From: Nanobdellota archaeon
GTDB taxonomy: Archaea > Nanobdellota > Nanobdellia > Woesearchaeales > GW2011-AR4
Length of the DNA stretch: 55,875 nt
Assembly (NCBI GenBank): GCA_038046385.1
Contig: JBBSWH010000002.1
Location: 1 to 55,875 of the forward strand
Reading direction: 5' to 3'
In this document: positions 1 through 55,875 of the stretch, piece by piece
Layout of the letters: each line of letters begins with the position of its first letter
How positions within the stretch are numbered: position 1 is the first letter of the stretch
Position numbers and translations under genes: made by a program
Notes under the pieces: generated by a model
What the model saw: only the letters and a program-made list of their open reading frames with translations
What the model was told of the DNA's origin: nothing
The model's database searches: none

Positions 1-3
1 AAA

Positions 4-50
4 CGACCTGAAGGTCGGGGAATTAAACCCCAGTGCTCGCTACGCTCGCA
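4..50. repeat. Hairpin element at window edge (CGACC-TGAA-GGTCG; GGGG-AATTAAA-CCCC; GCTCGC-TAC-GCTCGC), REP/IS200-IS605-end-like
   Basis: Three adjacent short hairpin modules read directly; GCTCGC module shared with repeats at 25.5, 35.6, 42.4 and 43.8 kb. Confidence 0.55.
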
Positions 51-66
51 TTAAGTATTTATTTTG

Positions 67-116
67 CCATACTAAAAATAACCCACTAGCTTACTATAGA
101 TAGGATAAAATTTAAA
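67..116 (+). repeat. 50-bp direct repeat, copy 1
   Basis: CCATACTAAAAATAACCCACTAGCTTACTATAGATAGGATAAAATTTAAA is near-identical to 572-621. Confidence 0.85.
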
Positions 117-129
117 CCAGAAATTTTCC

Positions 130-516
130 TTATTTAAAAGTTTTAGAAGCACTATTATCGGGTTTGGGAATAAAAAACAAACTAATAAAAAGTAAGATTG
201 TAATCACTGAAGACAGATTTATCCCTAGTTTACCAGTGATTTTAAACAAGAGTATACCAATGAGCAAGCCAACCAGCATATAAAGAATTCTTTTCGCCGT
301 TGAAGTCCTCTTTATACCTTTCTTTTGGCTTTGATTATAAGCCATAGCAATACCCATGAATCCCAGAATGCCCACAATAAACAAGATGCTTTGAATAATG
401 CTTATTGTTGTCACATCAAGAAAGCTTGATTGCACTAAACCAAGAAATAAAATCCAAAAGGATCCAAGCGCACCAATAGTCATAAAAACCCAGGACAATG
501 TTTTGTAATTTTTCAT
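130..516 (-). CDS. Hypothetical membrane protein (about 4 TM)
   Basis: 128-aa ORF with four hydrophobic segments; flanked by the 50-bp direct repeat. Confidence 0.75.
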   Translation of the reverse strand: MKNYKTLSWVFMTIGALGSFWILFLGLVQSSFLDVTTISIIQSILFIVGILGFMGIAMAYNQSQKKGIKRTSTAKRILYMLVGLLIGILLFKITGKLGINLSSVITILLFISLFFIPKPDNSASKTFK

Positions 517-571
517 TTTACCAATGTAAACCTGCAGCCTATATAATATTTCTCTTTAAATGATTTCTTTT

Positions 572-621
572 CCATACTGAAAATAACTGCTTAGCTTACT
601 ATAGATAGGATAAAATTTAAA
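572..621 (+). repeat. 50-bp direct repeat, copy 2 (overlaps the purP TATA-like element)
   Basis: CCATACTGAAAATAACTGCTTAGCTTACTATAGATAGGATAAAATTTAAA. Confidence 0.85.
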
Positions 622-644
622 TATAGACCATCCTTTACGGTAAT

Positions 645-1658
645 ATGGCGCAACCAAAATATAAGATAGCAACAATTGGTTCTCATTCTGGACTGCAGAT
701 ATTCAAAGGAGCGCACGATGAAGGCTTCAAGACAATTGCAATATGCAAGAAAGGCTCTGAAACTCCCTATAAAATGTTTGGAGTTGCAGATGAGGTTATT
801 TTTGTTGATTCTTACAAAGATTTTCCCAAAATACAGGATGAGCTGATAAAAAAAAATGCTATTGTCATACCTCATGGTTCTTTCGTAACATATATGGGCT
901 TTGAGAATGTTGAAAAGCTGAAAATAAGCTATTACGGCAACAAGAAAATCCTGAAATGGGAATCAGACAGGCATCTTGAAAGGCAATGGCTCGTAAATTC
1001 TAAGTTAAAAGTTCCGTTATTGTTCAAAAGCCCGAAAGACATTGACAGATTGGTAATTGTAAAGTTCATGGGAGCAGAAGGCGGCAAAGGATATTTCCTT
1101 GCAAAAGATGAAAAAGATTTTAACAAAAAAATCAAGCCGTACAAATTAAGAAAATATGTCATACAGGAATACATAATCGGAGTTCCTTTATTCATCCATT
1201 ACTTTTACTCTTCATTGACAAATGAGCTTGAGATAATGGGAATGGACATAAGATACGAGAGCAACGTCGATTCTCTTGGAAGAATCTCAGCAAGAGACCA
1301 GTTAGTTTTGCCAAAGATAGATCCAAGCTATGTCATCGTAGGAAACATTCCTGTTGTAGTAAGAGAATCGTTTTTGCCAAGGCTAATTGAAATGGGCCAG
1401 AATGTTGTCAAGGAATCGAAAAAATTAGCTCCGCCAGGATTGTTTGGGCCATTCTGCCTTGAAACAATCCTGACGCCGGAAGAAGAGATTTTTGTGTTTG
1501 AAATATCTGCAAGAATTGTCGCAGGCACAAACCCGTTCATAGAAGGAAGCCCTTACACAGCATTGAAATACGATGTGCCGATGTCAACAGGAAGGAGAAT
1601 TGCACGCGAGATAAAGAACGCAATCAAAACAAATCAATTAAAGAAGGTGCTTTGCTAA
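645..1658 (+). CDS. purP: FAICAR synthetase PurP (ATP-grasp)
   Basis: IATIGSHS, IPHGSF, GGKGYF, RYESNVD, GPFCLE, FEISARIVAGTN and MSTGRRIAREI motifs. Confidence 0.93.
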   Translation: MAQPKYKIATIGSHSGLQIFKGAHDEGFKTIAICKKGSETPYKMFGVADEVIFVDSYKDFPKIQDELIKKNAIVIPHGSFVTYMGFENVEKLKISYYGNKKILKWESDRHLERQWLVNSKLKVPLLFKSPKDIDRLVIVKFMGAEGGKGYFLAKDEKDFNKKIKPYKLRKYVIQEYIIGVPLFIHYFYSSLTNELEIMGMDIRYESNVDSLGRISARDQLVLPKIDPSYVIVGNIPVVVRESFLPRLIEMGQNVVKESKKLAPPGLFGPFCLETILTPEEEIFVFEISARIVAGTNPFIEGSPYTALKYDVPMSTGRRIAREIKNAIKTNQLKKVLC

Positions 1659-1659
1659 A

Positions 1660-2157
1660 ATGGAAAAAAGAACAAAAATCATAATACTGGTGATTTCCTC
1701 AATTTTTTTAATTGTTGTTGCATTAGTAATACAAAAACAAAATTTAAAGAAAACAGTAGATGTTTATTTGAGTATGGATACTACAAATCAAAAAGTAATT
1801 GAAAAACTCTCAATTGATAACCCATTCATTACTCTTGAAACGCCAATATTATTTGAAAAAGGACAAAAAGAGGTTATTACAATTGGAATAAAAAATATTT
1901 ACAATTCAGTTATGAATTATAGCATAAAGATTGATTCTTTAGAAACTGGACAAGAAGACAATTTTAAAAGTTGGTTCCAATTCAGTTTTGACTCAATAAC
2001 AATAGAAGCAAATGGTTCTTTAGCTAAAAAGGGTATGATAACCGTCCCAATTGATGCAAAAGAAGGTGAGCATAAATTTGAATTAAGCCTTATTGATGAT
2101 GATGATAAAGAGATAGCAACACGTAAATTGACAATTAATGTAAAAGCTTCAAATTAA
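1660..2157 (+). CDS. Hypothetical membrane-anchored protein, probable beta-sandwich domain
   Basis: N-terminal TM then beta-strand-rich sequence; AT-rich; sits between the two purP genes. Confidence 0.75.
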   Translation: MEKRTKIIILVISSIFLIVVALVIQKQNLKKTVDVYLSMDTTNQKVIEKLSIDNPFITLETPILFEKGQKEVITIGIKNIYNSVMNYSIKIDSLETGQEDNFKSWFQFSFDSITIEANGSLAKKGMITVPIDAKEGEHKFELSLIDDDDKEIATRKLTINVKASN

Positions 2158-2161
2158 AAAA

Positions 2162-3289
2162 ATGATAACCCAAAAACAAATCTCAAAACTATTGGAAACG
2201 TACGACAAGAGAGAGATAACAATCGGAGTTCTTGGAGGCCATTCTGCATTGGATGTCTGCAGGGGCGCTCATTCTCATGGATTCAAAACATTAGTCGTTG
2301 CGCAAAAAGGAAGAGAGAAAGTCTACACAAAATATTACAAAAGAAGAGATAATCTGGGTTTTGTGGATGATGTTATCATAGTCAGCAAATTCTCAGACAT
2401 AACAAAAAAAGAAGTGCAGGAAGAATTAAGAAAGCGCAATACAATTTTCATTCACAACAGATATTTCTGGGTTTACTGCAATTTTAAAGATATAGAAAGC
2501 AAATTTTTAGTTCCAATCTACGGCACAAGGGACATGGTAAAGCTTGAAGAAAGAGACGTGCCAAAAAATCAATATTACTTGCTGCAGAAAGCAGGAATCA
2601 GAATTCCAAAAATCTACAGGGACCCTAAAAAGATTGACAGGTTAGTTATCGTAAAAGTTGCAGAAGCAAAAAGAGGCTATGAAAGGGCTTTCTTCCTGTG
2701 TTCTAGCTACAATGATTACAAAATAAAATCAGAAGATTTGTTAAAAAGCAAATCAATAACAAAAGAAGCATTGAAAAAAGCAGTCATAGAAGAATACGCA
2801 ATCGGCGCGCATGTTAATTTCAATTTCTTCTACAGCCCCTTAACTAATGAACTGGAATTGATGGGCACAGATACAAGAAGGCAGACAAATTTAGACGGAA
2901 TTTTAAGGCTGCCGGCAGCAGAGCAGCTGGAAGTTCTTAACCACATAAAGCCAAAGATGATTGAAACCGGGCATTACACAGTAACTGTAAAAGAATCGCT
3001 ATTGGAAAAAATATTTGACATTGGAGAAAGATTTGTCGCAGCAGCAAAGAAAGAGCACGGCATCGGAATAATTGGGCCATTTGCGCTTCAGGGCGCAGTT
3101 GTTGCAGAAGAAGGAAAGGAAGAAATTGTGATTTTTGACGTCAGCATGCGCATTCCAGGCTCTCCAGGAACATTATTCACGCCATATTCAGGATATCTTT
3201 ACGGATTTTCAATCAGCTACGGAGAAAGAATTGCAATGGAAATTGCAAAGGCGCTTGAAAACGGAAAATTGGACATTATCTGCACTTAA
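2162..3289 (+). CDS. PurP-like ATP-grasp protein (second PurP paralog)
   Basis: IGVLGGHSALD, ERAFF, RRQTNLDG, GPFALQ, DVSMRIPGSPG and GERIAMEI motifs. Confidence 0.9.
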   Translation: MITQKQISKLLETYDKREITIGVLGGHSALDVCRGAHSHGFKTLVVAQKGREKVYTKYYKRRDNLGFVDDVIIVSKFSDITKKEVQEELRKRNTIFIHNRYFWVYCNFKDIESKFLVPIYGTRDMVKLEERDVPKNQYYLLQKAGIRIPKIYRDPKKIDRLVIVKVAEAKRGYERAFFLCSSYNDYKIKSEDLLKSKSITKEALKKAVIEEYAIGAHVNFNFFYSPLTNELELMGTDTRRQTNLDGILRLPAAEQLEVLNHIKPKMIETGHYTVTVKESLLEKIFDIGERFVAAAKKEHGIGIIGPFALQGAVVAEEGKEEIVIFDVSMRIPGSPGTLFTPYSGYLYGFSISYGERIAMEIAKALENGKLDIICT

Positions 3290-3290
3290 A

Positions 3291-3995
3291 ATGAAAAAGA
3301 TAACAGCAATTTTATTGGCAATATCGATTTTAGCATTCGCAGTATACGGAAATTTAGATGATTATCCAAAAATGTTTGTCAAAAATGAAAAATTCAATGC
3401 AGTCATAGTTGTTGGAAATCAGGCGCCTTCAACAGATGCCATATCGCAGAGCAGTCTTATAAGCTTTTTTTCGGATTATACAAACAAGCCATTGCTGGGG
3501 GCTGCAAAATTATCAAGCGAAATAAGCTCGATGGACCAGAACATAATCTCAATAGGGAGCCCGTGCGACAACCCCATATCCTTGAAAATTATGGGTAATC
3601 CAAAAACATGCAATAAAGGGATACTCCCTGGAAAATCTATAATAAAATTATTTGAATATAACGGCTATTCTCATATGGTTATTGCAGGCTATGACGCTGC
3701 TGAAACAAGAAAAGCAGTTAACGGCCTTATTGATTACAAAAGCATTGACTTCAGCCAATATGAAGAAACAGAAGTTGAAGAAGCTGAAAAGGTTGATAAA
3801 ATAATAAATGATATCAATGCCAAAATAGAGGAAAACAAAAAAATTGAGGAAGCAACAAAAGCAGATGAATCCGTAAAAGCTCCGGTTGAAGAAAAGCCGC
3901 TGGAAACTGCTGCTGCAGAAAACAAAACAGAAGAAAAACAGGAAAAAAGCATAATAAAATCAATCATGGATTGGTTAAAATCATTGTTCAGCTAA
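3291..3995 (+). CDS. Short S-layer-domain protein (signal peptide; homologous to both termini of the large S-layer protein)
   Basis: ATG at 3291 (MKKITAILL); LDDYPKMFVKNEKFNAVIVVG, IGSPCDN and MVIAGYDAAETRKA match 35754..38357. Confidence 0.8.
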   Translation: MKKITAILLAISILAFAVYGNLDDYPKMFVKNEKFNAVIVVGNQAPSTDAISQSSLISFFSDYTNKPLLGAAKLSSEISSMDQNIISIGSPCDNPISLKIMGNPKTCNKGILPGKSIIKLFEYNGYSHMVIAGYDAAETRKAVNGLIDYKSIDFSQYEETEVEEAEKVDKIINDINAKIEENKKIEEATKADESVKAPVEEKPLETAAAENKTEEKQEKSIIKSIMDWLKSLFS

Positions 3996-3996
3996 A

Positions 3997-5535
3997 ATGA
4001 TACTAGTATTAAATTTCGGAGGCCAATATTGCCACCTTATCGCAAGAAGGGTAAGGGATTTAGGAGTTTATTCTGAGATAGTCCCTTGCGACATTCCTTT
4101 AAGAGAGATAGGGAGATTAAAGCCTGACGGAATAATACTTTCCGGTGGCCCATCGAGTGTTTACGAGCACAATGCTCCGATGATGGACAAAAAGATTCTT
4201 GAGTTAGGAATTCCAATATTAGGCATATGCTACGGCCAGCAGCTAATAGGCAAATATGTCAACGGAGAAGTTATCGGCAATAAATTAAAAGAATTTGGAA
4301 AAAAAGAGCTTCGTGTAAAAAAGAACGGAAAGCTGCTGAAAGGGCTGTCAAAAAAAGAAACTGTGTGGATGAGCCACGGCGATTTGGTTGCAAAGCTTCC
4401 AAAGGATTTTGAAGTGCTTGCATCAACAGATACATGCACAATAGCCTCATTTGAAAACAACCAAAGAAAACTTTATGGAATCCAGTTCCATGCAGAGGTT
4501 ATCCATACTCCGAAAGGAAATGAAATTTTCAAAAACTTTTTATTTGATATTTGCAAAGCAAAAAAAGACTGGCACATAAAGAGCCTTGCAAACAAGATTG
4601 TAAAGGAAATAAAAAAAGAAGTCGGAAGCAATTCTGTCATAATGGGTGTTTCGGGCGGAGTTGACAGTACTGTAGCCGCTACTTTGCTGCATAATGCAAT
4701 CGGCAATAAGCTTTACTGTGTTTTTGTTGATCATGGATTAATAAGAAAGAATGAAGCAGAGGAAGTAAAGGATTTCTTCGAGAAGCGCCATAAGTTCAAG
4801 CATTTCTATGCTATTGATGCTTCAAAAATATTCCTGGAAAGACTAAATGGGATTACGGACCCTGAAGAAAAAAGAAAAATCATAGGGCACACGTTCATAG
4901 AAGTGTTTGACAGCAAAGTGATTGAGCTCGAAAAAAAACATCCTGCAATAAAATTTCTTGGGCAGGGAACAATTTACCCTGACAGGATTGAGAGCGCGCA
5001 GCCTTCAAAGCACGCTTCCAAAATCAAAAGTCATCATAATGTAACGCTTCCAAAAAATATGAAGCTAAAAGTTATTGAGCCATTAAAGGAGTTTTACAAG
5101 GATGAAGTCAGAAAATTGGGAAGAGAGCTAAAAATACCAAATGACCTGTTAGACAGGCATCCGTTCCCTGGACCGGGCCTTGCAATAAGGATTCTTGGCG
5201 AGATAACAGAAGAAAGGCTCAAAATTTTAAGGGAAGCTGATTATATCTTCATCGAAGAGCTTAAGAAATCAAAATTGTATAATGAAACCTGGCAGGCGTT
5301 TGTCGCATTATTCCCGGTAAAATCTGTTGGCGTCAAAGGGGACGCAAGAACTTACGAGTATATTATCTCATTAAGAGCCGTAACAAGCCTTGATGCCATG
5401 ACAGCTGACTGGGCAAGGTTTCCCAATGATTTCCTTGAAAGCGTGTCAAACAGGATTCTTAATGAAGTTGCAGGGGTTAACAGGGTTGTCTATGATATCA
5501 CACAAAAACCACCAGGAACTATAGAATATGAATGA
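3997..5535 (+). CDS. guaA: GMP synthase (fused GATase + ATP-PPase)
   Basis: GICYGQQ, QFHAEV, SGGVDS, HPFPGPGLAIR and KPPGTIEYE motifs. Confidence 0.97.
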   Translation: MILVLNFGGQYCHLIARRVRDLGVYSEIVPCDIPLREIGRLKPDGIILSGGPSSVYEHNAPMMDKKILELGIPILGICYGQQLIGKYVNGEVIGNKLKEFGKKELRVKKNGKLLKGLSKKETVWMSHGDLVAKLPKDFEVLASTDTCTIASFENNQRKLYGIQFHAEVIHTPKGNEIFKNFLFDICKAKKDWHIKSLANKIVKEIKKEVGSNSVIMGVSGGVDSTVAATLLHNAIGNKLYCVFVDHGLIRKNEAEEVKDFFEKRHKFKHFYAIDASKIFLERLNGITDPEEKRKIIGHTFIEVFDSKVIELEKKHPAIKFLGQGTIYPDRIESAQPSKHASKIKSHHNVTLPKNMKLKVIEPLKEFYKDEVRKLGRELKIPNDLLDRHPFPGPGLAIRILGEITEERLKILREADYIFIEELKKSKLYNETWQAFVALFPVKSVGVKGDARTYEYIISLRAVTSLDAMTADWARFPNDFLESVSNRILNEVAGVNRVVYDITQKPPGTIEYE

Positions 5536-5544
5536 TTATAGTGT

Positions 5545-5598
5545 CGGTTTTTGTGGGACGCCAAAAATCTTTGATTTTTGAGCGTATCACAAAAACCG
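5545..5598. repeat. Nested hairpin CGGTTTTTGTG..CAAAAATC-TTT-GATTTTTG..CACAAAAACCG
   Basis: 11-bp outer and 8-bp inner perfect inverted repeats. Confidence 0.8.
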
Positions 5599-5622
5599 CC
5601 TGCAACGATAGAATACGAGTGA
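5584..5622 (+). pseudogene. Stranded duplicate of the guaA 3' end (VSQKPPATIEYE*)
   Basis: Translates to the GuaA C-terminus with mostly synonymous differences from 5497-5535. Confidence 0.8.
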
Positions 5623-5666
5623 TAAATACCAATGGTCTTTTAAACCCAGCCGCTATTCTTCATAAT

Positions 5667-5831
5667 ATGGAAAAAATCAAGCCTAATACTTCAGCAAGTA
5701 AGAGGCCCTATAAGATTGTAGGGTTTTGCAGGCGCTGCAAGGAAAGGTTTGCTGTAGATATGGAGCAAAAGTACGCTTCAAAAAATTATTGCAAAAGCTG
5801 CGTAACCAGCTTTAAGAAGGGAGGAAACTAG
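5667..5831 (+). CDS. Small CxxC-x17-CxxC zinc-ribbon protein
   Basis: CRRC-17 aa-CKSC; ATG at 5667; immediately upstream of the cold-shock gene. Confidence 0.7.
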   Translation: MEKIKPNTSASKRPYKIVGFCRRCKERFAVDMEQKYASKNYCKSCVTSFKKGGN

Positions 5832-5832
5832 A

Positions 5833-6027
5833 ATGGTAGAAGGAACAGTAAAATTTTATAACAGCGCAAAGCACTTTGGCTTTATTGCTGGAGAAGACGG
5901 AAAAGAATATTTCGTCCACGAGAGCGGCCTTAAGGCAGGTACGTCAATAACAGAGGGAGACAAAGTTTCTTTCAATGTTGTAGACGGTGACAAAGGCCCA
6001 AAGGCTGATGCAGTAGAAAAGTTGTAA
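5833..6027 (+). CDS. cspA: Cold-shock domain protein
   Basis: GTVKFYN..HFGFI..YFVHES..GDKGPKA; GGAGG RBS upstream. Confidence 0.95.
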   Translation: MVEGTVKFYNSAKHFGFIAGEDGKEYFVHESGLKAGTSITEGDKVSFNVVDGDKGPKADAVEKL

Positions 6028-6029
6028 AT

Positions 6030-6060
6030 TATTTCTTTGTTTTTTTATTTATTTTTTTAA
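6030..6060 (+). terminator. T-rich archaeal-type terminator after the cold-shock gene
   Basis: Long oligo-T tract immediately after the stop codon. Confidence 0.5.
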
Positions 6061-6147
6061 TTCTTGAGTGTCAAGAACCACCAGCAAGAGACTAGTGGAA
6101 TGCTGCTGTCGCAAACTATTCCAGTGGTTCTTGAGCATGCTCAAAAA
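6061..6147. repeat. Nested palindromic element (TCAAGAACCAC..GTGGTTCTTGA; TTGAGCATGCTCAA)
   Basis: 11-bp outer IR 6071-6134, inner TGGAAT/ATTCCA, flanking perfect palindromes. Confidence 0.7.
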
Positions 6148-6164
6148 TTTACACTATTGATTAT

Positions 6165-6437
6165 TTATTTGGAAATTTTTGACATTTTATTTCCCCATCT
6201 CCATCCGGGCTTCTCGCCTTTTCTGTAGAAAATTACAAGAAGACTTGAGACTAACAAAATAATAGTCAGGAAAAATAATTGTGTGTTTGGAAGAATTTTT
6301 GTTGAAAGAATAACAAGAATGGCATAAATTCCAATAATAGCCCACCCTTCCCTACTGCACGGATACCATCCCCAGCCATAAGTTTTTGCTCTAAACCAGA
6401 GATTTTCTTTAGTAGAATGAGCCCTATCAGCATCCAT
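6165..6437 (-). CDS. Small 2-TM membrane protein (WFRAKTYGWGWYP motif)
   Basis: Likely start ATG 6437 overlapping the purF stop; Trp-rich motif followed by two TMs. Confidence 0.7.
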   Translation of the reverse strand: MDADRAHSTKENLWFRAKTYGWGWYPCSREGWAIIGIYAILVILSTKILPNTQLFFLTIILLVSSLLVIFYRKGEKPGWRWGNKMSKISK

Positions 6438-7968
6438 AAGTCCTGCCATGGACTCCTTTTCTGGCATTTTCCCATGCCTTCTTGAAAAGCTTCTTCCCCC
6501 ATGGAGTTGGATATTCTCCAGTGATGCACGCCATGCAAAGATCTTTTGCAGGTTTCCCGATGCTCCTGACAAGGCCTTCAACAGTCTGGTAAGACAACGA
6601 ATCTGCACCAATATCATTTGCAATCTGTGCTAGTATCTTCTTGTCAACTGGCCCACGCATTGGCTTTTTTTCATAATTAGGGATAAGCAATTCTGTCACA
6701 GTCGACATGTCAATACCGTAAAAACATGGCCCCCTTATCGGAGGGCACGAAACTCTGATGTGGACTTCTTTTGCTCCGCCGGATTTCTTGATATAGTTAA
6801 TCAGCTGTCTTGTTGTTGAACCGCGCACAATGCTGTCGTCAACAAGCAGCACTTTTTTTCCTTCAAGTATTTCTTTAAGTGCGGTGTACTTGTTTTGAAC
6901 GCGGTCTTCCCTTGACGAGCCTTCGATGAATGTTCTTCCGACAAACCTGTTCCTCATAAGCCCTTCTGCGGCAAATGCCTTTAATTCGAAAGCCATTGAA
7001 TCCCCTGCAGCTTTTGCAGTATCTGGGACAGGAACAACAACATGGCCCTTGTCTATTTTTTCCGTTTCTATTTTGGCTAACTCTCTTCCCAAATTAGTTC
7101 TTGTGATATACACTGATTTGTTGTCCAAAACAGAGCTTACGTTTGCAAAATATACCCATTCAAACATGCAATGTGCTTTTCTTGGGGAATCTGCATATTT
7201 TTTTATCTGGACTTTCCCATCCTTAACATGTATAAGATGTCCCGGCTGAAGATGCTCATATTCAGTAACACCGCAGTTTATCAAAGCGTTTGATTCAGAA
7301 GCAATAAGAAGCATATCATCTTTCCATCCATAGACTACTGGCCTGAATCCATGAGGATCCCTTAATACAATCATCTCGCCAAAAGCATTCATAAATGCAA
7401 TGTTATAGCACCCATCTAATTTTTGTGCAAGCCTGGTGAAAACCTTTACAAGGTCTGGTTTCTTTGATTTTCTTAATTCCCTTGAGATATAATGCATCAG
7501 AATTTCAGTATCGCTGTCGTAAATTATGTGGTAATCGGATTTTTCAAGCAAGTTTTGCTTTAATTCTGTGTAATTTGCAAGGTTGCCGTTCCAGCAGAAG
7601 CTGAACCATTCCCATTTTCTTCCATGATGCCTTTCAAAAGGCTGCGCAAGGCTTCTTGATTCGCTTCCGGATGTTGCATACCTTACCTGCCCAATTCCCT
7701 CATTGCCCGCATATCTCTTGAAAATTTCTAATGACTGCGCTTTGTCGCTTGTTTTGAAAACTTCATTGACCGGTCCAAGGTCTTTGTATGTATCAAGAAT
7801 TTGTGTTCTGTTTCTGTTGAAGGTTGTAACGCCTGCGCTTAGTTGCCCCCTGTTTTGCTGGTTAAGAAGAAGTTTGTAAAGATAGAATAGAGCCCTGTTG
7901 GCAGAATCGCCGTTTTCCTTGATGTAAACAGCTGCAATGCCGCATTGGTGGTTTGCTTCGTCTGACAT
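6427..7968 (-). CDS. purF: Amidophosphoribosyltransferase
   Basis: Propeptide followed by N-terminal CG, QNRGQ, RYATSG, VDDSIVRG, CFYGID and Fe-S motif LCMAC. Confidence 0.96.
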   Translation of the reverse strand: MSDEANHQCGIAAVYIKENGDSANRALFYLYKLLLNQQNRGQLSAGVTTFNRNRTQILDTYKDLGPVNEVFKTSDKAQSLEIFKRYAGNEGIGQVRYATSGSESRSLAQPFERHHGRKWEWFSFCWNGNLANYTELKQNLLEKSDYHIIYDSDTEILMHYISRELRKSKKPDLVKVFTRLAQKLDGCYNIAFMNAFGEMIVLRDPHGFRPVVYGWKDDMLLIASESNALINCGVTEYEHLQPGHLIHVKDGKVQIKKYADSPRKAHCMFEWVYFANVSSVLDNKSVYITRTNLGRELAKIETEKIDKGHVVVPVPDTAKAAGDSMAFELKAFAAEGLMRNRFVGRTFIEGSSREDRVQNKYTALKEILEGKKVLLVDDSIVRGSTTRQLINYIKKSGGAKEVHIRVSCPPIRGPCFYGIDMSTVTELLIPNYEKKPMRGPVDKKILAQIANDIGADSLSYQTVEGLVRSIGKPAKDLCMACITGEYPTPWGKKLFKKAWENARKGVHGRTYGC

Positions 7969-8158
7969 TTACCCTCAGAGAGATCGAATTAAGCGGTTTT
8001 ATCGCAAAATTCCCCCATGATTTTTGCAAGGCAATCGTGTTATATAAATCTTTCGTCTTGAAAAGTCAAAACTTTATAATTTATATAAAACATTGTTTTC
8101 ACTATAGAAAATAAAGCTTAAAATAAAATAAAGAACCCTCTAAAATAAGAATATTATT

Positions 8159-8254
8159 TTACTTATAGCTCATATCGTCTCTGAAGTCTATAAGCTCCAG
8201 CATTTCGAAGAAGCCGTTCTTCTTTGCCTCTTCGCTCAAATTTATTGTTTCCAT
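8159..8254 (-). CDS. Putative 31-aa peptide METINLSEEAKKNGFFEMLELIDFRDDMSYK
   Basis: Clean ATG..TAA with GAGG RBS; more GC-rich than the AT-rich flanks. Confidence 0.45.
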   Translation of the reverse strand: METINLSEEAKKNGFFEMLELIDFRDDMSYK

Positions 8255-8485
8255 TTTTTTATTCCTCGTGATATACTAATTTTTTACCCTCTATAGTTAA
8301 TTGGGTGTGTTTATACCTTTATATAGTTTATCCTTAAATTTTATAAATACTATAAACATTATATAAAAAAGAAATATTTATAAAGCACTTTAGAATACCT
8401 TATGGATATCATAAAGTTGGGTGTGAATTATATAACAATATAGAAATTGTTTTTTGCCTATAAACTGATGTATAGTTAATTATAA

Positions 8486-8617
8486 CGCAGACTTGCCACT
8501 CGGCACAATCCCCAACTTAAAAGATGGGGTTTTTATTGTGCCTCGTTATTTATAGGCAAGTCTGCGAGATTGTAAATTCATGCTAAATCGTGGGTTTTAA
8601 ACTCATGAATTTACAAT
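8486..8617. repeat. Two tandem long hairpins upstream of the AbrB/PhoU gene
   Basis: CGCAGACTTGCC/GGCAAGTCTGCG (nested GGCACAAT/ATTGTGCC and CCCCA/TGGGG) and ATTGTAAATTCATG/CATGAATTTACAAT. Confidence 0.75.
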
Positions 8618-8638
8618 AAACTTTAAAGGTGGTCTAAC

Positions 8639-9592
8639 TTGAAAAGAAAAGTCATACAGATTGCGAATTCAACAATGCTTGTGTCTATTCCGAGGAAGTG
8701 GGCGCAGAAATACGGCGTAAAAAAGGGAGATGAGATTGAGGTTGAGGAAAACGGGAATAAGTTGGTTATAGGTGCTGATGCAGGGGTTGAATTAAAAAAT
8801 ATAGAAGTGGACATAACAGGACTGAATAGGACAATGATTATCTATTATATCCAAAATCTTTACAGATGCGGATATGACGAAATAAAAGTTATTTTTAATA
8901 GCCCCGTTGTGAAATATTTAAGAAAAAATGAAGAAGTTAGTGTTATAAGTATACTTCATAAAGAGGCAAACCGGCTTCTAGGTTACGAGATAATTCAGCA
9001 AAAAGATAATTTTGTGATTATAAGGGATATATCTACGAGTTCTATAAAAGAATTTGATACTGTTTTAAGGAGAATATTTTTATTAATAAATGATGTAAGT
9101 TCCGATTTGCTCAAGGGTATGTCAGAAAACAATAAGCCCCTTTTGCAGACAATAGAAGAAAAGCATGATTCAATAACAAAATTCATAAGTTACTGCCTTA
9201 GATTACTGAACAAGTATGGTTATCCTGACCACAGAAAAACATCCATGTTTTACCACATTCTCGCTACTTTAGACCGTTCTGTGGATGTGTTTAAATATGC
9301 TGCAAGAGATATCCTTGCATTAAAAAAGGGAGTTAGTCCAAAAACTGTTAATCTCTACAAGATGATAGATGAAGAAGTAAAGCTTTTGCATCAATTCTTT
9401 TTTAATTTTGACACTAAGAAAGTCGACGAGCTTTACACAAAAAGAAATGAATTTTTATCGAGTTTAAACGGTCAGAAATCTAAAATGTCTGCTGATGATA
9501 TTTTGCTGATAAGCAAGCTTTCGCTGGTTATGGAACTATTTTTAGAAATAGAAGTTTCAAGAATGGGTGTAGAAGGTCCAATCAGCGGGTGA
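8639..9592 (+). CDS. AbrB/MazE-type N-terminal DNA-binding domain + PhoU-like regulator
   Basis: KRKVIQI..VSIPRKWA..GVKKGDEI; helical PhoU-like C-terminus; TTG start after AGGTGG. Confidence 0.85.
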   Translation: MKRKVIQIANSTMLVSIPRKWAQKYGVKKGDEIEVEENGNKLVIGADAGVELKNIEVDITGLNRTMIIYYIQNLYRCGYDEIKVIFNSPVVKYLRKNEEVSVISILHKEANRLLGYEIIQQKDNFVIIRDISTSSIKEFDTVLRRIFLLINDVSSDLLKGMSENNKPLLQTIEEKHDSITKFISYCLRLLNKYGYPDHRKTSMFYHILATLDRSVDVFKYAARDILALKKGVSPKTVNLYKMIDEEVKLLHQFFFNFDTKKVDELYTKRNEFLSSLNGQKSKMSADDILLISKLSLVMELFLEIEVSRMGVEGPISG

Positions 9593-10910
9593 CTGCCTCT
9601 TCAAGCCTGCTGACTTCAACTGAGTCAAGGCCCCTTATCTGAACTGATCTAGGGTCAGCATTTCCTTGAGGATAGATGAATGCAATGTTAAGTGAAGGGT
9701 GCACGTCATCAACAAAATGGGTGTTTCCAAGAGAAAATATTGCAGCCTGTTTTAGCAAAGCGCCGTTAACTACACTTACTAATCCATAATTTGACACTGG
9801 TGTAAGATCTTGTCCTTGCACAAAGACTCTTTGGGTCGGCGATTCTCCTAGTTTCTCAATCATAAAGTCTATCATTATGTCTTCCAAAGGTTTGTGCCCA
9901 TTATTATGGCTGCTGTATGGGTCTTCAAGCCCTTTTAAAACCAAAGTATGCCTACCATTTGAGCTTACAAGTCTTACTGCTTCTACATTAGCAAGAGATG
10001 CTATTTCCGAATCATTAAGATAATTTCCAGCATCGATATATCTTCTAGTATGTTCCGAAAAATCCAGTTTCATTGGTTGTCTATCGTCAATCATTCTTGC
10101 TACGTTTGGCAAATCCTTTCCGAATAGTGTCATTATTTGCCTGTTTACATAGGCACTATGCACTTCAGCATAAGTTATTGGTTTAGTGACTATATCTTTT
10201 AACTTATCCACCATCCTTGCAATGCCCGTGGCATCTTCGATTATCTGTGCTCTGGTTTTTTGTTTTGAAGAATCATCAAGAAATAAATCGTCTGGAATCG
10301 GGGGATCCCTTACATACCACAAAAAAGCATAATCTTGCGTCCTTACTTTAAATTGCGCAAAATCTTGTGCATAAGTCTGCAGTCTGCGCATTTTTTCCGC
10401 TTCATCCATTTTAGATGCGTCAAGCCTCTTTCTTAATGCGTCCAGTCTAGTGTAAAGAAGCATAGGGATTGGACTAAATTCTGCCAGCGCTTCTTTTATT
10501 TTCATTGCTCCGTCATGGACTCCTGAAACGTATATCACATGATTGTCTGCAGGTACGGCGCTAAAGCCTTGATCTGGGAACTTCCTTAACGGCACATATG
10601 TCGTCCCGTGGTACTCATATTCTGCTCCAGATAGAACTAACCCTTTCTTTTTTAAACTGGCAAGCTTTTGTGGAGTTATTATCAGGCTATCTGGCCTTTC
10701 ATTGTCTCCTTCTTTTCTTGCACCGTCTGGCCTAAATTTAGCTTTTGGGCCATATACATATCCATGGTTTTCTGTTAAAATATCTGCTCTTGTAGATTTG
10801 CCTGTTCTGGTTGCTCCTCCCAATATAACTATATGATAGCCGGTAGTAGAAGGTCTAATAAGATTAGGAGAATACTCTGATGTATTATTTGAGTCAAGTG
10901 GACTTGTCAT
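9582..10910 (-). CDS. Divergent guanylate-kinase-like P-loop protein with long unknown C-terminal domain
   Basis: GATRTGKST Walker A; YEYHGTTY resembles the GK nucleotide-binding segment; LRKRL lid. Confidence 0.6.
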   Translation of the reverse strand: MTSPLDSNNTSEYSPNLIRPSTTGYHIVILGGATRTGKSTRADILTENHGYVYGPKAKFRPDGARKEGDNERPDSLIITPQKLASLKKKGLVLSGAEYEYHGTTYVPLRKFPDQGFSAVPADNHVIYVSGVHDGAMKIKEALAEFSPIPMLLYTRLDALRKRLDASKMDEAEKMRRLQTYAQDFAQFKVRTQDYAFLWYVRDPPIPDDLFLDDSSKQKTRAQIIEDATGIARMVDKLKDIVTKPITYAEVHSAYVNRQIMTLFGKDLPNVARMIDDRQPMKLDFSEHTRRYIDAGNYLNDSEIASLANVEAVRLVSSNGRHTLVLKGLEDPYSSHNNGHKPLEDIMIDFMIEKLGESPTQRVFVQGQDLTPVSNYGLVSVVNGALLKQAAIFSLGNTHFVDDVHPSLNIAFIYPQGNADPRSVQIRGLDSVEVSRLEEAVTR

Positions 10911-11096
10911 TCTTATTCGGTTTTAAATCTAGTTAATATTACTTCGACTACCCCCTTTTTTACTCTTCGTAGGTAACTACTATATTTAAATCTATCGTAT
11001 TTATATAAAATATATAAAAGGGCTGTAAAATTACCATAAATGGAATATATAACACTTAATCAAAAAGAATATAAACGCTCAAAATCACCAATTAAT

Positions 11097-12401
11097 ATGA
11101 AGATACTCCTCATAGGCAACGGAGCAAGGGAGCACGCTATTGCAGAAGCAATAACAAAAAATGCCGTCCTTTATTCGTACTTAAAATCCAAAAATCCCGG
11201 AATAATCGCATTGTCAAAAGGGTTTGAAACCGGCAGCTACAATGACATTGAAAAAATCAAAGCCTATGCAAAAAACATAAAGCCGGATTTTGTTTTTATC
11301 GGTCCGGAAGATCCTTTAAGCAGCGGAGTTGTTGATGCATTAAGCGGAATAGGGATTAAGGCGATAGGCCCAACTAAGAATCTTGCAAGGCTTGAAACTT
11401 CTAAGTCATTCACAAGAAATATTTTAAAAAAATACAAAATTGAAGGAAATCCAAAATTTGAAATTTTCAATAAATCAAATATAGGGAACGCAAAAAAATT
11501 CCTTGACAGCATAGAACAATGTGTCATCAAGCCAGATGGATTAACAGCTGGAAAAGGCGTAAAAGTCCAGGGAGATCATTTTTCAACAAAGCAGGAAGCT
11601 TTAGATTATTGCAATGAGATCCTGCAAACGCATCCTTCTGTTGTGATAGAAGAAAAGCTTGAAGGAGAAGAATTCTCGCTTCAGTGCTTAACAGACGGAA
11701 AAACTGTCATTGCGACTCCGCCAGTGCAAGATCACAAGAGGGCTTTTGCAGACGATAAAGGCCCAAACACAGGCGGAATGGGTTCATATTCATGCGAAGA
11801 CCATCTTTTGCCATTCTTAAAAAAAAGCGACGTAGAAGCTGGACTGGAAATAACAAGAAAAGTTACAGCTGCATTAAAAAAAGAAACAGGAGAATTGTAC
11901 AAGGGAGTGATGTACGCCGGATTGATTGTGACAAAAAAAGGAGTTAAATTAGTAGAATACAACGCAAGATTCGGTGACCCTGAAACAATGAACGTGCTTC
12001 CTATAATGGAAACAAGCTTTGCAGAAATTTGCGATGCAATTGCAAATGAAACATTAGACAAAATAAAAATCAAATTCCAAAACAGGGCAACTGTGTGCAA
12101 GTATATTGTGCCAGAAGGGTATCCGAGCAATCCTGTAAAGAATGAAAAAATAATAGTAAACAGCTTACCTAAAGGCGCAAAGCTGTACTACGCTTCTGTC
12201 GACCAAAAAAACGACGGATTGTATATGACCGGCTCAAGGGCAATCGGATGCCTGGGCATTGCAGGCAGTTTAGAAGAAGCTGAAAAAATTGCAGAGCAGG
12301 CAGCAAAAGCAGTAAAAGGAAAAGTATTCCACAGGGAAGACATCGGAACAAAAAAGATCATCCAAAAAAGGATAAGTCATATGAAGCAGATAACAGGATA
12401 A
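11097..12401 (+). CDS. purD: Phosphoribosylamine-glycine ligase
   Basis: MKILLIGNGAREHA, GPEDPL, GLTAGKGV, GPNTGGMG and EYNARFGDPE motifs. Confidence 0.96.
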   Translation: MKILLIGNGAREHAIAEAITKNAVLYSYLKSKNPGIIALSKGFETGSYNDIEKIKAYAKNIKPDFVFIGPEDPLSSGVVDALSGIGIKAIGPTKNLARLETSKSFTRNILKKYKIEGNPKFEIFNKSNIGNAKKFLDSIEQCVIKPDGLTAGKGVKVQGDHFSTKQEALDYCNEILQTHPSVVIEEKLEGEEFSLQCLTDGKTVIATPPVQDHKRAFADDKGPNTGGMGSYSCEDHLLPFLKKSDVEAGLEITRKVTAALKKETGELYKGVMYAGLIVTKKGVKLVEYNARFGDPETMNVLPIMETSFAEICDAIANETLDKIKIKFQNRATVCKYIVPEGYPSNPVKNEKIIVNSLPKGAKLYYASVDQKNDGLYMTGSRAIGCLGIAGSLEEAEKIAEQAAKAVKGKVFHREDIGTKKIIQKRISHMKQITG

Positions 12402-12443
12402 TTAATCAAAAACTTTATAAACAATAAATAAAGGAGTTATACA

Positions 12444-13187
12444 ATGCCAAAAAAGAGAGCAGTAAAAAAAGCTAAAGTTCATTCTAAGAAGGTTTCCAAA
12501 AAACATTCAAAAGCTTCAAAAAAAACTCCTGAGCCTGTCCAAAAGATGGAGCACGAACCGGTTCACATTCCGTTAAATGATGCATTGAGGGACCTTGAAA
12601 AGATTTCTGATGGAAAGAAAATGGAGCAGCGTGTTGAAAACATAGAAAAAAAAGAGAGTAAGATGCAGAAAAACGAGATAGAAATAATGAAAGAAGAGGC
12701 AAAGATAGAGAAAGAAACAGAAAAAATAGAGAAAGAGACTGAGAGAATAGAAAAAGTAGAGAAACAGATAAAAAAATCAGTCACAGTAAAGCCATTGAGC
12801 ATTTTCACGATGAAGGATCTAAACAAGGCAATTGTCGGCGCTTTTGTCGGAATTGTGGCGCATTACGCATTTGTATACGGAAAAGAGATTGCAAAGAATA
12901 TCTCCATGACACGCGCAAGTTTCCTTATTATATTCTCTTACATACTGATAATAATTTTAATGTATGAGACCGGCTACAGGGAAGTCAAGGAAAAAAGATT
13001 TCTGGGGATACTCCCAAAAAGGGCAACCGCAATCTACCTGACATCAATCATAGTCATAATAATTGTATTCTTCCTTTTCAACCAGCTTAACCTTAATGAC
13101 CTGCCTGGGCTTTACAAGGAGATATCTGTAACATTGGTTCTAGCTTCAGTAGGCGCAGGCAGCGCTGACTTGATTGGGAAAGATTAG
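12444..13187 (+). CDS. Membrane protein with K/E-rich coiled-coil N-terminus (possibly DUF2391-like)
   Basis: Repetitive EKETEKIE coil, then four TM segments. Confidence 0.75.
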   Translation: MPKKRAVKKAKVHSKKVSKKHSKASKKTPEPVQKMEHEPVHIPLNDALRDLEKISDGKKMEQRVENIEKKESKMQKNEIEIMKEEAKIEKETEKIEKETERIEKVEKQIKKSVTVKPLSIFTMKDLNKAIVGAFVGIVAHYAFVYGKEIAKNISMTRASFLIIFSYILIIILMYETGYREVKEKRFLGILPKRATAIYLTSIIVIIIVFFLFNQLNLNDLPGLYKEISVTLVLASVGAGSADLIGKD

Positions 13188-13263
13188 ACATTAAATTCTT
13201 AGTTAATTTGATCTGCACATTCTGAATCGTAATATTTATATTGTTGTAGAAATCTTTTTTGTT

Positions 13264-14025
13264 ATGAACCCTAAAACTGTTGATGGTTTAAGAAAGCAAT
13301 ATGCCAGTTCACTTCCTTCTTTTTATAACAACCTTTCTGATAATGAGATATCGGCACATCCTTGTTTTAATTGCCTATATGAGACAGAAAAAACTGTTTT
13401 GAATGGTGATTGGAAAAAACTACCTGCCCCAATTCGATATTGGTATGAGATGTGTGATGCAGAAAGTAAATTTTTAAGTAAATTCCTCTCAAAAAACAAG
13501 CCTAAAACAATTCTGGAAGTTGGTTGCGGAAGTGGCAGGATTATCAGAATTATATTAGAAATAGATTATGCAAAAAAAATTTATGCTGTTGATAAAGATT
13601 CTAAAATGGTAAATCTTACGAAACCGTTATTCAAGAGTCAAACCGACGTGCATATAGAAAATGATTATGTGGAAAAATTCTTACAAAAGCATCAAAAATT
13701 TGATTTAATAATTTGTATGATGAACACATTAGGCAATATAGACAGCCAAAAAACTTTTGAAAGTATTGTCACCAGTGCAAATCACGTGCTTTTTACAGTG
13801 TATGATAAAAAATATTATCATTTAAGACAAAAAATATATATTTCCAAGGGACATAAAGATTTTTCCATTAAAAATCAGGCATATCTATTTAATGATTCCT
13901 GGATAAGAGGCTTAAAATCTAGAAGTTATACAAAAGAAGAATTAACTGAATTATGTAAAAAAACCAATAAAGAGTTTACGATAAAAAAGATTTCTAAACT
14001 AGCATACCTAGTCCATATACATTAA
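13264..14025 (+). CDS. Class I SAM-dependent methyltransferase
   Basis: ILEVGCGSGR motif I; FDLIICMMNTLG. Confidence 0.85.
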   Translation: MNPKTVDGLRKQYASSLPSFYNNLSDNEISAHPCFNCLYETEKTVLNGDWKKLPAPIRYWYEMCDAESKFLSKFLSKNKPKTILEVGCGSGRIIRIILEIDYAKKIYAVDKDSKMVNLTKPLFKSQTDVHIENDYVEKFLQKHQKFDLIICMMNTLGNIDSQKTFESIVTSANHVLFTVYDKKYYHLRQKIYISKGHKDFSIKNQAYLFNDSWIRGLKSRSYTKEELTELCKKTNKEFTIKKISKLAYLVHIH

Positions 14026-14183
14026 CGCGCAATTCCAGCTCTTCGCTCATTCATTCCAAATTCTCAGCCCATTTTATAATTAAAGTTTTGTGAGAAGGGC
14101 TTCATTTATCAGCATATGTTGGTGGGGCTTTAATACCCTTATAAGTAGAAAAGCTTTTATTCATTCTTTGCAATTCTGCCATT

Positions 14184-14738
14184 ATGAAGAAGGAAATACG
14201 TGATTCTATGCTTGAGAAAAGAAACTCTTTGTCAAAAGAAGAACTTCTTGAAAAAAGCAAAAAAATTGAAGAGAATGTCCTGAAGCTGGAACATTACATA
14301 AAAGCAAAGAGTGTTATGTATTTTGTTTCGTTCAACAGCGAAGTTCACACACACGATATTATAAAAAACGCGCTTGGAAACAAAACAGTAATTGTTCCAA
14401 AAGTGGAAAACCAGGAGATTGAGCCTTCTATGATAATTGACTTTGACAGTTTAGTCCCTTCCGGCAAATATGGCATTCTTGAGCCAACAGACACAATGCA
14501 CATAGCAAATAAGAATATAGACTTAATTTTTGTTGCAGGGCTTGCATTCGACAGGGAAGGCTACAGGATAGGCTACGGCGTTGGCTATTATGACAAATTC
14601 CTGAAAAAAGTGCCGAAAGCACTGAAAATAGGATTGGCTTTTGATTTCCAAATTGTTGACAAATTGCCAAGAGAGGCGCATGATTTCCCTGTCGATATGA
14701 TTGTGACAGACAAAGAGATCATTAAGTGCAAAAGATGA
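14184..14738 (+). CDS. 5-formyltetrahydrofolate cyclo-ligase
   Basis: GILEP, GLAFD..GYRIGYGVGYYDKFL and EAHDFPVDMIVT motifs. Confidence 0.93.
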   Translation: MKKEIRDSMLEKRNSLSKEELLEKSKKIEENVLKLEHYIKAKSVMYFVSFNSEVHTHDIIKNALGNKTVIVPKVENQEIEPSMIIDFDSLVPSGKYGILEPTDTMHIANKNIDLIFVAGLAFDREGYRIGYGVGYYDKFLKKVPKALKIGLAFDFQIVDKLPREAHDFPVDMIVTDKEIIKCKR

Positions 14739-15454
14739 AAAATCAAATTCTCTATAAGGAACTTGCAAAATATTATGATTTGATTTATTCTTCAAAAGAC
14801 TATCAAAGAGAAGCAGAAATTGTAAAAGATATTGTTTCAAAGTATAAAAAATCCAAAGGCAAAACTTTGCTCGAGGTTGGGTGCGGAACAGCCAGGCATT
14901 TGAAGCACTTAAAAGAAATTTTTGACTGCACCGGCATCGATTTAAATGAAGAAATGCTGAGAATAGCCAAGAAGAATGTCAAAGGAATTAAATTTCTAAA
15001 AGCAGACATGGCTTCCTTTAATCTAAATAAAAAATTTGACGTTATAATCTGTTTGTTTAGTTCAATAGGGTACGTTAAAAACTACAGCAATCTAAAGAAA
15101 ACGATCAACAATTTTTTTAAGCACTTGGAAAAGGGAGGCGTGCTTATCATTGAGCCTTGGCTTAAAAGAAGCGACTTTAAAGTTGGAACGCCGCATATGG
15201 CCACTTATAGCGACGAAAATATAAAGATTGTAAGGATGGATATTTCAAAAATAAGGGGAAATATTTCAATTCTGGATATGCGCTACCTGATTGCAGAAAA
15301 AGGAAAAGAAATAAAGCAATTTTCCGATAGGCATGAGATGGGATTGTTTGAAGTTGATAAAACGACCAGCATAATGAAAAAAGCAGGATTTAAGGTTCTA
15401 TTTCTTGAAGACAGCCTGATGGAAGAAAGAGGGCTTTTTATAGCGACAAAATAA
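14735..15454 (+). CDS. Class I SAM-dependent methyltransferase
   Basis: AKYYDLIY, LLEVGCGTA, FDVIICLFSSIGY. Confidence 0.9.
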   Translation: MKNQILYKELAKYYDLIYSSKDYQREAEIVKDIVSKYKKSKGKTLLEVGCGTARHLKHLKEIFDCTGIDLNEEMLRIAKKNVKGIKFLKADMASFNLNKKFDVIICLFSSIGYVKNYSNLKKTINNFFKHLEKGGVLIIEPWLKRSDFKVGTPHMATYSDENIKIVRMDISKIRGNISILDMRYLIAEKGKEIKQFSDRHEMGLFEVDKTTSIMKKAGFKVLFLEDSLMEERGLFIATK

Positions 15455-15458
15455 GAAA

Positions 15459-15530
15459 TGCGCGAGCCGGGATTCGAACCCGGGTGGGAGCCTTGGCAAG
15501 GCCCAATCATAGCCACTAGATCACTCGCGC
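15459..15530 (-). tRNA. tRNA-Gly(GCC)
   Basis: GCGCGAG acceptor stem, GGGCC-TT-GCC-AA-GGCTC anticodon arm, GGTTCGAATCC T arm. Confidence 0.95.
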
Positions 15531-15547
15531 AAATGTAATAAATATAA

Positions 15548-15722
15548 TGGGCCCGACCAGACTTTCAACGACTCTGTCGTTGTAAGCTACGAACGACAGT
15601 GAGTCTGTTTGAACTGGTGACATTCACCTTTCAAAGATTGCTCTTGTAAGGGTGACATCATTTCCCGCCGGCAAACTCAGCAAATTCTGAATTTGCGTGG
15701 TACCGGACTAGATCACGGGCCC
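15548..15722 (-). tRNA. tRNA-Val(UAC) with three introns (about 15661-15700 D-loop, 15630-15644 anticodon loop, 15562-15607 T-loop)
   Basis: Removing 40+15+46 nt gives a 74-nt cloverleaf GGGCCCG..TCACC-CT-TAC-AA-GGTGA..ACCAG-TTCAAAT-CTGGT-CGGGCCCA. Confidence 0.85.
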
Positions 15723-15848
15723 TTGAGTGTTTCGTATTTAAAGATGCTATAAAAAGGTTTTGAAATTTTAAGATTTTAAAACATAGCAGATTCCCTGAAT
15801 TTGCGCTGGTTTTGATGTAAAAGAAGTGCAGTCTAAAGCTGGTAATTT

Positions 15849-16127
15849 TTAGCCATTAGACAAGTATAATAAATGATTGACTATATTAACATAAATGCCT
15901 AACTTTACTGAATCTGTTGCAAAAGCTCTGCTAAGGTAAGAAGTTTTATTGTAAGAATCCCATGTTTCTTCAGGAAGTCTCTTCAGATACCTAAATATAT
16001 AGAAAGAAGGGTCAAACACTAGCCTAAATTCATTAGCATTTGATAAAGGTTGAGAGGTACCTTCAACTCCACGCTCTAAAGAAGTATCACTAGAGCTTGG
16101 AGCGGTAATTTTTTTTGTTAAACTCAT
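15849..16127 (-). CDS. Hypothetical protein
   Basis: 92-aa ORF with TATA-like TTTATATT about 25 bp upstream. Confidence 0.55.
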   Translation of the reverse strand: MSLTKKITAPSSSDTSLERGVEGTSQPLSNANEFRLVFDPSFYIFRYLKRLPEETWDSYNKTSYLSRAFATDSVKLGIYVNIVNHLLYLSNG

Positions 16128-16185
16128 TAGAAGTGGGCAAAATCAGTTTAATATAAAGTTTTTGTTTGATTTAACTGGTAAATCT

Positions 16186-16686
16186 TCAAAAGAAAAAACG
16201 ATAAACAAACGAAACAAAAGGGTCTGCATCAGGGCCATAAACAATAGCCCCCCCTAAAGCGCCGGTTATCGAGATGCAAACTAAACCAGCAAGCGCAAGC
16301 AAAAAGGAGATATATCTATTGAGTAATATGTTTTTCAGCTTTGTGATATATCCAAATATAGCATTGTTTTTCAGCAAAGGCTGCTTTTCTGCAAGAGCGA
16401 TTAAATAAGCAAGTGCCAATGCTCCAAATATGTAGGTTGTCGATATTGCAAATGCCTTGTGGGTCTCTATAACATTCTCAAGAGATCCCCCTTCATAGTT
16501 ATCCTCCGCCATATCTCCTGTCTGCAGCGCTGCAAAAGCGCCAAGAATCCCGATTATAAGGAAAAAGAATTTGACATAAAACCAATATTCCTTCTGCACC
16601 AGCTTTTTGAAGGAAAAAATCTCCATCAGCGAATATACTGTAAGCAGCGCAATCGGAAAATGAACAAATATCGGATGTAAATCCAT
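16186..16686 (-). CDS. DUF2231-like membrane protein
   Basis: LHPIFVHFPIALL, conserved His, TGALGGAIVYG. Confidence 0.85.
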   Translation of the reverse strand: MDLHPIFVHFPIALLTVYSLMEIFSFKKLVQKEYWFYVKFFFLIIGILGAFAALQTGDMAEDNYEGGSLENVIETHKAFAISTTYIFGALALAYLIALAEKQPLLKNNAIFGYITKLKNILLNRYISFLLALAGLVCISITGALGGAIVYGPDADPFVSFVYRFFF

Positions 16687-16729
16687 AGCAGAAGAAAGGC
16701 ATAAAGGGTATATAAATTTAAGTTTTTAA

Positions 16730-17026
16730 TTATACAGTTACCAGCAGCTTTGAATTTCCGCAGTAGAAGTAGCTTCTCACATTCTTAAAATGAAGATATT
16801 TTTTTATCCTGTTCAGCTGCTTTGTTGCCTTGAGAATTCTATAAGAGCATTTTACTTCATAGATGTCGTATCTGTCGCCTTTCTGAGCGATTATGTCAAT
16901 TTCTCCAAGAGAGCGTTTATGGTGCTTTACGGGAACATTCAAAGATATAGAATCATAGTTGTCGCGGATTTTGCTGGATAGTTCGAGAACGTACCTGTCA
17001 TGTTTTGAAACTTTTGGAGGTTTCAT
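16730..17026 (-). CDS. Small PD-(D/E)XK nuclease-fold protein (YraN-like)
   Basis: GEIDIIA..YEVKC..KATKQL. Confidence 0.7.
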   Translation of the reverse strand: MKPPKVSKHDRYVLELSSKIRDNYDSISLNVPVKHHKRSLGEIDIIAQKGDRYDIYEVKCSYRILKATKQLNRIKKYLHFKNVRSYFYCGNSKLLVTV

Positions 17027-17185
17027 CAGGCAATAATTTCTCTGATTCACTAATATTTAAAGCTTTTGATTTCATGAGTTCTGTAGAAAATGAAGCTGCC
17101 ATCAAAATGCGAGCATCATAAATTATTCCATCCAGCAAAAAGGAAGTTCCATTGGGAATTTTTGCTATTAGTAGTGGTGGATAAT

Positions 17186-17214
17186 GCGAGCGATGGCAGC
17201 CGAGCAAAGCGAGA
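17186..17214. repeat. GCGAGC/GAGCAAAGCGAG mini-hairpin module
   Basis: Same module type as 35-49 and the 25.5/35.6/42.4/43.8 kb elements. Confidence 0.4.
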
Positions 17215-17273
17215 TTTTCTACAGAACAATAATCCACAATAAATTTATATACAACAAATCCAAAAAACGCCAT

Positions 17274-18029
17274 ATGGAAGCCCACGAAAAAATATTCAAT
17301 GTAATTTTCTCAAAAGCAGATGAAGTGACGTGGCAGAGCATCATCTATGAGCTGGTCAAGAGCGAGCAGATGGACCCGTGGGATATTGACATAAGCCTTC
17401 TGACGCAAAAGTACATAGAAATACTAAGAAGCCTTAAAGAGCATGACTTTAGAGTATCCGGCAAAGTTCTTTTGGCAGCAGCCATTCTTCTGAAAATAAA
17501 ATCCACTAAGCTTGTCGGCGAGGAATTAAACGAATTAGACAGGCTTCTTGTCGGAGTTGAAGAGCGGATGGACGAGTTGGGATTTGAGGAAAACGCAGGC
17601 ATTGAGAAGCTGGGCGAAATACCTTCATTGATACCAAGAACGCCGCAGCCAAGGAAAAGAAAAGTCTCAATTTTTGATCTTGTCGACGCGCTTGAAAGGG
17701 CATTGGAAGTCAAAAAAAGAAGGTTACTCCATTCAATTCCTCCTTTAAACCTGGAAGCGCCGAAGAAAAAGAAAGATATAACCGAAATCATAAGGGAAGT
17801 TTACGGGCGCATAAGGCTTTTTTTCATCAACACAGTAAAAGAAAAATTGACTTTCCAGAAACTGCTGCCCTCAGAGTCAAGAGAGGACAAAGTCCATACG
17901 TTCATTCCATTGCTTCATCTTGCCCAGCAAAACAGGATTGAGCTGATACAAGATACTCCTTTTGGTGAAATACAGGTTTTGCTGAAGAAGAAGGAAGAGC
18001 CAAAGGCAGAAGAAACCACAGCGTCATAA
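17274..18029 (+). CDS. scpA: Segregation/condensation protein A (kleisin)
   Basis: MDPWDIDIS, SGKVLLAAAILLKIKS, TFIPLLHLA, FGEI. Confidence 0.92.
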   Translation: MEAHEKIFNVIFSKADEVTWQSIIYELVKSEQMDPWDIDISLLTQKYIEILRSLKEHDFRVSGKVLLAAAILLKIKSTKLVGEELNELDRLLVGVEERMDELGFEENAGIEKLGEIPSLIPRTPQPRKRKVSIFDLVDALERALEVKKRRLLHSIPPLNLEAPKKKKDITEIIREVYGRIRLFFINTVKEKLTFQKLLPSESREDKVHTFIPLLHLAQQNRIELIQDTPFGEIQVLLKKKEEPKAEETTAS

Positions 18030-18084
18030 ACCCAAATCTTTTTAAAGCACTTCTCATTCTAAAAGCGATATAACTGGGGGTTTT

Positions 18085-19056
18085 ATGCAGAAAAATATCA
18101 AGCTAATATCAGGAACCGCAAACAAGCCGCTTGCCGAGGAAATAGCAAAGCTGCTGAAGATACCTTTGACAGTTGTAGACACAAGAAAGTTTCAGGATGG
18201 GGAGATATACTGCAGAGTCCTTGAAAGCGTCAGAGGCTGCGATGTTTACATAATACAGCCAACATCAAGTCCTGCAAATGATAACCTTATGGAGCTTCTC
18301 ATAATGGTAGATGCCATCAAAAGGTCTTCTCCTGACAGCATAACTGCCATAGTGCCATATTACGGCTACTGCAGGCAGGATAAAAAGACAAAGCCGAGGG
18401 AGCCGATAACTGCAAAGCTTGTTGCAAATATGATGGAAATTGCAGGAATCAAAAGGGTCGTTTTCTTTGACCTTCACGTTGCCCAGGTCCAGGGATTTTT
18501 TGATATACCTACGGACAATCTTGATGTAATTCCGTTATTCTGCGATTACATATTAAGCAAAAAAGCAAAAGAAATAGTTCTTGTAAGCCCGGATGCAGGG
18601 GGAGCAGCACGAGTTAGGACGTTTGCAAAAGTGCTTAACGTCCCAATAGCTATAGTTGACAAGAGAAGGCCTGAAGCAAATGTCGCAAAAGTTGAAAATG
18701 TAATAGGAGATGTAAAAGGAAAAACTGCGTTCATGATTGATGATATAATAGACACGGCAGGGTCAATAACAGAAGCTGCAAAAATACTCAAACAGTTCGG
18801 AGCAAAGGAAGTTTATGCGCTTGCAACGCACGGAGTTTTATCCGGGCCTGCAATTGAAAGGATTCAAAATTCAGAAATAAAAGAGATTGTCGTCACAAAC
18901 ACCATAGCAATTCCAGACGAGAAAAGGATAAGCAAACTTAAAATTATATCAATAGCGCCTTTGCTGGCAGAAACAGTTAAAAGAACTCACGAAGGGCTCC
19001 CAATGGGAGTTGTATATGAAGAAATGTACGCTAAACTAAAGAAAAAGTATAAGTGA
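18085..19056 (+). CDS. prs: Ribose-phosphate pyrophosphokinase
   Basis: FQDGE, PYYGYCRQD, DLH, VSPDAGG, IDDIIDTAGS motifs. Confidence 0.96.
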   Translation: MQKNIKLISGTANKPLAEEIAKLLKIPLTVVDTRKFQDGEIYCRVLESVRGCDVYIIQPTSSPANDNLMELLIMVDAIKRSSPDSITAIVPYYGYCRQDKKTKPREPITAKLVANMMEIAGIKRVVFFDLHVAQVQGFFDIPTDNLDVIPLFCDYILSKKAKEIVLVSPDAGGAARVRTFAKVLNVPIAIVDKRRPEANVAKVENVIGDVKGKTAFMIDDIIDTAGSITEAAKILKQFGAKEVYALATHGVLSGPAIERIQNSEIKEIVVTNTIAIPDEKRISKLKIISIAPLLAETVKRTHEGLPMGVVYEEMYAKLKKKYK

Positions 19057-19484
19057 TTACAATGGAAACAAACGAAAAAAAAGCACAGGAAATTTACATG
19101 GAATACCAAATGCTCGAGCAGGGCATAAAGCAGCTGCAAAAACAGCTAGAGATGGTGACACAGCAAATAATGGAAGTTGCATCAACAAGCAGCAGCCTTG
19201 AAGAGCTCAAAAAAGTAAAGGAAGGCACAGAGATACTTGTCCCTGTAAGCTCCGGAATATTTGCAAGGGCTTCGATAAAAGATGCATCAGAACTGCTTGT
19301 CAACGTAGGATCAGGCGTTGTTGTTAAGAAAACTATTGAAGACGCAAAAAAACTGCTTGAAGGCCAAGTTGATGAAATGAGAAAAGTACAGAAACATATG
19401 GTTGACGAGCTGGAAAAGATGGCAGGAAAAGCAGAATCGCTGGAGAAGCAGCTGCAGAGCATGATGCCGCAACAGGCTGAATAA
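19053..19484 (+). CDS. pfdA: Prefoldin alpha subunit
   Basis: Coiled coils flanking ILVPVSSGIF..LLVNVGSGVVVKKT; start may be ATG 19062. Confidence 0.92.
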   Translation: MITMETNEKKAQEIYMEYQMLEQGIKQLQKQLEMVTQQIMEVASTSSSLEELKKVKEGTEILVPVSSGIFARASIKDASELLVNVGSGVVVKKTIEDAKKLLEGQVDEMRKVQKHMVDELEKMAGKAESLEKQLQSMMPQQAE

Positions 19485-19498
19485 AGAAAACTGATAAA

Positions 19499-20965
19499 AT
19501 GTTTAAGTTTCTAAAAGACAAGCTGAAAGGCGCAATATCAAAGATTTCTGAAGGCGTTGAAAAAGAAGGAAAGATAGAAGAAAAAGAAGTAGAAATTTCT
19601 CCGGAGCCTGAAGTTAAAGAAGAGAAAAAAGAAAGCAAAGGATTTTTTGCAAAGATAAAAGAAACCTTCACAGGAAAAAAAGAAGAGGAAACTCCAAAAG
19701 AAATTGTCGTTGAGAAAAAGATAGAAAAAGAGATTAAAAAGAAAGAAGAAAAAAGTGATGTTAAAGAAAAAAAGCCTGAAGTTTCTCACAAAAAATTAGA
19801 ACATGAAAAGCCAAAAGTTGCTGAGCATAAAAAAGAAGAAAAAATTGCTGATGAAAAAAAACATGAAATAAAAAAAACAGAAGAAAAAAAAGAAGAAATT
19901 ACTCAAATAAAAGAAATAAAACAAGAAGCTAAAATTCCAGATGTCAAAATAGAAAAAACTTTTCCAAAAATAGAAGCTAAAAAAGAAGAAATCAAAATAA
20001 AAGAAACAAAAACAGCAGAAATTCCAAAAAAGCATATTGAAGAAAAAAAAGAAATAGAAATTCAAAAACCTGTCGAGGAAAAGAAAGGCTTCTTTGAATC
20101 GATTAAAGAAAAAATAATAACAACAAAGATAGACAATGCGCAGTTCGAGAAATTATTCTGGGAGATGGAGCTTGCGCTGATGGAAAACAGCGTCGCTGTT
20201 GAAGTAATTGAAAAAATAAAGCACGATTTGAAGAAAGAGCTCGTCGACAAGCCGATAAGAAGAAATAAAGTAGAGGAAACTGTCGAGTCGACATTAAAAA
20301 GTTCAATAGAAAGCCTGTTTGAAAACAGCAAAATAAATCTTCTTGAAGAGATAAAAAACAAAAAAGAAAAGCCCTATATAATAGCATTCTTCGGAATAAA
20401 CGGCTCCGGAAAGACGACAAGCATTGCAAAGCTTGCAAACATGCTGATGTCAAAAAATATTTCATGCGTGATGGCTGCGTCTGACACTTTCAGGGCTGCT
20501 TCAATAGAACAGCTGCAGGTGCACGCTGACAAGATAGGAATAAAGCTGATTAAGCACGATTATGGCGCAGATCCTGCTGCAGTTGCATTTGACGCGATAA
20601 AGCACGCAATGGCAAAAGATATCGATGTTGTTTTGATTGACACTGCAGGAAGAATGCACAGCAACAAGAATCTCATAGATGAGATGAAAAAAATAGCGCG
20701 TGTTGCAAAGCCAGATATCAAAATATTCGTGGGAGAAAGTATAACAGGAAACGACTGCGTTGAGCAGGCCAAGACATTCAACGAAGCTGTCGGAATTGAC
20801 GGGATTATACTTGCAAAAGCAGATATCGACGAGAAAGGCGGCGCGGCAATCTCTGTTTCTTACGTAACAAAGAAGCCAATATTATACCTTGGAACCGGAC
20901 AGGAATACAAAGATCTGGAGTTATTCGACAAGAAAAAGATAATTAAAAGTATTGGGCTGGATTAA
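19499..20965 (+). CDS. ftsY: SRP receptor FtsY with long K/E-rich N-terminus
   Basis: GINGSGKTT, DTFRAAS, DTAGR, KGGAAIS and GTGQ motifs. Confidence 0.96.
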   Translation: MFKFLKDKLKGAISKISEGVEKEGKIEEKEVEISPEPEVKEEKKESKGFFAKIKETFTGKKEEETPKEIVVEKKIEKEIKKKEEKSDVKEKKPEVSHKKLEHEKPKVAEHKKEEKIADEKKHEIKKTEEKKEEITQIKEIKQEAKIPDVKIEKTFPKIEAKKEEIKIKETKTAEIPKKHIEEKKEIEIQKPVEEKKGFFESIKEKIITTKIDNAQFEKLFWEMELALMENSVAVEVIEKIKHDLKKELVDKPIRRNKVEETVESTLKSSIESLFENSKINLLEEIKNKKEKPYIIAFFGINGSGKTTSIAKLANMLMSKNISCVMAASDTFRAASIEQLQVHADKIGIKLIKHDYGADPAAVAFDAIKHAMAKDIDVVLIDTAGRMHSNKNLIDEMKKIARVAKPDIKIFVGESITGNDCVEQAKTFNEAVGIDGIILAKADIDEKGGAAISVSYVTKKPILYLGTGQEYKDLELFDKKKIIKSIGLD

Positions 20966-20970
20966 TTTTT

Positions 20971-22392
20971 TTAATATCCTTTATCCCTTAGCCTTTGCTG
21001 AGCATATTTTAAAACACGTTCGTCAAAACCGAAGTTTAAAGCAACGGTTATCGCGTATCTATAATCTCTCAAAGGCCCTGTTTCTTTTATATGGGGAAAT
21101 GTCACTAGCCTTCTTATGTTTGGAGAGAGTTCTCTTTTAAATGAAAAGTGATTAAACTGCACTCCTTGCTCAGCTTCAAGCGCCGAGTGCAGATTGGGAT
21201 AATGGCTTGAGATTATAAGTTTTGAATTTCCCTGATCAATTATGCTCCTTATCAGCCCGTAAGTCAGCGCTTCTCCGCCTTTTCTTTCTGTTGACGTGAA
21301 CGTTTCATCCATTGCGATAAGCCAGTATGAGCCTTCTGGAGGAGTGCATTCGTTTACGCTGTTGCAGTCTTGGCTAAACGCAGCCATTGAATCCCCTGTG
21401 CCTTTTTCCCTGAATATTATTCTGTCAAAAACAGAGATTCTTGCAGAATCGGCAGGGATCCACATTCCGCTTAAAGCCATGCTAGCAATATAAATTGCTT
21501 TCTTTAAATCAAATGTCTTTCCTGAGCTGTTTGGGCCTTCAAGCACTTCAACAGAAACAGTCGAGTCAAGCGAAGTGTCATTCCCTATTAAATTTGAGCC
21601 ATGGTATTTTTCCCATCTCCCATTCTTTATCACAAAACACCTTTCTTCTCTTGGAACAACCTCCGGTCTCACATATTTATTCTCCCTTGCAATTTTCGCA
21701 AGCTCATAGAAAAGCGCTGCTTGCTGATAGAAAGGTGTGTCAATTTCCGTTACATCCGCAAACGCCATTAATTTTTCTGTGTCAATTGCATCTTTTAAGT
21801 CTTCATAAGTTAATCTGTCATTAAATGGCGGTCTTCCGCCGCTATTCCTCTGCTCTTCTATTTTTCTTTTCCTGATTCCAGATATCTGTTCGCTTAAAGA
21901 TTTCAGATATTCTAAAAACTGGCCCAGTCTTGACCCTTGATTACCAGATATAAAAGAACCGTATTCTGCAGCAATTCCTTCTAAAGTTTTTGTCTTGAAG
22001 TTTGTGCCCAGGCTGTCCGGCAGTTTCTGATCTGGAGTGCATACTGCAATTGCCTCTAATAAATTATTTACATAGTCATATGTAAATAACCCGTCTACTT
22101 TAAGGGAGCTATATTTTGCAGCGGCTTTGAAGAGTTTCCCGTAATCAGCTCCAAGTGCATGAGACATTACTTCAATATTTTTGTATAGCTCATTGTCTTC
22201 AACCAGCTGCCCTATCGTATCGAGCCTGTCATTTATCTGGGTTAAATCTGTAATTGGAGTCTGAATGAATTCCCTTACACTGCCCCTATTCCTCACATGC
22301 AAATCAAAAAGCGTATTTTGAAGGGAATCTTTGCTGTTAAAAACAATGGCTCTTGTTCTTTCATCAAGAGTTTCTGGTTTTGATGTGCTCAT
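20971..22392 (-). CDS. MutS-family ATPase (core + domain V only), short paralog
   Basis: PITDLTQINDRLD, GPNSSGKT, AMDETFTST, SSHY and C-terminal HTH-like segment. Confidence 0.85.
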   Translation of the reverse strand: MSTSKPETLDERTRAIVFNSKDSLQNTLFDLHVRNRGSVREFIQTPITDLTQINDRLDTIGQLVEDNELYKNIEVMSHALGADYGKLFKAAAKYSSLKVDGLFTYDYVNNLLEAIAVCTPDQKLPDSLGTNFKTKTLEGIAAEYGSFISGNQGSRLGQFLEYLKSLSEQISGIRKRKIEEQRNSGGRPPFNDRLTYEDLKDAIDTEKLMAFADVTEIDTPFYQQAALFYELAKIARENKYVRPEVVPREERCFVIKNGRWEKYHGSNLIGNDTSLDSTVSVEVLEGPNSSGKTFDLKKAIYIASMALSGMWIPADSARISVFDRIIFREKGTGDSMAAFSQDCNSVNECTPPEGSYWLIAMDETFTSTERKGGEALTYGLIRSIIDQGNSKLIISSHYPNLHSALEAEQGVQFNHFSFKRELSPNIRRLVTFPHIKETGPLRDYRYAITVALNFGFDERVLKYAQQRLRDKGY

Positions 22393-24725
22393 TTTTGCAC
22401 CCTTCCCAAATATTCTTTTGCATGGCGCAAGATAGCTTGTGAAAGTCCTTGGCCTTCTGCAACAGCAAGCGCATAGTCCATTTCAGTATTGGGCCCTTGC
22501 TTTTTTATGTGAGAGAAAACCAATCCTTGTTTTCCTCTTTCAAATTCAAAATGAGAAAATGTTACTCCGCTTATTCTTTTGTCTCGCAGCATCTCCTGAA
22601 GCGAGGGGTAATGGCTAGTTATTATTGCCCTGATTCTTGGGTCCTTGCTCAATTTCCTTATAAGACCATAAGTCAATGCCTCTCCCTCAAAATAATTTGT
22701 AGATGTAAATGTTTCATCCATTCCTATAAGCAATGAAGTTCCTGCTCCGTTGAGGGCGCTTTGTATGTCTCCAAGTTCCTGAGTCAGTGCGCCGTAGTCA
22801 ACGCCAGTGCTCTTAAGCCTGAAGCGTACCCTGTCAAAAAAAGAAACTCTTGCTGATTCTGCAGGAACATAATTACCTGTAAGGGCAGCAACAGCGATAA
22901 AAAAGTCTTTTCTTATATCGACAGTTTTTCCGCCGAGGTTTGTGCCGTCTTTTATCTCCACCCTCCTATCCGAATCAAGTCTTGTGTCGTTCCTTACTAT
23001 TGTTTGGGCATTGATAAGAGGGTACCATCCATTCCTTATATCGAGGATTCCTTCTGATGCCGGCAATATTTCCGGCCTTGTCCATCCTTCTTGTTTTATG
23101 AAGTCAACAAGCGCAATGTAAGCAGCCAATTTTGAGCCTGAGTAGTCAAGATAATTGTGATGCTTGTCTGACCTGGCAACAGGGGTCTGATCAAAAAATC
23201 TTCCCAACAATTCCGACAGGTCTTTTGGCTTTATCCCGTCTAGCCTGATTAGTTTTTTGGGGCCTGTGCTTTTTTTAAGCGCTTCCCGGATTTGGTCTTC
23301 TGGTATATTTTCATCATCAGGCTGATAGCCCATTTTTTGCAGCAAAGAAGACAAATGGTCAAAATTCGTCACGCCATAACCATCTTCTTCATCTTCTCCT
23401 TCCCTCGGGGAAAATTCTATAAGGGTGCTGTAGCTCTCCAATTCTTCCAATCTTTTTGCGCCGGATTTTTTTAGCTCAGCTTCAAAAATTCCTTTGAGTT
23501 CTGAGAAATCTCTGGGTTTTGAGTCTACAACGCTCTTGAGAAATGAATAAGAATAATGGAAATTTCCGCCTTCCTCTGCCATCTCCCTTAATGGCTCGAG
23601 CAGTACTTGCATTTCCCTTGAATTGGAACTTATTGCGCTTAATGACGCTGAAAATGTTTCATATTGCGTTACAAACTGTCCGGCAATTCTCATAAAATCC
23701 GCGTAGAAATATTTTTTGTGGATTGCATCACCCCACTTTGACCTTAGTGTGTTGGCTGAAATCAGCTTTGACATAGATGAAAGATGTATATATGGTTCAA
23801 TCATCTGGTTTATTGAGCGTGACAAATCTCTGACATGCCCGTAGTGTTCAGCTCCTTCAACCAGCTCTGCATACAATCTTTGCCTGTCTAAAACTTCGTC
23901 TATTGAATTTAATGGAACAAGCCATAAGCTCTCGTACATCTTTTCTATTTGTTTTATTTTTATTTTTCCCATGTCCTCGAGATGTTTGTTTCCTGTGAAT
24001 CTGTAACCATGCTGCCTGCCCCCCATCCAATAAAAATTGACAGGAATCTCAAAATTTCCTGGAGGCGCCCTGTTTCTTCCGAAATATTTAGGCCTTCCAA
24101 CCAATCTTTCAGGCATCTGCACCGTTATTGTGGATCTTCGTACAGGATTTATGTGCGCATCTCTGTTAGGTCTTAAATTCAAATAAAAAGTTCTATCGAG
24201 GAGAGAATATCCACGAAATTGTCTTTCAAAAGACCGGTCATTTTCTGTTTTCATATTAAAGACTTGATCTATTGTGATCTGGTCTATTCTTGGCTGCAGA
24301 GATTGCCTTTCGTCGCCCCTTAAACCAGAAAAATCAACAAGAATTCTCAAATAGTTGGCATTCGGGTCTGCGGGAGTTCTTAGGCTTAGATTAGCGGCGC
24401 TTGTGTCCTCAAGTAATGCAACTATAGAGCCTGGATTTTTACGCTGTGTTTCTGCTAAAAAATGTTCTGGAACTACAAAAAGATCTGGTGTTTTTGCTGA
24501 CTTTTCTGTAGTGGGTTTAGATAACCAATAACCGCCTAAATCAATGTCCCGTACTTCTTCATGGTCAAACTCCGTTTTTTTGTGTGTGTTTATTGGCTTT
24601 CCTTTTTCATCCAAAATAATAACGCTTAATCCAAGGTGGAGTGCCTCATCTAAAGTTATCAGAGTATTAAAGCCCGGAGTTACATCTCTTAGCCTTTCGA
24701 CAAGATTTAAGCCACCCATTACCAT
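22389..24725 (-). CDS. MutS-family ATPase with unknown N-terminal domain, long paralog
   Basis: PLNSIDEVLDRQ, GWYPL, GTNLGGKT, GMDETFTST, TSHY, YALAVAE; 4-bp overlap with the partner gene. Confidence 0.85.
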   Translation of the reverse strand: MVMGGLNLVERLRDVTPGFNTLITLDEALHLGLSVIILDEKGKPINTHKKTEFDHEEVRDIDLGGYWLSKPTTEKSAKTPDLFVVPEHFLAETQRKNPGSIVALLEDTSAANLSLRTPADPNANYLRILVDFSGLRGDERQSLQPRIDQITIDQVFNMKTENDRSFERQFRGYSLLDRTFYLNLRPNRDAHINPVRRSTITVQMPERLVGRPKYFGRNRAPPGNFEIPVNFYWMGGRQHGYRFTGNKHLEDMGKIKIKQIEKMYESLWLVPLNSIDEVLDRQRLYAELVEGAEHYGHVRDLSRSINQMIEPYIHLSSMSKLISANTLRSKWGDAIHKKYFYADFMRIAGQFVTQYETFSASLSAISSNSREMQVLLEPLREMAEEGGNFHYSYSFLKSVVDSKPRDFSELKGIFEAELKKSGAKRLEELESYSTLIEFSPREGEDEEDGYGVTNFDHLSSLLQKMGYQPDDENIPEDQIREALKKSTGPKKLIRLDGIKPKDLSELLGRFFDQTPVARSDKHHNYLDYSGSKLAAYIALVDFIKQEGWTRPEILPASEGILDIRNGWYPLINAQTIVRNDTRLDSDRRVEIKDGTNLGGKTVDIRKDFFIAVAALTGNYVPAESARVSFFDRVRFRLKSTGVDYGALTQELGDIQSALNGAGTSLLIGMDETFTSTNYFEGEALTYGLIRKLSKDPRIRAIITSHYPSLQEMLRDKRISGVTFSHFEFERGKQGLVFSHIKKQGPNTEMDYALAVAEGQGLSQAILRHAKEYLGRVQK

Positions 24726-24758
24726 TATGGAGTAGAGAACTATTTAAAAACCTGATGG

Positions 24759-25421
24759 TTAGTAAAACTCAATCTTCCCATCAAGATAAATCCCCTTGTG
24801 CAGTGTAACTGGCCTCCACTCGTCAAAAACAAGCTCTGCATCAAGCCATTCTGCAAGCTCTTCTGCATTCCCGATTGTTGCCGATAATCCGATAATCTGC
24901 GCATTCTTGATTACCTGCTTTAGTATTGTGAGCAAAATCTCAAGAGTTGGACCGCGTTCCGTGTCATTCAAAAGATGAATTTCATCGACAATGACTGTTT
25001 TTATGTTAGAAATCCAGAAAGCATTATGCCTCAATAATGAGTCAAATTTCTCAGATGTTGTCACAATCATATCATAATCTGCAAGATAGGGGTCTGATGA
25101 ATCAATGTCTCCTATTGTAAGGGCGACTTTTGCAACGCCTTCATACCTTTTCTTGAAGTGCCTGTATTTTTCAGATGCCAGTGCTTTCAAAGGGGCAATA
25201 TACACGGCTTTTCCTTTGCCTTCAATTATTGATTTTAAAGCAGCCAATTCCGCTATAAGCGTCTTTCCTGATGCTGTAGGCGTGCAGACCAGCAGATTTT
25301 TTCCGTCAAGAAGCCCTTGTTTGATTGACTTCTCCTGCGCAGGCCTTAATTCTGTTAAATCTTTTGCAAGTATAGTGTAAAGCTGCTCTGGAATCTGATT
25401 TTTTATATAATCTAGCTTCAT
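24759..25421 (-). CDS. Hel308/Ski2-like helicase RecA1 domain only (220 aa)
   Basis: Q motif, PTASGKT, APLKALA, DEIH, SAT and WRPV, then stop; no motifs IV-VI. Confidence 0.85.
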   Translation of the reverse strand: MKLDYIKNQIPEQLYTILAKDLTELRPAQEKSIKQGLLDGKNLLVCTPTASGKTLIAELAALKSIIEGKGKAVYIAPLKALASEKYRHFKKRYEGVAKVALTIGDIDSSDPYLADYDMIVTTSEKFDSLLRHNAFWISNIKTVIVDEIHLLNDTERGPTLEILLTILKQVIKNAQIIGLSATIGNAEELAEWLDAELVFDEWRPVTLHKGIYLDGKIEFY

Positions 25422-25473
25422 GCTGTTTATTGTTTTCCTGATGTTTTTAAAGTTTGTGATAGCATAATTAGTA

Positions 25474-25600
25474 GTGCAATAAATAGGCGAGCTGGTTATG
25501 GTGCCAGCGAGCACTAGAGTTTGTGCGAAGCCATGAAAAATTCCAAAAGAATTTTTGTGGCACCAAAAATGCAAAGCATTTTTTAGTGCACGGAAAAATA
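25474..25600 (+). repeat. GCGAGC-hairpin element copy A with nested palindromic inserts
   Basis: GGCGAGCTGGTTATGGTGCCAGCGAGCACTA..TTTGT..ACGGAAAAATAA; reverse complement of 35.6 and 42.4 kb copies. Confidence 0.85.
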
Positions 25601-25686
25601 ACAAAAATCAATAATAACTCAGATTATTAATATTAATCATCTTCAAATTCAAAAGCTTTAAATAACCAAATCCCAAAAAACAGATT

Positions 25687-26625
25687 ATGGGAATAATAAG
25701 AAAAGATTATGTTCTTGACCGATGGGTATATTATGCGACTGGCCGGAAGAAAAGGCCGCAGGAGTTCAAAAAAGAGCCTCCAAAAACCAGTGTAAAAACA
25801 TGCGTATTCTGCCCAAAAAATGAAAATTTGACCCCGGTAGAAATTGGAAGAATAGAATACAAAAACAGCTGGAAAATGCGCTGGTTTCTAAACAAGTTCG
25901 CTGCAGTTGAGAAAAAAGGGAACCCGAATTTCAAATCAAAAGGATTGCTGAAAGAATCCAACGCTTATGGGATACATGAAATCGTTGTCGAGACGCAGCA
26001 GCACAAGACAGAGCTTTCACAATTACCTGTTGATAACATAGAAGACCTTTTTGAAGTGTTCAAGGTAAGAATAAAGGACTTGAGCAAGCTGAAAGGCATA
26101 AGATATGTTGATGTTTTCAAAAACAGCGGGAAAGATGCAGGAACATCATTGGTTCACAGCCATTCGCAGATTGTCGCCCTTAATAATGTTCCATCATTGG
26201 TCATGCAGGAATGCAAAGCATCTGTAAAAAGCAAAAAATGCCTGTACTGCAGCATAATAAAAAAGGAAGCAAAGTCCAAAAGAAAGATTTTCGAAACAAA
26301 AAATGTTGTTGCATTCGCTCCGTTTGCATCGCGCTTCAACTTTGAAGCGTGGATTTTCCCGAAAAGCCACAAGAGGAATCTTGAAGAGATGGAAGAGTAT
26401 GAAATTCGAGATATGGCAATTGCGATGAAAAAAATACTGTCAAAATTAAAATCAATAAACTCTTCGTACAATTTCTTCCTGCACTATTCTCCTGAAAAAG
26501 AGAATTTGCATTTCCACATCGAGATAACGCCGAGAATGGCAAACTGGGGCGGATTCGAAATATCAACAGACGCAATAATAAATTCCGTTCTTCCGGAAGA
26601 TGCAGCAAAGTTTTACAGAAGCTAA
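25687..26625 (+). CDS. galT: Galactose-1-phosphate uridylyltransferase (GalT/HIT family)
   Basis: CVFCP, GIHEIVVET, AGTSLVHSHSQ, HFHIEITPR, GGFE. Confidence 0.9.
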   Translation: MGIIRKDYVLDRWVYYATGRKKRPQEFKKEPPKTSVKTCVFCPKNENLTPVEIGRIEYKNSWKMRWFLNKFAAVEKKGNPNFKSKGLLKESNAYGIHEIVVETQQHKTELSQLPVDNIEDLFEVFKVRIKDLSKLKGIRYVDVFKNSGKDAGTSLVHSHSQIVALNNVPSLVMQECKASVKSKKCLYCSIIKKEAKSKRKIFETKNVVAFAPFASRFNFEAWIFPKSHKRNLEEMEEYEIRDMAIAMKKILSKLKSINSSYNFFLHYSPEKENLHFHIEITPRMANWGGFEISTDAIINSVLPEDAAKFYRS

Positions 26626-26638
26626 AATTAATAATTAA

Positions 26639-28153
26639 TCAAATTATAAGGCTTTTTTCCATGTCTTTTGGCTTCTTGATATGCAATAAATCAAGCATGG
26701 TTGGCGCAATGTTTGAAAGCATTCCAGACGGTTTTAATTTCACTTTTAATTTGTTTCCTACAAGAATAAAAGGAACTTTATTGGTTGTATGTGCTGTGTT
26801 GGGGCTGCCGTCATCTTCTGTTATTTTCTCGCAGTTTCCATGGTCTGAAGTCACAATCGCAATTCCGTTATTCTGAAGCACTTTCTGCACAATCCTGCCC
26901 ATGCATTCATCGGCAATCTTGCACGCCTTTATTATTGCAGTTTTTACGCCAGTATGCCCGACCATATCGCTGTTTGCAAAATTGCATATAATGACATCAT
27001 ATTTGTTAAGATTTTTGATTACAGCATCAGTTATTTCATAGGCCTTCATTTCAGGCGCATAGTCGTAAGTCGGGACTTTTTTGTTTGACGGCACTAAAAT
27101 CCTGTCTTCTCCTTTGTAAGGCTTTTCGACCAGACCGTTAAAAAAGAAAGTCACATGCGCATATTTCTCTGTTTCCGCCACCCTAAGCTGTTTTAGTTTG
27201 TGCTTGCTTAATATCCTTGGAAAATCTCCGCCCATGTTGATTGGCTTGAAGGCAACTTTTGCGTTAACATCAGTATAATATTCTGTCATGCATACATATG
27301 TTATTTTTTTATTATTCCTTTTGAATCCCTTAAATTTCTCGTCTGTAAAAGCCTTTGTTATCTGCCTTGCCCTGTCCCATCTAAAATTGTAGAATATGAT
27401 TGCATCATTGCTGTTCATGCCATTATAACCGTCAATTGCAACCGGCTTTATGAATTCATCAGTTATTCCCGTTTTATGGGACTCTTTTATTGCCGCAAGC
27501 GGATTATTGGATATTCTGCCTTTGCCGCTGTTCAATAAATCATATGCAAGCTGTGTCCTTTTCCATCGCTTGTCGCGGTCCATTGCATAATACCTTCCGA
27601 TTATTGTAGCGATGTATCCTATCCCTATTTCTTTTATTTCTGTCTGCAGCCTTTTTACAAATCCTTCAGAAGAATTCGGCAGCGTATCTCTGCCGTCTGT
27701 AAAAACATGTATTGCAACCTTGTCTTTTTTCATGCCCATTCGCTTGGCAAACTTCATAAGTGCAAACAAATGCTCCTGATGCGCATGCACTCCCTGATCC
27801 TGAAGAAGCCCCATAAGATGCAGCGTGCTACCGTGTTTCTTGCAGCTGTTTATTGTTTCAAGAAATTCCTTGTTTTTAAAAAAATCACCATCTTTTATCG
27901 AATTGTTAATCCTTACAAGCGATTGGTAAACTACCTTTCCTGCGCCTATGTTCAAATGACCGACTTCGCTTGTGCCCTGATTTCCCTTGGGCAGGCCAAC
28001 ATGCTCCCCTGATGCATGAAGCTGTGTGTGCGGGTATTTTTTCCATAAATTGTCTATATTTATTGTTTTGGCAAGGTAAGGTCCGCTCCTGCTTTTATCA
28101 GAAGTCATTCCCCATCCGTCCAGTATTATAAGAACTAAAGGCTTGCTATGCAT
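26639..28153 (-). CDS. gpmI: 2,3-BPG-independent phosphoglycerate mutase
   Basis: LIILDGWG, SEVGH, DGRD, GRYYAMDRD, ETEKYAHVT, DMVGHTG and SDHGN motifs. Confidence 0.96.
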   Translation of the reverse strand: MHSKPLVLIILDGWGMTSDKSRSGPYLAKTINIDNLWKKYPHTQLHASGEHVGLPKGNQGTSEVGHLNIGAGKVVYQSLVRINNSIKDGDFFKNKEFLETINSCKKHGSTLHLMGLLQDQGVHAHQEHLFALMKFAKRMGMKKDKVAIHVFTDGRDTLPNSSEGFVKRLQTEIKEIGIGYIATIIGRYYAMDRDKRWKRTQLAYDLLNSGKGRISNNPLAAIKESHKTGITDEFIKPVAIDGYNGMNSNDAIIFYNFRWDRARQITKAFTDEKFKGFKRNNKKITYVCMTEYYTDVNAKVAFKPINMGGDFPRILSKHKLKQLRVAETEKYAHVTFFFNGLVEKPYKGEDRILVPSNKKVPTYDYAPEMKAYEITDAVIKNLNKYDVIICNFANSDMVGHTGVKTAIIKACKIADECMGRIVQKVLQNNGIAIVTSDHGNCEKITEDDGSPNTAHTTNKVPFILVGNKLKVKLKPSGMLSNIAPTMLDLLHIKKPKDMEKSLII

Positions 28154-28154
28154 T

Positions 28155-29423
28155 TTAAATTCCAAAATCCGCTTTATTTCCTAATTCTTCTTCTATTCTT
28201 AACAATTGATTGTACTTTGCAATGCGCTCGCTTCTCGCAGGAGCGCCAAACTTGCTCTGGCCAGCTCCAAGCCCGACAACAAGGTCTGCAATGAACGAAT
28301 CTTCTGTCTCCCCGCTCCTGTGAGAAACGACGACATTCCATTTGTTCTTGAATGATAAGTTTGCCGCGTCAATTGATTCTGTTACGGTTCCAATCTGGTT
28401 TACTTTAAGCAATAATGCATTGCATGATTTTTTTGCTGTTGCCATTTGCATTCTTTTCATGTTTGTAACAAGCAGATCATCGCCCACAATCTGTATCTTG
28501 TTTCCAATTGATTTGTTCATCATGCTCCATCCTTCAAAATCGTCCTGAGAAAACCCGTCTTCTATCGAGATTATTGGAAATTTTGCTGAAAGTGATTTGT
28601 AAAAGTCAACAAGCTCGCCTTTGCTGTATGTTTTTCCCATTATTGTGTATTTGTCATTTTTCTCGTCGTAAAACTCAGATGCTGCGCAGTCCAGCGCGAG
28701 CTTTATTTTGCCTTCATAGCCTGCTTCTTTTATCGCACCCACCATGAACTCAAGCCTTTGCTCAACGCTTTCTATTAGCGGCGCAAATCCGCCCTCATCT
28801 CCAAGCAATATTGCCTTTGCACCGTATTTTTTCTTGAGCATTGATTTCAGAACATGATAAGTTTCGGTTCCTGCCCTAAAAGATTCCTTAAAAGTCTTAA
28901 ATCCAGTTGGCATGAGCATGTGTTCCTGTATGTCATTTTCAACACCGGCATGTTTTCCGCTGTTTATCACATTAAGCTGCGGCACAGGCAGTTTCATTTT
29001 TTTAGAATTTGACAGTTTGTGTAAATAAGAATAAAGCGGCATTCCGGAACATGAAGCACCAGCAACGCAGGAAGCCATTGAAACCGCAAGGATTGCGTTT
29101 GCTCCGAGATTTGATTTGTGTTCTGTTCCGTCCAGTTCTAGCATTATCCCGTCTATCTCCTTTTGGTCTGTGCAGTCCATCCCGACAATTTTTTTAGAAA
29201 TAATGTTGTTTGCATTGTTTACAGCTTTAAGAACGCCTTTTCCATCGTATCTTTTTTTGTCGCCGTCCCTTAGCTCAAGCGCCTCATGAATTCCTGTTGA
29301 AGCACCAGAAGGCACTATTGCCCGAAAGCCATTTTTACCAATAAAAACATCTGCTTCCACCGTAGGATTGCCTCTAGAATCAAGAACTTCCCTTGCAGTT
29401 ATCTTCGTTATTTTAGTGTTCAA
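28155..29423 (-). CDS. eno: Enolase
   Basis: DSRGNPTVE, PSGASTG, GDEGGFAP, KVNQIG and SHRSGETED; likely TTG start after GGGTGG. Confidence 0.97.
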   Translation of the reverse strand: MNTKITKITAREVLDSRGNPTVEADVFIGKNGFRAIVPSGASTGIHEALELRDGDKKRYDGKGVLKAVNNANNIISKKIVGMDCTDQKEIDGIMLELDGTEHKSNLGANAILAVSMASCVAGASCSGMPLYSYLHKLSNSKKMKLPVPQLNVINSGKHAGVENDIQEHMLMPTGFKTFKESFRAGTETYHVLKSMLKKKYGAKAILLGDEGGFAPLIESVEQRLEFMVGAIKEAGYEGKIKLALDCAASEFYDEKNDKYTIMGKTYSKGELVDFYKSLSAKFPIISIEDGFSQDDFEGWSMMNKSIGNKIQIVGDDLLVTNMKRMQMATAKKSCNALLLKVNQIGTVTESIDAANLSFKNKWNVVVSHRSGETEDSFIADLVVGLGAGQSKFGAPARSERIAKYNQLLRIEEELGNKADFGI

Positions 29424-29526
29424 AAACCCCACCCTTTTATGAATAAGCACAAAAAAACCATGTATATAAATATTTCGCATGCATCATCAAATAAGCTTTT
29501 ATATTTGCTTGTTAATAAAGCAATAA

Positions 29527-30009
29527 ATGAGGATAACAAGGGATATAAACGGAAAACTGCTTCTGTTAATCATATTCTTCCTTATCTTATTTATTGTATT
29601 CACTGTAAGCTACCAATCCACTGTCAGCAGGCTTGTCAGCAGCAGGGAAAACAGCATTGATGATGTCACGATGATGTCAATACTTGAAAAAATCAACAAG
29701 TCCAATCAGGGAAAGGAATCTGCGCTGATTGACAAAATTGTTCTTGAGGAAAAATACAACCAGGTTCTTGAGGAAAAACAGGCTCTTGAAGAAGAAAAAA
29801 AGAGCCTGCAGGATGAAATTGTAATGTTGAAATCAGAAATTGAATATAATCAGGTAAGAGTTGACGGCCCTCTTGCAGGCTTCAGGAACATACAGGACAA
29901 GAACCAGCAGATACAGGATTTAAAAAATGAGATAGATGTTCTTTGCGCAAAATTAAAAGACAACAATATCCAAAGCAAGGAGTGCATAATAGCAGAGATA
30001 ACAAATTAA
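29527..30009 (+). CDS. Membrane-anchored coiled-coil protein (paralog of 44598..45080)
   Basis: RDIN..LLLLI..F..FTV.YQ N-terminus, then heptad repeats. Confidence 0.75.
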   Translation: MRITRDINGKLLLLIIFFLILFIVFTVSYQSTVSRLVSSRENSIDDVTMMSILEKINKSNQGKESALIDKIVLEEKYNQVLEEKQALEEEKKSLQDEIVMLKSEIEYNQVRVDGPLAGFRNIQDKNQQIQDLKNEIDVLCAKLKDNNIQSKECIIAEITN

Positions 30010-30062
30010 AAGCAAGTATTTCAATAGAAAGGTTTTAATTCTAAAGCGTATTCCAAGGGTAG

Positions 30063-30335
30063 ATGAAATGGGATAATCCTAATCTGGAATCGTTAGTAAT
30101 TGGTTTGATTGACCTAGCTGATTTTCTGAGGCTCTACAGACAAGAAATCCCGCAAATACTGGAATAGCCGATTTGATTGTATCTCACGCAAAATTCTAGA
30201 GGATAAGATGGAATGGGTATCCATATCCTATATAAATCGATTTTACCTTCAGGAGTATCGGGATTTAATAAACAAGGGAAATCTCAAAGAAGCAAAGAAA
30301 CAAGCCTATAATCTGCTGCGCTACATTCGTGATTA
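30063..30335 (+). pseudogene. Possible frameshifted small accessory gene
   Basis: BRE/TATA-like AGAAAGGTTTTAA, then MKWDNPNLESLV.. and, in another frame, ..MEWVSISYINRFYLQEYRDL..IRD*. Confidence 0.35.
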
Positions 30336-31133
30336 ACCTATATAATCAATGTCTTTGCCTAATTTCTTCTGCAGCTTCTTCAGGGCAATTGTCTTCGACA
30401 CTTCGCTGAACTGCTCGGATTTCTTCAGGACTTCATTTTCTATGTCTTTTATTTCCTTGTCGAGCTTGTTTATATCAAGCTTTAGCTTTAAGTGGCTGTT
30501 TAAAACTTTAAGAATTTCTTTTGCGCCTTTTATTCCAAGGTACATTGGATGCCCGTAAGTTTCCGCCAAAAGGGAGACTGCATCTATTTTTCTTCTTGTT
30601 GACAGTCCGACAAGCAGTCCAGATACGCCTATTATCGGGCCAACGACGCCATAAAGCTCGTTGCTCGTCATGTCGCTCTTGTATCTGGATATTACTTCTT
30701 TAGAATTTCCTGTGCAGTATATCTTGGGCTTTTTCGGTATGTCATTCAACCCGATTCCGCCAAGCGTGACAACTTCTTTCCAGTTGAATTTTTCAACTAT
30801 ATCAAGCACTTTTTCGGAGAATTCGTAAGAGCTTATTTCATCAACCGGCTGAACGTCTCCCCCTAAAAGTATAAGGTCGTTCTTGCCATTCATCTGCTTG
30901 TAAAAAACCTCTACAATAGGAAGCTCCACAAGGTTATCTTCATTGACAAAAACAGAATGAGGAAAAGTATAAGATGTGATTTCAAAAATTTTCTTTGCCT
31001 TCAGTTCATCTATGAGAAAGTCAACAGCGAGTTTCCCGACATTCCCTATTCCCGGAAGCCCTTCTATAAAAACCGGCTTTTTCAGCTTTGGCATCTTGCC
31101 AAACTGCTCAATTCTCCAGTAATCGTCCCTCAT
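30333..31133 (-). CDS. PAC2-family proteasome assembly chaperone
   Basis: FIEGLPGIGNVGKLA, GDVQP, VTLGG, GPIIGVSGLL. Confidence 0.92.
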   Translation of the reverse strand: MRDDYWRIEQFGKMPKLKKPVFIEGLPGIGNVGKLAVDFLIDELKAKKIFEITSYTFPHSVFVNEDNLVELPIVEVFYKQMNGKNDLILLGGDVQPVDEISSYEFSEKVLDIVEKFNWKEVVTLGGIGLNDIPKKPKIYCTGNSKEVISRYKSDMTSNELYGVVGPIIGVSGLLVGLSTRRKIDAVSLLAETYGHPMYLGIKGAKEILKVLNSHLKLKLDINKLDKEIKDIENEVLKKSEQFSEVSKTIALKKLQKKLGKDIDYIG

Positions 31134-31303
31134 GCCAAGCCTCTTTTTTCATAATCTTCATGCATCACTTTTCTTCTGTAGGATGCGAACTTGTCCAAAG
31201 GAGAGTATTTCATTGGTTTTGGAGAAAGCGCCTTTGCGCCGCATTTGCAAACGCTGTTCATTGTGTAATTATTGCACAATGTGCATTTCATTATGTGCTT
31301 CAT
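31130..31303 (-). CDS. nop10: H/ACA RNP protein Nop10 (57 aa, not in the ORF track)
   Basis: MKHIMKCTLCNNYTM..CKCG..PKPMKYSPLDKFASYRR; ATGA overlaps on both sides; canonical position after aIF2-alpha. Confidence 0.92.
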   Translation of the reverse strand: MKHIMKCTLCNNYTMNSVCKCGAKALSPKPMKYSPLDKFASYRRKVMHEDYEKRGLA

Positions 31304-32082
31304 TCGCCTTCCCTTGTAAGCTCTGCAGTCCCTGCATGCTTTTCAACATAGCTTATGGCAGCATCTGATGCTTTTTCCATTATCTTCTCTGCTTCCTTGT
31401 AATCATTCCCTTTTATGATAAGATGGTATGTTCCGGATCCAAGGTAGCTTATGCTTATGCTGTCTTTCCCAGCTTCCTGCGCTTTTTTCAGTGATTCTCG
31501 TATGACATTTATGCCGTCAGAATCGTATGTTGTCATCTTTAGCTTGCTTCTTATCTCTATTTCTGTTGGCTTTATTCTTATTGCTATTATTTCCCCAAGA
31601 ATTTTTGACTGCTTCTTGTCTATGCTGAACTCATCCAGGATATTCTGGTCTTTTGAAACATCGTCGAAGAAATCCTTTAATGCAGTGTATTTGCTGTTTA
31701 TTTTCTCGAATACGCTCTTGTAAAGATCTTCTGTTTTCAGTCCCAGTTTTAAAGCTGCAATTTCTACAATTTTCTCTGCGTTCTGCTCTCTCTTTATGGA
31801 ATCTATTTTTCTTCTCTTTTCTGATTCATTTACTCTCCTTAATGAAAGGTCAATATATCCCTTTTCTTCATTGACCCTTAAGACCTTGCAGACTACCTTC
31901 TTGCCTTCCTTGACAAAGTCCCTTATGTTCCTTATTCTTCCGGGAGAAACCTCAGAAATGTGTATTAAACCAGACCTTCCATACTCTTCAATGTCTACAA
32001 TGACAGAATGGTATTGAACGCTTGTAACAGTACAAAGAACTAGCTCCGACTCTTCCGGAAACCCCTGCTTTTTAAACAGCAT
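31300..32082 (-). CDS. Translation initiation factor aIF2 alpha
   Basis: S1 domain with GLIHISEVSPGRIRNIRD..KVLRV..GYIDLSLRRV. Confidence 0.95.
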   Translation of the reverse strand: MLFKKQGFPEESELVLCTVTSVQYHSVIVDIEEYGRSGLIHISEVSPGRIRNIRDFVKEGKKVVCKVLRVNEEKGYIDLSLRRVNESEKRRKIDSIKREQNAEKIVEIAALKLGLKTEDLYKSVFEKINSKYTALKDFFDDVSKDQNILDEFSIDKKQSKILGEIIAIRIKPTEIEIRSKLKMTTYDSDGINVIRESLKKAQEAGKDSISISYLGSGTYHLIIKGNDYKEAEKIMEKASDAAISYVEKHAGTAELTREGE

Positions 32083-32084
32083 TT

Positions 32085-32270
32085 TTACTCGAGCACTTCA
32101 AGTATCCTTGCTTTTACCCTGCTCTTTCCGCCTGTAGGCTCTGCAAGTACCTTGTCGCAGACTAAACAGACTACCTTTGAAGCAGTCTTGCCGAATGTTA
32201 TCTGTTCGTTCTTGCATTTAGGGCACCTTATCTTGATAAATTTGCTTGTAGATTCTCTTATTTTTGGCAT
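32085..32270 (-). CDS. rps27e: 30S ribosomal protein S27e
   Basis: SKFIKIRCPKCKNEQ..CLVC..LAEPTGGK. Confidence 0.96.
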   Translation of the reverse strand: MPKIRESTSKFIKIRCPKCKNEQITFGKTASKVVCLVCDKVLAEPTGGKSRVKARILEVLE

Positions 32271-32348
32271 TTTGAAACCCCCTTGTTATTAGCTGGTGTA
32301 ATTTTTATTGATTTATAAAGCTTGTTATTAAGATTAAAAAAGAAAGCC

Positions 32349-32657
32349 TTACTTAAACTCAATCTTCTTGGCCCTGAAACCCTGTCTTTGAAGGTGTATC
32401 TTCTTGCAGACCTTGCACTCGTATCTTAAGTCTGTCTTCTTGGTGGATTTCTTGCCTGTCATCTTGAACTTTGAGATTGCTGGCTTTGAATAACGGCCCA
32501 TGTTGCCCTTGCCCCTTGCCTGGCCTCTTTTTCGGGCTCTTACCTTCGAACCATAGGTCATGCTAGAAGGGTTTTTCTTCTTTGTAAGTGAAACAGTATG
32601 ATCCTGATGCTTCTTGCAGTACGGGCAATACCTCTTCTTGTTCTTCGGCATTTTCAT
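32349..32657 (-). CDS. rpl44e: 50S ribosomal protein L44e
   Basis: MKMPK..YCPYCKKH..KSTKKTDLRYECKVC. Confidence 0.95.
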   Translation of the reverse strand: MKMPKNKKRYCPYCKKHQDHTVSLTKKKNPSSMTYGSKVRARKRGQARGKGNMGRYSKPAISKFKMTGKKSTKKTDLRYECKVCKKIHLQRQGFRAKKIEFK

Positions 32658-32807
32658 AGATAAAAGGATAAGTATTTCATTTAAAAAGGTTTCGAAGAAA
32701 CACGATGAACTGAAGATAGATTTACTTGAAAAGTTGGGGGCAGAAATCATAAGATTTATATATTTAAACATATTGCACAGGTTTACACATAATTGGAGGC
32801 AGAGAAC

Positions 32808-33032
32808 ATGACAACTATGACTTTGGCAGTTCCATCAGAACTGAAACATAAAATGGAAACATTTCCTGAGATGAATTGGTCTGAAGTAGCCAGACAAGCA
32901 TTTATGCAAAGAATAAAAGATTTAGAATTTTTAAAGAAATTCAAGTCTGACAGCACTCTGACAGAAGAAGATGCATTAAGATTAGGAAGGGAGTTAAACA
33001 AAAATTTGGCTAAGAGATACAAAAAGGCTTAA
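32808..33032 (+). CDS. VapB-like RHH antitoxin
   Basis: MTLAVPSELKHKM..NWSEVARQA; GGAGG RBS; directly upstream of the PIN gene. Confidence 0.85.
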   Translation: MTTMTLAVPSELKHKMETFPEMNWSEVARQAFMQRIKDLEFLKKFKSDSTLTEEDALRLGRELNKNLAKRYKKA

Positions 33033-33034
33033 TC

Positions 33035-33433
33035 ATGGATTTAGTGATAGATTCAAATATTCTTTTTGCTGCTTTGCTAAAAGATAGCGGAACTTCTGAT
33101 ATTTTGTTTAAGCATAAACTCTATGCACCTGAATTTATTTTTGTTGAGTTCAGAAAATACAAAGATTATCTGAAGGATAAAACCAAAAGAACTGAAGAAA
33201 ATTTTAATGAACTTTTTGATTTATTTGAACGAAATGTTATATTGATTCCAAAAGAAGAAATTGAACCCTTCATTGAAAAAGCAGAAAAGATTTCCCCAGA
33301 TGCGAAAGATGTTCCTTATTTGGCTCTTGCTTTGAAATTGAGATGCGGTTTGTGGAGCAATGATGGGGATTTAAAAGAAAAGCAAAATACCATTCGAGTT
33401 TATTCTACGGAAGAATTGATTGGGATTAATTAA
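33035..33433 (+). CDS. PIN-domain VapC-like toxin
   Basis: LVIDSNIL, E, DAKDVPYLALAL and LWSND acidic residues. Confidence 0.9.
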   Translation: MDLVIDSNILFAALLKDSGTSDILFKHKLYAPEFIFVEFRKYKDYLKDKTKRTEENFNELFDLFERNVILIPKEEIEPFIEKAEKISPDAKDVPYLALALKLRCGLWSNDGDLKEKQNTIRVYSTEELIGIN

Positions 33434-33467
33434 TTCGCTTTAATTGAAATAGAATAATTAATTATTT

Positions 33468-34097
33468 CTATTCTTCCTTCATCTCTTCTGCCTTGCTTTT
33501 GTTAATCAGGATATCAGCAATTTCAATCGGCAAGTTTGCAATATCTTCCTCTTCAAAAGGGCCGTATTCTTCCAATTCAGTCCCTACGAATTTAGGAACG
33601 TGGCCGGTAAAGCGAATCAATTTAGTATTCTTAACCTCAACCGGCTTAACTTCTTCTTTCTGTTTCTTGTATTCAAACCCCTGCAAAAAGGGAATGCGTT
33701 CATTCAAAACAGCAAGAAGAATCTGCTCCCTGTAAGTATCCAATAAAGCAGTTAACGTGTCAAAAAACACCCTTTCTTCTTTAAGCAGCACAGAAGTGTC
33801 AATCAGATTTGATTGCGTCCTGCTCCTGTCCATTGCCATTGTGATAATCTTCTTTTCTCTCCTGCCATATAATTCCTTGATTATCTTGTAGATGTTATCC
33901 AGCTGTCTTTCTGTCTTCTTTATCTCTTCGTTTGCAAAAGGCGAGTCTGTTTTAGCCTCAAGTATCTTTTTCTTCTCTTTTATGTAAGAAATCGTGTCGT
34001 TAAAGAAGGATGGCTCTAGTTTCTGCAAGTCAGCTCTGTCTTTTTCTCGCTGCAAAAGCTCGAATAAGGTCTCGTATGTAATAACAACTTCCTGCAT
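33468..34097 (-). CDS. GINS complex subunit (Gins15/51-type)
   Basis: LQKLEPSFF, RREKKII, EER..F, VPKFVG..YGPF..DIANLP..ADILI; adjacent to the L44e cluster. Confidence 0.85.
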   Translation of the reverse strand: MQEVVITYETLFELLQREKDRADLQKLEPSFFNDTISYIKEKKKILEAKTDSPFANEEIKKTERQLDNIYKIIKELYGRREKKIITMAMDRSRTQSNLIDTSVLLKEERVFFDTLTALLDTYREQILLAVLNERIPFLQGFEYKKQKEEVKPVEVKNTKLIRFTGHVPKFVGTELEEYGPFEEEDIANLPIEIADILINKSKAEEMKEE

Positions 34098-34164
34098 TGG
34101 TTACCCCCAGTACAAGCTTATAGAGAAGTGTTTAAATAAGTTTTCATTGAGGTAGTATTTAGTA

Positions 34165-34250
34165 GCGACGTGGCGTGCAGCGAGCCGGGGGCAGTCCCTT
34201 ACGGGGTGGCGAGCAGGGCAAAGTCGCAACTTTGACCGTCGCACCGCCAT
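34165..34250. repeat. GC-rich branched hairpin in divergent intergenic region
   Basis: TGGCG..CGCCA outer stem, GCGAGCC..GGCGAGC module, CAAAGT-CGCA-ACTTTG. Confidence 0.55.
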
Positions 34251-34331
34251 AGTTAGCATTTCATTTTTTAAATGAAATTCTTCAAACTATTCTTAGATAG
34301 CTTTTTAAAAGAAAATTCCATACTAGGAAGA

Positions 34332-35558
34332 ATGGCAGAGCTTGTTTTCAAAGACTTAAGTTTTGAGAAGGAAAAAGACAGAGTAAAGGTAAATTTCCTG
34401 AAAATGTTCTATTTCCACATAGATGAAGATGTATTAAAAAAGATAGGAAAATACGAAATAAGCAGAAATTCAATAACTTTCAACAACGTTTCAGAGTCAA
34501 GCGCAAGAAAAAAGTTTGATTTCATACTGAACAATGCCTTCAAGAGCTTAAAGAACAAACTAAGCAACAAAACAACGTATTACATTCACCAGTCATCCGG
34601 CATTCCTTTGATGGGCACAAATTACTTTGGAGTGATAGATAGGGGAACAAACATAATTGAAGTCAAGCCATTAACAAGCTGCAACATAAGCTGCATTTTC
34701 TGCTCAGTGGATGAAGGCCCAAAATCAAGAAGAAAAGTTGATTTTGTCGTCGAGAAAGACTATCTTGTGAATGAATTCAGGAAGCTTGTGGAGTTCAAGA
34801 AAAGCGACAAGATAGACGCGCACATAAACGCACAAGGTGAACCAACATTGTACGCTGAAATGATTGACCTTGTAAGGGACATAATGTCCATCAAAGGAGT
34901 AAAAACGAGTTCAATTGACACAAATGGATTACTATTGACAAAGCAGTATATTGATGAGCTTGCAGAAGCAGGACTTACAAGAATTAACTTATCGTTGCAC
35001 GCAATGGATCCTGCCAAGGCAACAGAGCTTGCAGGCCACCCTTACAATCTAGCCAAGGTCTTGGACATCGCAAGATACATTCCAACAACCAAGATGGATC
35101 TTATCATAGTGCCGGTATGGATGCCCTGCTATAACGATGAAGAGCTTCCTAAGCTGGCTAAATTCGCAAGAGAGATAGGTGCAGGCAAGCATTGCCCTCC
35201 AATAGGCATACAAAACATGCTTAACTATAAATTCGGCCGCAATCCGATAAAACAAGTCGATATGGACCAGTTTTACGCCAAAATGAGGGAATTGGAAGCA
35301 AAGTACGGCATTCCGCTGATAGTTGACAAGTATTCTTTTGAGATAGAAGACCTTCCAGAGCTGCCAAAGCCTTTCAAGAAAGGCAAGGTAGTGGAAGCAG
35401 AGATTATGCTTCCTGGCAGGCTGGGGAATGAAAAGCTGGCTGTAGCAAAGGACAGGATTATATCAATACCAAGTTGTGACAAGGAAATCGGCTCAACAGT
35501 GAAAATAAGGATAAGAAGGACTAAACATAACATATTCATGGGAGAATTGTTGGGTTAA
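34332..35558 (+). CDS. Radical SAM protein with C-terminal TRAM-like domain
   Basis: CNISCIFC, QGEP, DTNG; C-terminal VKIRIRRTKHNIF. Confidence 0.9.
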   Translation: MAELVFKDLSFEKEKDRVKVNFLKMFYFHIDEDVLKKIGKYEISRNSITFNNVSESSARKKFDFILNNAFKSLKNKLSNKTTYYIHQSSGIPLMGTNYFGVIDRGTNIIEVKPLTSCNISCIFCSVDEGPKSRRKVDFVVEKDYLVNEFRKLVEFKKSDKIDAHINAQGEPTLYAEMIDLVRDIMSIKGVKTSSIDTNGLLLTKQYIDELAEAGLTRINLSLHAMDPAKATELAGHPYNLAKVLDIARYIPTTKMDLIIVPVWMPCYNDEELPKLAKFAREIGAGKHCPPIGIQNMLNYKFGRNPIKQVDMDQFYAKMRELEAKYGIPLIVDKYSFEIEDLPELPKPFKKGKVVEAEIMLPGRLGNEKLAVAKDRIISIPSCDKEIGSTVKIRIRRTKHNIFMGELLG

Positions 35559-35603
35559 GAATTCTATAAGTTAGTTGTATTTATCTAAACTCTGTTAAGA
35601 AAG

Positions 35604-35662
35604 ATTTCAGTCCCTTCGGGACAAAGTTTAGTGCTCGCTGGCACCATAACCAGCTCGCCAAT
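35604..35662 (-). repeat. GCGAGC-hairpin element copy B
   Basis: GTCCCTTCGGGACAAAGTTTAGTGCTCGCTGGCACCATAACCAGCTCGCCAAT. Confidence 0.85.
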
Positions 35663-35706
35663 TCATTATATTCTAACTTAAAGGTTAGACTGCTTTCTAG
35701 AGTCAG

Positions 35707-35740
35707 AAAAAAATAAAAGAAAAAGAAAAAAATAAAAAAA
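35707..35740 (-). terminator. Oligo-T terminator of the S-layer gene
   Basis: Long A-rich tract on + strand just past the stop codon. Confidence 0.55.
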
Positions 35741-35753
35741 AGGTTTAAACCTT

Positions 35754-38357
35754 TTAAGCAGTTACTACTGGTGCCACTACCTTAGGGGCTGGTGCAGCTA
35801 CTGTCAATTGGTTGTTAACTTTCTTGACTTCTACACTTGTTCCCTTTAGCTGTGACTTGTAGTCCTTGTAGTTTGCTACAACTGCTGCTGCGTTTCTTGT
35901 ATCAACTGCATTGTAACCTGCTACCAACATAGCCACGTTGCCGTTTGAGTGCTCGTACAACTTTAGCATACCTACGCCTGGTTCGAATCCAGCTTCACAA
36001 TTAGCTGGGTTGCCCATAACGGTTGCTGCTGCTGCGTTTGCACATGGTCCACCTACCAATATTGAGTTAACTGCGTTCACATCAGATACTTCTGATGCAA
36101 GCTTAGCTGCTCCAACATCGATTCTCTGAACCATTACAGCGTCTGTTGATGATGCTGCTGTCTCAGTGAATGAGACGCCCTGTCCGGTTACATACACCAA
36201 AGGTGTTCTCTGAACACTTGGGTAAGTTACGAACAATTCTTCTGGGCTGCTTGTTGGGCTTGTCAACTGCACAAATGCACCATATGCTGTGTAAGCATAT
36301 GTGTTGTCATCATCATCCTGTGGAGACAGGAAGTTTAGGTTGTTTGCTGATTCAGCAATGCTTAATTCTGAATCAGATCCTGCAGTGATTACAAACGATA
36401 ATCCGTGTGCAACCAAGTTATCTGTGGCATCAGCATTTGGTGTTGAGATGTTAACAAAAATCCCCGGTGTGGATGTCTTGTTAATTGCTATCTTTGCACC
36501 CTCTTTGGTGTTTATGGTTGTTACCAAAGAATTGCCTCCAAATGTCTCTCCTCCAGACAGGACAGTTCCTGAACCATCTGTGTCGACCATAATGTTGAAG
36601 TCATCAACTTTTGCGTTTGACAGGTTGTACACCCTAAAGGTTCCGCCACCAAGCTTTAGCTGAGCAACTTCGACAGGAGCCGAAATGGAAATATTTGTTC
36701 CATCTGGACCTACAACACCTGCAGTTGTTACTGCAGTTCCTGTGCTCAAACTTTTTTCAATGGTCTCTCCTGTTCCGAGGTTCTCGAACTTTATAACTGG
36801 ACTTTCGTCAGTCAATGCGTCTGATGATTTGTAACGCAAGGCATATGACTGCCTCTCACCATCATCGTCAGAAGAATAGTCTGTTACGATGAAATAGTCA
36901 TTAGTGTCTATTGACGAGTTCTCGCTTACATGAAGGTTGTCATCGCTGTCTCCCAATGTCACAGCACTTGCTGTTCCGTGTACAAAAGGCACTTTTACAT
37001 TGTTGCCTGAGCCATCAGTGAATACCAAATTGTAGTCATCGTCGCCTGCTGATCTTATTTCAACCTTTGAGGTTGACGCTGAAGACAAACCTTTGTATTC
37101 AACATCCCAGTTCCTTGTGAACAAGGCATCTGCTTCTGAGCCTGTTGCTGCAATAGCATCACTCAACTTCTTGCCAGCTGCTACGTAAAAGTCATCATCA
37201 GCTGAGATGTTGACAGCTATCTTGTCAATCTTGAAAGTTGTGTCATCATCTGTACCTTCAACAAACACATTAGCATTGTCGATTGTTTCGTCGTCTATTT
37301 TTAATTCATGGCTGCTTGCTGTATCACTTATGTTTGTGTCTCTCAGTTCAACCTTCTGTGCGCCTATAAAGAATGTTGCACTGTGGATACCGCCAGCATA
37401 GTCCTGATACAAAATATCAGTTACACCAACTGTGGTGCCATCTGCTAGCTTGTCCGTGTCTCCGTCCTTTAGCTTTCTTGTTAACTGGCCGTTTACACTG
37501 AACTGAGCCTCGTCAGTATCAACATAGTTTAATGATACTTCGTAAGCTTTTCCGCTTATTTCGTAGTTCTTTGATGCCTGCTCAACTAGAGTGTCTTTCT
37601 TTGCTCCGCCCATCAATGTAAGAACAACATTCTCACCGCCGGTACCTGTTCTCCTTGCAGTTACAATGTCGTATTGCTTGCCTAGCATTACCAAGGGCAT
37701 ATCCTCAAAGTCTGTAAGGTACAACCCCGTTGTTGATGCTGAACCTGTTGAATCGTCAACGTCGCTCTCTGGCTGCGTTGTGAATTCAAGCTCGTATCTT
37801 GCAATCTGCTGTCCACGAGGGAAATACAAAAAGTCAGCTGTTGTGTCTGTGTCTGTTTCTTCTGTGTAAATCACATAGCCGGTTGTTGTATCTTCAAAGT
37901 ATAGTCTCTGTTCATAATCTGCTGTTCCTTTTGTGTTGGAAATTTTTCCATCTGCAAGTAATCCTGGAAGCTCTGCGCTGTCTATGGAACTTGTTATTGT
38001 TGCAATTGCTTCTGAGCTTCCTGCTAAAAATCCTGCGTCTAGGTTTTCTGTCAACTCTAGAATTTTTGTTGTTGTTCCTACTTTCCAAGCATCTCCTTCA
38101 GCTGAAAGATCTGATGCGCCGCCTGTTGCGACTTTCTTGGTAGCTGCGAACTGCAGGCTTGAGATTATGTCGGATATTCCGATTACGTCTTCTGCTGCTG
38201 CTTTGTTACCAACGATTAGAACGCCGTTGAATTTTCCATCCTTTATGAATGGTGCTGGGTAATTTCCCAAATCTGCTGCTGCCATTACTGAAGAACCAAG
38301 CATTATAGCTCCTGTTCCTAGGGCAATCATTCTCTTTATGGTTTTTTGAAATCTCAT
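35754..38357 (-). CDS. Major S-layer protein (867 aa)
   Basis: Signal peptide, DLGNYPAPF..VG..AAAEDVIG N-terminus, ILVGGPCAN..LVAGY..DTRNAA C-terminus; acidic, T/D-rich; GGAGGTG RBS. Confidence 0.9.
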   Translation of the reverse strand: MRFQKTIKRMIALGTGAIMLGSSVMAAADLGNYPAPFIKDGKFNGVLIVGNKAAAEDVIGISDIISSLQFAATKKVATGGASDLSAEGDAWKVGTTTKILELTENLDAGFLAGSSEAIATITSSIDSAELPGLLADGKISNTKGTADYEQRLYFEDTTTGYVIYTEETDTDTTADFLYFPRGQQIARYELEFTTQPESDVDDSTGSASTTGLYLTDFEDMPLVMLGKQYDIVTARRTGTGGENVVLTLMGGAKKDTLVEQASKNYEISGKAYEVSLNYVDTDEAQFSVNGQLTRKLKDGDTDKLADGTTVGVTDILYQDYAGGIHSATFFIGAQKVELRDTNISDTASSHELKIDDETIDNANVFVEGTDDDTTFKIDKIAVNISADDDFYVAAGKKLSDAIAATGSEADALFTRNWDVEYKGLSSASTSKVEIRSAGDDDYNLVFTDGSGNNVKVPFVHGTASAVTLGDSDDNLHVSENSSIDTNDYFIVTDYSSDDDGERQSYALRYKSSDALTDESPVIKFENLGTGETIEKSLSTGTAVTTAGVVGPDGTNISISAPVEVAQLKLGGGTFRVYNLSNAKVDDFNIMVDTDGSGTVLSGGETFGGNSLVTTINTKEGAKIAINKTSTPGIFVNISTPNADATDNLVAHGLSFVITAGSDSELSIAESANNLNFLSPQDDDDNTYAYTAYGAFVQLTSPTSSPEELFVTYPSVQRTPLVYVTGQGVSFTETAASSTDAVMVQRIDVGAAKLASEVSDVNAVNSILVGGPCANAAAATVMGNPANCEAGFEPGVGMLKLYEHSNGNVAMLVAGYNAVDTRNAAAVVANYKDYKSQLKGTSVEVKKVNNQLTVAAPAPKVVAPVVTA

Positions 38358-38775
38358 CTTCTAAACACCTCCAAGTGTTTTGTTTTTTATCGTCTTCATG
38401 TATAATATCTGAATATTATACGCTCGTAGTAATACCTCATATAAAGTATCCTACAACACAAAAGTATCATAATCCATATTTAAAGCTTTTGGTATCTTTG
38501 CTATTAGAATATATATTTTGTAGTATAGATATCTTGTCATTTTACGTATGAAAACAATTGAAAAGTTACGTTAATTTATTAATTTTCCTATAGTTCTAGA
38601 AGATAGTTCTAGTAGTTGAAAGCATAATTATCTATTCTGTTTAAATTAGTTTAAAAAATGAAACTAAGGCGCCTTTGCCCTATTATATATAGGCTGGTCA
38701 AAATTGTGCCGAGAACCGTATCCAGTCAGGGTTGGTAAGCCAAACTTTTAAATAACACATGGAATTCTTGGGTTT

Positions 38776-40008
38776 ATGGCAAAACAAACAATATCTTTGT
38801 GCATGATAGTAAAAGACGAAGAAAACTATCTTGAGCAGTGCTTAAGCTCTGCAAAAGGGCTTGCTGATGAAATCATAATTGTCGACACAGGAAGCAAAGA
38901 CAAGACAAAAGAGATTGCAAAGAAGTTCAATGCAAAGGTGTTTGATTTCAAATGGAATGATGATTTCTCTGCTGCAAGGAACGAAAGCCTGAAGCATGCA
39001 GCAAAAGACTGGATTCTTGTGCTTGATGCTGACGAAAGTTTATCCAAAGAAAGTGTTGCTGCAATAAAGAAAATTGTTGAAAACGAAGAGAATGATGCTT
39101 ATTCTTTTGTGCAGAAAAATTACAATGATAGTTCATCTGTTGCAGGATTTGTTGCAGAAGAGCACAAAAACATAGAAAAAACGTATGCAGGGTGGTATGG
39201 TTCCCTGATTACAAGAATGTTCAGGAACAAAAAAGACTACAAATTCAAAGGGATGGTGCATGAAACAGTTGATTCATCTGTTGAATCAAAGCAGGGAAAA
39301 ATAGTTCCGGCAGGAATTGCAATAAACCACTATGGAAACTCTGATTCTGCTGCTGTAAAAAAGAAGATGGCATCGTATCTTGAACTTTGCAAAAAGAAAG
39401 CTGAAAAGATAAAAGATGCAAATTCATATTATGAACTTGGCGTACTTTACAAAAAAAATGATAAATCGGATGAAGCTATTGCTGCATTAAGCAAAGCAAT
39501 AAAAGCTGACAAGTCGCATTATATGGCCCATTATGAGTTAGGTATTATTTATGAGAAACAAAAGGAGCATGATAAAGCAATTGAAAGCTATAAAGGGTCA
39601 TTAAAGATAAAAGATAATAGCCCTGCTTTGGAAGCTCTTGGTGCGTGTTATCTTAAACAAGGAAATCTTAAAGACGCGTACTCTAACCTTATCAAGGCAT
39701 TGGAATTAAATCCCAATAAGCACACCATATATAATAATCTTGGCGCAGTCTTTGAAAAAGGCGGAAATTACGATGCTGCAATCAAGATATTGCTTGTTGG
39801 AATCAAAGTCAATCCAAATAATAAGATAGGCTACTACAACCTTGCAGTTGCTTTGGAGAAGAAAAAGGATTTTGCAAATGCAATCAAAAGCTATGAAAAA
39901 GCTCTTGAATTGGGCCATTCCAAGAAGGATGAAATAGAAAAAAGAATCAACGGCCTTCAGAAAGTTCTGTTAGACAGCCCAAGGTATAAGTTTAAGGTTG
40001 GCGGATAG
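38776..40008 (+). CDS. GT2 glycosyltransferase with TPR repeats
   Basis: ISLCMIVKDEE, VDTGS, DFSAARN, LDADE, VHE; tandem TPRs. Confidence 0.92.
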   Translation: MAKQTISLCMIVKDEENYLEQCLSSAKGLADEIIIVDTGSKDKTKEIAKKFNAKVFDFKWNDDFSAARNESLKHAAKDWILVLDADESLSKESVAAIKKIVENEENDAYSFVQKNYNDSSSVAGFVAEEHKNIEKTYAGWYGSLITRMFRNKKDYKFKGMVHETVDSSVESKQGKIVPAGIAINHYGNSDSAAVKKKMASYLELCKKKAEKIKDANSYYELGVLYKKNDKSDEAIAALSKAIKADKSHYMAHYELGIIYEKQKEHDKAIESYKGSLKIKDNSPALEALGACYLKQGNLKDAYSNLIKALELNPNKHTIYNNLGAVFEKGGNYDAAIKILLVGIKVNPNNKIGYYNLAVALEKKKDFANAIKSYEKALELGHSKKDEIEKRINGLQKVLLDSPRYKFKVGG

Positions 40009-40071
40009 TCATTACTTCTTAGTGATTACAGAATAGAAAGGTTTAAATATAGGATATTTGCAACTTTAGTT

Positions 40072-41418
40072 ATGAATAGAAGAAAATTTTTAGGCATATT
40101 GGCAGGGGCAGCAGCCGGCGCTCCATTTTTAGCAGATTCTGCTGTTTCAAATTTTCCTCAGCTTCAGGGATCCAAAAACAAATTGTTGCCTTTTTCAAAT
40201 AGGCAGCATCAATATGACCAGCCAACTGCTGCGGAAGCTGCAGACTTACAGCCAATTGAAAGACCGCAAATACACAATCAAAGAGACACTCTTGAAGACA
40301 AAATTGCAGAACTAATAATAACAGATAGGGGAAGTATTGGCAGTTTTTTTCCGGGAGGCATAATTTTAACTAAACAGCAAACTAGAGAGGGGCACTTGTT
40401 TGGAAAGTACCACAGCTACGATCCTGAAAGAGCGCAATCCACAGTGGAAGATGTGCTAAAAAGTGCAGCACAAATGAATAAACGGGTTCTGATTTATGAC
40501 GAAGGTGAAGGCGGTTTTGTCACGCGTATTGGAACATTGCCTGCAGCTGGGGATATTGGCAACTATTATGTCCATAACAGAATTAGAGGGACCATAACGG
40601 GAAGAGTGACTCCTTCATCAGACAAAAACACAAGAAAAAATCAGATAGTTGCATTGTTTGAAAATTATGCTAAAGAGCTGCATAACCGCGGTGTCAATGC
40701 TGTCTTGGGTCCGGTGTTGGATGTCATAATCAGTGGTAAGAATGATAATTTGATTGAAAGAGATGGAAGGTCTTTTGGCCCGAGCCACGCGGCAACAGTG
40801 GATCTTGCTCAGATGTACATAAACGCAATGCACAGATATGGAATTAGAGTAACCGGAAAGCACTTTTTAGGAGCAGGCATTCCAAAAAATGGAGATGTTC
40901 ATGAGGAGTTGGTTACACAAACCAGAAGGATACGGCCAAGGCTAAATGCAGGCAGTGTATACAGAAGGCTAAGGGAAGGTCTTGATGGAGTCATGGCCAC
41001 CCACATAAGAAACCCGGCAGACAACAATAAGCCGTATATTCTTTCAGAAGTCGCTTTGGATTACCTTACTCAGACAAAGTATCAGGATGATGGTAGAACT
41101 TACAGGGGCATAGATTTTAACGGGTTGGTCATCACAGATGATATCTTAATGAAAGGAGTGTTGGAGTATGTTAAAAGGAATAAATTAACCAAAAGGCAGC
41201 AAAAGCTTGTCGCGGGCTGCAGCAATTTGGAGTCTAAGACTGCAGTATTGGCTATTGATGCCGGCTGCAATGCAGTTATAGCTCTTCAAACAGACGTAGA
41301 CTCAATTGTTCGCGGAATAAGCTATGCATACAAAACAGGTGATTCTAAATTTAAAAACAGAGTAGATAACTCGTTTAGGAAATACCAGGAATTTGTTCAA
41401 AAATTTAATCTAAATTAA
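40072..41418 (+). CDS. Tat-exported GH3 beta-N-acetylhexosaminidase-like protein
   Basis: MNRRKFL twin-arginine signal; DEGEGG, GPVLDV, RSFG, KHFLGAG..DVH, ITDD. Confidence 0.8.
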   Translation: MNRRKFLGILAGAAAGAPFLADSAVSNFPQLQGSKNKLLPFSNRQHQYDQPTAAEAADLQPIERPQIHNQRDTLEDKIAELIITDRGSIGSFFPGGIILTKQQTREGHLFGKYHSYDPERAQSTVEDVLKSAAQMNKRVLIYDEGEGGFVTRIGTLPAAGDIGNYYVHNRIRGTITGRVTPSSDKNTRKNQIVALFENYAKELHNRGVNAVLGPVLDVIISGKNDNLIERDGRSFGPSHAATVDLAQMYINAMHRYGIRVTGKHFLGAGIPKNGDVHEELVTQTRRIRPRLNAGSVYRRLREGLDGVMATHIRNPADNNKPYILSEVALDYLTQTKYQDDGRTYRGIDFNGLVITDDILMKGVLEYVKRNKLTKRQQKLVAGCSNLESKTAVLAIDAGCNAVIALQTDVDSIVRGISYAYKTGDSKFKNRVDNSFRKYQEFVQKFNLN

Positions 41419-41425
41419 TTAAGTT

Positions 41426-42277
41426 TTATCTCCCCAATATTTTATAAAAAGTGTCAAATATCGGCGTGTCTGTTATCGCTAAACTGTAAGAAATCCCGAG
41501 CTTGCTGCACACATCTTCTATCTTTGCGCAGTGGTCGTCAAGCTTCTGCTGATATTCCATTCTTAATCTAGGGCTTATGAACGTGCGAAGCATTCCTTTT
41601 GTTTCAGAATCAACCAGCTTAAAGTCTCCCTCAAACTTCAGCTCTTTTTCTGTCCTGTCAAGAACTTGAACAATTTTTATTTCGTGATTGCCAAGCATGT
41701 AAAGTGATTCTCTTAACTCTTCTATGTTGACAAGAAAATCCGAAGCTATGACAAGCATAGACTTTGTGCCTATCACCTTTTTGTATTGTCTTATTGTATC
41801 AAGCAGCTTTGAAGTTCCCTTTGGCTTTATCCCATTCAAATGCTGAATCATTGCTGCAAGGTGCCCCATCCCCCTTTTTGGCTGGAACACGTTAAGGTCT
41901 TCTGCAAAAGTTGAAAATTGGAACTTCTCGTTGTCTCGCATTGCAAGATAGCCGAAACCGACGCCAATCATTGCGGCGTAATCAAATTTCGATACTGGCT
42001 TGCCGAAATCCATGGAAGCACTCTTGTCTATTAGTATGTGCACTGTCAGGTTTTTCTCTTCTTCCTGCACCTTGATGAAATGATTGTCTGTTCTTGCATA
42101 GACTTTCCAGTCTATCATCCTTATGTCATCGCCCGGCGCATAGATTCTGTAATCCTTAAACGTCATCCCGTGCCCGCCAGCAAGAGACTTTTTTGATCCT
42201 GTTAAGTTAGAAGTTACCCTTTTGTTCACAACAAGATTGAATCTTGTCAACTGGTCAAGGAAAGATGTTGTTATCAT
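41426..42277 (-). CDS. DUF58 (vWA-like) protein
   Basis: FKDYRIYAPGDDIRMIDWKVYART, DKSASM, SDF. Confidence 0.93.
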   Translation of the reverse strand: MITTSFLDQLTRFNLVVNKRVTSNLTGSKKSLAGGHGMTFKDYRIYAPGDDIRMIDWKVYARTDNHFIKVQEEEKNLTVHILIDKSASMDFGKPVSKFDYAAMIGVGFGYLAMRDNEKFQFSTFAEDLNVFQPKRGMGHLAAMIQHLNGIKPKGTSKLLDTIRQYKKVIGTKSMLVIASDFLVNIEELRESLYMLGNHEIKIVQVLDRTEKELKFEGDFKLVDSETKGMLRTFISPRLRMEYQQKLDDHCAKIEDVCSKLGISYSLAITDTPIFDTFYKILGR

Positions 42278-42375
42278 TTTAGTTATTGATTATTTGATGT
42301 TTTTAATTTATAATTTTTTTAATGTGTTTTAGTTTAATGTTATCCGTTAATGCATTCGTTATTGTTTTTGTGGTT

Positions 42376-42436
42376 TTATTTTTCCGTCCTTCGGACAAAC
42401 GTTACAGCTCGCTGGCACCACAACCAGCTCGCCAAT
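42376..42436 (-). repeat. GCGAGC-hairpin element copy C
   Basis: TTATTTTTCCGTCCTTCGGACAAAC..GCTCGCTGGCACCACAACCAGCTCGCCAAT. Confidence 0.85.
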
Positions 42437-42447
42437 ATATTTTTACA

Positions 42448-42625
42448 GTGCCCTCGAAGAGGGTACCTTTTTTGATGAAACTTTTTTCGAAATGTCGAAA
42501 ATCATTGATTTTCGAGCACCCAGCAAATCTTCGATTTGCGTGGAAAAGTTTCCCAGTGCAAATTGGACAAAGTCCAATTGCACACTTGAGCTCTGCTCAA
42601 GTTGTGTCAACGGACGGAACCGTTG
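42448..42625. repeat. Dense array of six or more short palindromes
   Basis: CCCTCGAAGAGGG; CGAAAATC-ATT-GATTTTCG; GCAAATC-TTC-GATTTGC; AATTGGAC-AAA-GTCCAATT; ACTTGAGC-TCT-GCTCAAGT; CAACGG..CCGTTG. Confidence 0.8.
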
Positions 42626-42626
42626 T

Positions 42627-43562
42627 TTACTTCACCCGGTCTAAAACCGCCTTTATCGCGTCTTCAACAGTCATTCCTTTTCTTTCAGCTTCAAAGTTCA
42701 AAATGACACGGTGCCTCAAGACAGGGTATGCAAGCACATTAATGTCGTCATTGCTCACGTGGTTCCTGCCCTGTATCAAAGCCCTTGCCTTGGAAGCAAG
42801 TGTCAGCGATATTGATGCCCTTGGCGACGCTCCGTACTGGAAGATTTCCTTGTTTGACCTTGTAGCGGCGATTATCTTGACAATTCTCTGTTTTATGTCA
42901 TTCGCAATCGGAACCTGCCTTGTCAATCCCTGCAGAGTCAGCAGATGATTCTTGTTCAGCATGACCTTCAGCTTGTTTTCCCTGATTTCTGCAGCATACC
43001 TGTCCACTATCTCGATTTCCTGTTCAACTGTCGGATACGAAACTTTTATCTTTAGCAAAAACCTGTCTGCCTGCGCTTCCGGCAAAGGATATGTTCCTTC
43101 CTGTTCTATCGGGTTTTGCGTCGCTAAGACAAAAAACGGAAGATCCAACTTGTAAGTGTTGTTGCCGACAGTAACTTGCTTTTCCTGCATCGCCTCAAGA
43201 AGTGCTGATTGTGTTTTTGGTGTTGCCCTGTTGATTTCATCTGCAAGCACGATGTTCGCGAATATCGGCCCTGGCTGGAACTTAAACTGCCTTTTTCCTG
43301 AAACTTCCTCAATTATGTAAGTTCCGGTTATATCAGACGGCATCAAATCCGGTGTATTCTGTATTCTGCTGAACTTCAGGTCCATCAGCTGCGCAAGCGT
43401 CTTCACCGTAAGTGTTTTCGCCAATCCGGGATATCCTTCCAGAAGCGCGTTTCCGTCGCATAATATTGCAACAAGAATCTGCTCAACAGTGTCTTCTTGC
43501 CCGACTATGACCTTGCCCAGTTCCTTTTGCAATTCGTCAAAAACCTGCTTGTAATTTTTCAT
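42627..43562 (-). CDS. moxR: MoxR-family AAA+ ATPase
   Basis: EGYPGLAKT, TPDLMPSDITG, LADEINRA, ATQNPIEQEGTYPLPEAQ.DRF and GASPR. Confidence 0.96.
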   Translation of the reverse strand: MKNYKQVFDELQKELGKVIVGQEDTVEQILVAILCDGNALLEGYPGLAKTLTVKTLAQLMDLKFSRIQNTPDLMPSDITGTYIIEEVSGKRQFKFQPGPIFANIVLADEINRATPKTQSALLEAMQEKQVTVGNNTYKLDLPFFVLATQNPIEQEGTYPLPEAQADRFLLKIKVSYPTVEQEIEIVDRYAAEIRENKLKVMLNKNHLLTLQGLTRQVPIANDIKQRIVKIIAATRSNKEIFQYGASPRASISLTLASKARALIQGRNHVSNDDINVLAYPVLRHRVILNFEAERKGMTVEDAIKAVLDRVK

Positions 43563-43747
43563 TTATTGTCCACCTCTTTGGTTTAATTTTAAATTTTATT
43601 ATTTTTTAATGATTATAATTTTAATATTATTGATTTGAATTTTTATTTATTTGTTTTTTAGGGAATTATTATTTTAAATTTGATTTTTAGTTATTGAGTT
43701 TATTTTTTAATGTGATTCGTTAATGATTTTTGTTTGTTGAGTTGTGT

Positions 43748-43815
43748 TTTATTTTTCCGTTCGCTTCGCTCACAATAGTTACGCTCGCCCGCATTGCTCG
43801 CCTATTTATTGTACC
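43748..43815 (-). repeat. GCGAGC-hairpin element copy D (diverged)
   Basis: TTATTTTTCCGT-TCGCTTCGCTC-ACAA..GCTCGCCCGCATTGCTCGCCTATTTATTG. Confidence 0.7.
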
Positions 43816-43827
43816 GTGCCATTTGTT

Positions 43828-44598
43828 TTAACTCTCTGCAATCTTCTTGAAATAAGCTTTCACAAGTTCCTGCTGCTCCTGCGGGATTGTCTCTTCGTAA
43901 GCAACTGTTTCCTTTACTCCAATCTCCTGCGGGAAAGTCGTTTCAAACTTTTGCTGCGTTGAGTCCCCTTCTTCTTTCACATTGACCTTGAAATCTATAG
44001 GTTTTATCCTTATGTTAAGCTCATTGTCTCCAAGGCTTGCAATATCATTCTTCCCGTATATATCGTTGCTGGTATTCAGCTGTGTTGCCACCATATTTCC
44101 TACACTTTTAAGATTTTTTGTCTCAAATATGCTCGGTATTTTTTGCTTTGCAAGCTCAAGCACTTTTAAGTTAAGAGTGGATGCAAATATAATCAAAAAT
44201 GAAAGGACCATCACTGCAAATATTTTATAGGAGATGCTTCTCGGGTTTATGAACATTGAAAGGCTGACATTCTTTATCTCGCTGGTCACTTCATATTTCA
44301 GCTCTTCTGCAATCGGATTGTCAAGGTTCATATTGTCTGCTGCTGTCCTTAATTTTTCCCTTAAAGGCTCGTATTTGCTTTCAACAAGGCGTGATTTTGA
44401 TGATCTTAAGCTGATGTATGTGTAAAATGCCAGATAAGCTATTGCAGGAGCAAGAGCATACATTGGAGTAAAATCAAAAAGAGATAAAACAAGGTAAAAA
44501 GTAAGGAAAACTAGTGTCGTATTCACTATGTTCTCAAACATTATAATCTCGTTAAGAGTCCTGTTCACTTCCTTTATTACGCTTGGAAACTGTTTCAT
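43828..44598 (-). CDS. Membrane protein of the MoxR/vWA operon
   Basis: Three TMs, LREKLRTAADN, ELVKAYF C-terminus; likely start MKQFP. Confidence 0.8.
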   Translation of the reverse strand: MKQFPSVIKEVNRTLNEIIMFENIVNTTLVFLTFYLVLSLFDFTPMYALAPAIAYLAFYTYISLRSSKSRLVESKYEPLREKLRTAADNMNLDNPIAEELKYEVTSEIKNVSLSMFINPRSISYKIFAVMVLSFLIIFASTLNLKVLELAKQKIPSIFETKNLKSVGNMVATQLNTSNDIYGKNDIASLGDNELNIRIKPIDFKVNVKEEGDSTQQKFETTFPQEIGVKETVAYEETIPQEQQELVKAYFKKIAES

Positions 44599-45080
44599 TA
44601 TGATGTTCCCTGGCACGCTGCCAAATCTTCTTCCAAATCATTAATATCTCCCTTAAGGTTCACTATCTGCTTGTTTAACGTCGCAGCGAGCTGCACCTGC
44701 GTTGCCAATTGGCCTTGAGTATCTGATAATTTTGAGGCTGTTGATTCAAGCTGTGATTTAGTTGATGCAAGCTCAACTTCAAGTTTTTTCTTTGCCGCTT
44801 CAAGGGCATCTCTTTCCCCCCTCACATCCGTAAACTGAGTGCTTAGGTCTTCTTCCTTTTGTTTTTTCAATTGTAATTGAACGCTTGTCTGGTTCAGTTC
44901 TGTTTTTTTCGTCTCAAGCTGCTTCGTTATTGCATCAAGCGCTTTTATCTGCGTTTCATAGCTTTTTGTAACGTTCTTGAAAGTTGTCTGGTAATAAACA
45001 GTAAATCCGCTGAACATCAGCAGCGCAGCCGCTATAAGCAGCAGCAATCCCAAATTAATATCACGTCTCATAAATGCCAT
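44598..45080 (-). CDS. Membrane-anchored coiled-coil protein
   Basis: N-terminal TM, long heptad repeat; GGGAGG RBS. Confidence 0.8.
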   Translation of the reverse strand: MAFMRRDINLGLLLLIAAALLMFSGFTVYYQTTFKNVTKSYETQIKALDAITKQLETKKTELNQTSVQLQLKKQKEEDLSTQFTDVRGERDALEAAKKKLEVELASTKSQLESTASKLSDTQGQLATQVQLAATLNKQIVNLKGDINDLEEDLAACQGTS

Positions 45081-45095
45081 TTTATTTCCTCCCGA

Positions 45096-47558
45096 CTATC
45101 TTTGGATATTCTCCCTGTATTTTCTTATCGCTATCTCGATTAAAAACAAAAGCATTGCGATTATCGCAAACGGCCACCTGTAATCTGTTGACTCAATTTT
45201 TATTCTTTTCGATTTTGCGCGTATGAACTCTATTATGCTTTTTGTGTCTTCCGGGTCAAATGTTTTTCCTCCGGTTTTCTCGACAAGATTGGTAAATTCA
45301 GGGTGTATTCCCAAATTAGAATACTCATCATTATAATTGACTGCAAAAGTTGCGCCGAGTATTTCCTTAAACCCGATTTCTTTCTGGCTGTATGAAGCTG
45401 AATAAAAGTTTGTGTCCACTTTTGCAAATGAAAGGCCGTCTGATTTCGGCATTTCTCTCGATATAACATTTACTGATGCAGTCTTTCCGACAACAGTGTC
45501 TCTTATGGTAACATCATATGCTTTTTTCCTCCCCAAATCGCCGATTGCCCAGTTTATGCTCCTTGTCACAAGCTTTGAATTTTCTTTTGACAGTAAATCC
45601 CCGGACCATTTTAATCCGTCATCTGTTGAAAGCGTCACAACTCTTCCAAGCCCGAATCTCCATACAACAAGTATCGGGATGTTTTTCTGCGTCGTCACAA
45701 GCGTTCTTGCAGCCGGCTTTGGTACAACATAATTATATCCTGAAATTGTAGCGTGCATGTTATCCATTCCCAGTGTTATGAAATGAGTCGTGTCAATCGG
45801 GATAAGGGTGTTATAAAACTCTTCTCCTTTCCCGTCCTGCTCGCCAAATTGGACTGAAAGCTTGTTTGTTGCGTCTGCCTTATAGTAGATTCCCTCTCCA
45901 AGCGCAGCAATGTTTCCGAGGAAAAGGCTGTTTTCATCTGCAGTTGTATCAGTGTCTGTTCCAACGCCGACAACAAACACTTTTGTTCCAAGCGCGTTGA
46001 TGTTTCTGACAACACTCAATGTGTCCTGCCTTAATTGATCATATGTTGTCTTTCCGTCGCTTACAAAAATTATGTTCTTGCTTCCTCCGGTTTTGCTCAG
46101 CATCTGATATCCGCCCTGCAATCCAATGTCAAAACAGGATTGGCCGTCAAACTTTAATCTTGAAATTTTATCCTTAAGCTCGGCTTTTACCTCTTTCAGC
46201 GGTTTTATTCCGCTTGTTATGTCAAAAGCCCTGCACGGAGCATATCCGAATGCAACAGCCCCTACATTGTTCTTGTCGCTAAGGCTGTCAACCACGCTTA
46301 ATGCAAGCGCTTTCTCGACTGCAATGTACTCTTCTGTTCCGATTGAGATATCTATGACAATTACAACATTTACATCGCTCTTGTTCTGCTCCTCGCTTGC
46401 GCCCATCTTGACAGGAAGAAGCGTCTCAAGCATCGTTCCCTTATACCCTCCCCTGTCAAATGAATTTTCCCCGCCTATGAACATCAGCCCGTTTCCGTCC
46501 GAGACGTAATCGCTCATCATATTTACTTGAGTGGCTATTTTTGATCCCGGCACATCATTTACAATCACAGCCATATAGTCAGAAATGTCATTTGGAACTG
46601 AAGTTTTTACATCAACTTCATAGATTTTTCCAAGCTCTCTTGCCAGCGGCGAATTCTCTTCAGTTACATAAAGCAGCTTTGGCCTTGGAACTATTTTAAT
46701 GCTCTTGTAATGTGCATTGTTGTTCTTGAAGTAGTCATCTCCCCCGATATCTACAAGCTGTGCAGTGATTTTATGATACTCCCCTTCAGAAAACTTTCTG
46801 GAAAATGGAAATACTACTGAGGAAGAGCCTTTTTGCTCCATTATCAGGCTTGCATCATCAGAATAAACCTGCAGTGTATAGGGTATATTTTTTCCAACCA
46901 CAGAAACCCTGACAATAAAATCCCCTTCTGTGTCCTTGATTAATTCCGGAGGGCCGTCAACAAAAACCCCGACATCATTTTTTACAGCATCCATCTTAAG
47001 AGTGCTTACGCTGGAGTTTATGTTTGAAGCAAAAAGCATGATATCACCAAGAAGTTTTCCTTCATTATTGGCTCCGTCCGTTATAACCATAACATTGTCA
47101 TCGCCTTCTATGTTGTTCAGTATTCCATTGCCTATTGCAGAAGATTCTCCGTTTGCAATTGTCCTTATCTGGACAGGCACTACTCCCTCCAGTTTTTTGT
47201 ATAGGTCATAGGCAATTTCAGAATTATAAAGCGCCATTGAACTCGAGTTATCAACTAAAATTGTCAGCCGCGGGTCTCCCTGGACTGTTTTGTTCTCAAG
47301 AACAAACGGAGATGCTATTGCCATCATTACAAAAGCAATTGCCAGGCTCCTCAAAAACAGGATTATTCTTCTGTCTGTCTTCTTTGACTTAAGGTAGTTA
47401 TCAAGCTCAAGTTTATTCTGGAATTTTACAAAAGTCCTTCTTGTAAACCAGAAAAGAAAAAGAAGCATCGGAACTATAGCTACCAGAACATAAGAATACC
47501 TTACGCAGTATTTTGACATGCAGTATATGCTGGAATAATCTGGAATAATGAAACTCAT
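45096..47558 (-). CDS. Membrane vWA-domain protein (two vWA-like domains + GATase-like segment)
   Basis: DNSSSM MIDAS, TDG, GGENSFDRGGY, second DISIGT/SDG, WRFGLGRV; terminal TMs. Confidence 0.88.
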   Translation of the reverse strand: MSFIIPDYSSIYCMSKYCVRYSYVLVAIVPMLLFLFWFTRRTFVKFQNKLELDNYLKSKKTDRRIILFLRSLAIAFVMMAIASPFVLENKTVQGDPRLTILVDNSSSMALYNSEIAYDLYKKLEGVVPVQIRTIANGESSAIGNGILNNIEGDDNVMVITDGANNEGKLLGDIMLFASNINSSVSTLKMDAVKNDVGVFVDGPPELIKDTEGDFIVRVSVVGKNIPYTLQVYSDDASLIMEQKGSSSVVFPFSRKFSEGEYHKITAQLVDIGGDDYFKNNNAHYKSIKIVPRPKLLYVTEENSPLARELGKIYEVDVKTSVPNDISDYMAVIVNDVPGSKIATQVNMMSDYVSDGNGLMFIGGENSFDRGGYKGTMLETLLPVKMGASEEQNKSDVNVVIVIDISIGTEEYIAVEKALALSVVDSLSDKNNVGAVAFGYAPCRAFDITSGIKPLKEVKAELKDKISRLKFDGQSCFDIGLQGGYQMLSKTGGSKNIIFVSDGKTTYDQLRQDTLSVVRNINALGTKVFVVGVGTDTDTTADENSLFLGNIAALGEGIYYKADATNKLSVQFGEQDGKGEEFYNTLIPIDTTHFITLGMDNMHATISGYNYVVPKPAARTLVTTQKNIPILVVWRFGLGRVVTLSTDDGLKWSGDLLSKENSKLVTRSINWAIGDLGRKKAYDVTIRDTVVGKTASVNVISREMPKSDGLSFAKVDTNFYSASYSQKEIGFKEILGATFAVNYNDEYSNLGIHPEFTNLVEKTGGKTFDPEDTKSIIEFIRAKSKRIKIESTDYRWPFAIIAMLLFLIEIAIRKYRENIQR

Positions 47559-49426
47559 AGGTCGCCCCTCCTCTTGATGTAGATAAATTCTGTAACCATC
47601 AGCAAAAATGCAAGGAGCATTAGCGGAAGCTCAAGGTTAAAATCGTGCTGCTTGCTTTCCCTGTCAAGCAAAAGTTCCCCGCTGTCCTTTGATCCTGATT
47701 TTAGCACAGAAGCAACATCAGATTCTTTTTCATCTATAAGGTTTGCTGCATGCTTCTTTCCGTCGTACTCGTATATTCCTGCTTCATCCATTATCAGCTT
47801 GGATGTTGTAACTGTTGATGACGGTGTTGTCACTTTCTGTTCACCTATAGTGTAAAGTTTTCCTGTCTTGAAATTAAAATCTTTTATGTCTTCTGTCTTT
47901 ACCATGAAGTTTATCATTGTTATCCAGAATATTGGGTAAGAAGGAAGCGTCTTGAAGTCGCTGGCCTGGTCCATTATGCCGTAATACGCGACTCTTCCGC
48001 CCTTTTTCTCGCCGTAGACTATCAGCGGCGTCTTGTCATCAGCAGAAGCAAATGTTATCGCCCCTTTTTTTGCCTCTCCGGAGAAATATGAAGCTGCTGT
48101 TGTGAAGCATCTTTCTTTTTCAAAATATTTTGTTACCTGGTTGATGGTTTCGACGCATACCTTTGTCGGCTTGTTGACTTTATTTTTAAGTTCGAATATG
48201 GAAAGGCTTTTTGTGTCAATTTCCTTGGAATCTTCCTGAACTGCAAGTATAAGGTTGCCTCCTTTCTCCACATAATCGGATATGTCATCAAAAGTTCCCG
48301 GCACAATGCCGTCTCTCTTGTTGACGTTGTTGATATTGTAGACTATTATAAGGTCATGCTTGTAAGGGTCTATCTTTTCCTTCTTTGTATTTACTGTAAG
48401 CACAGGCGGATTAACCACATTGAGCTCGACATCCTTTGCAGATGCAAGCGCAAACTCAAGATTGCTTGATTTTTCATTTGTGATGAGCAAAACAGATGTT
48501 TTTATTTTTGGGGGAGTTGCAATGTATGCAGTGTCGTCAACTAAAAAGTCGTCTTTAGGCTCAAGCTCAACTTTTGAAACCCCTGCCGGAGTGTCAAATA
48601 TGAAATTTTCAACAGAATGCGGCGCAATTGTAACTTTTATCTGCGTAATCACTTTATTGTCCTTGATAAGTTTTATTGTAGTTTCCCTTGCCTCATTGTT
48701 GAAGTTTTTTACATAGGCTTTTGTATTGTATTTTGTGACTTCAAGTTTGATTATGCCTGTATTTTTTGCATTGTTGGACACATCAATAAAATCCACAAGC
48801 TTCTCTTCTGAAGAGAGCATTGCCTTAACAACACTAACATCCGGCCCTTCTGTTGAGATAAAATCGCTGAATACTACAATTCTTCCGGGCCTTTCTCCGA
48901 GTATGTCTTTTGCGAGAAGCAGGGAATCTCCAAGATTCGTTGTTGTGGCTTTTGGCTTTACTTTTGAAAGCACATCAAGCGCAACATCGGTATTTTCATT
49001 TTCAAGAACTATAAGAGGAATGTTTTCTGCAAGTATTATTGTGTTTTTTCCGCTTAAAGCGCCTTTAGCCCCTTCAAGAGCCCTGTCAAACCTTGAAGCC
49101 CCTTTTTCTTTTGCCTGCATAGAAGCGCTTACATCTAATATTATGACTGTGTTCTCAAGTGTTGTGTCATATTTCAGTTTTACATACGGAGCAGCTGCAA
49201 CAAGCGCAAGCCCAAGTATTATCAAAAGCTGCATTAAGAAGAGGAGATTTGTCATCAGCTTCTGGAAAAAGAAGAACTGCTTTGATTTCTTGTTATCCTG
49301 CATGATAAACATCAATGAAGGTATTATTTTATCCTGCGGCTTCGGCCTCCTTAAATAAAGTATCAGGAATATCAGTGCTGCTATCAGCGCCCATAATCCT
49401 AACGGCCTTTGGAACGGAAGATTCAT
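47555..49426 (-). CDS. BatA-domain/vWA membrane protein
   Basis: PLGLWAL..LYLRRPKP..IPSLMF BatA N-terminus, DVSASM MIDAS, C-terminal TM. Confidence 0.9.
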   Translation of the reverse strand: MNLPFQRPLGLWALIAALIFLILYLRRPKPQDKIIPSLMFIMQDNKKSKQFFFFQKLMTNLLFLMQLLIILGLALVAAAPYVKLKYDTTLENTVIILDVSASMQAKEKGASRFDRALEGAKGALSGKNTIILAENIPLIVLENENTDVALDVLSKVKPKATTTNLGDSLLLAKDILGERPGRIVVFSDFISTEGPDVSVVKAMLSSEEKLVDFIDVSNNAKNTGIIKLEVTKYNTKAYVKNFNNEARETTIKLIKDNKVITQIKVTIAPHSVENFIFDTPAGVSKVELEPKDDFLVDDTAYIATPPKIKTSVLLITNEKSSNLEFALASAKDVELNVVNPPVLTVNTKKEKIDPYKHDLIIVYNINNVNKRDGIVPGTFDDISDYVEKGGNLILAVQEDSKEIDTKSLSIFELKNKVNKPTKVCVETINQVTKYFEKERCFTTAASYFSGEAKKGAITFASADDKTPLIVYGEKKGGRVAYYGIMDQASDFKTLPSYPIFWITMINFMVKTEDIKDFNFKTGKLYTIGEQKVTTPSSTVTTSKLIMDEAGIYEYDGKKHAANLIDEKESDVASVLKSGSKDSGELLLDRESKQHDFNLELPLMLLAFLLMVTEFIYIKRRGDL

Positions 49427-49629
49427 TTGGATTTCCTCTTTTTGTTTAATATTAAAGACATCAGGTCTTTCGGATTCAAAACGTCTTTTACAAGAACAAG
49501 CACATCCCCTATGCTGTACCAGTATGCGTCAGAGCCTTCGCTGACTTTAATGCCGTCTCTTGCCTCTTTCGGCAGGGTCAGCTGCCCGGTGCTCGTCAGC
49601 TTTGATTTGCCTATGAATCTTGCTTCCAT
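49423..49629 (-). CDS. AbrB/MazE-family DNA-binding protein leading the vWA operon
   Basis: SKLTSTGQLTLPKEAR..EG; ATGA overlap with the next gene. Confidence 0.85.
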   Translation of the reverse strand: MEARFIGKSKLTSTGQLTLPKEARDGIKVSEGSDAYWYSIGDVLVLVKDVLNPKDLMSLILNKKRKSK

Positions 49630-49759
49630 TTATTAATTTTAATAATATTAATAGTTTTTGTTGATTTTGTATAATTATTAAAATTAATATTTATAAGCTT
49701 TGCGGTTTTGGCTGCTTTATTCAATAAAATATATAAATAAACGGCAAATAATCAGCCTT

Positions 49760-51712
49760 ATGCCAACAATAAAGGTAACTTTGCCGGACGGAAGCGTGCA
49801 CGAGCATCCAAGAGGGATTACTGCAGGGGAAATTGCGCTGAAAATAGGAAAAAGGCTTGCAGAAGATGCTGTCGCTGCAAAAGTAAACGGGGAATTAAAA
49901 GACCTTGACAGCCATATAAATGAAGACGCTGCATTGCAGATTATTACATTAAAGAACAGCGAAGGGCTTGATTGTCTGCGCCACAGCATAGCGCATCTTC
50001 TTGCAGCGGCAGTTATGGAAATGTGGCCCGACACCAAAAGAACAATCGGGCCGCCTATAGAGAACGGGTTCTATTATGATTTTGAGTTCACCCATAAGAT
50101 TTCAGAAGAAGACTTGCCAAAGATAGAGGCAAAGATGCGCGAGATTCTTCCGGCATGGGATAAATTTGAGAGATCAGAACATAGTTCAGCAGACGCAAAA
50201 AAAGAATTCCATGACAACAAATTCAAGCTTGAGCTTATTGATGAATTTTCCAGCGAGGGAAAAAAACTGACATTCTACAAGTCAGGAAATTATGTTGATT
50301 TATGCAAAGGCGGCCATTTGCCGAGCATGAAAAAAGTAAAGCCAGACGCATTCAAGCTGACAAATATTGCTGGAGCCTACTGGAGAGGAAGCGAAAAAAA
50401 CACAATGCTTACCAGAATTTATGCAGTTGCATTCCCGACAAAAAAAGAGCTTGATGATTACCTAAAACAGCAGGAAGAAGCTGAGAAAAGGGACCATAAA
50501 AAGATTGGAAGAGAATTGGGATTGTTCATGTCGCACGAGCTTGTAGGAAAAGGACTCCCAATCTGGCTTCCAAAAGGCGAGATAATAAAGAGAGAAATAG
50601 AAAATTTTGCAATCAACACAGAAAGAAAAGCCGGCTATCAGCGTGTTTCAACCCCGATGCTGGCAAAAAAAGAGCTGTTCATCAAATCCGGCCATCTGCC
50701 TTATTACAAGGAATCGATGTTTCCTGAAATGAAGCTTGACGACGGAGATTATGTGCTGAAGGCAATGAACTGCCCGCACCACCATTTAATTTACAGCCAC
50801 AAGTCAAGAAGCTACCGCGATTTGCCATTAAGAATTTCAGAGTACGGAATCTGCCACCGTTATGAATTATCAGGCACTTTGGCAGGATTGCTAAGAGTAA
50901 GAATGCTGACAATGAATGATGCGCACATTTACTGCAGGAAAGAGCAGATAGAAGAAGAGTTTGAAAGGGTAATAAAGCTGGTAGTGAATCATTACAAAGT
51001 TTTTGGATTGGAAGATTATTATTTTAGATTATCTCTTCACGACCCTGAAAACAAAGAAAAATACATTGACGAGCCTGAAAACTGGAAATTTTCAGAAAAT
51101 GCCTTAAGAGATGTTTTGAAAAAGATGAATGTGAAGTTTGTTGAGGCAAAAGATGAAGCTGCCTTCTACGGCCCAAAAGTAGATATACAATATAGGGCAG
51201 TTACCGGAAGAGAAGAGTCAATGTCCACCATTCAGCTTGATTTTGCGGCAAAAAAAAGATTTGGATTAAAATATGCTGACAAGGACAATACTGAAAACAA
51301 TGAAGTTTACGTAATACACCGGGCTCCATTGTCAACGCACGAAAGATTCATGGCATTCTTGATTGAGCATTATGCAGGAAAGTTCCCGTTGTGGCTTGCG
51401 CCGGTTCAGGTGCGGATATTGACAGTGGCTGACAGGTTTGAACCTTATGCAAATAAAATAAAAGATGCTCTTGATGAACATGATGTAAGGGTTGAAGTTG
51501 ATGCAAGAACTGAGAGCATCGGCTACAAAGTAAGGGAAGCGCAGGCTGAGAAGATTCCGTTAATTGTAACTGTTGGTGAAAAAGAAGAATATTCTGAAAC
51601 AGTTGCAATAAGAACAATGGATAATCTTGTTAAGTTTAATGTCAAGATAGAAGAGTTTGTACAGAAAGTTCTAAGCAACATTAAAGAAAAGAAAATTAAG
51701 GTTGAGTTGTGA
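49760..51712 (+). CDS. thrS: Threonine-tRNA ligase (bacterial-type, TGS + editing domain)
   Basis: RHSIAH, DLCKGGH, RDHKKIG, KAMNCP, HRYE, AFYGPK, TIQLDF, HRA, ERF motifs. Confidence 0.97.
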   Translation: MPTIKVTLPDGSVHEHPRGITAGEIALKIGKRLAEDAVAAKVNGELKDLDSHINEDAALQIITLKNSEGLDCLRHSIAHLLAAAVMEMWPDTKRTIGPPIENGFYYDFEFTHKISEEDLPKIEAKMREILPAWDKFERSEHSSADAKKEFHDNKFKLELIDEFSSEGKKLTFYKSGNYVDLCKGGHLPSMKKVKPDAFKLTNIAGAYWRGSEKNTMLTRIYAVAFPTKKELDDYLKQQEEAEKRDHKKIGRELGLFMSHELVGKGLPIWLPKGEIIKREIENFAINTERKAGYQRVSTPMLAKKELFIKSGHLPYYKESMFPEMKLDDGDYVLKAMNCPHHHLIYSHKSRSYRDLPLRISEYGICHRYELSGTLAGLLRVRMLTMNDAHIYCRKEQIEEEFERVIKLVVNHYKVFGLEDYYFRLSLHDPENKEKYIDEPENWKFSENALRDVLKKMNVKFVEAKDEAAFYGPKVDIQYRAVTGREESMSTIQLDFAAKKRFGLKYADKDNTENNEVYVIHRAPLSTHERFMAFLIEHYAGKFPLWLAPVQVRILTVADRFEPYANKIKDALDEHDVRVEVDARTESIGYKVREAQAEKIPLIVTVGEKEEYSETVAIRTMDNLVKFNVKIEEFVQKVLSNIKEKKIKVEL

Positions 51713-52001
51713 TTGGCTGAAGGGGCGGGCTGGTTTGCTCAAGAAGGTATTCAAACATCCTTGTTCTTAGTCCTAATTGTGGGTATGGTCTGGCGAGTTC
51801 ATCACGCAGGATTGTGGCAGTGCCCAAGAGAGACATCAATAAAGACGTTCCGGGAGTGAGCAACTCTTTTTCCATTCGTATAAGTTCCACTAGATTGCCC
51901 ATTTCTGCACAAGCTATGAAGTGGTTTCCCTGCTGAATCCAGGGTTTAACATCTGATTCATACTTTTGTTTCCATGCTTCAACTAGCTCTTGGATTTCCA
52001 T
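51696..52001 (-). CDS. Hypothetical cargo protein between thrS 3'-end copies 1 and 2
   Basis: 101-aa ORF, Lys-poor, TATA-like TTTATAA about 25 bp upstream. Confidence 0.65.
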   Translation of the reverse strand: MEIQELVEAWKQKYESDVKPWIQQGNHFIACAEMGNLVELIRMEKELLTPGTSLLMSLLGTATILRDELARPYPQLGLRTRMFEYLLEQTSPPLQPITTQP

Positions 52002-52035
52002 ACCTATCAGAAAGCCGCACCAAGTTATAAATATT

Positions 52036-52068
52036 ATTAAAGAAAAGAAGATTAAGGTTGAGTTGTAA
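52036..52068 (+). pseudogene. Stranded thrS 3' end, copy 2 (IKEKKIKVEL*)
   Basis: 31/33 nt identical to 51680-51712; both changes silent. Confidence 0.9.
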
Positions 52069-52069
52069 G

Positions 52070-52735
52070 CTATTTTGTCAGCTTACATGTTAAGGTTTGT
52101 ATATTTAGTCCTGCAACTTCACATTCTCCTTGAGAAAGATCAATTCCATTTAATCTTAATCTGCCAACAATCTCTATCAATTCATAAAAAGTTAATGAAG
52201 ATTTAATAGAATCAGCCATTGTCACGACATCTATTGTTCCCGCTTCTTCCATCATTTGGAGCGCACTTAATTGACCCATACTTGTGTCTCTAGAAAAATC
52301 ATAGATTAATACCCTACCTTTTTGATTTGTAACTCTTAGCAGTTCTCCAATCGCTTTTTGAGGATCTTCAAAATGATGAAGGGAAGCCCAGCATATTACT
52401 GCATCATAAAAACTATCAGGCTCTTGCAAATCGTAAACATCGCCAACCCTATAACTCAAGTTTGGAAGTCCTCCATTCATTTTTTGAGCCATATCTATTG
52501 CCATTGCGTCCTTATCAATTCCCACTACTGTTGATGCCGGGCATTCTCGAGCAATCATTCTTGTTAAGGATCCTGGGCCGCAAGGAACATCCAAAATAGT
52601 GTTAGCTCCTCTCAAATGTATTCTTTTATCCACGTCTTCAAAACGAGTTCTGTGGTAGTCCGCATCAAACCTAGCAGCATGTATTAGATATTTATAAGTG
52701 TTTGAATGCGGTTCAAGTATTCTTTCTATTGTCAT
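52070..52735 (-). CDS. Class I SAM-dependent methyltransferase (cargo)
   Basis: ILDVPCGPG, GID, YDAVICWASLHHF. Confidence 0.88.
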   Translation of the reverse strand: MTIERILEPHSNTYKYLIHAARFDADYHRTRFEDVDKRIHLRGANTILDVPCGPGSLTRMIARECPASTVVGIDKDAMAIDMAQKMNGGLPNLSYRVGDVYDLQEPDSFYDAVICWASLHHFEDPQKAIGELLRVTNQKGRVLIYDFSRDTSMGQLSALQMMEEAGTIDVVTMADSIKSSLTFYELIEIVGRLRLNGIDLSQGECEVAGLNIQTLTCKLTK

Positions 52736-52794
52736 ACGATAGAAAAAAGGTACATATAATATAAATGTTTTCTTTGTAACTACTTAAAAGTTAT

Positions 52795-52829
52795 AATATT
52801 AAAAATAAAAAATAAAAGTGGAACTCTAA
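52795..52829 (+). pseudogene. Stranded thrS 3' end, copy 3 (NIKNK-KIKVEL*, one A lost)
   Basis: AAT ATT AAA AAT AA- AAA ATA AAA GTG GAA CTC TAA encodes the ThrS C-terminus with different codons. Confidence 0.65.
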
Positions 52830-55046
52830 TTATTCCACTGCAACAGCGCCACTGCTTCCTGAGCTTGCAACTGCAACCTCTTCTGAGCCCTTTGTCAGAT
52901 AAGGCATAGGGTAAGGATACTCTTGCGGTTTCTCGTAAGGCAATTTAACCGTGCTTATCTCCTTGACATCATCAAGATTGTTTGCCTTTATCTTTCCAAG
53001 CGAGACTGTGTAAAGCGTGTTGTCCATAAACAAGCTTCTTCTCACAGAATTTGGCGAGCCGTACCAGTACCAGTCCTGCTGCTCGTCGCCTTCATTATGA
53101 GTTATCTTGCCTCTTACTTCGAATCCGTTATCATTCAAAGTAAAGACATAAGCGCCCTGCCATAGTTTTTGCCTGTAATAGCCAAGCCTGCTGTCGTAAG
53201 TCGGCTTGCCCTTGACTTCGCTCACAGGTATGACGAGCAGATTCTTTTCCTTGTTGAACAAAAATGCCTTGTGGTCGTTCAGTGCTTCTGATTCTGTGCC
53301 TGCCTCTCCGATCACATAAGTGTCAACCGGTTTTGGATTTGCGACATCTGAAACGTCAAACAAAGCTAATTTCAATCCTTTTGTGGATATTCCGCCCCAT
53401 TCATTTGAATCGGTTTCTTTTCCTATTCCGATTATATGAGTTTCATCATAAGGATGCAGATAATCAGAGTACCCTGGTATCTTTAGCTCTCCAAGAACTT
53501 CCGGGTTCGATGGGTTTGACAAATCGATTACGAACAACGGGTCGATTCTCTTGAATGTCACCATGTAAAGCCTGTCTCCTATAAATCTTGTTGAATATAT
53601 TCTTTCATCCGGTGCAATTGCCTCAAGCTTCCCGATTGTTTCCATTCCGCCATTAAGCACAAACACATTGTTGTACAGCACAGATTTTTGCGCCCATATC
53701 TCGAATGTTGTTGCAACCCTTAAATTTCCGTCATTTTCGTCCATTGAAAACTGGTTAAGCAGATATCCCGGAACTTCTCCCTTTGCGCCGTATTCAATGT
53801 TTCCGTTGTCTATTCCTATTTTATGTATGACTGTTTTTCTCATATCAACCTGAAGCTTGATTTCATATTCCTCTGTAGCCTTTTCTATTTGGCCTATCAA
53901 ATCCTTCTTCGCCTCTTCATCCATTTGATTGTACATATCTTCCATTGCAGATGAAATTTCATCCCATTTCTCCTGCGGATTTAGTGAAGCATCATTCTTT
54001 GCATCATTTATCTTGCTTCTGACATCAGAAGGCAGCAATGGAACAACAACCTCGTAAAAGCGGTCTTCATCATGCGATTGCCAATATCTATAAGGCGGGT
54101 TTTTCTGGTATGCAATGTATATGTTTTTCTCCGAAACATACAGCGTTCCTGTGTAACCCATCATGAATGTTTTTGCATTGACTTTTTCATTGTCGTCAAA
54201 AATATTAAAAGATGCAACTGTGTTAAAATTGTAGTTTTCTTCCGGGTTGTCAAAGTAATAAACATCCGACCTTGCAACAATCTTTGATGATTCTCTTATC
54301 ATCGGCAAAACTATCGGCCCGCCGTAATAAAAATTCTTTGTTGAGACAAAATAAACATAATCCCCTATCATTCTTGATTCATAATAATAGCCGTCGATTT
54401 CATAGTCTTTTACGGCCTTTGGGTTCTTCCTGTCGCTTATGTCATAAACATAAACGTGCGTTGTTGGCTCATAGCTTGGCCTTGGCACAAAATCATACTG
54501 ATAGATTTTTAGGCTTTCGTCGTTGTCATCTGAAAATATTATTAATCTGTCCTTGTTGACAAGCATGTTTCTTGGATTCCCTTCAAGCTTTGTTTCTGAA
54601 ACAATCTTTGCTTTTTCTGCAGGATATACATCTGTAATGACAAGTTTGTTTTGTGTTATGACATAGATATGCTTGCCGTCATTCTTTACAAAATCTGCTT
54701 CATCAACACCTTCGACTTGTACATTTGTTGATGAATAATCTGATGAGGATTCTCCTGAGCCTGCTGATACAGATGAGTCTGCACTTGCTTTCATCATCGG
54801 AGCAGCAGATTCAGCCATCATTGTGCGTATTCCTCCGCTTCCCCCATAATACTGCCTTGTTCCTGACTCAACAGCGCCCTGCTTAAGGTAAGTTTCAATT
54901 TCTTCTGCAGATGAAAATTTCTTTAATTGCTGTGAAGTTTGTGATTGAGATTCATAAGGCAAGGTATTGCCGCATGATGCTATAAATATGCTAAGCACCA
55001 ATAATGTAAAAACCATAATTAATTTGTTTGATGTAGTTGTTTTCAT
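52830..55046 (-). CDS. Secreted beta-propeller domain protein (probable lipoprotein)
   Basis: IASC lipobox; YSSTNVQVEGVDEADFVKNDG, LLNQFSMDE, ERIYSTRF, DPLFVIDLS, GELKIPGYSDYLHP. Confidence 0.9.
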   Translation of the reverse strand: MKTTTSNKLIMVFTLLVLSIFIASCGNTLPYESQSQTSQQLKKFSSAEEIETYLKQGAVESGTRQYYGGSGGIRTMMAESAAPMMKASADSSVSAGSGESSSDYSSTNVQVEGVDEADFVKNDGKHIYVITQNKLVITDVYPAEKAKIVSETKLEGNPRNMLVNKDRLIIFSDDNDESLKIYQYDFVPRPSYEPTTHVYVYDISDRKNPKAVKDYEIDGYYYESRMIGDYVYFVSTKNFYYGGPIVLPMIRESSKIVARSDVYYFDNPEENYNFNTVASFNIFDDNEKVNAKTFMMGYTGTLYVSEKNIYIAYQKNPPYRYWQSHDEDRFYEVVVPLLPSDVRSKINDAKNDASLNPQEKWDEISSAMEDMYNQMDEEAKKDLIGQIEKATEEYEIKLQVDMRKTVIHKIGIDNGNIEYGAKGEVPGYLLNQFSMDENDGNLRVATTFEIWAQKSVLYNNVFVLNGGMETIGKLEAIAPDERIYSTRFIGDRLYMVTFKRIDPLFVIDLSNPSNPEVLGELKIPGYSDYLHPYDETHIIGIGKETDSNEWGGISTKGLKLALFDVSDVANPKPVDTYVIGEAGTESEALNDHKAFLFNKEKNLLVIPVSEVKGKPTYDSRLGYYRQKLWQGAYVFTLNDNGFEVRGKITHNEGDEQQDWYWYGSPNSVRRSLFMDNTLYTVSLGKIKANNLDDVKEISTVKLPYEKPQEYPYPMPYLTKGSEEVAVASSGSSGAVAVE

Positions 55047-55064
55047 GTTTGTTCACCTGTTTGT

Positions 55065-55580
55065 TTATATTTTTCCTTCGAAAGCAATGTCTTCTTCAAT
55101 CATCACAGTGTAATCTGTGTCTCCTGATGCAGACGCTGATGCCCCTATTTCCTGCGGCTCTCCAAGAGATTGCACGCAGGCTGTTTCTTTGTTTGCATCA
55201 TAAATGTCAAATTCCAGTTTTGATTTGTCTGAATATTCTGTCATTTTTATTTTCCAGTCAACGCATGGCGTTGATCTTTGCAAAACCCCTGTGAGTATTG
55301 CCTTTCCATCCTTAAATCCCAATGTCAAATCACCTTTTTTTGAATGAATTATCCTGTCGGAGTCTGTCTTTATTCTCTGGACAAACACTTTTCCGTCAAT
55401 ATTGCACTTTGCAGGATATGATATTGTTACAGGGTATTCTGCGTTTTTGCACTCGTCGAATGTGTCTATCACATTTCCTGTAAGATTGTTTCCATTTTCC
55501 AATATTTTCTTTGAAAACATAAACAATCCCACAGTTATTGCAAACATAATGATTATAATCATTGTTTTTGCGTGCCTCAT
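55065..55580 (-). CDS. Membrane-anchored hypothetical protein
   Basis: N-terminal TM; IDTFDEC..YPV..SYPAKC small Cys domain. Confidence 0.75.
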   Translation of the reverse strand: MRHAKTMIIIIMFAITVGLFMFSKKILENGNNLTGNVIDTFDECKNAEYPVTISYPAKCNIDGKVFVQRIKTDSDRIIHSKKGDLTLGFKDGKAILTGVLQRSTPCVDWKIKMTEYSDKSKLEFDIYDANKETACVQSLGEPQEIGASASASGDTDYTVMIEEDIAFEGKI

Positions 55581-55839
55581 GGTGTTAGTGGATATCTGAA
55601 GTATATAAATAACTGGTTATAACTTTAAACAAATTTGAAGTTATTGGTTGTTTTTGTTAGGCTGAGTGCATGCGCCGGAATATGCTCCAAACGGTGTACA
55701 CAATTAAAAAAATGACAACAAAAGTTATTATCAGATGGCTTAAAGAAAACATTGCAAAATCAATCACGTAGCCTCTGCCGAGAGTTATATCTCCGCATGC
55801 AGAGTCTATGCATTTCCCGGTTAAAATGACCTCCTCTCG

Positions 55840-55860
55840 CACCCTAAAGGGTGGAGTTTC
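55840..55860. repeat. IS200/IS605-like subterminal hairpin CACCC-TAAA-GGGTG-GAGTTTC
   Basis: Perfect short hairpin at the window edge; no transposase visible in the window. Confidence 0.4.
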
Positions 55861-55875
55861 CTTTAGGTAAAAGCA

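Follow-up and report, generated by a model that had tools for sequence, protein, structure and literature searches.

The gene for GMP synthase, guaA, comes to an end twice in the window (by which we mean the whole stretch of 55,875 nucleotides that was analysed): once where its reading frame now stops and again just beyond a small hairpin. A short unit has been inserted ahead of the gene's native end, the protein has been left intact, the same layout recurs at guaA in other archaea, and the pairing of the hairpin is conserved from case to case. On the comparisons set out below, the second end is the native one, still at its ancestral position, and the first, translated end came with the hairpin as a unit of 87 nt. 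What kind of DNA could do this? We give about an even chance to a gene-less mini-insert that recombines at the foot of its hairpin and carries a replacement gene tail with it, much as the prophage e14 does at icd, only without integrase or cargo.

Two Ends and a Hairpin

The DNA belongs to a small groundwater archaeon, whose own genome (coded G000) has 38% GC. Its guaA lies at 3997..5535 on the forward strand as an open reading frame of 512 amino acids, with its stop supplied by the upstream end copy, and the product is 77–84% identical to those of relatives over the last 212 amino acids and 83% identical to a named Woesearchaeota record. That upstream copy, e1 (ITQKPPGTIEYE and a stop; 5497..5535, forward strand), was recognized by direct reading of the sequence and a repeat search, and we read it as borne by the insert; the other, e2 (VSQKPPATIEYE and a stop; 5584..5622, forward strand), is the native, genus-type end, now untranslated, which lies in the frame of guaA but is preceded by in-frame stops at 5533, 5539 and 5572. 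Codon by codon, e1 and e2 read ATC/GTA, ACA/TCA, CAA, AAA, CCA/CCG, CCA/CCT, GGA/GCA, ACT/ACG, ATA, GAA, TAT/TAC, GAA/GAG and TGA, with a single codon given where the two agree. A preliminary description of this DNA had reported the end duplicated 48 bp on, five silent codon changes and a hairpin at 5545–5598 with its right arm inside the stranded copy; direct reading bears out all three and adds the differences I/V, T/S and G/A. As a direct repeat, the copies cover 5501–5536 and 5588–5623 (36 nt, 83% identity, spacing 87), and in the copy-pair count used below they differ by five synonymous changes versus one non-synonymous.

How unusual is such a resemblance? Among 30184 stop-codon sites in G000 that lie at most 400 nt from the end of a long open reading frame, five repeat at least 6 of that frame's last 10 residues, and e2 is one of the five, at 9 of 10. 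Across 121 distinct guaA loci, the gene in the window has the best downstream match to its own last 30 nt (24/30), and the maximum in a reversed-sequence control was 19/30. Nor is the junction an assembly chimera, the explanation by mixed strains that had been named as a way for the description to fail: a 442-nt contig of run X5, from a separate study, spans 5381–5822 with 0 differences and therefore rules it out. The junction is also contained in a 7-kb contig of run X1. No empty-site, junction or skipping-joint contig was seen among the contigs of these runs, which cannot show rare forms.

Between the two ends lies a spacer of 48 nt (5536..5583, forward strand). The hairpin, an inverted repeat of 5545–5567 with 5576–5598, folds at −31.1 kcal/mol (z = −4.87; equalled by 0 of 200 shuffles) and is composite. 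Its left outer arm (CGGTTTTTGTG; 5545..5555, forward strand) is the reverse complement of the first 11 nt of e2 (11/11) and nearly so of e1 (10/11); its right outer arm (CACAAAAACCG; 5588..5598, forward strand), found by folding and by the inverted-repeat search, is the start of e2 itself. Within these arms sits a palindrome, assigned to neither strand (5559..5584; core AAAAATCTTTGATTTTT at 5563–5579), that belongs to a dispersed family, its 17-mer occurring in G000 at 24 sites with at most two substitutions, five of these sites being exact. In a BLAST search of the spacer against the genome, this inner 20-nt core was the only part to recur; the outer arms and the remaining spacer have no second copy in G000.

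For the left arm either end copy is a possible partner (e1 over 13 nt at 92%, or e2), and in the folds 5518–5524 of e1 pairs with 5536–5542, just past its own stop. G-U pairs are present in the hairpin folds, and a T5 run stands on the 3′ side of the inner stem. At the gathering score, Rfam has no match at the hairpins, and its sole match in the window is a tRNA. At the 5′ edge of the repeat, guaA holds a further, imperfect dyad (GGGTTGTCTATGATATC / GATATCACACAAAAACC; 5483..5510, neither strand) with GATATC at its centre; it pairs over 17 nt at 76%, and we infer that it may be a recombination core.

Which End Is Native?

Of the congeneric loci, 21 have a complete guaA end, and 17 of these show the genus-type end, ISQKPPATIEYE, which e2 matches. 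In 20 of those 21 loci there is a single guaA end and no hairpin unit within the flank covered. What follows e2 is an intergenic stretch, then a small zinc-ribbon ORF (5667..5831, forward strand; by synteny a conserved downstream neighbour of guaA, with a weak Pfam match to zf-dskA_traR, E 0.0023, under the cut-off), then the cold-shock domain gene csp (5833..6027, forward strand; a conserved neighbour by synteny and by Pfam CSD, E 5e-17), and the same order stands behind a single guaA end in six congeneric loci. A co-occurring relative (X1 record 2) has a single guaA end that is 30/33 identical to e2. In its type, its neighbours and this last likeness, e2 upholds the preliminary description on one point, namely, that an old end had been left behind.

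On another point it is not supported as worded. It had proposed an allele replacement, which in its ordinary form would go by homologous recombination; across the 1.4 kb compared the guaA of G000 is closest to its own genus (0.73–0.77). Only the last 39 nt deviate: they score 0.67–0.77 to most of the genus, 0.95 to G331 and 0.90 to G004. With the body of the gene genus-like and these 39 nt alone unlike, the replaced tract is therefore the repeat itself, one unit with the hairpin. The comparison of related guaA ends, suggested earlier as a means of assigning each copy to a donor, places e2 with the genus and e1 nearest to G331 and G004, with no donor-like tract seen upstream. Ends of the TQKPPGTIEYE type occur inside the genus as well (G004, G015), and the likeness of e1 to distant genomes is weak evidence of foreign origin, because it covers 39 nt only, whose A/T-ending codons are those expected at 38% GC.

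The Same Layout in Other Genomes

A pattern for this guaA ending, GSNACNATHGARTAYGARTRR, matches 48 of the 401 genomes of the order. Two or three copies of it stand 60–145 nt apart on one strand in seven of the 48, and the reversed-pattern control gave one match in 401 genomes. A DNA-level scan of the 121 guaA loci adds G224, in which the second copy is decayed, and a Micrarchaeota record; the succession of gene end, hairpin and recoded gene end is thus present at guaA in 8 of the 48 genomes of the order with this ending, plus the Micrarchaeota record. A GTDB-wide pattern scan showed two copies in 2 of 80 loci among the matches listed, the Micrarchaeota record and a Geothrix record, of which the latter was rejected as a plain, near-identical tandem duplication that stretches far beyond the last 12 codons on the upstream side (two differences up to the stop in the 85 nt compared). 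A wider draw of 401 genomes across the phylum, mostly without this guaA ending, gave no new tandem case, and the family of G232, with only three genomes, gave none beyond those counted. In G168 there is a second, free-standing guaA tail on another contig, which has no PF00589 match; beside this tail stand a nucleotidyltransferase/HEPN pair and a protein of unknown kind.

All nine Woesearchaeal units share one anatomy—an end, its stop, a back-pairing stretch, a composite hairpin and the next end—and in all nine the first 5–13 nt of the next end are the 3′ arm of the hairpin. The inserts measure 39–101 nt and the repeats 27–46 nt, and every small guaA case found has a hairpin at its junction, which answers the objection, raised beforehand, that no other junction might carry one. 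For its 5′ edge the repeat has two discrete positions, TCAC (G000, G186 and G047) and CCNCC (five others), and this fits a defined crossover. Units are stacked in tandem in G033 and G047, and in G020 a 700-bp insert with a TumE toxin–antitoxin pair lies between guaA-end repeats of 46 nt.

The nine copy pairs differ by 42 synonymous versus 3 non-synonymous bases. Had identical copies diverged with one of them free to decay, the expected non-synonymous share would be 0.63 (P = 4e-15, a test that overstates independence, because the genomes are related), and duplication followed by decay is therefore excluded. The pairs in G047 and G331 are nearly identical (two base differences each); those in G232, G156 and G033 have changed at the majority of their synonymous sites and still read perfectly. 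In an alignment of the hairpins (A1), 98% of cells are paired, four pairs have changed on both sides, and the covariation score was reached by 0 of 500 shuffles, with the same overstatement from relatedness. The hairpins of G000 and G186, from different families, are identical at 47 of 58 positions, and their guaA genes at 0.67. G232 and G156 are unpublished genomes, which make up two of the eight with a doubled end, two of the nine copy pairs and one row of A1; without them, the doubled end is seen in 6 of 46, and the differences number 29 synonymous versus 3 non-synonymous.

How Might Such a Unit Arrive?

On the mini-insert reading, a unit of 87 nt (5501–5587, in one register) stands ahead of the native guaA end. 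It is made up of a spare copy of the last 12 codons and stop, synonymously recoded; 9 nt that pair back onto this copy; an arm of 11 nt that complements the beginning of the repeat; and a 26-nt palindrome of the dispersed family. The gene is now completed by the spare end, with the native one untranslated past the hairpin. Entry may have been by break-and-join at a short core, the 5′ edge of the repeat being the foot of the hairpin, in a reaction either of the conservative site-specific kind or resembling that of a transposase, and variants with a captured gene tail could land on a conserved site without the gene being killed. The hairpin itself would be the recombination site of the element or a structure that holds it in place; the conserved pairing and the arm that mirrors the target point to a structure-guided reaction. 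The catalyst would have to act in trans, since a spacer of 48 nt is too small for a gene.

Where, then, might a catalyst be encoded? G000 has three PF00589 matches, all on contigs other than that of guaA, and neither its guaA contig nor those of five other genomes with duplicated guaA ends has any. No integrase-bearing element was found at guaA in the 48 pattern-positive genomes, nor within up to 20 kb downstream in 12 loci, and, a point against the mini-insert, none of the units has a recombinase or transposase linked to it. A Y1 transposase was found in G000 and G029 and was not found in the hairpin-bearing G033, G158 (95% complete) and G331.

A rival idea is that the junction is the deletion scar of an integrase-borne, e14-like element, that is, a virus or plasmid with a replacement tail that lost nearly all of its cargo and left attL and attR back to back. 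Direct repeats of 27–46 nt at gene ends, with synonymous differences, are what such elements leave, at least in what PMC6379469 and PMC4701971 say of their attachment sites. The TumE insert of G020 and an insert of 320 bp at thrS with one ORF do look like partly decayed cargo, and in G000 a 9.35-kb element with a tyrosine-recombinase gene, at tRNA-Leu, bears the same inverted arm at its far end, where an inverted copy of the target's start adjoins the displaced end. We consider the scar unlikely, nonetheless: nine independent units, all of 39–101 nt, with the same order of parts and conserved pairing, are not what random deletion predicts, and no integrase element was seen at guaA in the 48 genomes and 12 loci above. 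Viral contigs, in which no copy was found, gave 0 matches to CCNCCNGSNACNATHGARTAYGARTRR; metagenome contigs gave eight matches to the class I arm pattern, all in unrelated sequence without a guaA end; and neither set held a free, circular or virus-borne form, which counts against the mini-insert as well.

Could the unit instead have come by allele replacement from a relative whose guaA is trailed by a hairpin, anchored on the left by guaA homology and joined on the right through microhomology of the hairpin's 3′ arm with the recipient's own guaA end, so that the tail was duplicated? Such a process could do without a dedicated enzyme; the hairpin's 3′ arm coincides with the 5′ edge of the repeat, the class II arm ends in its own terminal CCTCC, matching the Pro-Pro codons of guaA, and the ends of G004 and G015 (the former at 0.90 to e1 over the last 39 nt) would offer sources within the genus. 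We think it quite unlikely. The donor-like tract that should lie upstream of e1 is not seen, a hairpin after a single guaA end was present in none of the relatives searched, and the same ordered anatomy across six families is hard to get by illegitimate joins. The class I outer arm, moreover, occurs nowhere else in G000, and an 11-nt match to the target would therefore have to pre-exist by chance.

It is improbable that the arrangement works in cis as an RNA structure at the 3′ end of guaA, handed down vertically as a terminator, as a stabiliser or as a switch of the left arm between the two copies, with the second end kept as a pairing partner. The compensatory base changes and G-U pairs would suit an RNA, as would the choice of the left arm between e1 and e2 and the T5 run 3′ of the inner stem. 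Yet just the first 5–13 nt of e2 pair, and its full coding sequence and stop have been kept; the unit is missing from 20 of 21 congeners; the second copy of G224 has decayed; and just 4 of the 10 spacings can be divided by 3 (those that cannot include 68, 73, 107, 122 and 65 nt, in other genomes), with in-frame stops between the ends. Such spacings and stops also exclude read-through, frameshift or bypass to e2. A bulge-helix-bulge intron was rejected, as the folds were judged to hold no two 3-nt bulges 4 bp apart, and so was a DGR template/variable repeat pair, the differences not being limited to adenines. A MITE-like transposon with an unusually long target-site duplication that later drifted is scarcely credible, for all its likeness in a gene-less hairpin with inverted arms, dispersed relatives and the near-identical pairs of G047 and G331, being already contradicted by the 42 synonymous versus 3 non-synonymous differences, by repeats of 27–46 nt and by the perfectly readable but thoroughly recoded pairs of G232, G156 and G033.

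Must the hairpin belong to the process at all? It may be resident, or mobile in its own right, and just happen to occupy the junction, because in both hairpin families the majority of copies stand without a duplicated gene end next to them: in G000, duplicated gene ends bracket 2 of 16 copies of the inner palindrome, and across the order, a direct repeat lies near 3 of 28 class II hairpins versus 1 of 49 control regions. In favour of the mini-insert, dispersed class II hairpins have CCTCC on both flanks, and the guaA repeat begins at the Pro-Pro codons CCNCC; the element at tRNA-Leu and the tRNA layouts of G000 named below speak for it as well. The tie between a hairpin family and end-swapping that had been proposed from the window alone thus holds for every small case at guaA and fails as a general rule. 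A census of stranded C-termini in G000 itself, the genome-wide check proposed with it, turned up no other hairpin-linked protein gene; three tRNA genes (tRNA-Lys and two tRNA 5′ halves) do show the layout.

Likenesses to Known Elements

Among the closest comparisons for the mini-insert is e14, a prophage that runs to many kilobases and encodes an integrase. At the 3′ end of E. coli icd, where phage 21 also goes, the account of the attachment sites in PMC6379469 has the insert supply a new 3′ end that keeps the gene whole and push the native end downstream as an untranslated remnant, as in the window, with two homologous att copies that differ without harm to the protein. The guaA junction has a gene-end repeat of 36 nt, an upstream copy that completes the reading frame (open to the stop at 5533–5535), divergence of a coding type and an empty site in relatives. 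Unlike e14, it has no integrase and cargo between its repeats, just a gene-less spacer of 48 nt and a conserved composite hairpin with one arm in the displaced copy, and its units stack in tandem (G033, G047). The layout looks like that of an undescribed, gene-less relative of the prophages that replace a gene's end.

That guaA 3′ ends serve as integration sites for bacterial islands, as the preliminary description stated, holds true of streptococcal ICEs that carry tyrosine integrases, ICE_SmiB6_guaA among them, in the part of PMC4701971 that treats their insertion sites. This ICE shares with the archaeal unit its target gene and the end of that gene, whereas elements of its type are bacterial, run to tens of kilobases and have integrase and conjugation genes, all of which the unit lacks. 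CIMEs of Streptococcus thermophilus are integrase-less, att-flanked remnants that can be mobilised in trans by a related element. They resemble the guaA units in keeping both att sites, in lacking a recombinase and in tandem accretion at one gene end; they differ in comprising kilobases of decayed element and in having a known helper ICE at the same site, and no helper was found at the guaA loci searched.

MITEs and PATEs, the protein-less derivatives of insertion sequences (IS200/IS605 included), are also small, gene-less, hairpin-forming and dispersed, but they leave short identical duplications or none, where guaA has a repeat of 36 nt at 83% with synonymous-only divergence. The short, initially identical target-site duplication of a MITE is absent at guaA, and many copies with the same terminal inverted repeats are seen for the class II hairpin of other genomes and not in G000. 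Integron cassettes, like the guaA units, come in tandem, each closed by an imperfect hairpin that meets the next unit at its 3′ foot, and are empty or hold one or two genes, often toxin–antitoxin pairs (as in G020). In attC the box R'' (RYYYAAC) marks the 5′ foot and the box R' (GTTRRRY) the 3′ foot, and the guaA arms, with GGTTTTTG in the 5′ and CAAAAACC in the 3′ one, show the reverse of that order. The shared core of the guaA units, unlike that of cassettes, is 27–46 nt of a housekeeping gene, and no integron integrase or attI was seen beside the array (by the PF00589 profile, with the three matches of G000 on other contigs). In Allomyces, finally, an endonuclease-borne element reportedly replaces the 3′ end of the mitochondrial gene atp6 to give a hybrid gene, and there too an in-frame foreign tail would come with the insert and the resident tail be left behind; that type has an endonuclease ORF, spreads by break repair and converts its flanks, in contrast to the ORF-less guaA unit with its sharp left edge.

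Both attC and the attP of the CTX phage present their crossover site as folded single-stranded DNA. It is tempting, if rather unlikely, to go further than the mini-insert and see in these units the smallest representatives of a class of DPANN mobile DNA that has yet to be described: hairpin cassettes of 60–120 nt that would use the target-complementary arm as a guide, offer their crossover site in the same folded form, be excised between successive gene-end copies and be reinserted at invariant codons of conserved genes with a spare tail, the chemistry being left to an enzyme of the host or a helper. Such a class would explain the tandem stacking, the empty and gene-bearing units and the constant recoding of the ends of housekeeping genes.

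What would follow if the mini-insert reading is right? The end replacement practised by prophages and conjugative elements of many kilobases would also exist in a gene-less form, with a hairpin only, and this stripped-down form would recur at conserved genes of very small DPANN genomes, a steady source of synonymous recoding and chimeric tails in essential genes. Among the matches listed by a full-text search of the literature there was no account of hairpin inserts that lack genes and bring recoded gene ends. For annotation, second copies near a stop would be neither pseudogenes of a duplicated gene nor assembly errors. The mini-insert would also account for the stray fragments of gene ends and tRNA ends and for the local hairpin arrays of these genomes, and an integrating element that scattered tRNA fragments has been proposed, in the portion of PMC3293823 that deals with them.

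The guaA junction and its native end

On the plus strand of the window, which is one full 55.9-kb contig (C2) of a 1.28-Mb, 38% GC genome in 19 contigs (G000), the guaA gene occupies 3997-5535 and closes with ITQKPPGTIEYE and a stop; 48 nt beyond that stop, at 5584-5622 and on the same strand, the end comes again as VSQKPPATIEYE and a stop, in the guaA frame but behind three in-frame stops. Along with the direct repeat (5501-5536 / 5588-5623; 36 nt, 83%) goes a hairpin at 5545-5598 (-31.1 kcal/mol, z = -4.9, 0/200 shuffles as good) built in two tiers: an outer stem joining CGGTTTTTGTG (5545-5555) to CACAAAAACCG (5588-5598), and an inner stem that is a 26-nt palindrome (5559-5584). The second copy opens with the right outer arm CACAAAAACCG, which makes up its first 11 nt; these coordinates confirm both the doubling and the placing of that arm, as the preliminary description had them. 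The left arm complements the opening bases of the first copy as well (13 nt, 92%). A short stem (5518-5524 / 5536-5542) encloses that copy's last codons and stop, and an imperfect dyad centered on GATATC lies in guaA at the repeat's edge. A 99-codon frame (5532-5831), probably fortuitous, starts at an ATG over the guaA stop (ATGA); it crosses the stranded end in a different reading frame and joins the zinc-ribbon ORF. The C-terminal 198 residues of GuaA are 83% identical to those of a Candidatus Woesearchaeota archaeon record, the same level as in congeneric relatives (77-84%).

The doubled end with its hairpin is real and non-random. Against strain chimerism in the assembly, a 442-nt contig from a run of a different study spans 5381-5822 with 0 differences. 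Within G000, only 5 of 30184 tested sites (at most 400 nt from an ORF end) repeat, ahead of a stop, at least 6 of the ORF's last 10 residues, and the guaA locus scores 24/30, as against a maximum of 19/30 in the reversed-sequence control over 121 distinct guaA loci.

Which copy, then, is the native one? It is the downstream copy. The ending SQKPPATIEYE is found in 17 of the 21 congeneric loci with a complete guaA end; in six congeneric loci the stop leads into one shared, short intergenic motif, then a small zinc-ribbon ORF, then a cold-shock gene, the very order that follows the downstream copy in G000; and a co-occurring relative (on a low-depth contig) has a single guaA end, 30/33 identical to that copy. 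The suggestion that an old end had been left behind downstream is upheld by this genus-type sequence, these neighbors and this relative. The guaA end is single in 20 of the 21 congeneric loci, and in 12 loci followed for as much as 20 kb downstream no distant second end turned up.

Recurrence at guaA

The pattern [GA]TIEYE plus stop occurs in 48 of 401 genomes of the order (the reversed pattern gave 1 match), and in seven of those 48 there are two or three same-strand copies. The end is doubled in G000 (family f1, spacing 87 nt), G331 (f119, 68 nt), G186 (f50, 78 nt), G047 (f23, 107 nt), G232 (f132, 60 nt) and G156 (f132, 122 nt), and tripled in G033 (f10, 72 and 73 nt); G232 and G156 are unpublished genomes, and they supply two of these cases, one row in A1 (the alignment of class II hairpins) and two among the nine copy pairs discussed below. 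A coding-blind DNA scan adds G224 (65 nt; second copy PPGTIG*E*) and a Micrarchaeota record (143 nt). Farther downstream G047 has a third, truncated copy. In G020, of the same genus as G000, 46-nt guaA-end repeats enclose an insert of 700 bp (L038, 100-870). It holds a TumE toxin-antitoxin pair, in which the toxin gene matches its family at Pfam E 1.5e-18 and the partner has 96 aa; the repeats extend 13 nt past the guaA stop, and the second has a 1-nt deletion.

A lone 21-nt guaA tail (NATIEYE and stop) in G168 (C36:19908-19928), on a different contig from guaA, adjoins a nucleotidyltransferase/HEPN pair. In G003 the spot directly after the guaA stop holds an ordinary MITE: about 190 nt of inserted DNA that form a long hairpin, have GGCTTCATCCAAAAA as terminal inverted repeats and come with a 9-bp duplication, AGTGAAAGG, but without a duplicated gene end. 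A bacterial record, Geothrix rubra, repeats its guaA end 232 nt downstream with 2 differences over the 85 nt compared, the match beginning well upstream of the last 12 codons and running through the stop; we rejected it as the same phenomenon and regard it as a plain tandem duplication of the guaA 3' end.

A possible mode of insertion

The reading we favor, with about an even chance of being right, is that a gene-less insert recombines through a short core, placed at its hairpin's foot, and carries the gene's tail along. The carried tail would make landing on the conserved guaA site harmless, and the enzyme would have to act in trans. Counting against this, no recombinase or transposase was tied to any unit (the guaA contigs of G000 and of five other genomes had no PF00589 match), duplicated ends are lacking next to most hairpin copies, and the viral and metagenome contigs searched held no free form of the unit. 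The finding may belong with end-replacing integrative elements, a known kind, reduced here to a hairpin; among the matches listed by full-text literature searches there was no description of gene-less hairpin inserts with recoded gene ends.

The layout recurs elsewhere in G000. At tRNA-Lys(CTT) (C1:86267-86451) the 3' end and about 11 nt of trailer come again 85 nt downstream, across two hairpins, and a 25-nt block of the spacer is found also in an array of five hairpins at C4:71930-72087. The 5' halves of two tRNAs recur 79-90 nt upstream. At tRNA-Ser(CGA) (C15:15264-15470) 60 nt of the 5' part is copied upstream at 100% identity, split by an 18-nt insertion, with a copy of the AAAAATC...GATTTTT palindrome between the copies. 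A small gene (MKGTHS..., C1:79001-79192), presumably for ribosomal protein L37e, has its first 20 nt exactly repeated 92 nt upstream, with a hairpin between. At 51680-52068 in the window, the last 11 codons and stop of ORF 49700-51712, which we take from its translation to be thrS (threonyl-tRNA synthetase), return 356 nt downstream, the two differences (AAA/AAG and TGA/TAA) being silent; between the repeats lie about 320 bp with a 101-aa minus-strand ORF (51696-52001) that has no Pfam match.

A large element, 9.35 kb long, lies behind tRNA-Leu(UAA) (C1:46560-56260); in it a frame open over 429 codons matches PF00589 (tyrosine recombinase). The element ends GGGGCGGAA-TGTGC-TTCCCCCGC, where the target's start, copied in inverted orientation, adjoins the displaced end; beyond it come a 105-nt hairpin insert and a second relic of the tRNA end, and ahead of each of the two relics stands a short stretch that copies the relic's own start in inverted orientation. 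These end features and the guaA dyad are suggestive of a recombinase core site.

That such a unit is the deletion scar of a full integrative element we think unlikely, if worth keeping in mind; somewhat less probable still is a homology-anchored allele replacement closed by a microhomology join. A resident RNA structure strikes us as improbable. Allele replacement was the preliminary account, and in its ordinary form it is not supported: G000 guaA is nearest its own genus over the 1.4 kb compared (0.73-0.77), and only in the last 39 nt does the likeness fall, to 0.67-0.77 against most congeners, with 0.95 to G331 and 0.90 to G004. The new sequence is thus limited to the repeat, which arrived with the spacer as an 87-nt insertion. 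The upstream copy's likeness to far genomes may be convergence, because the copy is built of A/T-ending codons.

Hairpin classes and families

All nine small Woesearchaeal units have one order: an end and stop, a few bases that pair back onto that end, a composite hairpin, and the next end, whose first 5-13 nt are the hairpin's 3' arm. In class I (G000, G186), outer arms GGTTTTTGTG / CACAAAAACC surround the AAAAATC...GATTTTT palindrome and the repeat begins TCAC; the two hairpins are 47/58 identical, their guaA genes just 0.67. The G047 repeat, too, begins near TCAC, some 36 nt ahead of the stop, but the hairpins there differ in sequence and we placed G047 in neither class. Class II (two in G033, and G331, G224, G232, G156) reads GGNNC-AGAAATC...GATTTCT-GNNCC, the repeat beginning at Pro-Pro codons (CCNCC).

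The pairing of the hairpin is well kept. In A1, whose five class II hairpins are few and related, 98% of cells pair (slid controls, 35-61%), both partners changed in 4 of the 11 pairs, 0/500 shuffles reached the covariation score, and the outer stem has five different complementary versions. Several class II copies lie about 15 nt from a CCTCC that complements an opposite-strand gene's ribosome-binding site, and thus carry CCTCC on both flanks; the genes beside them are presumably, from their first residues, those of ribosomal stalk protein P1 and aEF-2. Loci L204, L207, L208, L210 and L213 have a class II hairpin about 15-40 nt upstream of a housekeeping gene's ribosome-binding site. Pairing of the hairpin's CCTCC with its own GGAGG or with that ribosome-binding site is a possible translational switch. 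In G128 (L219) a gene start, ATGTCAGCCGATAGATTTGA, occurs twice, 103 nt apart, upstream of a class II hairpin, and the upstream copy opens a short ORF that stops at the second start.

The G000 inner 17-mer has 24 genomic sites within 2 substitutions (5 exact), mostly intergenic and often clustered with several different A/T-rich hairpins. A class II covariance model (consensus GAGGTACC-AGAAATC-TTT-GATTTCT-CAG-GTACCTCC) finds the hairpin in 29 of 151 genomes of the order, at most 7 copies per genome. Since these widespread copies mostly lack gene-end repeats, the hairpins form a dispersed family of their own. The proposed tie between hairpins and end-swapping therefore stands in part: all nine guaA units have a hairpin, and the guaA repeat starts exactly at the family's terminal motif, but of 16 inner-palindrome sites in G000 only 2 have a copy of a gene end on each side (guaA, and the 5' part of the C15 tRNA-Ser), and a repeat of at least 19/22 within 350 nt accompanies 3 of 28 class II loci (1 of 49 control regions).

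Divergence of the copies

A long target-site duplication followed by drift is contradicted by the differences between copies, and we consider it scarcely credible: in the last nine codons of nine copy pairs, picked by DNA likeness alone, there are 42 synonymous and 3 non-synonymous base differences (29 and 3 without the unpublished G232 and G156), where an identical start and free drift of one copy would give 63% non-synonymous (P = 4e-15). In such pairs as those of G033, G156 and G232 most synonymous sites are changed, yet the copies read perfectly. This mostly synonymous divergence shows that both copies diverged as working gene ends and that one came from elsewhere. The same holds for e14 in icd (PMC6379469) and for the ICEs that integrate in the 3' end of streptococcal guaA (PMC4701971); the latter agrees with the earlier statement that guaA 3' ends are integration sites for bacterial islands. 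Stranded copies decay in time, as in G224, G020 (the one-base deletion) and the third copy of G047.

Follow-up and report, generated by a model that had tools for sequence, protein, structure and literature searches.

A 23-nt hairpin unit in the D-loop intron of an archaeal tRNA-Val(TAC) gene is read here, with a probability of about 0.7, as one hairpin of a family of gene-less mini-palindromic mobile elements. These elements land in existing introns, and the tRNA-Val copy would be an old loading of a short intron. The gene lies in a stretch of 55,875 nt, the window of this analysis, which is contig C2 of an archaeal assembly of 1.28 Mb (19 contigs, 38% G+C, 85% complete). Positions without a prefix refer to this window, those with a prefix to other contigs of the same assembly, and G numbers denote the genomes of relatives.

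The tRNA-Val gene is interrupted three times (Table 1). When 40, 15 and 46 nt are taken out of 15548-15722, ARAGORN folds the remaining 74 nt into the cloverleaf of a tRNA-Val(tac). Archaeal introns of this kind are recognised through the bulge-helix-bulge (BHB), the fold cut by the splicing endonuclease. A gene for this enzyme is present in the assembly, with a single PF01974 match of 97.5 bits at C6:72431-72691 in an open frame of 203 aa. The D-loop intron has homologues in tRNA-Val(GAC) at C1:41722-41835 and tRNA-Val(CAC) at C5:30155-30265 of the same genome and in five relatives (G002, G028, G006, G019 and G015). Its borders are predicted from this homology and from a relaxed BHB motif, in which the central helix is complete (4/4) and the two bulges have 3 nt each, while the helices on either side are weak (h 1, h′ 2). 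The T-loop intron has a homologue in the T-loop of tRNA-Val of G027. It is also 79-89% identical to T-loop introns of tRNA-Glu(TTC) and tRNA-Arg(TCG) in G051 (loci L009 and L027), a genome of another family, and the intron family that it represents is common to several tRNA types.

Table 1. Features of the tRNA-Val locus and of the intergenic hairpin cluster (window positions)
Feature	Position	Strand	Basis or remark
Intron-less tRNA-Gly(GCC)	15459-15530	-	Rfam at gathering threshold
tRNA-Val(TAC) gene with three introns	15548-15722	-	ARAGORN after in-silico intron removal; orthologues in relatives
46-nt T-loop intron (59/60)	15562-15607	-	Strong BHB in BHB scan: central helix 4/4, h 5
15-nt intron at the canonical position 37/38, border ambiguous by 1-2 nt	15630-15644	-	ARAGORN cloverleaf; homologous intron in G020
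40-nt D-loop intron, predicted between tRNA positions 20 and 21	15662-15701	-	Homologues here and in relatives
23-nt hairpin unit, antisense to the tRNA, bulged base near the foot	15678-15700	+	Near the 5′ end of the D-loop intron
Third, degenerate copy of the unit	15785-15809	+	Upstream of the tRNA-Val promoter region
Dispersed repeat of ~55 nt at the left end of the cluster	42374-42435	+	At least 20 partial or full copies genome-wide, 87-98% identity
Three-hairpin host repeat with two nested insertions	42448-42625	+	Copies at C14:11356-11431, C1:91631-91703 and C11:106027-106152
52-nt two-hairpin mobile module	42492-42543	+	All three other copies of the host repeat lack it
48-nt insertion of two hairpins, unrelated to the module, in this host repeat	42559-42606	+	In the C2 and C11 copies, missing from C1 and C14

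A sequence-only reading of this DNA had matched the unit with a second one at 42521-42543 in an intergenic hairpin array. The two sequences are as quoted there and agree at 19 of 23 positions. All 18 bases (8 + 10) outside the 5-nt centre are identical, and beside the loop a T-A pair in one copy faces a C-G pair in the other, which is a compensatory difference. The unit was also said to end at the intron boundary; this is true to within 1 nt, the unit lying 1 nt inside the 5′ end of the intron as that border is predicted. With the central five bases left free and up to two mismatches allowed, the pattern occurs at exactly two sites in the window and at none in any of 100 dinucleotide-preserving shuffles of it, so that it is commoner than expected at random. 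At up to four mismatches the whole genome has four sites, namely the two in the window, C1:41791-41813 and C5:68082-68104. Chance as the source of the match is ruled out by the shuffles and the genome-wide scan. The looser third copy at 15785-15809 is real and degenerate, since by eye about 21 of 22 aligned bases agree and three bases are extra. It lies about 40 nt past the stop codon of a small ORF (15849-16127) and upstream of promoter-like A/T boxes of the tRNA-Val gene.

The second unit is part of a cluster (42374-42625) that separates two minus-strand genes, with the stop codon of a MoxR-type AAA ATPase gene (42627-43562) on one side and the start of a DUF58 gene on the other. The cluster is a mosaic of dispersed repeats. 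Two copies of its ~55-nt repeat sit between an A/T-rich, promoter-like stretch and hairpin elements. To the right, a repeat of three hairpins acts as host to two insertions. The first is a 52-nt module that precisely interrupts the loop of the middle hairpin of the host repeat. It consists of hairpin A (ATGTC...GAGCA, 42492-42518) and hairpin B (42521-42543), the latter being the second unit of the reported match. The other insertion, of 48 nt, has partial copies at C5:78615-78651 and C1:80902-80931. Searched against Rfam at the gathering threshold, nothing in either locus scored except the tRNA-Gly, and permissive scans of both loci gave matches at chance level, so the hairpin cluster corresponds to no described RNA family. 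Read contigs from four DNA runs were compared with 41800-43200, and those of two runs are identical to the filled form over 42391-42585. A joint skipping 42487-42603 was considered as an empty allele and rejected; its shorter side has 22 letters and it bears the sequence of the empty paralogous repeat, and it is read as a further repeat copy. Among sequencing runs recorded as RNA, none contains this stretch.

The module is mobile DNA, and one of its copies has been inserted into a pre-existing tRNA intron. This copy (C5:68080-68135) is 96% identical to the module over 56 columns and lies inside the T-loop intron of a tRNA gene at C5:68066-68233. The intron measures 84 nt, as against 31-32 nt in two module-free paralogues (C1:115963-116077 and C6:173702-173817). 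Because the paralogues share the intron and the difference is the module, the module must have entered an intron that was already present. Together with the empty sites elsewhere, this clearly recent case supports the proposal that palindromes insert into tRNA introns. The three genes are class-II tRNA-like; after removal of their introns ARAGORN assigns the anticodons GAT (C1), GAT (C6) and AAG (C5), and an alternative fold has a 5-bp stem with an anticodon loop of 9 nt. Just upstream of the C5 gene, C5:68270-68303 is a tRNA stub, an inverted 34-nt partial copy of that gene. A second stub of this sort, at C10:10281-10306, repeats 26 nt from the 5′ end of the tRNA at C1:44286-44404.

Filled and empty sites are also found outside tRNA genes. 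A host repeat of ~165 nt with six copies carries modules of 52-54 nt at three positions, one of them reversed, and each position has empty copies. The repeat itself is MITE-like, with terminal inverted repeats of 15 nt (C9:92927-93222, with copies on C5, C1, C3, C17 and C13). A two-hairpin element of the inverted-pair type, 57 nt long, lies in frame in a methyltransferase gene (C1:34200-35441, minus strand; locus L061). It provides 19 codons directly before the NPPY motif, is missing from 18 of 18 aligned orthologues and leaves the frame open. A sequence search of the PDB with the methyltransferase domain gave no match at 1e-5. A family-like hairpin also occurs at C3:23050-23074 within the gene for phosphoglycerate kinase (ORF 22248-23504). 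The enzyme is presumably about 11 residues longer there than expected, and this may be a second in-frame insertion. Across six comparisons of filled and empty sites, the junctions have 1-4 ambiguous bases (A, AA, AAT, AT or TGTC) and no long target duplication. Three of the six sites, judged by reading the sequences, are in loops of pre-existing hairpins.

The hairpins are widely distributed in the genus, which was sampled with 43 genomes. The search pattern for hairpin A leaves its loop and its two inner stem positions free, and the reversed pattern serves as the control. Hairpin A has 15 matches in the present genome and is found in 34 of the 43, with copy numbers from 0 to 15 per genome; its reversed control gives 0 matches in the 43. 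Two stem positions of hairpin A are variable. All 13 copies here have Watson-Crick complements at these positions, in seven different dinucleotides, as do 27 of 29 copies at the loci of relatives, the other two being G-T compatible. Hairpin B (C.G.AAATC...GATTT.CGTGG) occurs in 22 of the 43 genomes against 0 for its control. In relatives it is mostly paired with a different left hairpin, and the ATGTC type is seen at 1 of 29 sampled sites. The tRNA-Val unit fits the frame of hairpin B (C.G.AAA ... TTT.CGTGG), bulged base included, and belongs to this family. The description of such units as small mobile palindromes is thus borne out by the empty sites and by the spread of the family over the genus.

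Copies of these and similar elements are found in several tRNA introns of the genome, whose tRNA genes are heavily interrupted, several of them by two or three introns. A single-intron search with ARAGORN yields 24 tRNAs and misses tRNA-Val, and the Rfam tRNA model has 18 matches above threshold. A finder based on the acceptor and T-arm gives 45 candidates; combined with the ARAGORN and Rfam matches, 39 genes were kept by eye (38 for the masked search), a list that is incomplete and unvalidated. With the tRNA genes masked, 6 of the 38 give 16 BLAST matches elsewhere in the genome, compared with 0-2 per shuffle in 20 shuffles. Four of these six match through an intron, and the remaining matches are exons or gene stubs. 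A second element family is present in the D-loop intron of a tRNA-Arg, where 53 nt are 94% identical to C4:37556-37608. It recurs, in reversed orientation, in the anticodon-loop intron of a tRNA whose anticodon is CGT, and also in the D-loop intron of tRNA-Val in G027. By eye, 6-7 of the 39 listed tRNA genes have a family-like hairpin in an intron. Palindromes are thus found inside non-canonical tRNA introns, as had been suggested, at D-loop, anticodon-loop and T-loop positions and in both orientations, and both the module and the second family occur in tRNA introns other than that of tRNA-Val. No SSU or LSU rRNA was matched in this 85%-complete assembly. As counted with a crude tRNA finder, tRNA genes hold 1 of about 20 hairpin A sites here and, in relatives, 1 of 30 hairpin A sites (a T-loop intron in G065) and 0 of 29 hairpin B sites. 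Introns look like tolerated places, and the raw counts give no sign that they are preferred targets.

The suggestion that splicing neutralises such insertions holds less firmly. The recent insertion on C5 displaced the 3′ half of a strong BHB, moving it 52 nt away. Relaxed or shifted motifs remain there, compared with a central helix of 4/4, h 5 and h′ 3-4 in the paralogues, and the C5 tRNA may no longer be spliced correctly. A different arrangement is seen at C15:15240-15474 (minus strand; L063), where a complete tRNA-Ser(CGA), a family hairpin and a flanking stem of 9 bp lie within the T-loop of an outer tRNA-Ser-like gene. The nested tRNA-Ser looks like a replacement copy inside an old gene.

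Orthologues of tRNA-Val in the genus exist with the unit, with other hairpins, with short introns and without a D-loop intron. A pattern search for the D-loop region gave 38 matches in 27 of the 43 genomes, and almost every one is a tRNA-Val gene whose D-loop is interrupted. At position 20/21 a unit-type hairpin is present in the five relatives named above and in all three tRNA-Val genes here. Related hairpins with other stems occupy the position in G061 and G024, and the second element family does so in G027, G030, G010, G005 and others. The introns of G001 (12 nt), G066 (14 nt) and G034 (15 nt) are short and hairpin-free, and they align with both ends of the 40-nt intron. Among the loci found by BLAST, G020, G026, G003 and G029 have no D-loop intron. 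The simplest reading of these forms would be the addition of a hairpin to a short intron; the comparison is unrooted, and deletion from the long form is also possible. The idea that palindromes seed introns is not supported; at this D-loop site relatives carry the 12-15-nt introns free of any hairpin.

Intron gain by a palindrome can nevertheless be framed differently, in a form that we consider rather unlikely. A palindrome in a tRNA loop, placed beside bases able to pair with the exon, would create a relaxed BHB that a broad-specificity endonuclease could cut. The gain would be the insertion itself, followed by trimming to cores of 12-15 nt. The distribution of introns in tRNA-Gly(GCC) fits this reading, short of proof. 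Among its 15 matches in 14 genomes of the genus, the T-loop intron is absent from 9 and measures 13-34 nt in the other 6; three of these six introns are little more than one family-like hairpin. The shortest introns encountered, 12 nt in the D-loop of tRNA-Val in G001 and 13 nt in the T-loop of tRNA-Gly in G027, both start with ACAA.TGC despite their different loops and tRNAs.

It is also conceivable, and in our estimate unlikely, that the hairpin of the tRNA-Val intron is intrinsic to it, a helix passed on by vertical inheritance that helps the precursor to fold for splicing. The module would then owe its hairpin B to recombination, to gene conversion or to drift within a family that was already similar. 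In the eight hairpin-type tRNA-Val introns, 95.7% of the hairpin cells are paired and two pairs have changed on both sides. In two of the eight a G-U pair is possible on the tRNA-sense strand only, which indicates that the tRNA-Val copy is now under constraint at the RNA level. The hairpin may be an intrinsic helix because of this conservation, the sense-strand G-U pairs and the lack of an empty allele within the close lineage. In the whole genus, moreover, the unit with its exact flanks occurs in six tRNA-Val introns and, outside them, just in two module copies of this genome, so that the intron could be the source of the module's hairpin B. Three positions distinguish the hairpin B common in the genus from these units, and two of them make up a compensatory pair. 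Against an intrinsic helix, the intron hairpin has the frame and the bulged base of hairpin B, whose family, in the 22 genomes that have it, is almost always outside tRNAs. Unrelated mobile hairpins occupy the same intron position in other species, and short introns at the same site have no hairpin at all. The hairpin appears to be old, being common to five other species and three isoacceptors here, and its resemblance to the family, taken alone, suggests a mobile origin. We favour a reading in which a hairpin of the B family entered a short intron long ago and has been retained there as an RNA structure.

Host signals spread by regional duplication rather than by transposition would be a quite improbable source of the hairpins. 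Signals for transcript 3′ ends, termination or protein binding would suit the many copies directly past stop codons, such as the cluster beside the AAA ATPase gene and the copy at 15785-15809, as well as the strict covariation that preserves the stems. They would not explain precise insertions of 52-57 nt in unrelated contexts, with flanks that run on undisturbed in the empty copies, nor the occurrence of both orientations, the copy translated in frame within an enzyme gene and a copy number between 0 and 15 among genomes of one genus. That the elements are excised introns which, by reverse splicing or reverse transcription of their RNA, found their way back into the genome, with the intergenic copies stemming from tRNA introns, is scarcely credible: intron families do extend across tRNAs and taxonomic families, as the T-loop intron of tRNA-Val and its G051 counterparts in tRNA-Glu and tRNA-Arg do, but one and the same element is found both along and against the direction of the tRNA, module borders differ from intron borders and one element is in frame in a coding gene.

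On the preferred reading of a mobile hairpin family, a typical element would be 52-57 nt long and consist of two adjacent stem-loops with A/T-rich upper stems and a bulged base near each foot. Its copies would enter new DNA sites in one orientation or the other, with 1-4 ambiguous junction bases and no long target duplication, often at an A-rich spot in the loop of an existing hairpin. The form recognised in this process is presumably the single-stranded hairpin. Copies would persist where they do little harm, as in intergenic repeats, in frame in tolerant parts of proteins and in tRNA introns, and intron copies would probably be removed from the transcript by the splicing endonuclease and a ligase. 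The D-loop intron of tRNA-Val may have begun hairpin-free at about 12-15 nt, gained its hairpin in an ancestor of several species and kept it in the RNA fold.

The two bulged hairpins on the same strand, the missing target duplication and the loop targets resemble, by analogy, the single-strand transposition of IS200/IS605 or REP elements. The only Y1 (IS200-like) transposase gene of this genome (C10:41826-42304) is flanked by G+C-rich hairpins unlike those of the family. In the genus, a Y1 transposase is present in 16 of the 34 genomes with hairpin A and in 7 of the 9 without it. The Y1 enzyme was rejected as the mobiliser because the ends do not match and the two do not co-occur in the genus. 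TnpB had no match above the cut-off in this genome. Searches for Y1 and TnpB in this genome, and for Y1 across the genus, thus yielded no mobilising enzyme.

How archaeal tRNA introns arrive is an open question, and the genus offers a tractable system in which to address it. At a single tRNA position the intron can be absent or measure from 12 nt up to 45 nt, and its variable part consists of identifiable mobile hairpins, of which copies and empty sites are also seen outside tRNAs. The origin of a short core that can be spliced is thereby set apart from the subsequent loading of that core with mobile cargo, two steps usually treated as one. A 2014 review, in the portion available, describes the mechanism of tRNA intron transposition as unknown (PMC4090602). 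In Asgard archaea, copying, mobile elements and reverse transcription have been tested as sources of introns; the accessible part of that report gives no general route of arrival and leaves the question open (bioRxiv 10.64898/2026.10.13.758758). A literature search whose coverage excluded subscription journals and supplements returned no paper on palindromic elements in archaeal tRNA introns.

A close archaeal precedent is in the Thermoproteales, where transposition of introns among tRNA genes has been described (Fujishima et al. 2010, as cited in excerpts of PMC4090602 and bioRxiv 10.64898/2026.10.13.758758). According to the same excerpts, near-identical sequences occur there in introns of different tRNAs and at different positions, and the transfer is thought to take place at the DNA level by an unknown mechanism (PMC4090602; bioRxiv 10.64898/2026.10.13.758758). 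The present case is similar in that near-identical sequences occupy introns of different tRNAs at different positions. It differs in that the shared part is a sub-intron module with borders of its own, which is also found outside tRNA genes with empty sites, and in that the host belongs to the DPANN archaea. In Caldiarchaeum subterraneum, the available text links an integrase-type element of 1.9 kb, which uses a tRNA as its attachment site, to intron gain (Sugahara et al. 2012, PMC3293823). In both cases a mobile element changes the intron content of tRNA genes; the elements described here, however, are about 50 nt long, carry no gene and produce no tRNA duplication.

Among short palindromic repeats with a known or parental transposase, the REP/REPIN sequences with their RAYT enzymes and the IS200/IS605-derived PATEs have short imperfect hairpins, two per element and on the same strand. 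They lack terminal inverted repeats of the cut-and-paste type, cause no target duplication and are often inserted in hairpin loops. The present family shares with REP/REPIN the dispersal of short imperfect palindromes, but no cognate Y1 (RAYT) gene is flanked by the repeats or co-occurs with them. Like PATEs, the elements have hairpins near both ends and, in the six comparisons, were inserted without target duplication; unlike them, they have no full-length tnpA parent with the same end hairpins in this genome. They depart from both groups in that their ends are within 1-3 nt of the hairpin feet. Cut-and-paste MITEs, with terminal inverted repeats and a target site duplication of fixed length, are not matched: there is no duplication here beyond the 1-4 ambiguous bases, and symmetric ends are confined to the inverted-pair variants.

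The Rickettsia palindromic elements (RPEs) are gene-less palindromic repeats found in intergenic DNA, in RNA genes and in frame in protein genes. The elements described here are likewise gene-less and palindromic, with a stop-free copy in frame in a protein gene, that of the methyltransferase. They differ from RPEs in being about one half to one third of the size (52-57 nt), in consisting of two separate small hairpins and in being archaeal and located in tRNA introns. With this family, the palindromic elements described in bacteria would gain an archaeal member of about 50 nt that tolerates being translated, spliced or nested.

Follow-up and report, generated by a model that had tools for sequence, protein, structure and literature searches.

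Four stretches in an archaeal window belong to a genus-restricted family of small two-hairpin repeats at gene boundaries

Four similar stretches (copies A to D) lie in a window of 55,875 nt, the whole stretch of DNA analysed here, from a Nanobdellota archaeon genome (G000; 1.28 Mb, 85% complete), raising the question of what kind of element is repeated there. The original prediction described a modular, dispersed, non-coding and strand-specific element of REP/MITE-like behaviour, and this description held. The pattern GGCGAGC-N(5-20)-GCGAGC was found four times in the window compared to 0.02 expected occurrences, and none of 100 shuffles reached four. A covariance model trained on 11 copies from the window and other loci returned exactly four matches on the window contig (C2), the same copies A to D at the positions predicted. 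The layout GGCGAGC-hairpin-GCGAGC-linker-TTGT-hairpin-AC(G/T)GAAA was present in all four, and the A-rich tail was seen, as foreseen, in copies A, C and D and was missing in copy B. The features are as follows.

25473..25602, + strand: copy A, whole (model match C2:25473-25548, 66.5 bits)
25486-25512, + strand: GGCGAGC-N(5-20)-GCGAGC pattern of copy A
25473-25486, + strand: copy A 5' tag
25487-25512, + strand: copy A P1
25513-25519, + strand: copy A linker
25520-25531, + strand: copy A P2, 5' part
25532-25589, + strand: nested 58-nt two-hairpin insert of copy A, 97% identical to C6:54366-54435
25590-25602, + strand: copy A P2 3' end and GGAAAAATAAC
25603..25686, + strand: copy A tail, A-rich and G-poor, reaching the ATG of gene 25687-26625
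35596..35672, - strand: copy B, core without tail (model match, 69.9 bits)
35633-35659, - strand: GGCGAGC-N(5-20)-GCGAGC pattern of copy B
35672-35659 (tag), 35658-35633 (P1), 35632-35626 (linker) and 35625-35608 (P2), - strand: parts of copy B
42372..42446, - strand: copy C (model match, 88.6 bits)
42407-42433, - strand: GGCGAGC-N(5-20)-GCGAGC pattern of copy C
42446-42433 (tag), 42432-42407 (P1), 42406-42400 (linker) and 42399-42384 (P2), - strand: parts of copy C
42385-42372, - strand: GGAAAAATAAAACC of copy C
42278..42371, - strand: copy C tail, reaching the ATG (42277) of DUF58 gene 41426-42277
43745..43815, - strand: copy D, short-loop type (model match, 26.9 bits)
43783-43802, - strand: GGCGAGC-N(5-20)-GCGAGC pattern of copy D
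43815-43802 (tag), 43801-43783 (P1), 43782-43776 (linker) and 43775-43757 (P2), - strand: parts of copy D
43563..43744, - strand: copy D tail, reaching a Shine-Dalgarno-like GAGGTGG and ATG (43562)

Copy A is unusually long because the 58-nt two-hairpin insert interrupts its P2. The 27-nt core of copy A is exactly that of copy B, and copy C has one base different; copy D has the short loop AATGCGG, and its P2 contains an inner tandem G.A of its own (GTGAGC..GCGAAC). The tail of copy A carries TTTAAATA, approximately 31 nt ahead of the ATG of the GalT/HIT-like gene 25687-26625. The gene after the tail of copy D is a MoxR-type AAA gene (42627-43562).

The covariance-model scan showed that the family is much larger than the four copies first noticed. 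The G000 genome contained 42 intergenic matches of the two-hairpin element at E<=1 and 32 exact-pattern copies, compared to one for the reversed control. Among 43 genomes of the genus, 35 carried the element (1-49 matches each) and eight had none. When 150 further genomes of the order were scanned, only 2 of the 151 genomes matched, namely G000 and one of a sister genus, with three weak matches. The suspicion that no described RNA family was involved was borne out with Rfam 15, where tRNA-Gly was the only match in the window and nothing overlapped the element in 15 small loci at E<=1. A literature search found no description of such a repeat family in DPANN archaea. The four stretches are members of a genus-restricted family of small non-coding repeats.

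The core unit is 65-115 nt long, and one strand of it folds as two hairpins, in the order A/T-rich 5' tag, P1, 7-8 nt linker, P2 and GGA(TTG)AAA. GCGAG/CGAGC with tandem G.A closes P1, which ranges from 18 to more than 100 nt and carries a conserved apical loop containing AUG; P2 has a C-GAA-G loop, conserved U.G pairs at its foot and a stem that varies from copy to copy. In the G000 stems, 84.3% of cells were paired compared to 73.8% after shuffling, and both sides changed in 9 of the 15 pairs; slid controls gave 19-46%. In the relatives, 83.2% of cells were paired compared to 69.9%, and both sides changed in 10 of 15 pairs; the observed pairing was reached in 0 of 500 shuffles in either set. 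In G045, the stems differ between copies but are fully compensated, and the AATGGCAGA loop they enclose is constant; two G000 copies had C-G/G-C pairs in place of the tandem G.A. Thus, both P1 and P2 covary, with pairing preserved through compensatory changes. A closing helix P0 (TTCAAT/ATTGAA) around both hairpins was rejected, since TTGAAT and TTCAAT are equally frequent as the 5' motif and the two P0 motifs are direct repeats rather than complementary. A small open reading frame from the loop AUG was also rejected, its frame being lost between variants as judged by eye.

The folded strand was predicted to be more stable than the antisense strand in 104 of 107 copies. The pair census gave 1074 G-C, 480 A-U and 225 G.U pairs (12.6% G.U, or G.T in DNA terms), and 249 of 264 symmetric mismatches were G.A/A.G compared to three A.C. 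With G.U common, A.C nearly absent and the U.G at the P2 foot conserved, the pairing rules lean to RNA. Predicted energies did not separate RNA from DNA folding: the z-scores of copies A, B, C and D were -4.3, -1.9, -2.8 and -0.8 as RNA and -4.3, -1.7, -2.3 and +0.7 as DNA, and the antisense strand of copy C scored -2.0 (RNA) and -2.5 (DNA).

In G000, 24 of the 42 copies come after a gene on the same strand. Of these 24, 14 begin between -10 and +12 nt relative to its stop codon, and 18 have no run of five T before the hairpin end. Orientation was modestly biased, 28 of 42 copies being sense to the downstream gene and 10 antisense to both neighbours. Copies often lie inside operon-like pairs; the gene pairs that flank copies include tktN/tktC, pyrD/pyrK-like, proA/proB-like, dxs/ispG, ispE/ispH, ABC/ABC and MoxR/DUF58. 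The tail is not an exclusive part of the element, as 201 of 227 G-poor stretches of at least 70 nt were located elsewhere; tail-only forms were found at orthologous sites.

Empty orthologous sites, which the original prediction proposed to look for, exist in relatives. Of 25 relatives, four had a gap of 0-25 nt in front of the DUF58 gene; in front of the MoxR gene, three of 24 had a gap of 0-18 nt. The tktN/tktC junction measured 0-4 nt in 5 of the 13 relatives inspected and in the others contained the element, a truncated or tail-only form of it, or repeats unrelated to it. Some genes that the element separates, such as the two transketolase halves, overlap in sister species. The element occupies boundaries that are empty in sister species, right after stop codons and even inside conserved gene pairs. 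Its 5' boundary is sharp, 8-17 nt ahead of P1. Of 89 copies, 52 had their nearest-neighbour copy within their own genome compared to 19.4 expected, showing that the family was multiplied or homogenised within genomes. A head-to-head doublet was present in G000 at C3:20715-20852, and inverted partners lay upstream of several copies in relatives. Outside P1 the G000 copies are only 70-86% alike, giving no support for recent bursts, and as P1 is identical in most long-type copies, selection or conversion is more likely than neutral decay.

Marks of a mover were sought. No copy-specific target duplication was detected (flank similarity 7.36 within compared to 7.25 between copies; 372 of 2000 permutations were as high), and no terminal inverted repeats of the element were detected. 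TnpB (PF07282, PF01385), DDE_Tnp_1 and rve were not found in G000 (85% complete), which has one IS200-like Y1 gene unrelated to the element and three tyrosine recombinases. Contigs of four DNA runs break at the repeats of the four copies and gave no clean presence/absence joint there. The MoxR and DUF58 protein tree was star-like and uninformative (3 presence-label changes compared to 3.5 in shuffles).

We put at about an even chance the explanation that the element is a REP/MITE-like invasive repeat, co-transcribed as UTR or intercistronic RNA, for which no mover was found. Copying may proceed by transposition, through an enzyme recognising the conserved P1 hairpin, or by gene conversion between copies. 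Sense-oriented copies would be read through from the upstream gene, so that the hairpins would form in RNA and could, as 3'-UTR or intercistronic structures, cap or stabilise the upstream message. The G-poor, A-rich stretch after them may keep the next start codon unstructured or supply its promoter. The T-runs of antisense copies may serve as archaeal terminators, and this would account for the mild bias in orientation. The inserts in this genus have presumably rewired downstream gene expression.

Known systems share parts of this description. The sections of a survey of bacterial REPs consulted here place them mainly downstream of ORFs and report G.T pairs, head-to-head dimers and an abundance that varies between strains, as well as a presumed action as RNA hairpins after transcription; the hosts in those sections are bacterial phyla only (PMC3733652). 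As far as that text goes, the element resembles REP, BIME and REPIN sequences in its short, imperfect, strand-specific hairpins, high copy number, location downstream of ORFs and in operons, G.T(U) pairs, 4-nt tag beside the stem, head-to-head dimers and variable abundance. With 42 copies, G000 has the many extragenic palindromes and the head-to-head dimers of a REP-type repeat. In contrast to REPs, the element is archaeal (DPANN) and has two distinct hairpins, conserved junctions and a tandem-G.A-closed stem; its tag is ATAG, ATTG or TATG, without a leading G, rather than GTAG/CGTC, and neither the G000 Y1 gene nor four Y1 loci of relatives showed a RAYT association.

MITEs of the Correia/NEMIS type carry or affect promoters and RNA hairpins. 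The element is like them a small non-autonomous insert at gene boundaries, presumably co-transcribed and perhaps able to alter the expression of the next gene, but it differs in that no terminal inverted repeats or target-site duplication were detected and no DDE transposase was found in G000. The tandem G.A between Watson-Crick pairs in an archaeal hairpin recalls the K-turn or K-loop bound by L7Ae, but the element has no 3-nt bulge; its symmetric 2x2 G.A/A.G loop is flanked by C-G and G-C, and with helices on both sides it should not adopt the defining kink. Integron attC sites are structure-conserved, sequence-variable, strand-specific hairpins after ORFs whose folded strand is recognised by a tyrosine recombinase. 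The element shares their strand specificity, conserved structure and position right after ORFs, and G000 has three tyrosine recombinases; in contrast, no RYYYAAC/GTTRRRY core sites or cassette array occurred in the sequences read, and the neighbours are housekeeping genes in conserved order.

The main rival, a possible but doubtful one, is that the element is a non-mobile, host-maintained control module of gene boundaries, at a fixed distance upstream of start codons, with a dedicated factor binding the conserved P1 loop and tandem-G.A stem, either in RNA or in a DNA strand that has been extruded. As a promoter-proximal element it would be coupled to a GGATTGAAAA-AATAAAAT motif resembling BRE/TATA; alternatively, it would form a structured 5' leader, and the stretch behind it, where the ribosome lands, would be unstructured. 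Among 39 copies in relatives that have an ORF downstream, 18 had the end of P2 35-50 nt before the ATG, as did 3 of 7 additional copies in G021; this spacing resembles a functional promoter or leader module more than random insertion. In G000, however, the spacing widens to 34-340 nt, 14 of the 42 copies have no same-strand downstream gene, and copy B lies between the convergent genes 34272-35558 (+ strand, radical SAM) and 35754-38357 (- strand). The GGATTGAA motif is part of the element and not a general promoter feature of element-free genes, consistent with a module; GGATTGAAAA was rejected as the general BRE of the genus, not being enriched at -45 to -35 in 236 element-free genes. Against a module, element-bearing genes lack the T-rich TATA half seen genome-wide at -30 (a small sample, n=17).

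The same genes bear the element in different species, which favours a module: pairings recurred in 10 ortholog groups, one from biased sampling, with carriers such as a PUA-domain protein (3 genomes), L39e (2), an ABC ATPase (2) and DUF58 (7). The original prediction had held that positions fixed across distant relatives without empty sites would speak against an insertion; recurrent pairings were indeed found, but so were empty sites. Stems of orthologous copies differ yet remain paired, the P1 loop sequence is kept genus-wide and 44-45 of 45 copies from relatives have the tandem G.A unchanged, all of which favour a maintained function. However, the eight genus genomes without the element, among them the well-supported clade G050/G007/G051 with a different repeat at the same junctions, argue against it, as do the adjacent genes, which have no function in common, and the house styles within genomes, which require conversion or re-insertion.

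A bolder version, which we think unlikely, makes the element a host-kept archaeal gene-boundary RNA module of a new type, not junk, read by a dedicated hairpin-binding protein. The tandem-G.A stem would present the conserved AUGGCAGA-type loop, and the GAA-loop hairpin would be positioned 35-44 nt ahead of start codons. It would decide what becomes of the upstream message and initiate the following, SD-less gene, in a lineage whose mRNAs are mostly leaderless, and the house style of each species would co-evolve with the hairpin-binding protein.

The original prediction also suggested an ssDNA-folding HUH substrate. On this reading a Y1 transposase (RAYT/IS200-like) would move the element, nicking it beside the WTWG tag, and this now appears quite improbable. 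The hairpins are strand-specific, the 4-nt ATAG/ATTG tag immediately 5' of P1 recalls the REP GTAG, GCGAAGC-type loops and C-GA-G tandem mismatches are very stable in DNA, head-to-head dimers occur, and Y1 genes are present in 23 of 43 genus genomes. But the sole Y1 gene of G000 is flanked by an unrelated GTAGCAC..GTGCTAC hairpin, and none of four Y1 loci in relatives carried the element (no model match better than E 0.41). The expected co-occurrence likewise failed, Y1 presence being uncorrelated with copy number: G001 (27-32 copies) and G021 (45-49) have no Y1 gene, whereas G020 has three and only 0-2 copies. The 12.6% share of G.T pairs also speaks against this reading. PATEs, haloarchaeal palindrome-associated elements derived from IS200/IS605, have ends that match a resident IS200/IS605 element. 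The element is like them archaeal, non-coding, hairpin-bearing and without inverted terminal repeats, but differs in that the ends of the resident Y1 gene in G000 are unrelated to it, and TnpB was not found.

A free-standing small RNA gene in each copy is very improbable: the 5' tag (TATAATAAATAG / TTGAATAAATAG) is TATA-like and the 10 copies antisense to both neighbours would need their own promoter for expression, but the G000 TATA box lies 23-30 nt before starts, so that a start set by the tag would fall within P1 (18 to more than 100 nt) and cut a covarying helix, and no conserved terminator lies beyond P2. A TnpB omega-RNA was rejected, as TnpB domains were not found in G000 (85% complete). 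A CRISPR-repeat mimic (hairpin, then GGATTGAAA) was rejected as well, since 3 of 43 genus genomes, G000 not among them, had Cas6_C, and the P2 stems are not identical.

Structured repeats of the REP type are known from bacteria. The hosts of this element are tiny groundwater archaea, a small-genome genus with tens of copies per genome wedged between genes. The family supplies approximately 450 natural variants of one fold, and the invariant tandem G.A and conserved loop are a clear handle for finding the protein that binds or moves it. It is also a marker of strain-level genome dynamics in uncultured groundwater archaea.

The four stretches of the original prediction are real: the pattern GGCGAGC-N(5-20)-GCGAGC was found four times in the window compared to 0.02 occurrences expected, a count not attained in any of 100 shuffles.

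Occurrences of GGCGAGC-N(5-20)-GCGAGC in the window
25486-25512, + strand, pattern match in copy A (25473-25602)
35633-35659, - strand, pattern match in copy B (35596-35672)
42407-42433, - strand, pattern match in copy C (42372-42446)
43783-43802, - strand, pattern match in copy D (43745-43815)

The predicted layout agreed with a direct reading of all four copies. The element runs from a 5' tag through hairpin P1, a 7-8 nt linker and hairpin P2 to AAAAATAAAA. The tag is A/T-rich and 12-14 nt long (T-A-T/C-A-A-T-R-W-A-T-W-G), P1 is closed by GCGAGC...GCGAGC, and P2 is made up of TTGT-stem-GAA-stem-ACGG. The A-rich tail was found, as predicted, after copies A, C and D; copy B has none. An inserted 58-nt two-hairpin piece (25532-25589; loops CAAAA and AAA) in the 3' arm of P2 accounts for the length of copy A. 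A 97% identical piece is present in the copy at 54366-54435 of another contig (C6), which also carries a partial third copy of the piece (110579-110617). In copy D and other short-loop copies, ACAATA of the tag can pair with TATTGT just before P2, in a helix that encloses P1 and competes with P2. This pairing is the minimum-energy fold of copy D and may be chance or an alternative conformation. The tail (53% A, 26% T, 14% C and 7.6% G) has a 13-nt periodicity (CATTAAC...) and is G-poor all the way to the ATG in many copies. In the genome under study (G000), 201 of 227 G-poor stretches lie elsewhere without a core, which makes the hairpin core the discrete unit.

The G000 assembly (1.28 Mb, 19 contigs, 38% GC, 85% complete; confirmed as an archaeon by its TBP and L39e genes) contained 32 exact patterns compared to one for the reversed control. 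A covariance model of 75 positions and 15 pairs, built on 11 uniform copies, gave 42 matches at E<=1, including the four in the window; 10 of the 42 have altered P1 stems and were thus not caught by the exact pattern. Within the genus, matches at E<=0.01 were found in 35 of 43 genomes (1-49 each) and in none of the other eight. In a sample of 151 genomes from the order, matches were confined to G000 and one sister genus (three matches, E about 3e-4 to 1e-3). Rfam gave no match to the element in scans of the window and of small loci, and full-text literature searches gave no account of such a family for DPANN. At 34165-34260 on the + strand, between genes 33468-34097 (-) and 34272-35558 (+), the window also holds about 100 nt of GC-rich sequence that has long complementary arms and GCGAGC...GCGAGC. 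It had no Rfam match at gathering score and resembles a structured RNA or a regulatory hairpin.

Pairing was assessed on a model-based alignment. In the G000 copies, with the two G.A positions counted as unpaired, standard pairs occupied 84.3% of cells compared to 73.8% after shuffling, and 9 of 15 pairs changed on both sides, a value reached by none of 500 shuffles; when partners were slid, 19-46% were paired. In 45 copies from relatives, the corresponding values were 83.2% and 69.9%, with 10 of 15 pairs changing on both sides (0 of 500 shuffles), and the G.A/A.G pair was kept in 44-45 of the 45. The inner P1 segment, whose length ranges between 6 and more than 100 nt, is fully compensated between copies, as in one genome with GGCAAAATTT/AAATTTTGCC, GGCGTAAATT/AATTTACGCC and GGCTTTTTTT/AAAAAAAGCC. 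In two G000 copies the tandem G.A is replaced by C-G and G-C pairs (GCGCCC...GGGCGC). These compensated stems and substitutions show that the helix is what is kept.

The apical loop of P1 is conserved, of the type (A/U)AUGGCAGA, in G000 UUAUGGUG or AAUGCGG. Most of the P1 apical loops read contained AUG, usually as AUGG (UUAUGGUG, AAUGCGG, AAUGGCAGA); those without it were the short CACUGA/CGUUGA type and a few GUAGGGUG. No consistent reading frame followed the loop AUG in G000 or its relatives. The sense strand folded better than the antisense strand in 104 of 107 copies with RNA parameters and in 102 with DNA parameters. The predicted pairs of the 107 copies comprised 1074 G-C, 480 A-U and 225 G.U; of 264 symmetric internal mismatches, 249 were G.A/A.G and three were A.C. 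Two U.G pairs at the foot of P2 were kept in most copies. The energies and the pair census show that the fold is strand-specific. RNA and single-stranded DNA were not separated by the energies alone, and the pair census leans towards a fold that would form as RNA.

All 42 G000 copies fall between ORF calls, one overlapping a 107-codon ORF that is probably spurious. Twenty are sense to both neighbors, 10 antisense to both, eight in divergent gaps and four in convergent gaps; 28 of 42 are sense to the downstream gene (two-sided p about 0.04, normal approximation). Behind a same-strand gene, 14 of 24 copies start -10 to +12 nt from the stop codon. A T5 run is an archaeal termination signal, and in 18 of the 24 copies none was present from the stop codon to the hairpin end; transcription is therefore likely to read through from the upstream gene into the hairpins. 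The genes on either side have ordinary housekeeping roles and often form functional pairs (transketolase N/C halves, PyrD/PyrK-like, ProA/ProB-like, Dxs/IspG, IspE/IspH, two ABC ATPases and MoxR/DUF58). A 148-nt Rfam tRNA match over the whole model (L096:538-685, C1 about 60069-60216; 43.2 bits) suggests an intron-containing tRNA gene near the copy at 59832-59925 of contig C1; a weaker tRNA-like match was seen at L097:514-583.

Empty sites in relatives, which the original prediction had proposed to look for, were found at the MoxR, DUF58 and transketolase junctions. Across the genus, the order DUF7502-MoxR-DUF58 (44616 down to 41426 in the window) is conserved. Copy D occupies a 265-nt gap before MoxR in G000; 3 of 24 relatives have 0-18 nt there, and several others have tail-like sequence with the core absent. 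The gap before DUF58 is 349 nt in G000 (copy C) and 0-25 nt in 4 of 25 relatives, and it holds a recognizable family member in 10 of the 25 (six model-confirmed, four by eye). At the transketolase junction, the G000 core begins directly behind the native stop codon. Among 13 relatives inspected there, the genes overlap or lie 0-4 nt apart in five; G043 has a tail only, G006 a 5'-truncated element, and G021, G046 and G008 a degenerate form. In G007 (L166) the junction holds an unrelated repeat (CAGGGAGGGAA...TTGCCCTCCACCCACCC), also present before DUF58 in the closely related G050 (L069), and the clade of G050, G007 and G051 (support 100/99) has no copies of the element family. These comparisons show that permissive junctions lacking an insert in some species have been colonized by different repeats in others. 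For 52 of 89 copies the nearest neighbor belonged to the same genome, compared to 19.4 expected (39 of 42 in G000, 11 of 15 in G045, 2 of 10 in G021), and copies within one genome share a house style.

Upstream of copy C lies a second, unrelated family of TTTCGA-rich hairpins (window 42448-42626; also G000 contig C11, 106071-106152). Other genomes of the genus have many loci that match parts of it at 84-95% identity, and a further G000 locus does so at 95%; at its site in a variant contig, 117 nt are replaced by 16 other letters. In three relatives (L079 of G020, L090 of G021 and L091 of G053), the MoxR-type AAA gene orthologous to 42627-43562 is interrupted near residue 160 by an insert of 1.5-2 kb, possibly an intein or mobile element.

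The main rival explanation, which we consider unlikely, is that the host maintains the element as a promoter- or leader-proximal module recognized by a dedicated factor. It is favored by fixed spacing to start codons and by recurring gene associations. P2 ended 35-50 nt before the ATG of a long ORF in 18 of 39 relatives' copies with a downstream ORF (four of the 18 being orthologous DUF58 copies) and 36-39 nt before it in three of seven further G021 copies. Of 13 additional G045 copies, none fell in the 35-50 nt range, and several had an extra P2-like hairpin 3' of the core. Ten ortholog groups carried the element in at least two genomes, compared to about 2-3 such coincidences expected by chance on a rough estimate; they include a PUA-domain protein (three genomes), L39e, L24e-like and ABC ATPase (two each) and DUF58 (seven, with biased sampling). 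In the promoter version, the GGATTGAAAA-AATAAAAT motif would be BRE/TATA-like. GGATTGAAAA followed by A/T-rich sequence after P2 is part of the element, and the motif was not generally present upstream of 236 genes that lack the element. In the normal G000 promoter the TATA box, TTTAAATA, lies between -30 and -23 relative to the ATG, a position implying that most mRNAs are leaderless, and a P2 end at about -40 would thus abut BRE/TATA. The -30 region of 17 element-bearing genes in relatives was A-rich, not T-rich, and the TATA-like TTTAAAAT in G000 tails varied in position from -45 to -21, so that a promoter and an unstructured SD-less leader are both possible.

The HUH/RAYT mechanism of the original prediction failed every test run: the only Y1 match in the G000 assembly (contig C10, 41826-42305; IS200-like, 159 aa) follows a GTAGCAC...GTGCTAC hairpin unrelated to the element, no element was found near Y1 at four loci in relatives (best match E 0.41), and Y1_Tnp, present in 23 of 43 genus genomes, did not track copy number. 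TnpB domains, DDE_Tnp_1 and rve were not found in the 85% complete G000 assembly, which has three tyrosine recombinases; Cas6 occurs in 3 of 43 genus genomes. No mover of the element was found among the Y1, TnpB, DDE_Tnp_1 and rve families. No terminal inverted repeats were found on the element and no copy-specific target duplication was detected.

The distribution, boundaries, empty sites and covariation of the element are matters of observation. Its best-supported reading, with bacterial REPs (PMC3733652) as the comparison system, is a lineage-specific REP/MITE-like structured repeat that colonizes gene boundaries and is copied or homogenized within genomes. Sense-orientation copies would be co-transcribed and would work, or be tolerated, as an RNA hairpin pair ending the upstream message, and an unstructured A-rich stretch would then precede the next gene.

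Follow-up and report, generated by a model that had tools for sequence, protein, structure and literature searches.

Among the closest described systems are the T6SS effector-immunity arrays of Vibrio cholerae, in which the 3' part of the resident gene gives way to an incoming module and the old piece, together with its companion gene, is shifted downstream into an ordered array; the mechanism proposed there is homology-facilitated illegitimate recombination, anchored upstream and without an integrase, and the C-terminal displacement of Rhs proteins is cited alongside (PMC5361080). A second precedent is provided by the ssrA islands of Dehalococcoides, which lie in tandem at the 3' end of an essential gene present in one copy, on a 10-kb scale and with one common 20-bp repeat. 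Sixteen of them are described as carrying a serine-recombinase integration module, some units as having no integrase of their own, and the same account mentions the accretion of cis-mobilizable elements (PMC3146451). In integrons, which have been reported in Archaea too, IntI is encoded next to attI, the attC sites fold into hairpins, and the cassettes are mostly promoterless (PMC9668308).

The locus compared here with these systems belongs to a Nanobdellota archaeon and lies in a window (the whole stretch of DNA that was analysed, on contig C2) of 55,875 nt. Its anchor is thrS (49760..51712, + strand), which encodes a 650-aa threonyl-tRNA synthetase with TGS, tRNA_SAD, tRNA-synt_2b and HGTP_anticodon domains from an ATG at 49760; the mechanically called ORF starts at TTG 49700. 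The live end of this gene, KVLSNIKEKKIKVEL followed by the stop codon, is copy 1 of a repeat (51666..51712, +; 33-nt core 51680-51712). It is followed by cargo gene 1, orf101, which encodes 101 aa (51696..52001, - strand) and whose last five codons and stop run antisense through the thrS end in an overlap of 17 nt. Copy 2, a stranded thrS end (52022..52068, +; 33-nt core 52036-52068), is detected by a thrS tail profile at E 4.2e-6 and followed, with the methyltransferase stop 1 nt after it, by cargo gene 2, a class I SAM-dependent methyltransferase of 221 aa (52070..52735, -; PF13649 E 1.3e-20, with Methyltransf_25/11/31). Copy 3, the oldest stranded end on our reading (52788..52829, +), carries KIKVEL and the stop in frame; it was delimited at 52795-52829 and is extendable to 52788. 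With a gap of 0 nt it adjoins the stop of a 738-aa beta-propeller domain gene (52830..55046, -; PF09826 E 9e-170) that is syntenic in relatives. The present order is therefore thrS, copy 1, orf101, copy 2, methyltransferase, copy 3 and the beta-propeller gene. Both cargo genes are convergent with thrS, and by reading a separate TATA-like element precedes each start by 20-31 nt: ATTTATAA at 52025..52032 (-), 24-31 nt upstream of orf101, and TTTATATTATA at 52755..52765 (-), 20-30 nt upstream of the methyltransferase. The units are very compact, comprising only a gene, its predicted promoter and a thrS end. An earlier note on this DNA had described one reverse-strand cargo gene between each pair of copies, each with its own TATA-like element, and both descriptions hold.

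The arrangement is real. One run contig (X3) spans 51521-52857 with 0 differences, and contigs from other studies (X4 and X7) bridge the junctions of copy 2 and of copies 1 and 3, again with 0 differences. The claim that the thrS end occurs in three copies was likewise confirmed. Copies 1 and 2 have cores that are identical at 31 of 33 bases and show 0 mismatches to a 33-nt IUPAC pattern, which has two matches in the window and none of any kind in 100 shuffles; their gapless repeat extends over 45 nt at 87% identity (51666-51710 versus 52022-52066). In its 14-nt 5' part, copy 2 agrees with copy 1 at only 9 of 14 positions but, by reading and allowing one gap, with copy 3 at 13 of 14. Copy 2 looks like a hybrid, with a copy 3-like 5' arm and a copy 1-like 33-nt core. 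Copies 2 and 3 both have AAGTTATAA(A)TATT in their arms, the motif AAGTTATAA having only 35 occurrences in the genome; the arm of copy 1 looks like normal thrS coding sequence.

As DNA, copy 3 is marginal: its local alignment score of 15, against a shuffle mean of 10.1, is reached by 16 of 1000 shuffles and in 3 of 156 natural AT-rich windows, and it has only short stretches, such as TATTAAA, in common with the other copies. By reading, ATTAAA is a shared stretch that marks its junction, to the left of the block common to the other pairs. Because copy 3 was marginal by local alignment and was also missed by a DNA profile built from 27 thrS tails, codon-level tests were used instead. KIKVEL plus stop, and even IKVEL plus stop, occurs exactly three times in the six frames of the whole 1,283,103-base genome, at 51692, 52048 and 52809, each time on the + strand and in the thrS locus. 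Across the KIKVEL codons, copy 3 differs from copy 1 by six bases, of which 6/6 are synonymous (P about 5e-6 for six random substitutions in 18 nt to keep the peptide), and restoring one A in its A-run gives NIKNKKIKVEL plus stop, compared with NIKEKKIKVEL plus stop (by reading). The expectation that copy 3 would score better than shuffled A-rich DNA was accordingly borne out at the codon level and only marginally at the DNA level. Since its differences are all silent, copy 3 is the end of another working thrS allele and not a decayed duplicate; its divergence under coding selection is thus supported by its codons. A search of the genus for a thrS with copy 3-type codons gave a sole 2-mismatch match (G050), rejected as another frame of an unrelated gene.

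In relatives, the thrS stop is directly convergent with the beta-propeller gene, at gaps of 1 nt (G014), 15 nt (G001) and 44 nt (L115), and by this synteny the latter is the ancestral convergent neighbour of thrS. Here it is copy 3 that adjoins the beta-propeller gene, the live end lying elsewhere; hence about 1.1 kb, comprising orf101 and the methyltransferase, has been inserted. Stranded thrS ends were also recovered in 3 of about 48 other loci. G043 has the same architecture as the present locus: thrS is followed by a reverse thioredoxin gene (PF00085) and then by the stranded end RILNNIREKKVKVEL plus stop (E 5.8e-8), located 8 nt before the gene that adjoins thrS in G016. The metagenome contig L087 carries a 4.5-kb four-gene insert and a stranded end finishing in EKKIKVEI plus stop, and G051 has a short insert followed by a stranded IQEKKIKVEL plus stop; the G051 insert contains a short hairpin repeat. 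In four cases (copies 2 and 3, G043 and L087) the stranded end starts at about codon 16 from the stop. The degenerate end pattern had 0 matches downstream of thrS in the loci of 28 relatives, and on the reverse strand about 148 kb gave 0 matches.

The comparison of thrS-downstream content among relatives, which the earlier note had called for, revealed variable genes and no fixed content, and most relatives with genes between thrS and the conserved neighbour show no stranded end. Within the genus, thrS occupies one syntenic locus yet falls into three deeply divergent allele classes, and this, together with the variable genes behind it, marks thrS as a hot spot. Compared with four relatives of the same class, the thrS studied here has 31 private substitutions, evenly spread and without a 3' patch; its last third shows a weak fall in relative DNA identity (0.90-0.97), and a mosaic test found no clear breakpoint in the gene. 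The exact thrS tail had 0 matches in public metagenome and viral contigs, a collection that possibly does not cover near-genome records. A looser tail pattern was discarded, as its 84 metagenome and 51 genome stretches were mostly chance matches in unrelated taxa and only 12 held thrS.

The composition of the inserted genes points to an outside origin. With a GC of 0.444, orf101 lies at the 98th percentile among ORFs of the genome, and the methyltransferase, with a GC3 of 0.252, at the 3rd percentile; the two are thus compositional outliers in opposite directions, although the near-identical cores of copies 1 and 2 came with them. A search of 42 genus genomes did not recover orf101, and the best match to the methyltransferase in 300 other genomes of the order reaches 41% identity over the core only, with no match at E <= 1e-10 in a word-based search. 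Given this outlier composition and the lack of close relatives in the genus or order, the cargo is regarded as foreign. A search of 1.84 billion representatives recovered 8 matches to orf101 at E <= 0.001, four of them of about 100 aa and 31-39% identity, and by this homology orf101 belongs to a real protein family of about 100 aa. After the conserved QTKLP these relatives end 3-6 residues on, and orf101 ends 9 residues on. A word-based search with orf101 matched only itself, viral contigs gave no match, a cluster look-up returned no names, and its structure neighbours in the Atlas, being generic helical bundles only, were set aside.

A scan of gene ends across the genome, also proposed in the earlier note, demonstrated that the phenomenon extends beyond thrS. 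For 2463 ORFs, the last nine residues plus stop were compared with the next 3 kb at a threshold of at least 7/9 identical residues, which yielded 17 same-strand rows versus 0 in the reverse-strand control; 7 upstream matches were mostly mirror images of tandem paralogues. The rows C5:76, C6 and C14, which had either mirror matches or full-length partners, were discounted as tandem paralogues, and the row at C11 was traced to the genuine C-terminus of a small gene next door. Stranded ends remained behind guaA (35 nt), lspA (23 nt), a 118-aa gene (C3; 39 nt), a PIN-ATPase gene (C5; 95 nt) and a 150-aa gene (C15; 27 nt), a five-gene count that excludes the rows at C8. Stranded ends with variable joint positions are therefore found at five further, unrelated genes, over 23-95 nt, and some of the inserts there measure merely 23 and 52 nt. 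Synonymous and non-synonymous differing codons stand at 5:1, 4:0 and 5:2 in the three diverged cases, totalling 14:3 for guaA, lspA and the 118-aa gene; the C5 and C15 stranded ends show a one-base difference only.

The guaA case lies in the same window and is the second gene there with a replaced end. Its live end, TQKPPGTIEYE plus stop (5501..5535, +), is separated by a 52-nt insert (5536..5587, +), which carries a short hairpin-type repeat found elsewhere in the genome too, from the stranded older end SQKPPATIEYE plus stop (5588..5622, +). The two ends differ by 6 mismatches, affecting five synonymous codons and one non-synonymous codon, and it is the stranded peptide that equals that of 12/12 genus relatives, the live end being the one that deviates. 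Over residues 473-512, guaA of the present genome has 5 private substitutions, compared with 0-1 per genome in 15 relatives, and DNA identity to the genus is lower over the last 280 nt (ratios 0.89-0.95). Together, these private substitutions and the drop in identity are what one would expect if the imported tract exceeded the duplicated piece in length. At thrS (copy 3), guaA, lspA and the 118-aa gene alike, the live end is, judged by its codons, a foreign allele with the older end kept downstream.

Set against the described systems, the locus resembles the T6SS and Rhs arrays, as presented in that account (PMC5361080), in its replacement of a 3' end, its ordered array and its freedom from integrases. 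However, the anchor there is a variable toxin and the retained immunity genes are under obvious selection, whereas here housekeeping genes of a DPANN archaeon (thrS, guaA and lspA) serve as anchors, the stranded pieces measure only 23-95 nt, and the cargo is unrelated to the anchor. With the ssrA islands, in the features described for them, it shares insertions stacked behind one essential gene, and direct repeats of the target gene's 3' end do bound each unit. In contrast to those islands, the units here are single genes of 0.3-0.8 kb, the oldest repeat has diverged silently, and no integrase was found: none is carried in the window, in G043, or in the cargo of L087, L089, L131, L155, L018 and L021, and no other recombinase was found in G043 or in these six loci. 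Like integrons as described, the locus has single-gene cassettes stacked at a single site, the most recent beside the point of insertion and the older ones outward; unlike them, its repeat is a coding gene end, and IntI, attC hairpins and promoterless cassettes were all not found here.

In this genome, which is 85% complete, PF00589 matches only at C11:46319-46801, C1:473-955 and C1:55098-55586, and PF00239 matches nowhere. The window, on C2, accordingly contains no recognisable tyrosine or serine recombinase, in agreement with the earlier statement that it lacks an integrase. No attC-like hairpin was found in the repeats, the inverted repeats around the copies being only 72-76% complementary with AT-rich arms, and Rfam gave no family match in 51000-53500 at E <= 1. 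With no integrase nearby, no such hairpin and the same scars at five other genes, the proposal of a dedicated integron-like platform on thrS was not upheld. Its serial aspect fared better: insertion of a foreign thrS end plus one gene per round, with the older end moving outward, agrees with the silent divergence of copy 3, its adjacency to the beta-propeller gene and the outlier cargo.

We weigh at about even probability the reading that these structures are scars of repeated replacement of the thrS 3' end by imported DNA, through the cell's own recombination and repair and without a dedicated integrase. Homology-facilitated illegitimate recombination has been shown experimentally in transformable bacteria, where it usually deletes recipient DNA. 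The present case is alike in that a homologous anchor and a microhomology joint would trap foreign DNA beside a conserved gene; it differs in its archaeal host and in a joint that would lie upstream of the homology end, hence the short duplication seen here. A fragment from a diverged relative, the putative donor, would pair by homology with the resident thrS, carrying its own last thrS codons and the donor's downstream DNA, namely one convergent gene with its own promoter. An illegitimate joint would then link its far end to a position some tens of bases upstream of the resident stop codon, and, because the joint lies upstream of that stop, the resident's last 11-16 codons would be stranded beyond the insert. 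As the neighbour's stop adjoins the thrS stop in this compact genome, a joint within the dispensable old end may be nearly the sole harmless one. Two such rounds would produce the present order, with copy 3 as the native end and copy 1 as the newest. The recurrence of the same scars at other genes, with a control of 0, favours general homology-anchored illegitimate recombination over an integron-like site specific to thrS; of the two mechanisms offered earlier, this one fits better and a thrS-specific recombinase less well. Some observations run against it: the search recovered no donor and thrS shows no 3' patch of private substitutions, random joints do not predict a shared start near codon -16, copy 2 has its hybrid look and near-identical cores accompany differing cargo, and most relatives with genes behind thrS are free of stranded ends.

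Several of these observations would suit a dedicated gene-capture site, which we consider possible but doubtful. Small circular single-gene cassettes, each with a promoter and 33-48 nt imitating the thrS end, would be integrated serially at the thrS end, by a recombinase encoded elsewhere (e.g., one of two 271-aa Xer-like proteins) or by Campbell-type single crossover, leaving hybrid left and right copies each time; a 424-aa integrase-like protein is a further candidate. The likeness of the arms of copies 2 and 3 and of the cores of copies 1 and 2, with a differing copy 3 core, fits attL/attR hybrids, and the recurrent start near codon -16, the very compact cassettes with their counterpart in G043, the travel of near-identical cores with cargo of opposite composition and the lack of an imported patch upstream of the thrS end are all consistent with such a site. 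The genome does encode three tyrosine recombinases elsewhere, and in a post hoc test the KIKVE five-codon window had the highest synonymous conservation of 332 windows across thrS classes A and B. Against it stand the absence of a recombinase from the window and all cargo examined, repeats without dyad symmetry, hairpin or Rfam match, and an inferred crossover position that varies, as the copy 3 junction at ATTAAA (by reading) illustrates. Moreover, the scars recur at other genes over 23-95 nt, where inserts of 23 and 52 nt are too small for cassettes, and a search of viral contigs did not recover the thrS tail. No deletion variant or joint turned up among the contigs of four runs, which would miss rare excised or empty-site forms.

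More speculative still, and in our estimation improbable, is a broader form of integrase-independent gene capture in Woesearchaeota-type DPANN, in which conserved genes, thrS foremost, would offer their last 10-16 codons as portable attachment sites, and lineages would exchange compact cassettes, each comprising a replacement end, a promoter and one gene, that would be stacked by arrival. If true, this would be the functional equivalent of an integron, founded on the ends of essential genes.

Target-site or local tandem duplication at insertion, followed by in-place decay of the outer copies, is disfavoured and very unlikely. The near identity of copies 1 and 2, the one-base differences in the C5 and C15 cases and the short hairpin repeats within the guaA and G051 inserts would suit it, but decay predicts mostly non-silent change, against the 14:3 synonymous excess and the six silent bases of thrS copy 3, and it is the live guaA end, not the stranded one, that departs from the genus consensus peptide. 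Target duplications of known transposases are, moreover, generally far shorter than the 33-95 nt involved here. An assembly artefact or chance likeness in A-rich DNA, for which the weakness of copy 3 as DNA and the metagenome-assembled source could be cited, is hardly credible given that runs of three studies yielded independent contigs with 0 differences at the junctions, that KIKVEL plus stop is confined to three places in the genome, and that the pattern searches in the 28 relatives' loci and on the reverse strand came back empty.

DPANN archaea have tiny genomes and, to our knowledge, no transfer apparatus, and how they acquire genes is largely unexplained. On the reading that imported DNA has repeatedly replaced the thrS 3' end, stranded ends with silent-site divergence would be a direct, datable record of the replacement of part of an essential gene, and also of new genes trapped beside it. 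The signature consists of a short repeat of a gene's final codons further downstream, differing mostly at synonymous sites and adjoining the ancestral neighbour. It is searchable in any genome, and such a search would yield per-gene rates of recombination with diverged relatives.

The contig that makes up the window (C2, 55,875 bases in its entirety) belongs to a 1.28-Mb genome, G000, with a completeness of 85%. Its thrS (49760-51712, plus strand) encodes TGS, SAD, class II core and anticodon-binding domains and terminates in IKEKKIKVEL-stop (copy 1). Downstream lie a 101-residue ORF, orf101 (51696-52001, minus strand); copy 2, in which the thrS terminus recurs (52036-52068, plus); a SAM methyltransferase gene (52070-52735, minus; PF13649, E 1.3e-20); copy 3, an A-rich stretch that closes with KIKVEL-stop (52795-52829, plus); and a 738-residue beta-propeller gene (52830-55046, minus; PF09826), whose stop adjoins copy 3 with a gap of 0. 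Upstream is an AbrB/MazE-like gene (49423-49629), likewise found upstream of thrS in many relatives.

The three thrS-end copies described in the earlier note were recovered. Copies 1 and 2 are identical at 31 of 33 bases, and their repeat extends to 45 nt at 87% identity; the pattern matches the window twice and matched no shuffle out of 100. Copy 3 is marginally distinguishable from shuffled A-rich sequence as DNA: shuffled sequences average 10.1, and its score of 15 was reached in 16 of 1000 shuffles and in 3 of 156 natural AT-rich windows, and a DNA profile built from 27 thrS tails did not pick it up. At the codon level the distinction holds. Translating the entire genome in six frames yields KIKVEL-stop, and even IKVEL-stop, exactly three times, each time at one of these copies. 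Within the KIKVEL codons, copy 3 departs from copy 1 at six bases, all of them silently, and six random substitutions would leave the peptide unchanged with P ~5e-6. We therefore regard copy 3 as weak at the DNA level and unambiguous at the codon level. As the differences are exclusively silent, copy 3 is the terminus of another thrS allele that once worked, and a decayed duplicate of the present end is ruled out. Contigs from independent runs reproduce the arrangement without difference: one from run X3, made on a sample other than the possible source, spans 51521-52857 with 0 differences, and those from X4 and X7, two other studies, cross the junctions of copy 1 (51591-51797), copy 2 (51939-52518) and copy 3 (52687-52842). 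No joint or variant and no excised form was listed among the contigs compared, which cannot exclude rare forms.

In relatives, the gene after thrS is a convergent beta-propeller gene or SRP54, directly adjacent in G014 (1-nt gap), G001 (15 nt) and the locus contig L115 (44 nt). Elsewhere small membrane proteins, a PCMT methyltransferase, a nucleotidyltransferase pair, BNR-repeat proteins or a toxin-antitoxin-like pair intervene, none of these intervening genes being an integrase; the content downstream of thrS varies among relatives, with no identical fixed set. In G008 (L004/L152), AbrB/SpoVT-like and MazF/PemK-like ORFs, assigned by reading, lie between thrS and SRP54. Membrane proteins of ~96-112 residues starting M(D/N)WKE(F/I), often convergent to thrS, occur in L040, L089, L155, L185 and L010, and the family has three tandem copies in G002. 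Since the beta-propeller gene of G000 adjoins copy 3 instead of the live end, ~1.1 kb has been inserted. orf101 has no counterpart in 42 genus genomes, and the methyltransferase, compared with 300 further genomes from the order, has nothing above 41% identity (core only); the GC of the former lies at the 98th percentile of the genome's ORFs and the GC3 of the latter at the 3rd. Both cargo genes look foreign and unlike each other in origin. orf101 is a genuine gene: a full HMMER scan with a cut-off of E <= 0.001 recovered eight relatives, of which four have ~100 residues and 31-39% identity. These relatives stop 3-6 residues past a conserved QTKLP, and orf101 continues several residues beyond that point, antisense into the thrS end.

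Stranded thrS ends, that is, short downstream copies of the last codons, were found in 3 of the ~48 distinct thrS loci compared with this one (a first set of 28, then 6 new and about 14-15 further new), with no matches in reverse-strand controls; a degenerate end pattern gave no match downstream of thrS on either strand of 28 relatives' loci. G043 repeats the G000 architecture: thrS is followed by a reverse thioredoxin gene with its stop inside the thrS end, a promoter region and a stranded RILNNIREKKVKVEL-stop (47 nt; tail profile E 5.8e-8), 8 nt ahead of the gene that directly adjoins thrS in G016. L087 carries a four-gene, 4.5-kb insert followed by a stranded EKKIKVEI-stop (tail profile E 9e-4), and G051 a ~90-nt hairpin-type element within the thrS end, with a stranded IQEKKIKVEL-stop. 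This element is common to G051 (L185) and G020 (L011), where it creates a new C-terminus, KNRNLQMIF-stop; a hairpin-type repeat also occurs at window 5536-5587, and its motif GATTTTTGAGC (at most 1 mismatch) 83 times in G000. The thrS C-terminus is truncated or replaced in G024 (L021), and in G022 (L023) the reading frame extends antisense into the beta-propeller gene. Three thrS allele classes occupy one syntenic locus, with protein identities to G000 of 75-81%, 54-60% and 51-53%. GuaA (73-83% genus-wide) and a BatA-like neighbour (69-78%) vary far less, and FtsY spans 66-85%, which suggests that, within the genus, thrS alleles have been replaced in place.

The same signature extends to other genes. 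Following the scan that the earlier note proposed, we compared the last nine residues plus stop of 2463 ORFs of at least 80 residues with the next 3 kb (at least 7 of 9 identical), obtaining 17 same-strand rows, none on the reverse strand and 7 upstream, mostly mirrored tandem paralogues. After removal of paralogues, five genes besides thrS retain stranded ends of 23-95 nt. For guaA, live and stranded ends (5501-5535 and 5588-5622; 35 nt; synonymous to non-synonymous codons 5:1) flank a 52-nt insert (5536-5587); for a 150-residue gene (C15:13188-13214 and 13238-13264; 27 nt, 1 mismatch), a 23-nt insert. Exactly one gene is enclosed in the other three: a 73-residue membrane gene at the signal peptidase II gene lspA (live C1:74594-74616, stranded C1:74261-74283; 23 nt, 4:0), a cation-efflux gene at a 118-residue gene (C3:37295-37333 and 36590-36628; 39 nt, 5:2) and a 190-residue gene at a PIN-ATPase-KH gene (C5:74475-74569 and 73673-73767; 95 nt, 1 mismatch). 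The stranded guaA peptide, SQKPPATIEYE-stop, matches 12 of 12 relatives and the live end deviates; the last 40 residues of G000 GuaA hold 5 private substitutions, where 15 relatives have 0-1 apiece, and relative DNA identity is lowered over the last 280 nt, as would be expected if an imported tract reached beyond the duplicated piece. Two adjacent genes at C11:35248-36483, both ending in PSSLDNLPGMVGGC-stop, were rejected, since both are real genes that share a C-terminal motif. A 30-nt stretch recurs exactly as a direct repeat (window 87-116 and 592-621), and weaker similarity extends from it into two start regions on the minus strand. The arrangement resembles a promoter and 5' end duplicated on either side of a 128-residue membrane gene and may be the equivalent, at 5' ends, of the stranded 3' ends.

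We consider it an even chance that the stranded ends come from a general process anchored by homology and joined illegitimately at its far side, namely homology-facilitated illegitimate recombination. It is favoured over a thrS-specific site because unrelated genes are affected, the lengths range from 23 to 95 nt and the guaA and C15 inserts are tiny. Joints would fall within the replaced gene's own end because genes are compactly packed, that end being the sole nearby DNA made dispensable. A dedicated or short-homology cassette route at the thrS end is a more doubtful candidate. It would accommodate the start of four stranded thrS ends near codon -16, the resemblance of copy 2 to an attP-type hybrid (arm close to copy 3, core to copy 1), the mere 35 genomic occurrences of AAGTTATAA from the copy 3 arm, nearly identical cores beside compositionally opposite cargo, the synonymous conservation of the KIKVE codons, the highest of 332 windows across thrS classes A and B (a post hoc comparison), and the lack of a detected imported patch in thrS; however, no recombinase lies close by, no hairpin or Rfam match was found, the inferred crossover position varies and the run contigs contain no excised form. 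Target-site duplication with decay in place is ruled out by the silent-biased differences.

Sequential displacement arrays at T6SS and Rhs loci have been attributed, as a proposal, to homology-facilitated illegitimate recombination (PMC5361080). The G000 thrS locus works in the manner of those arrays and of the tandem islands found at the ssrA 3' end (PMC3146451). Of the earlier proposal, serial stacking with foreign thrS ends stands, but an integron anchored on thrS is probably not involved: neither IntI nor attC nor promoterless cassettes, the defining features of an integron (compare PMC9668308), were found at the locus. A limited search of the literature on thrS as an integration site and on DPANN integrated elements found no equivalent, which leaves absence unproven. 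The stacking represents a variant of known displacement and stacking behaviour, seen here in a lineage whose routes of gene acquisition are obscure.
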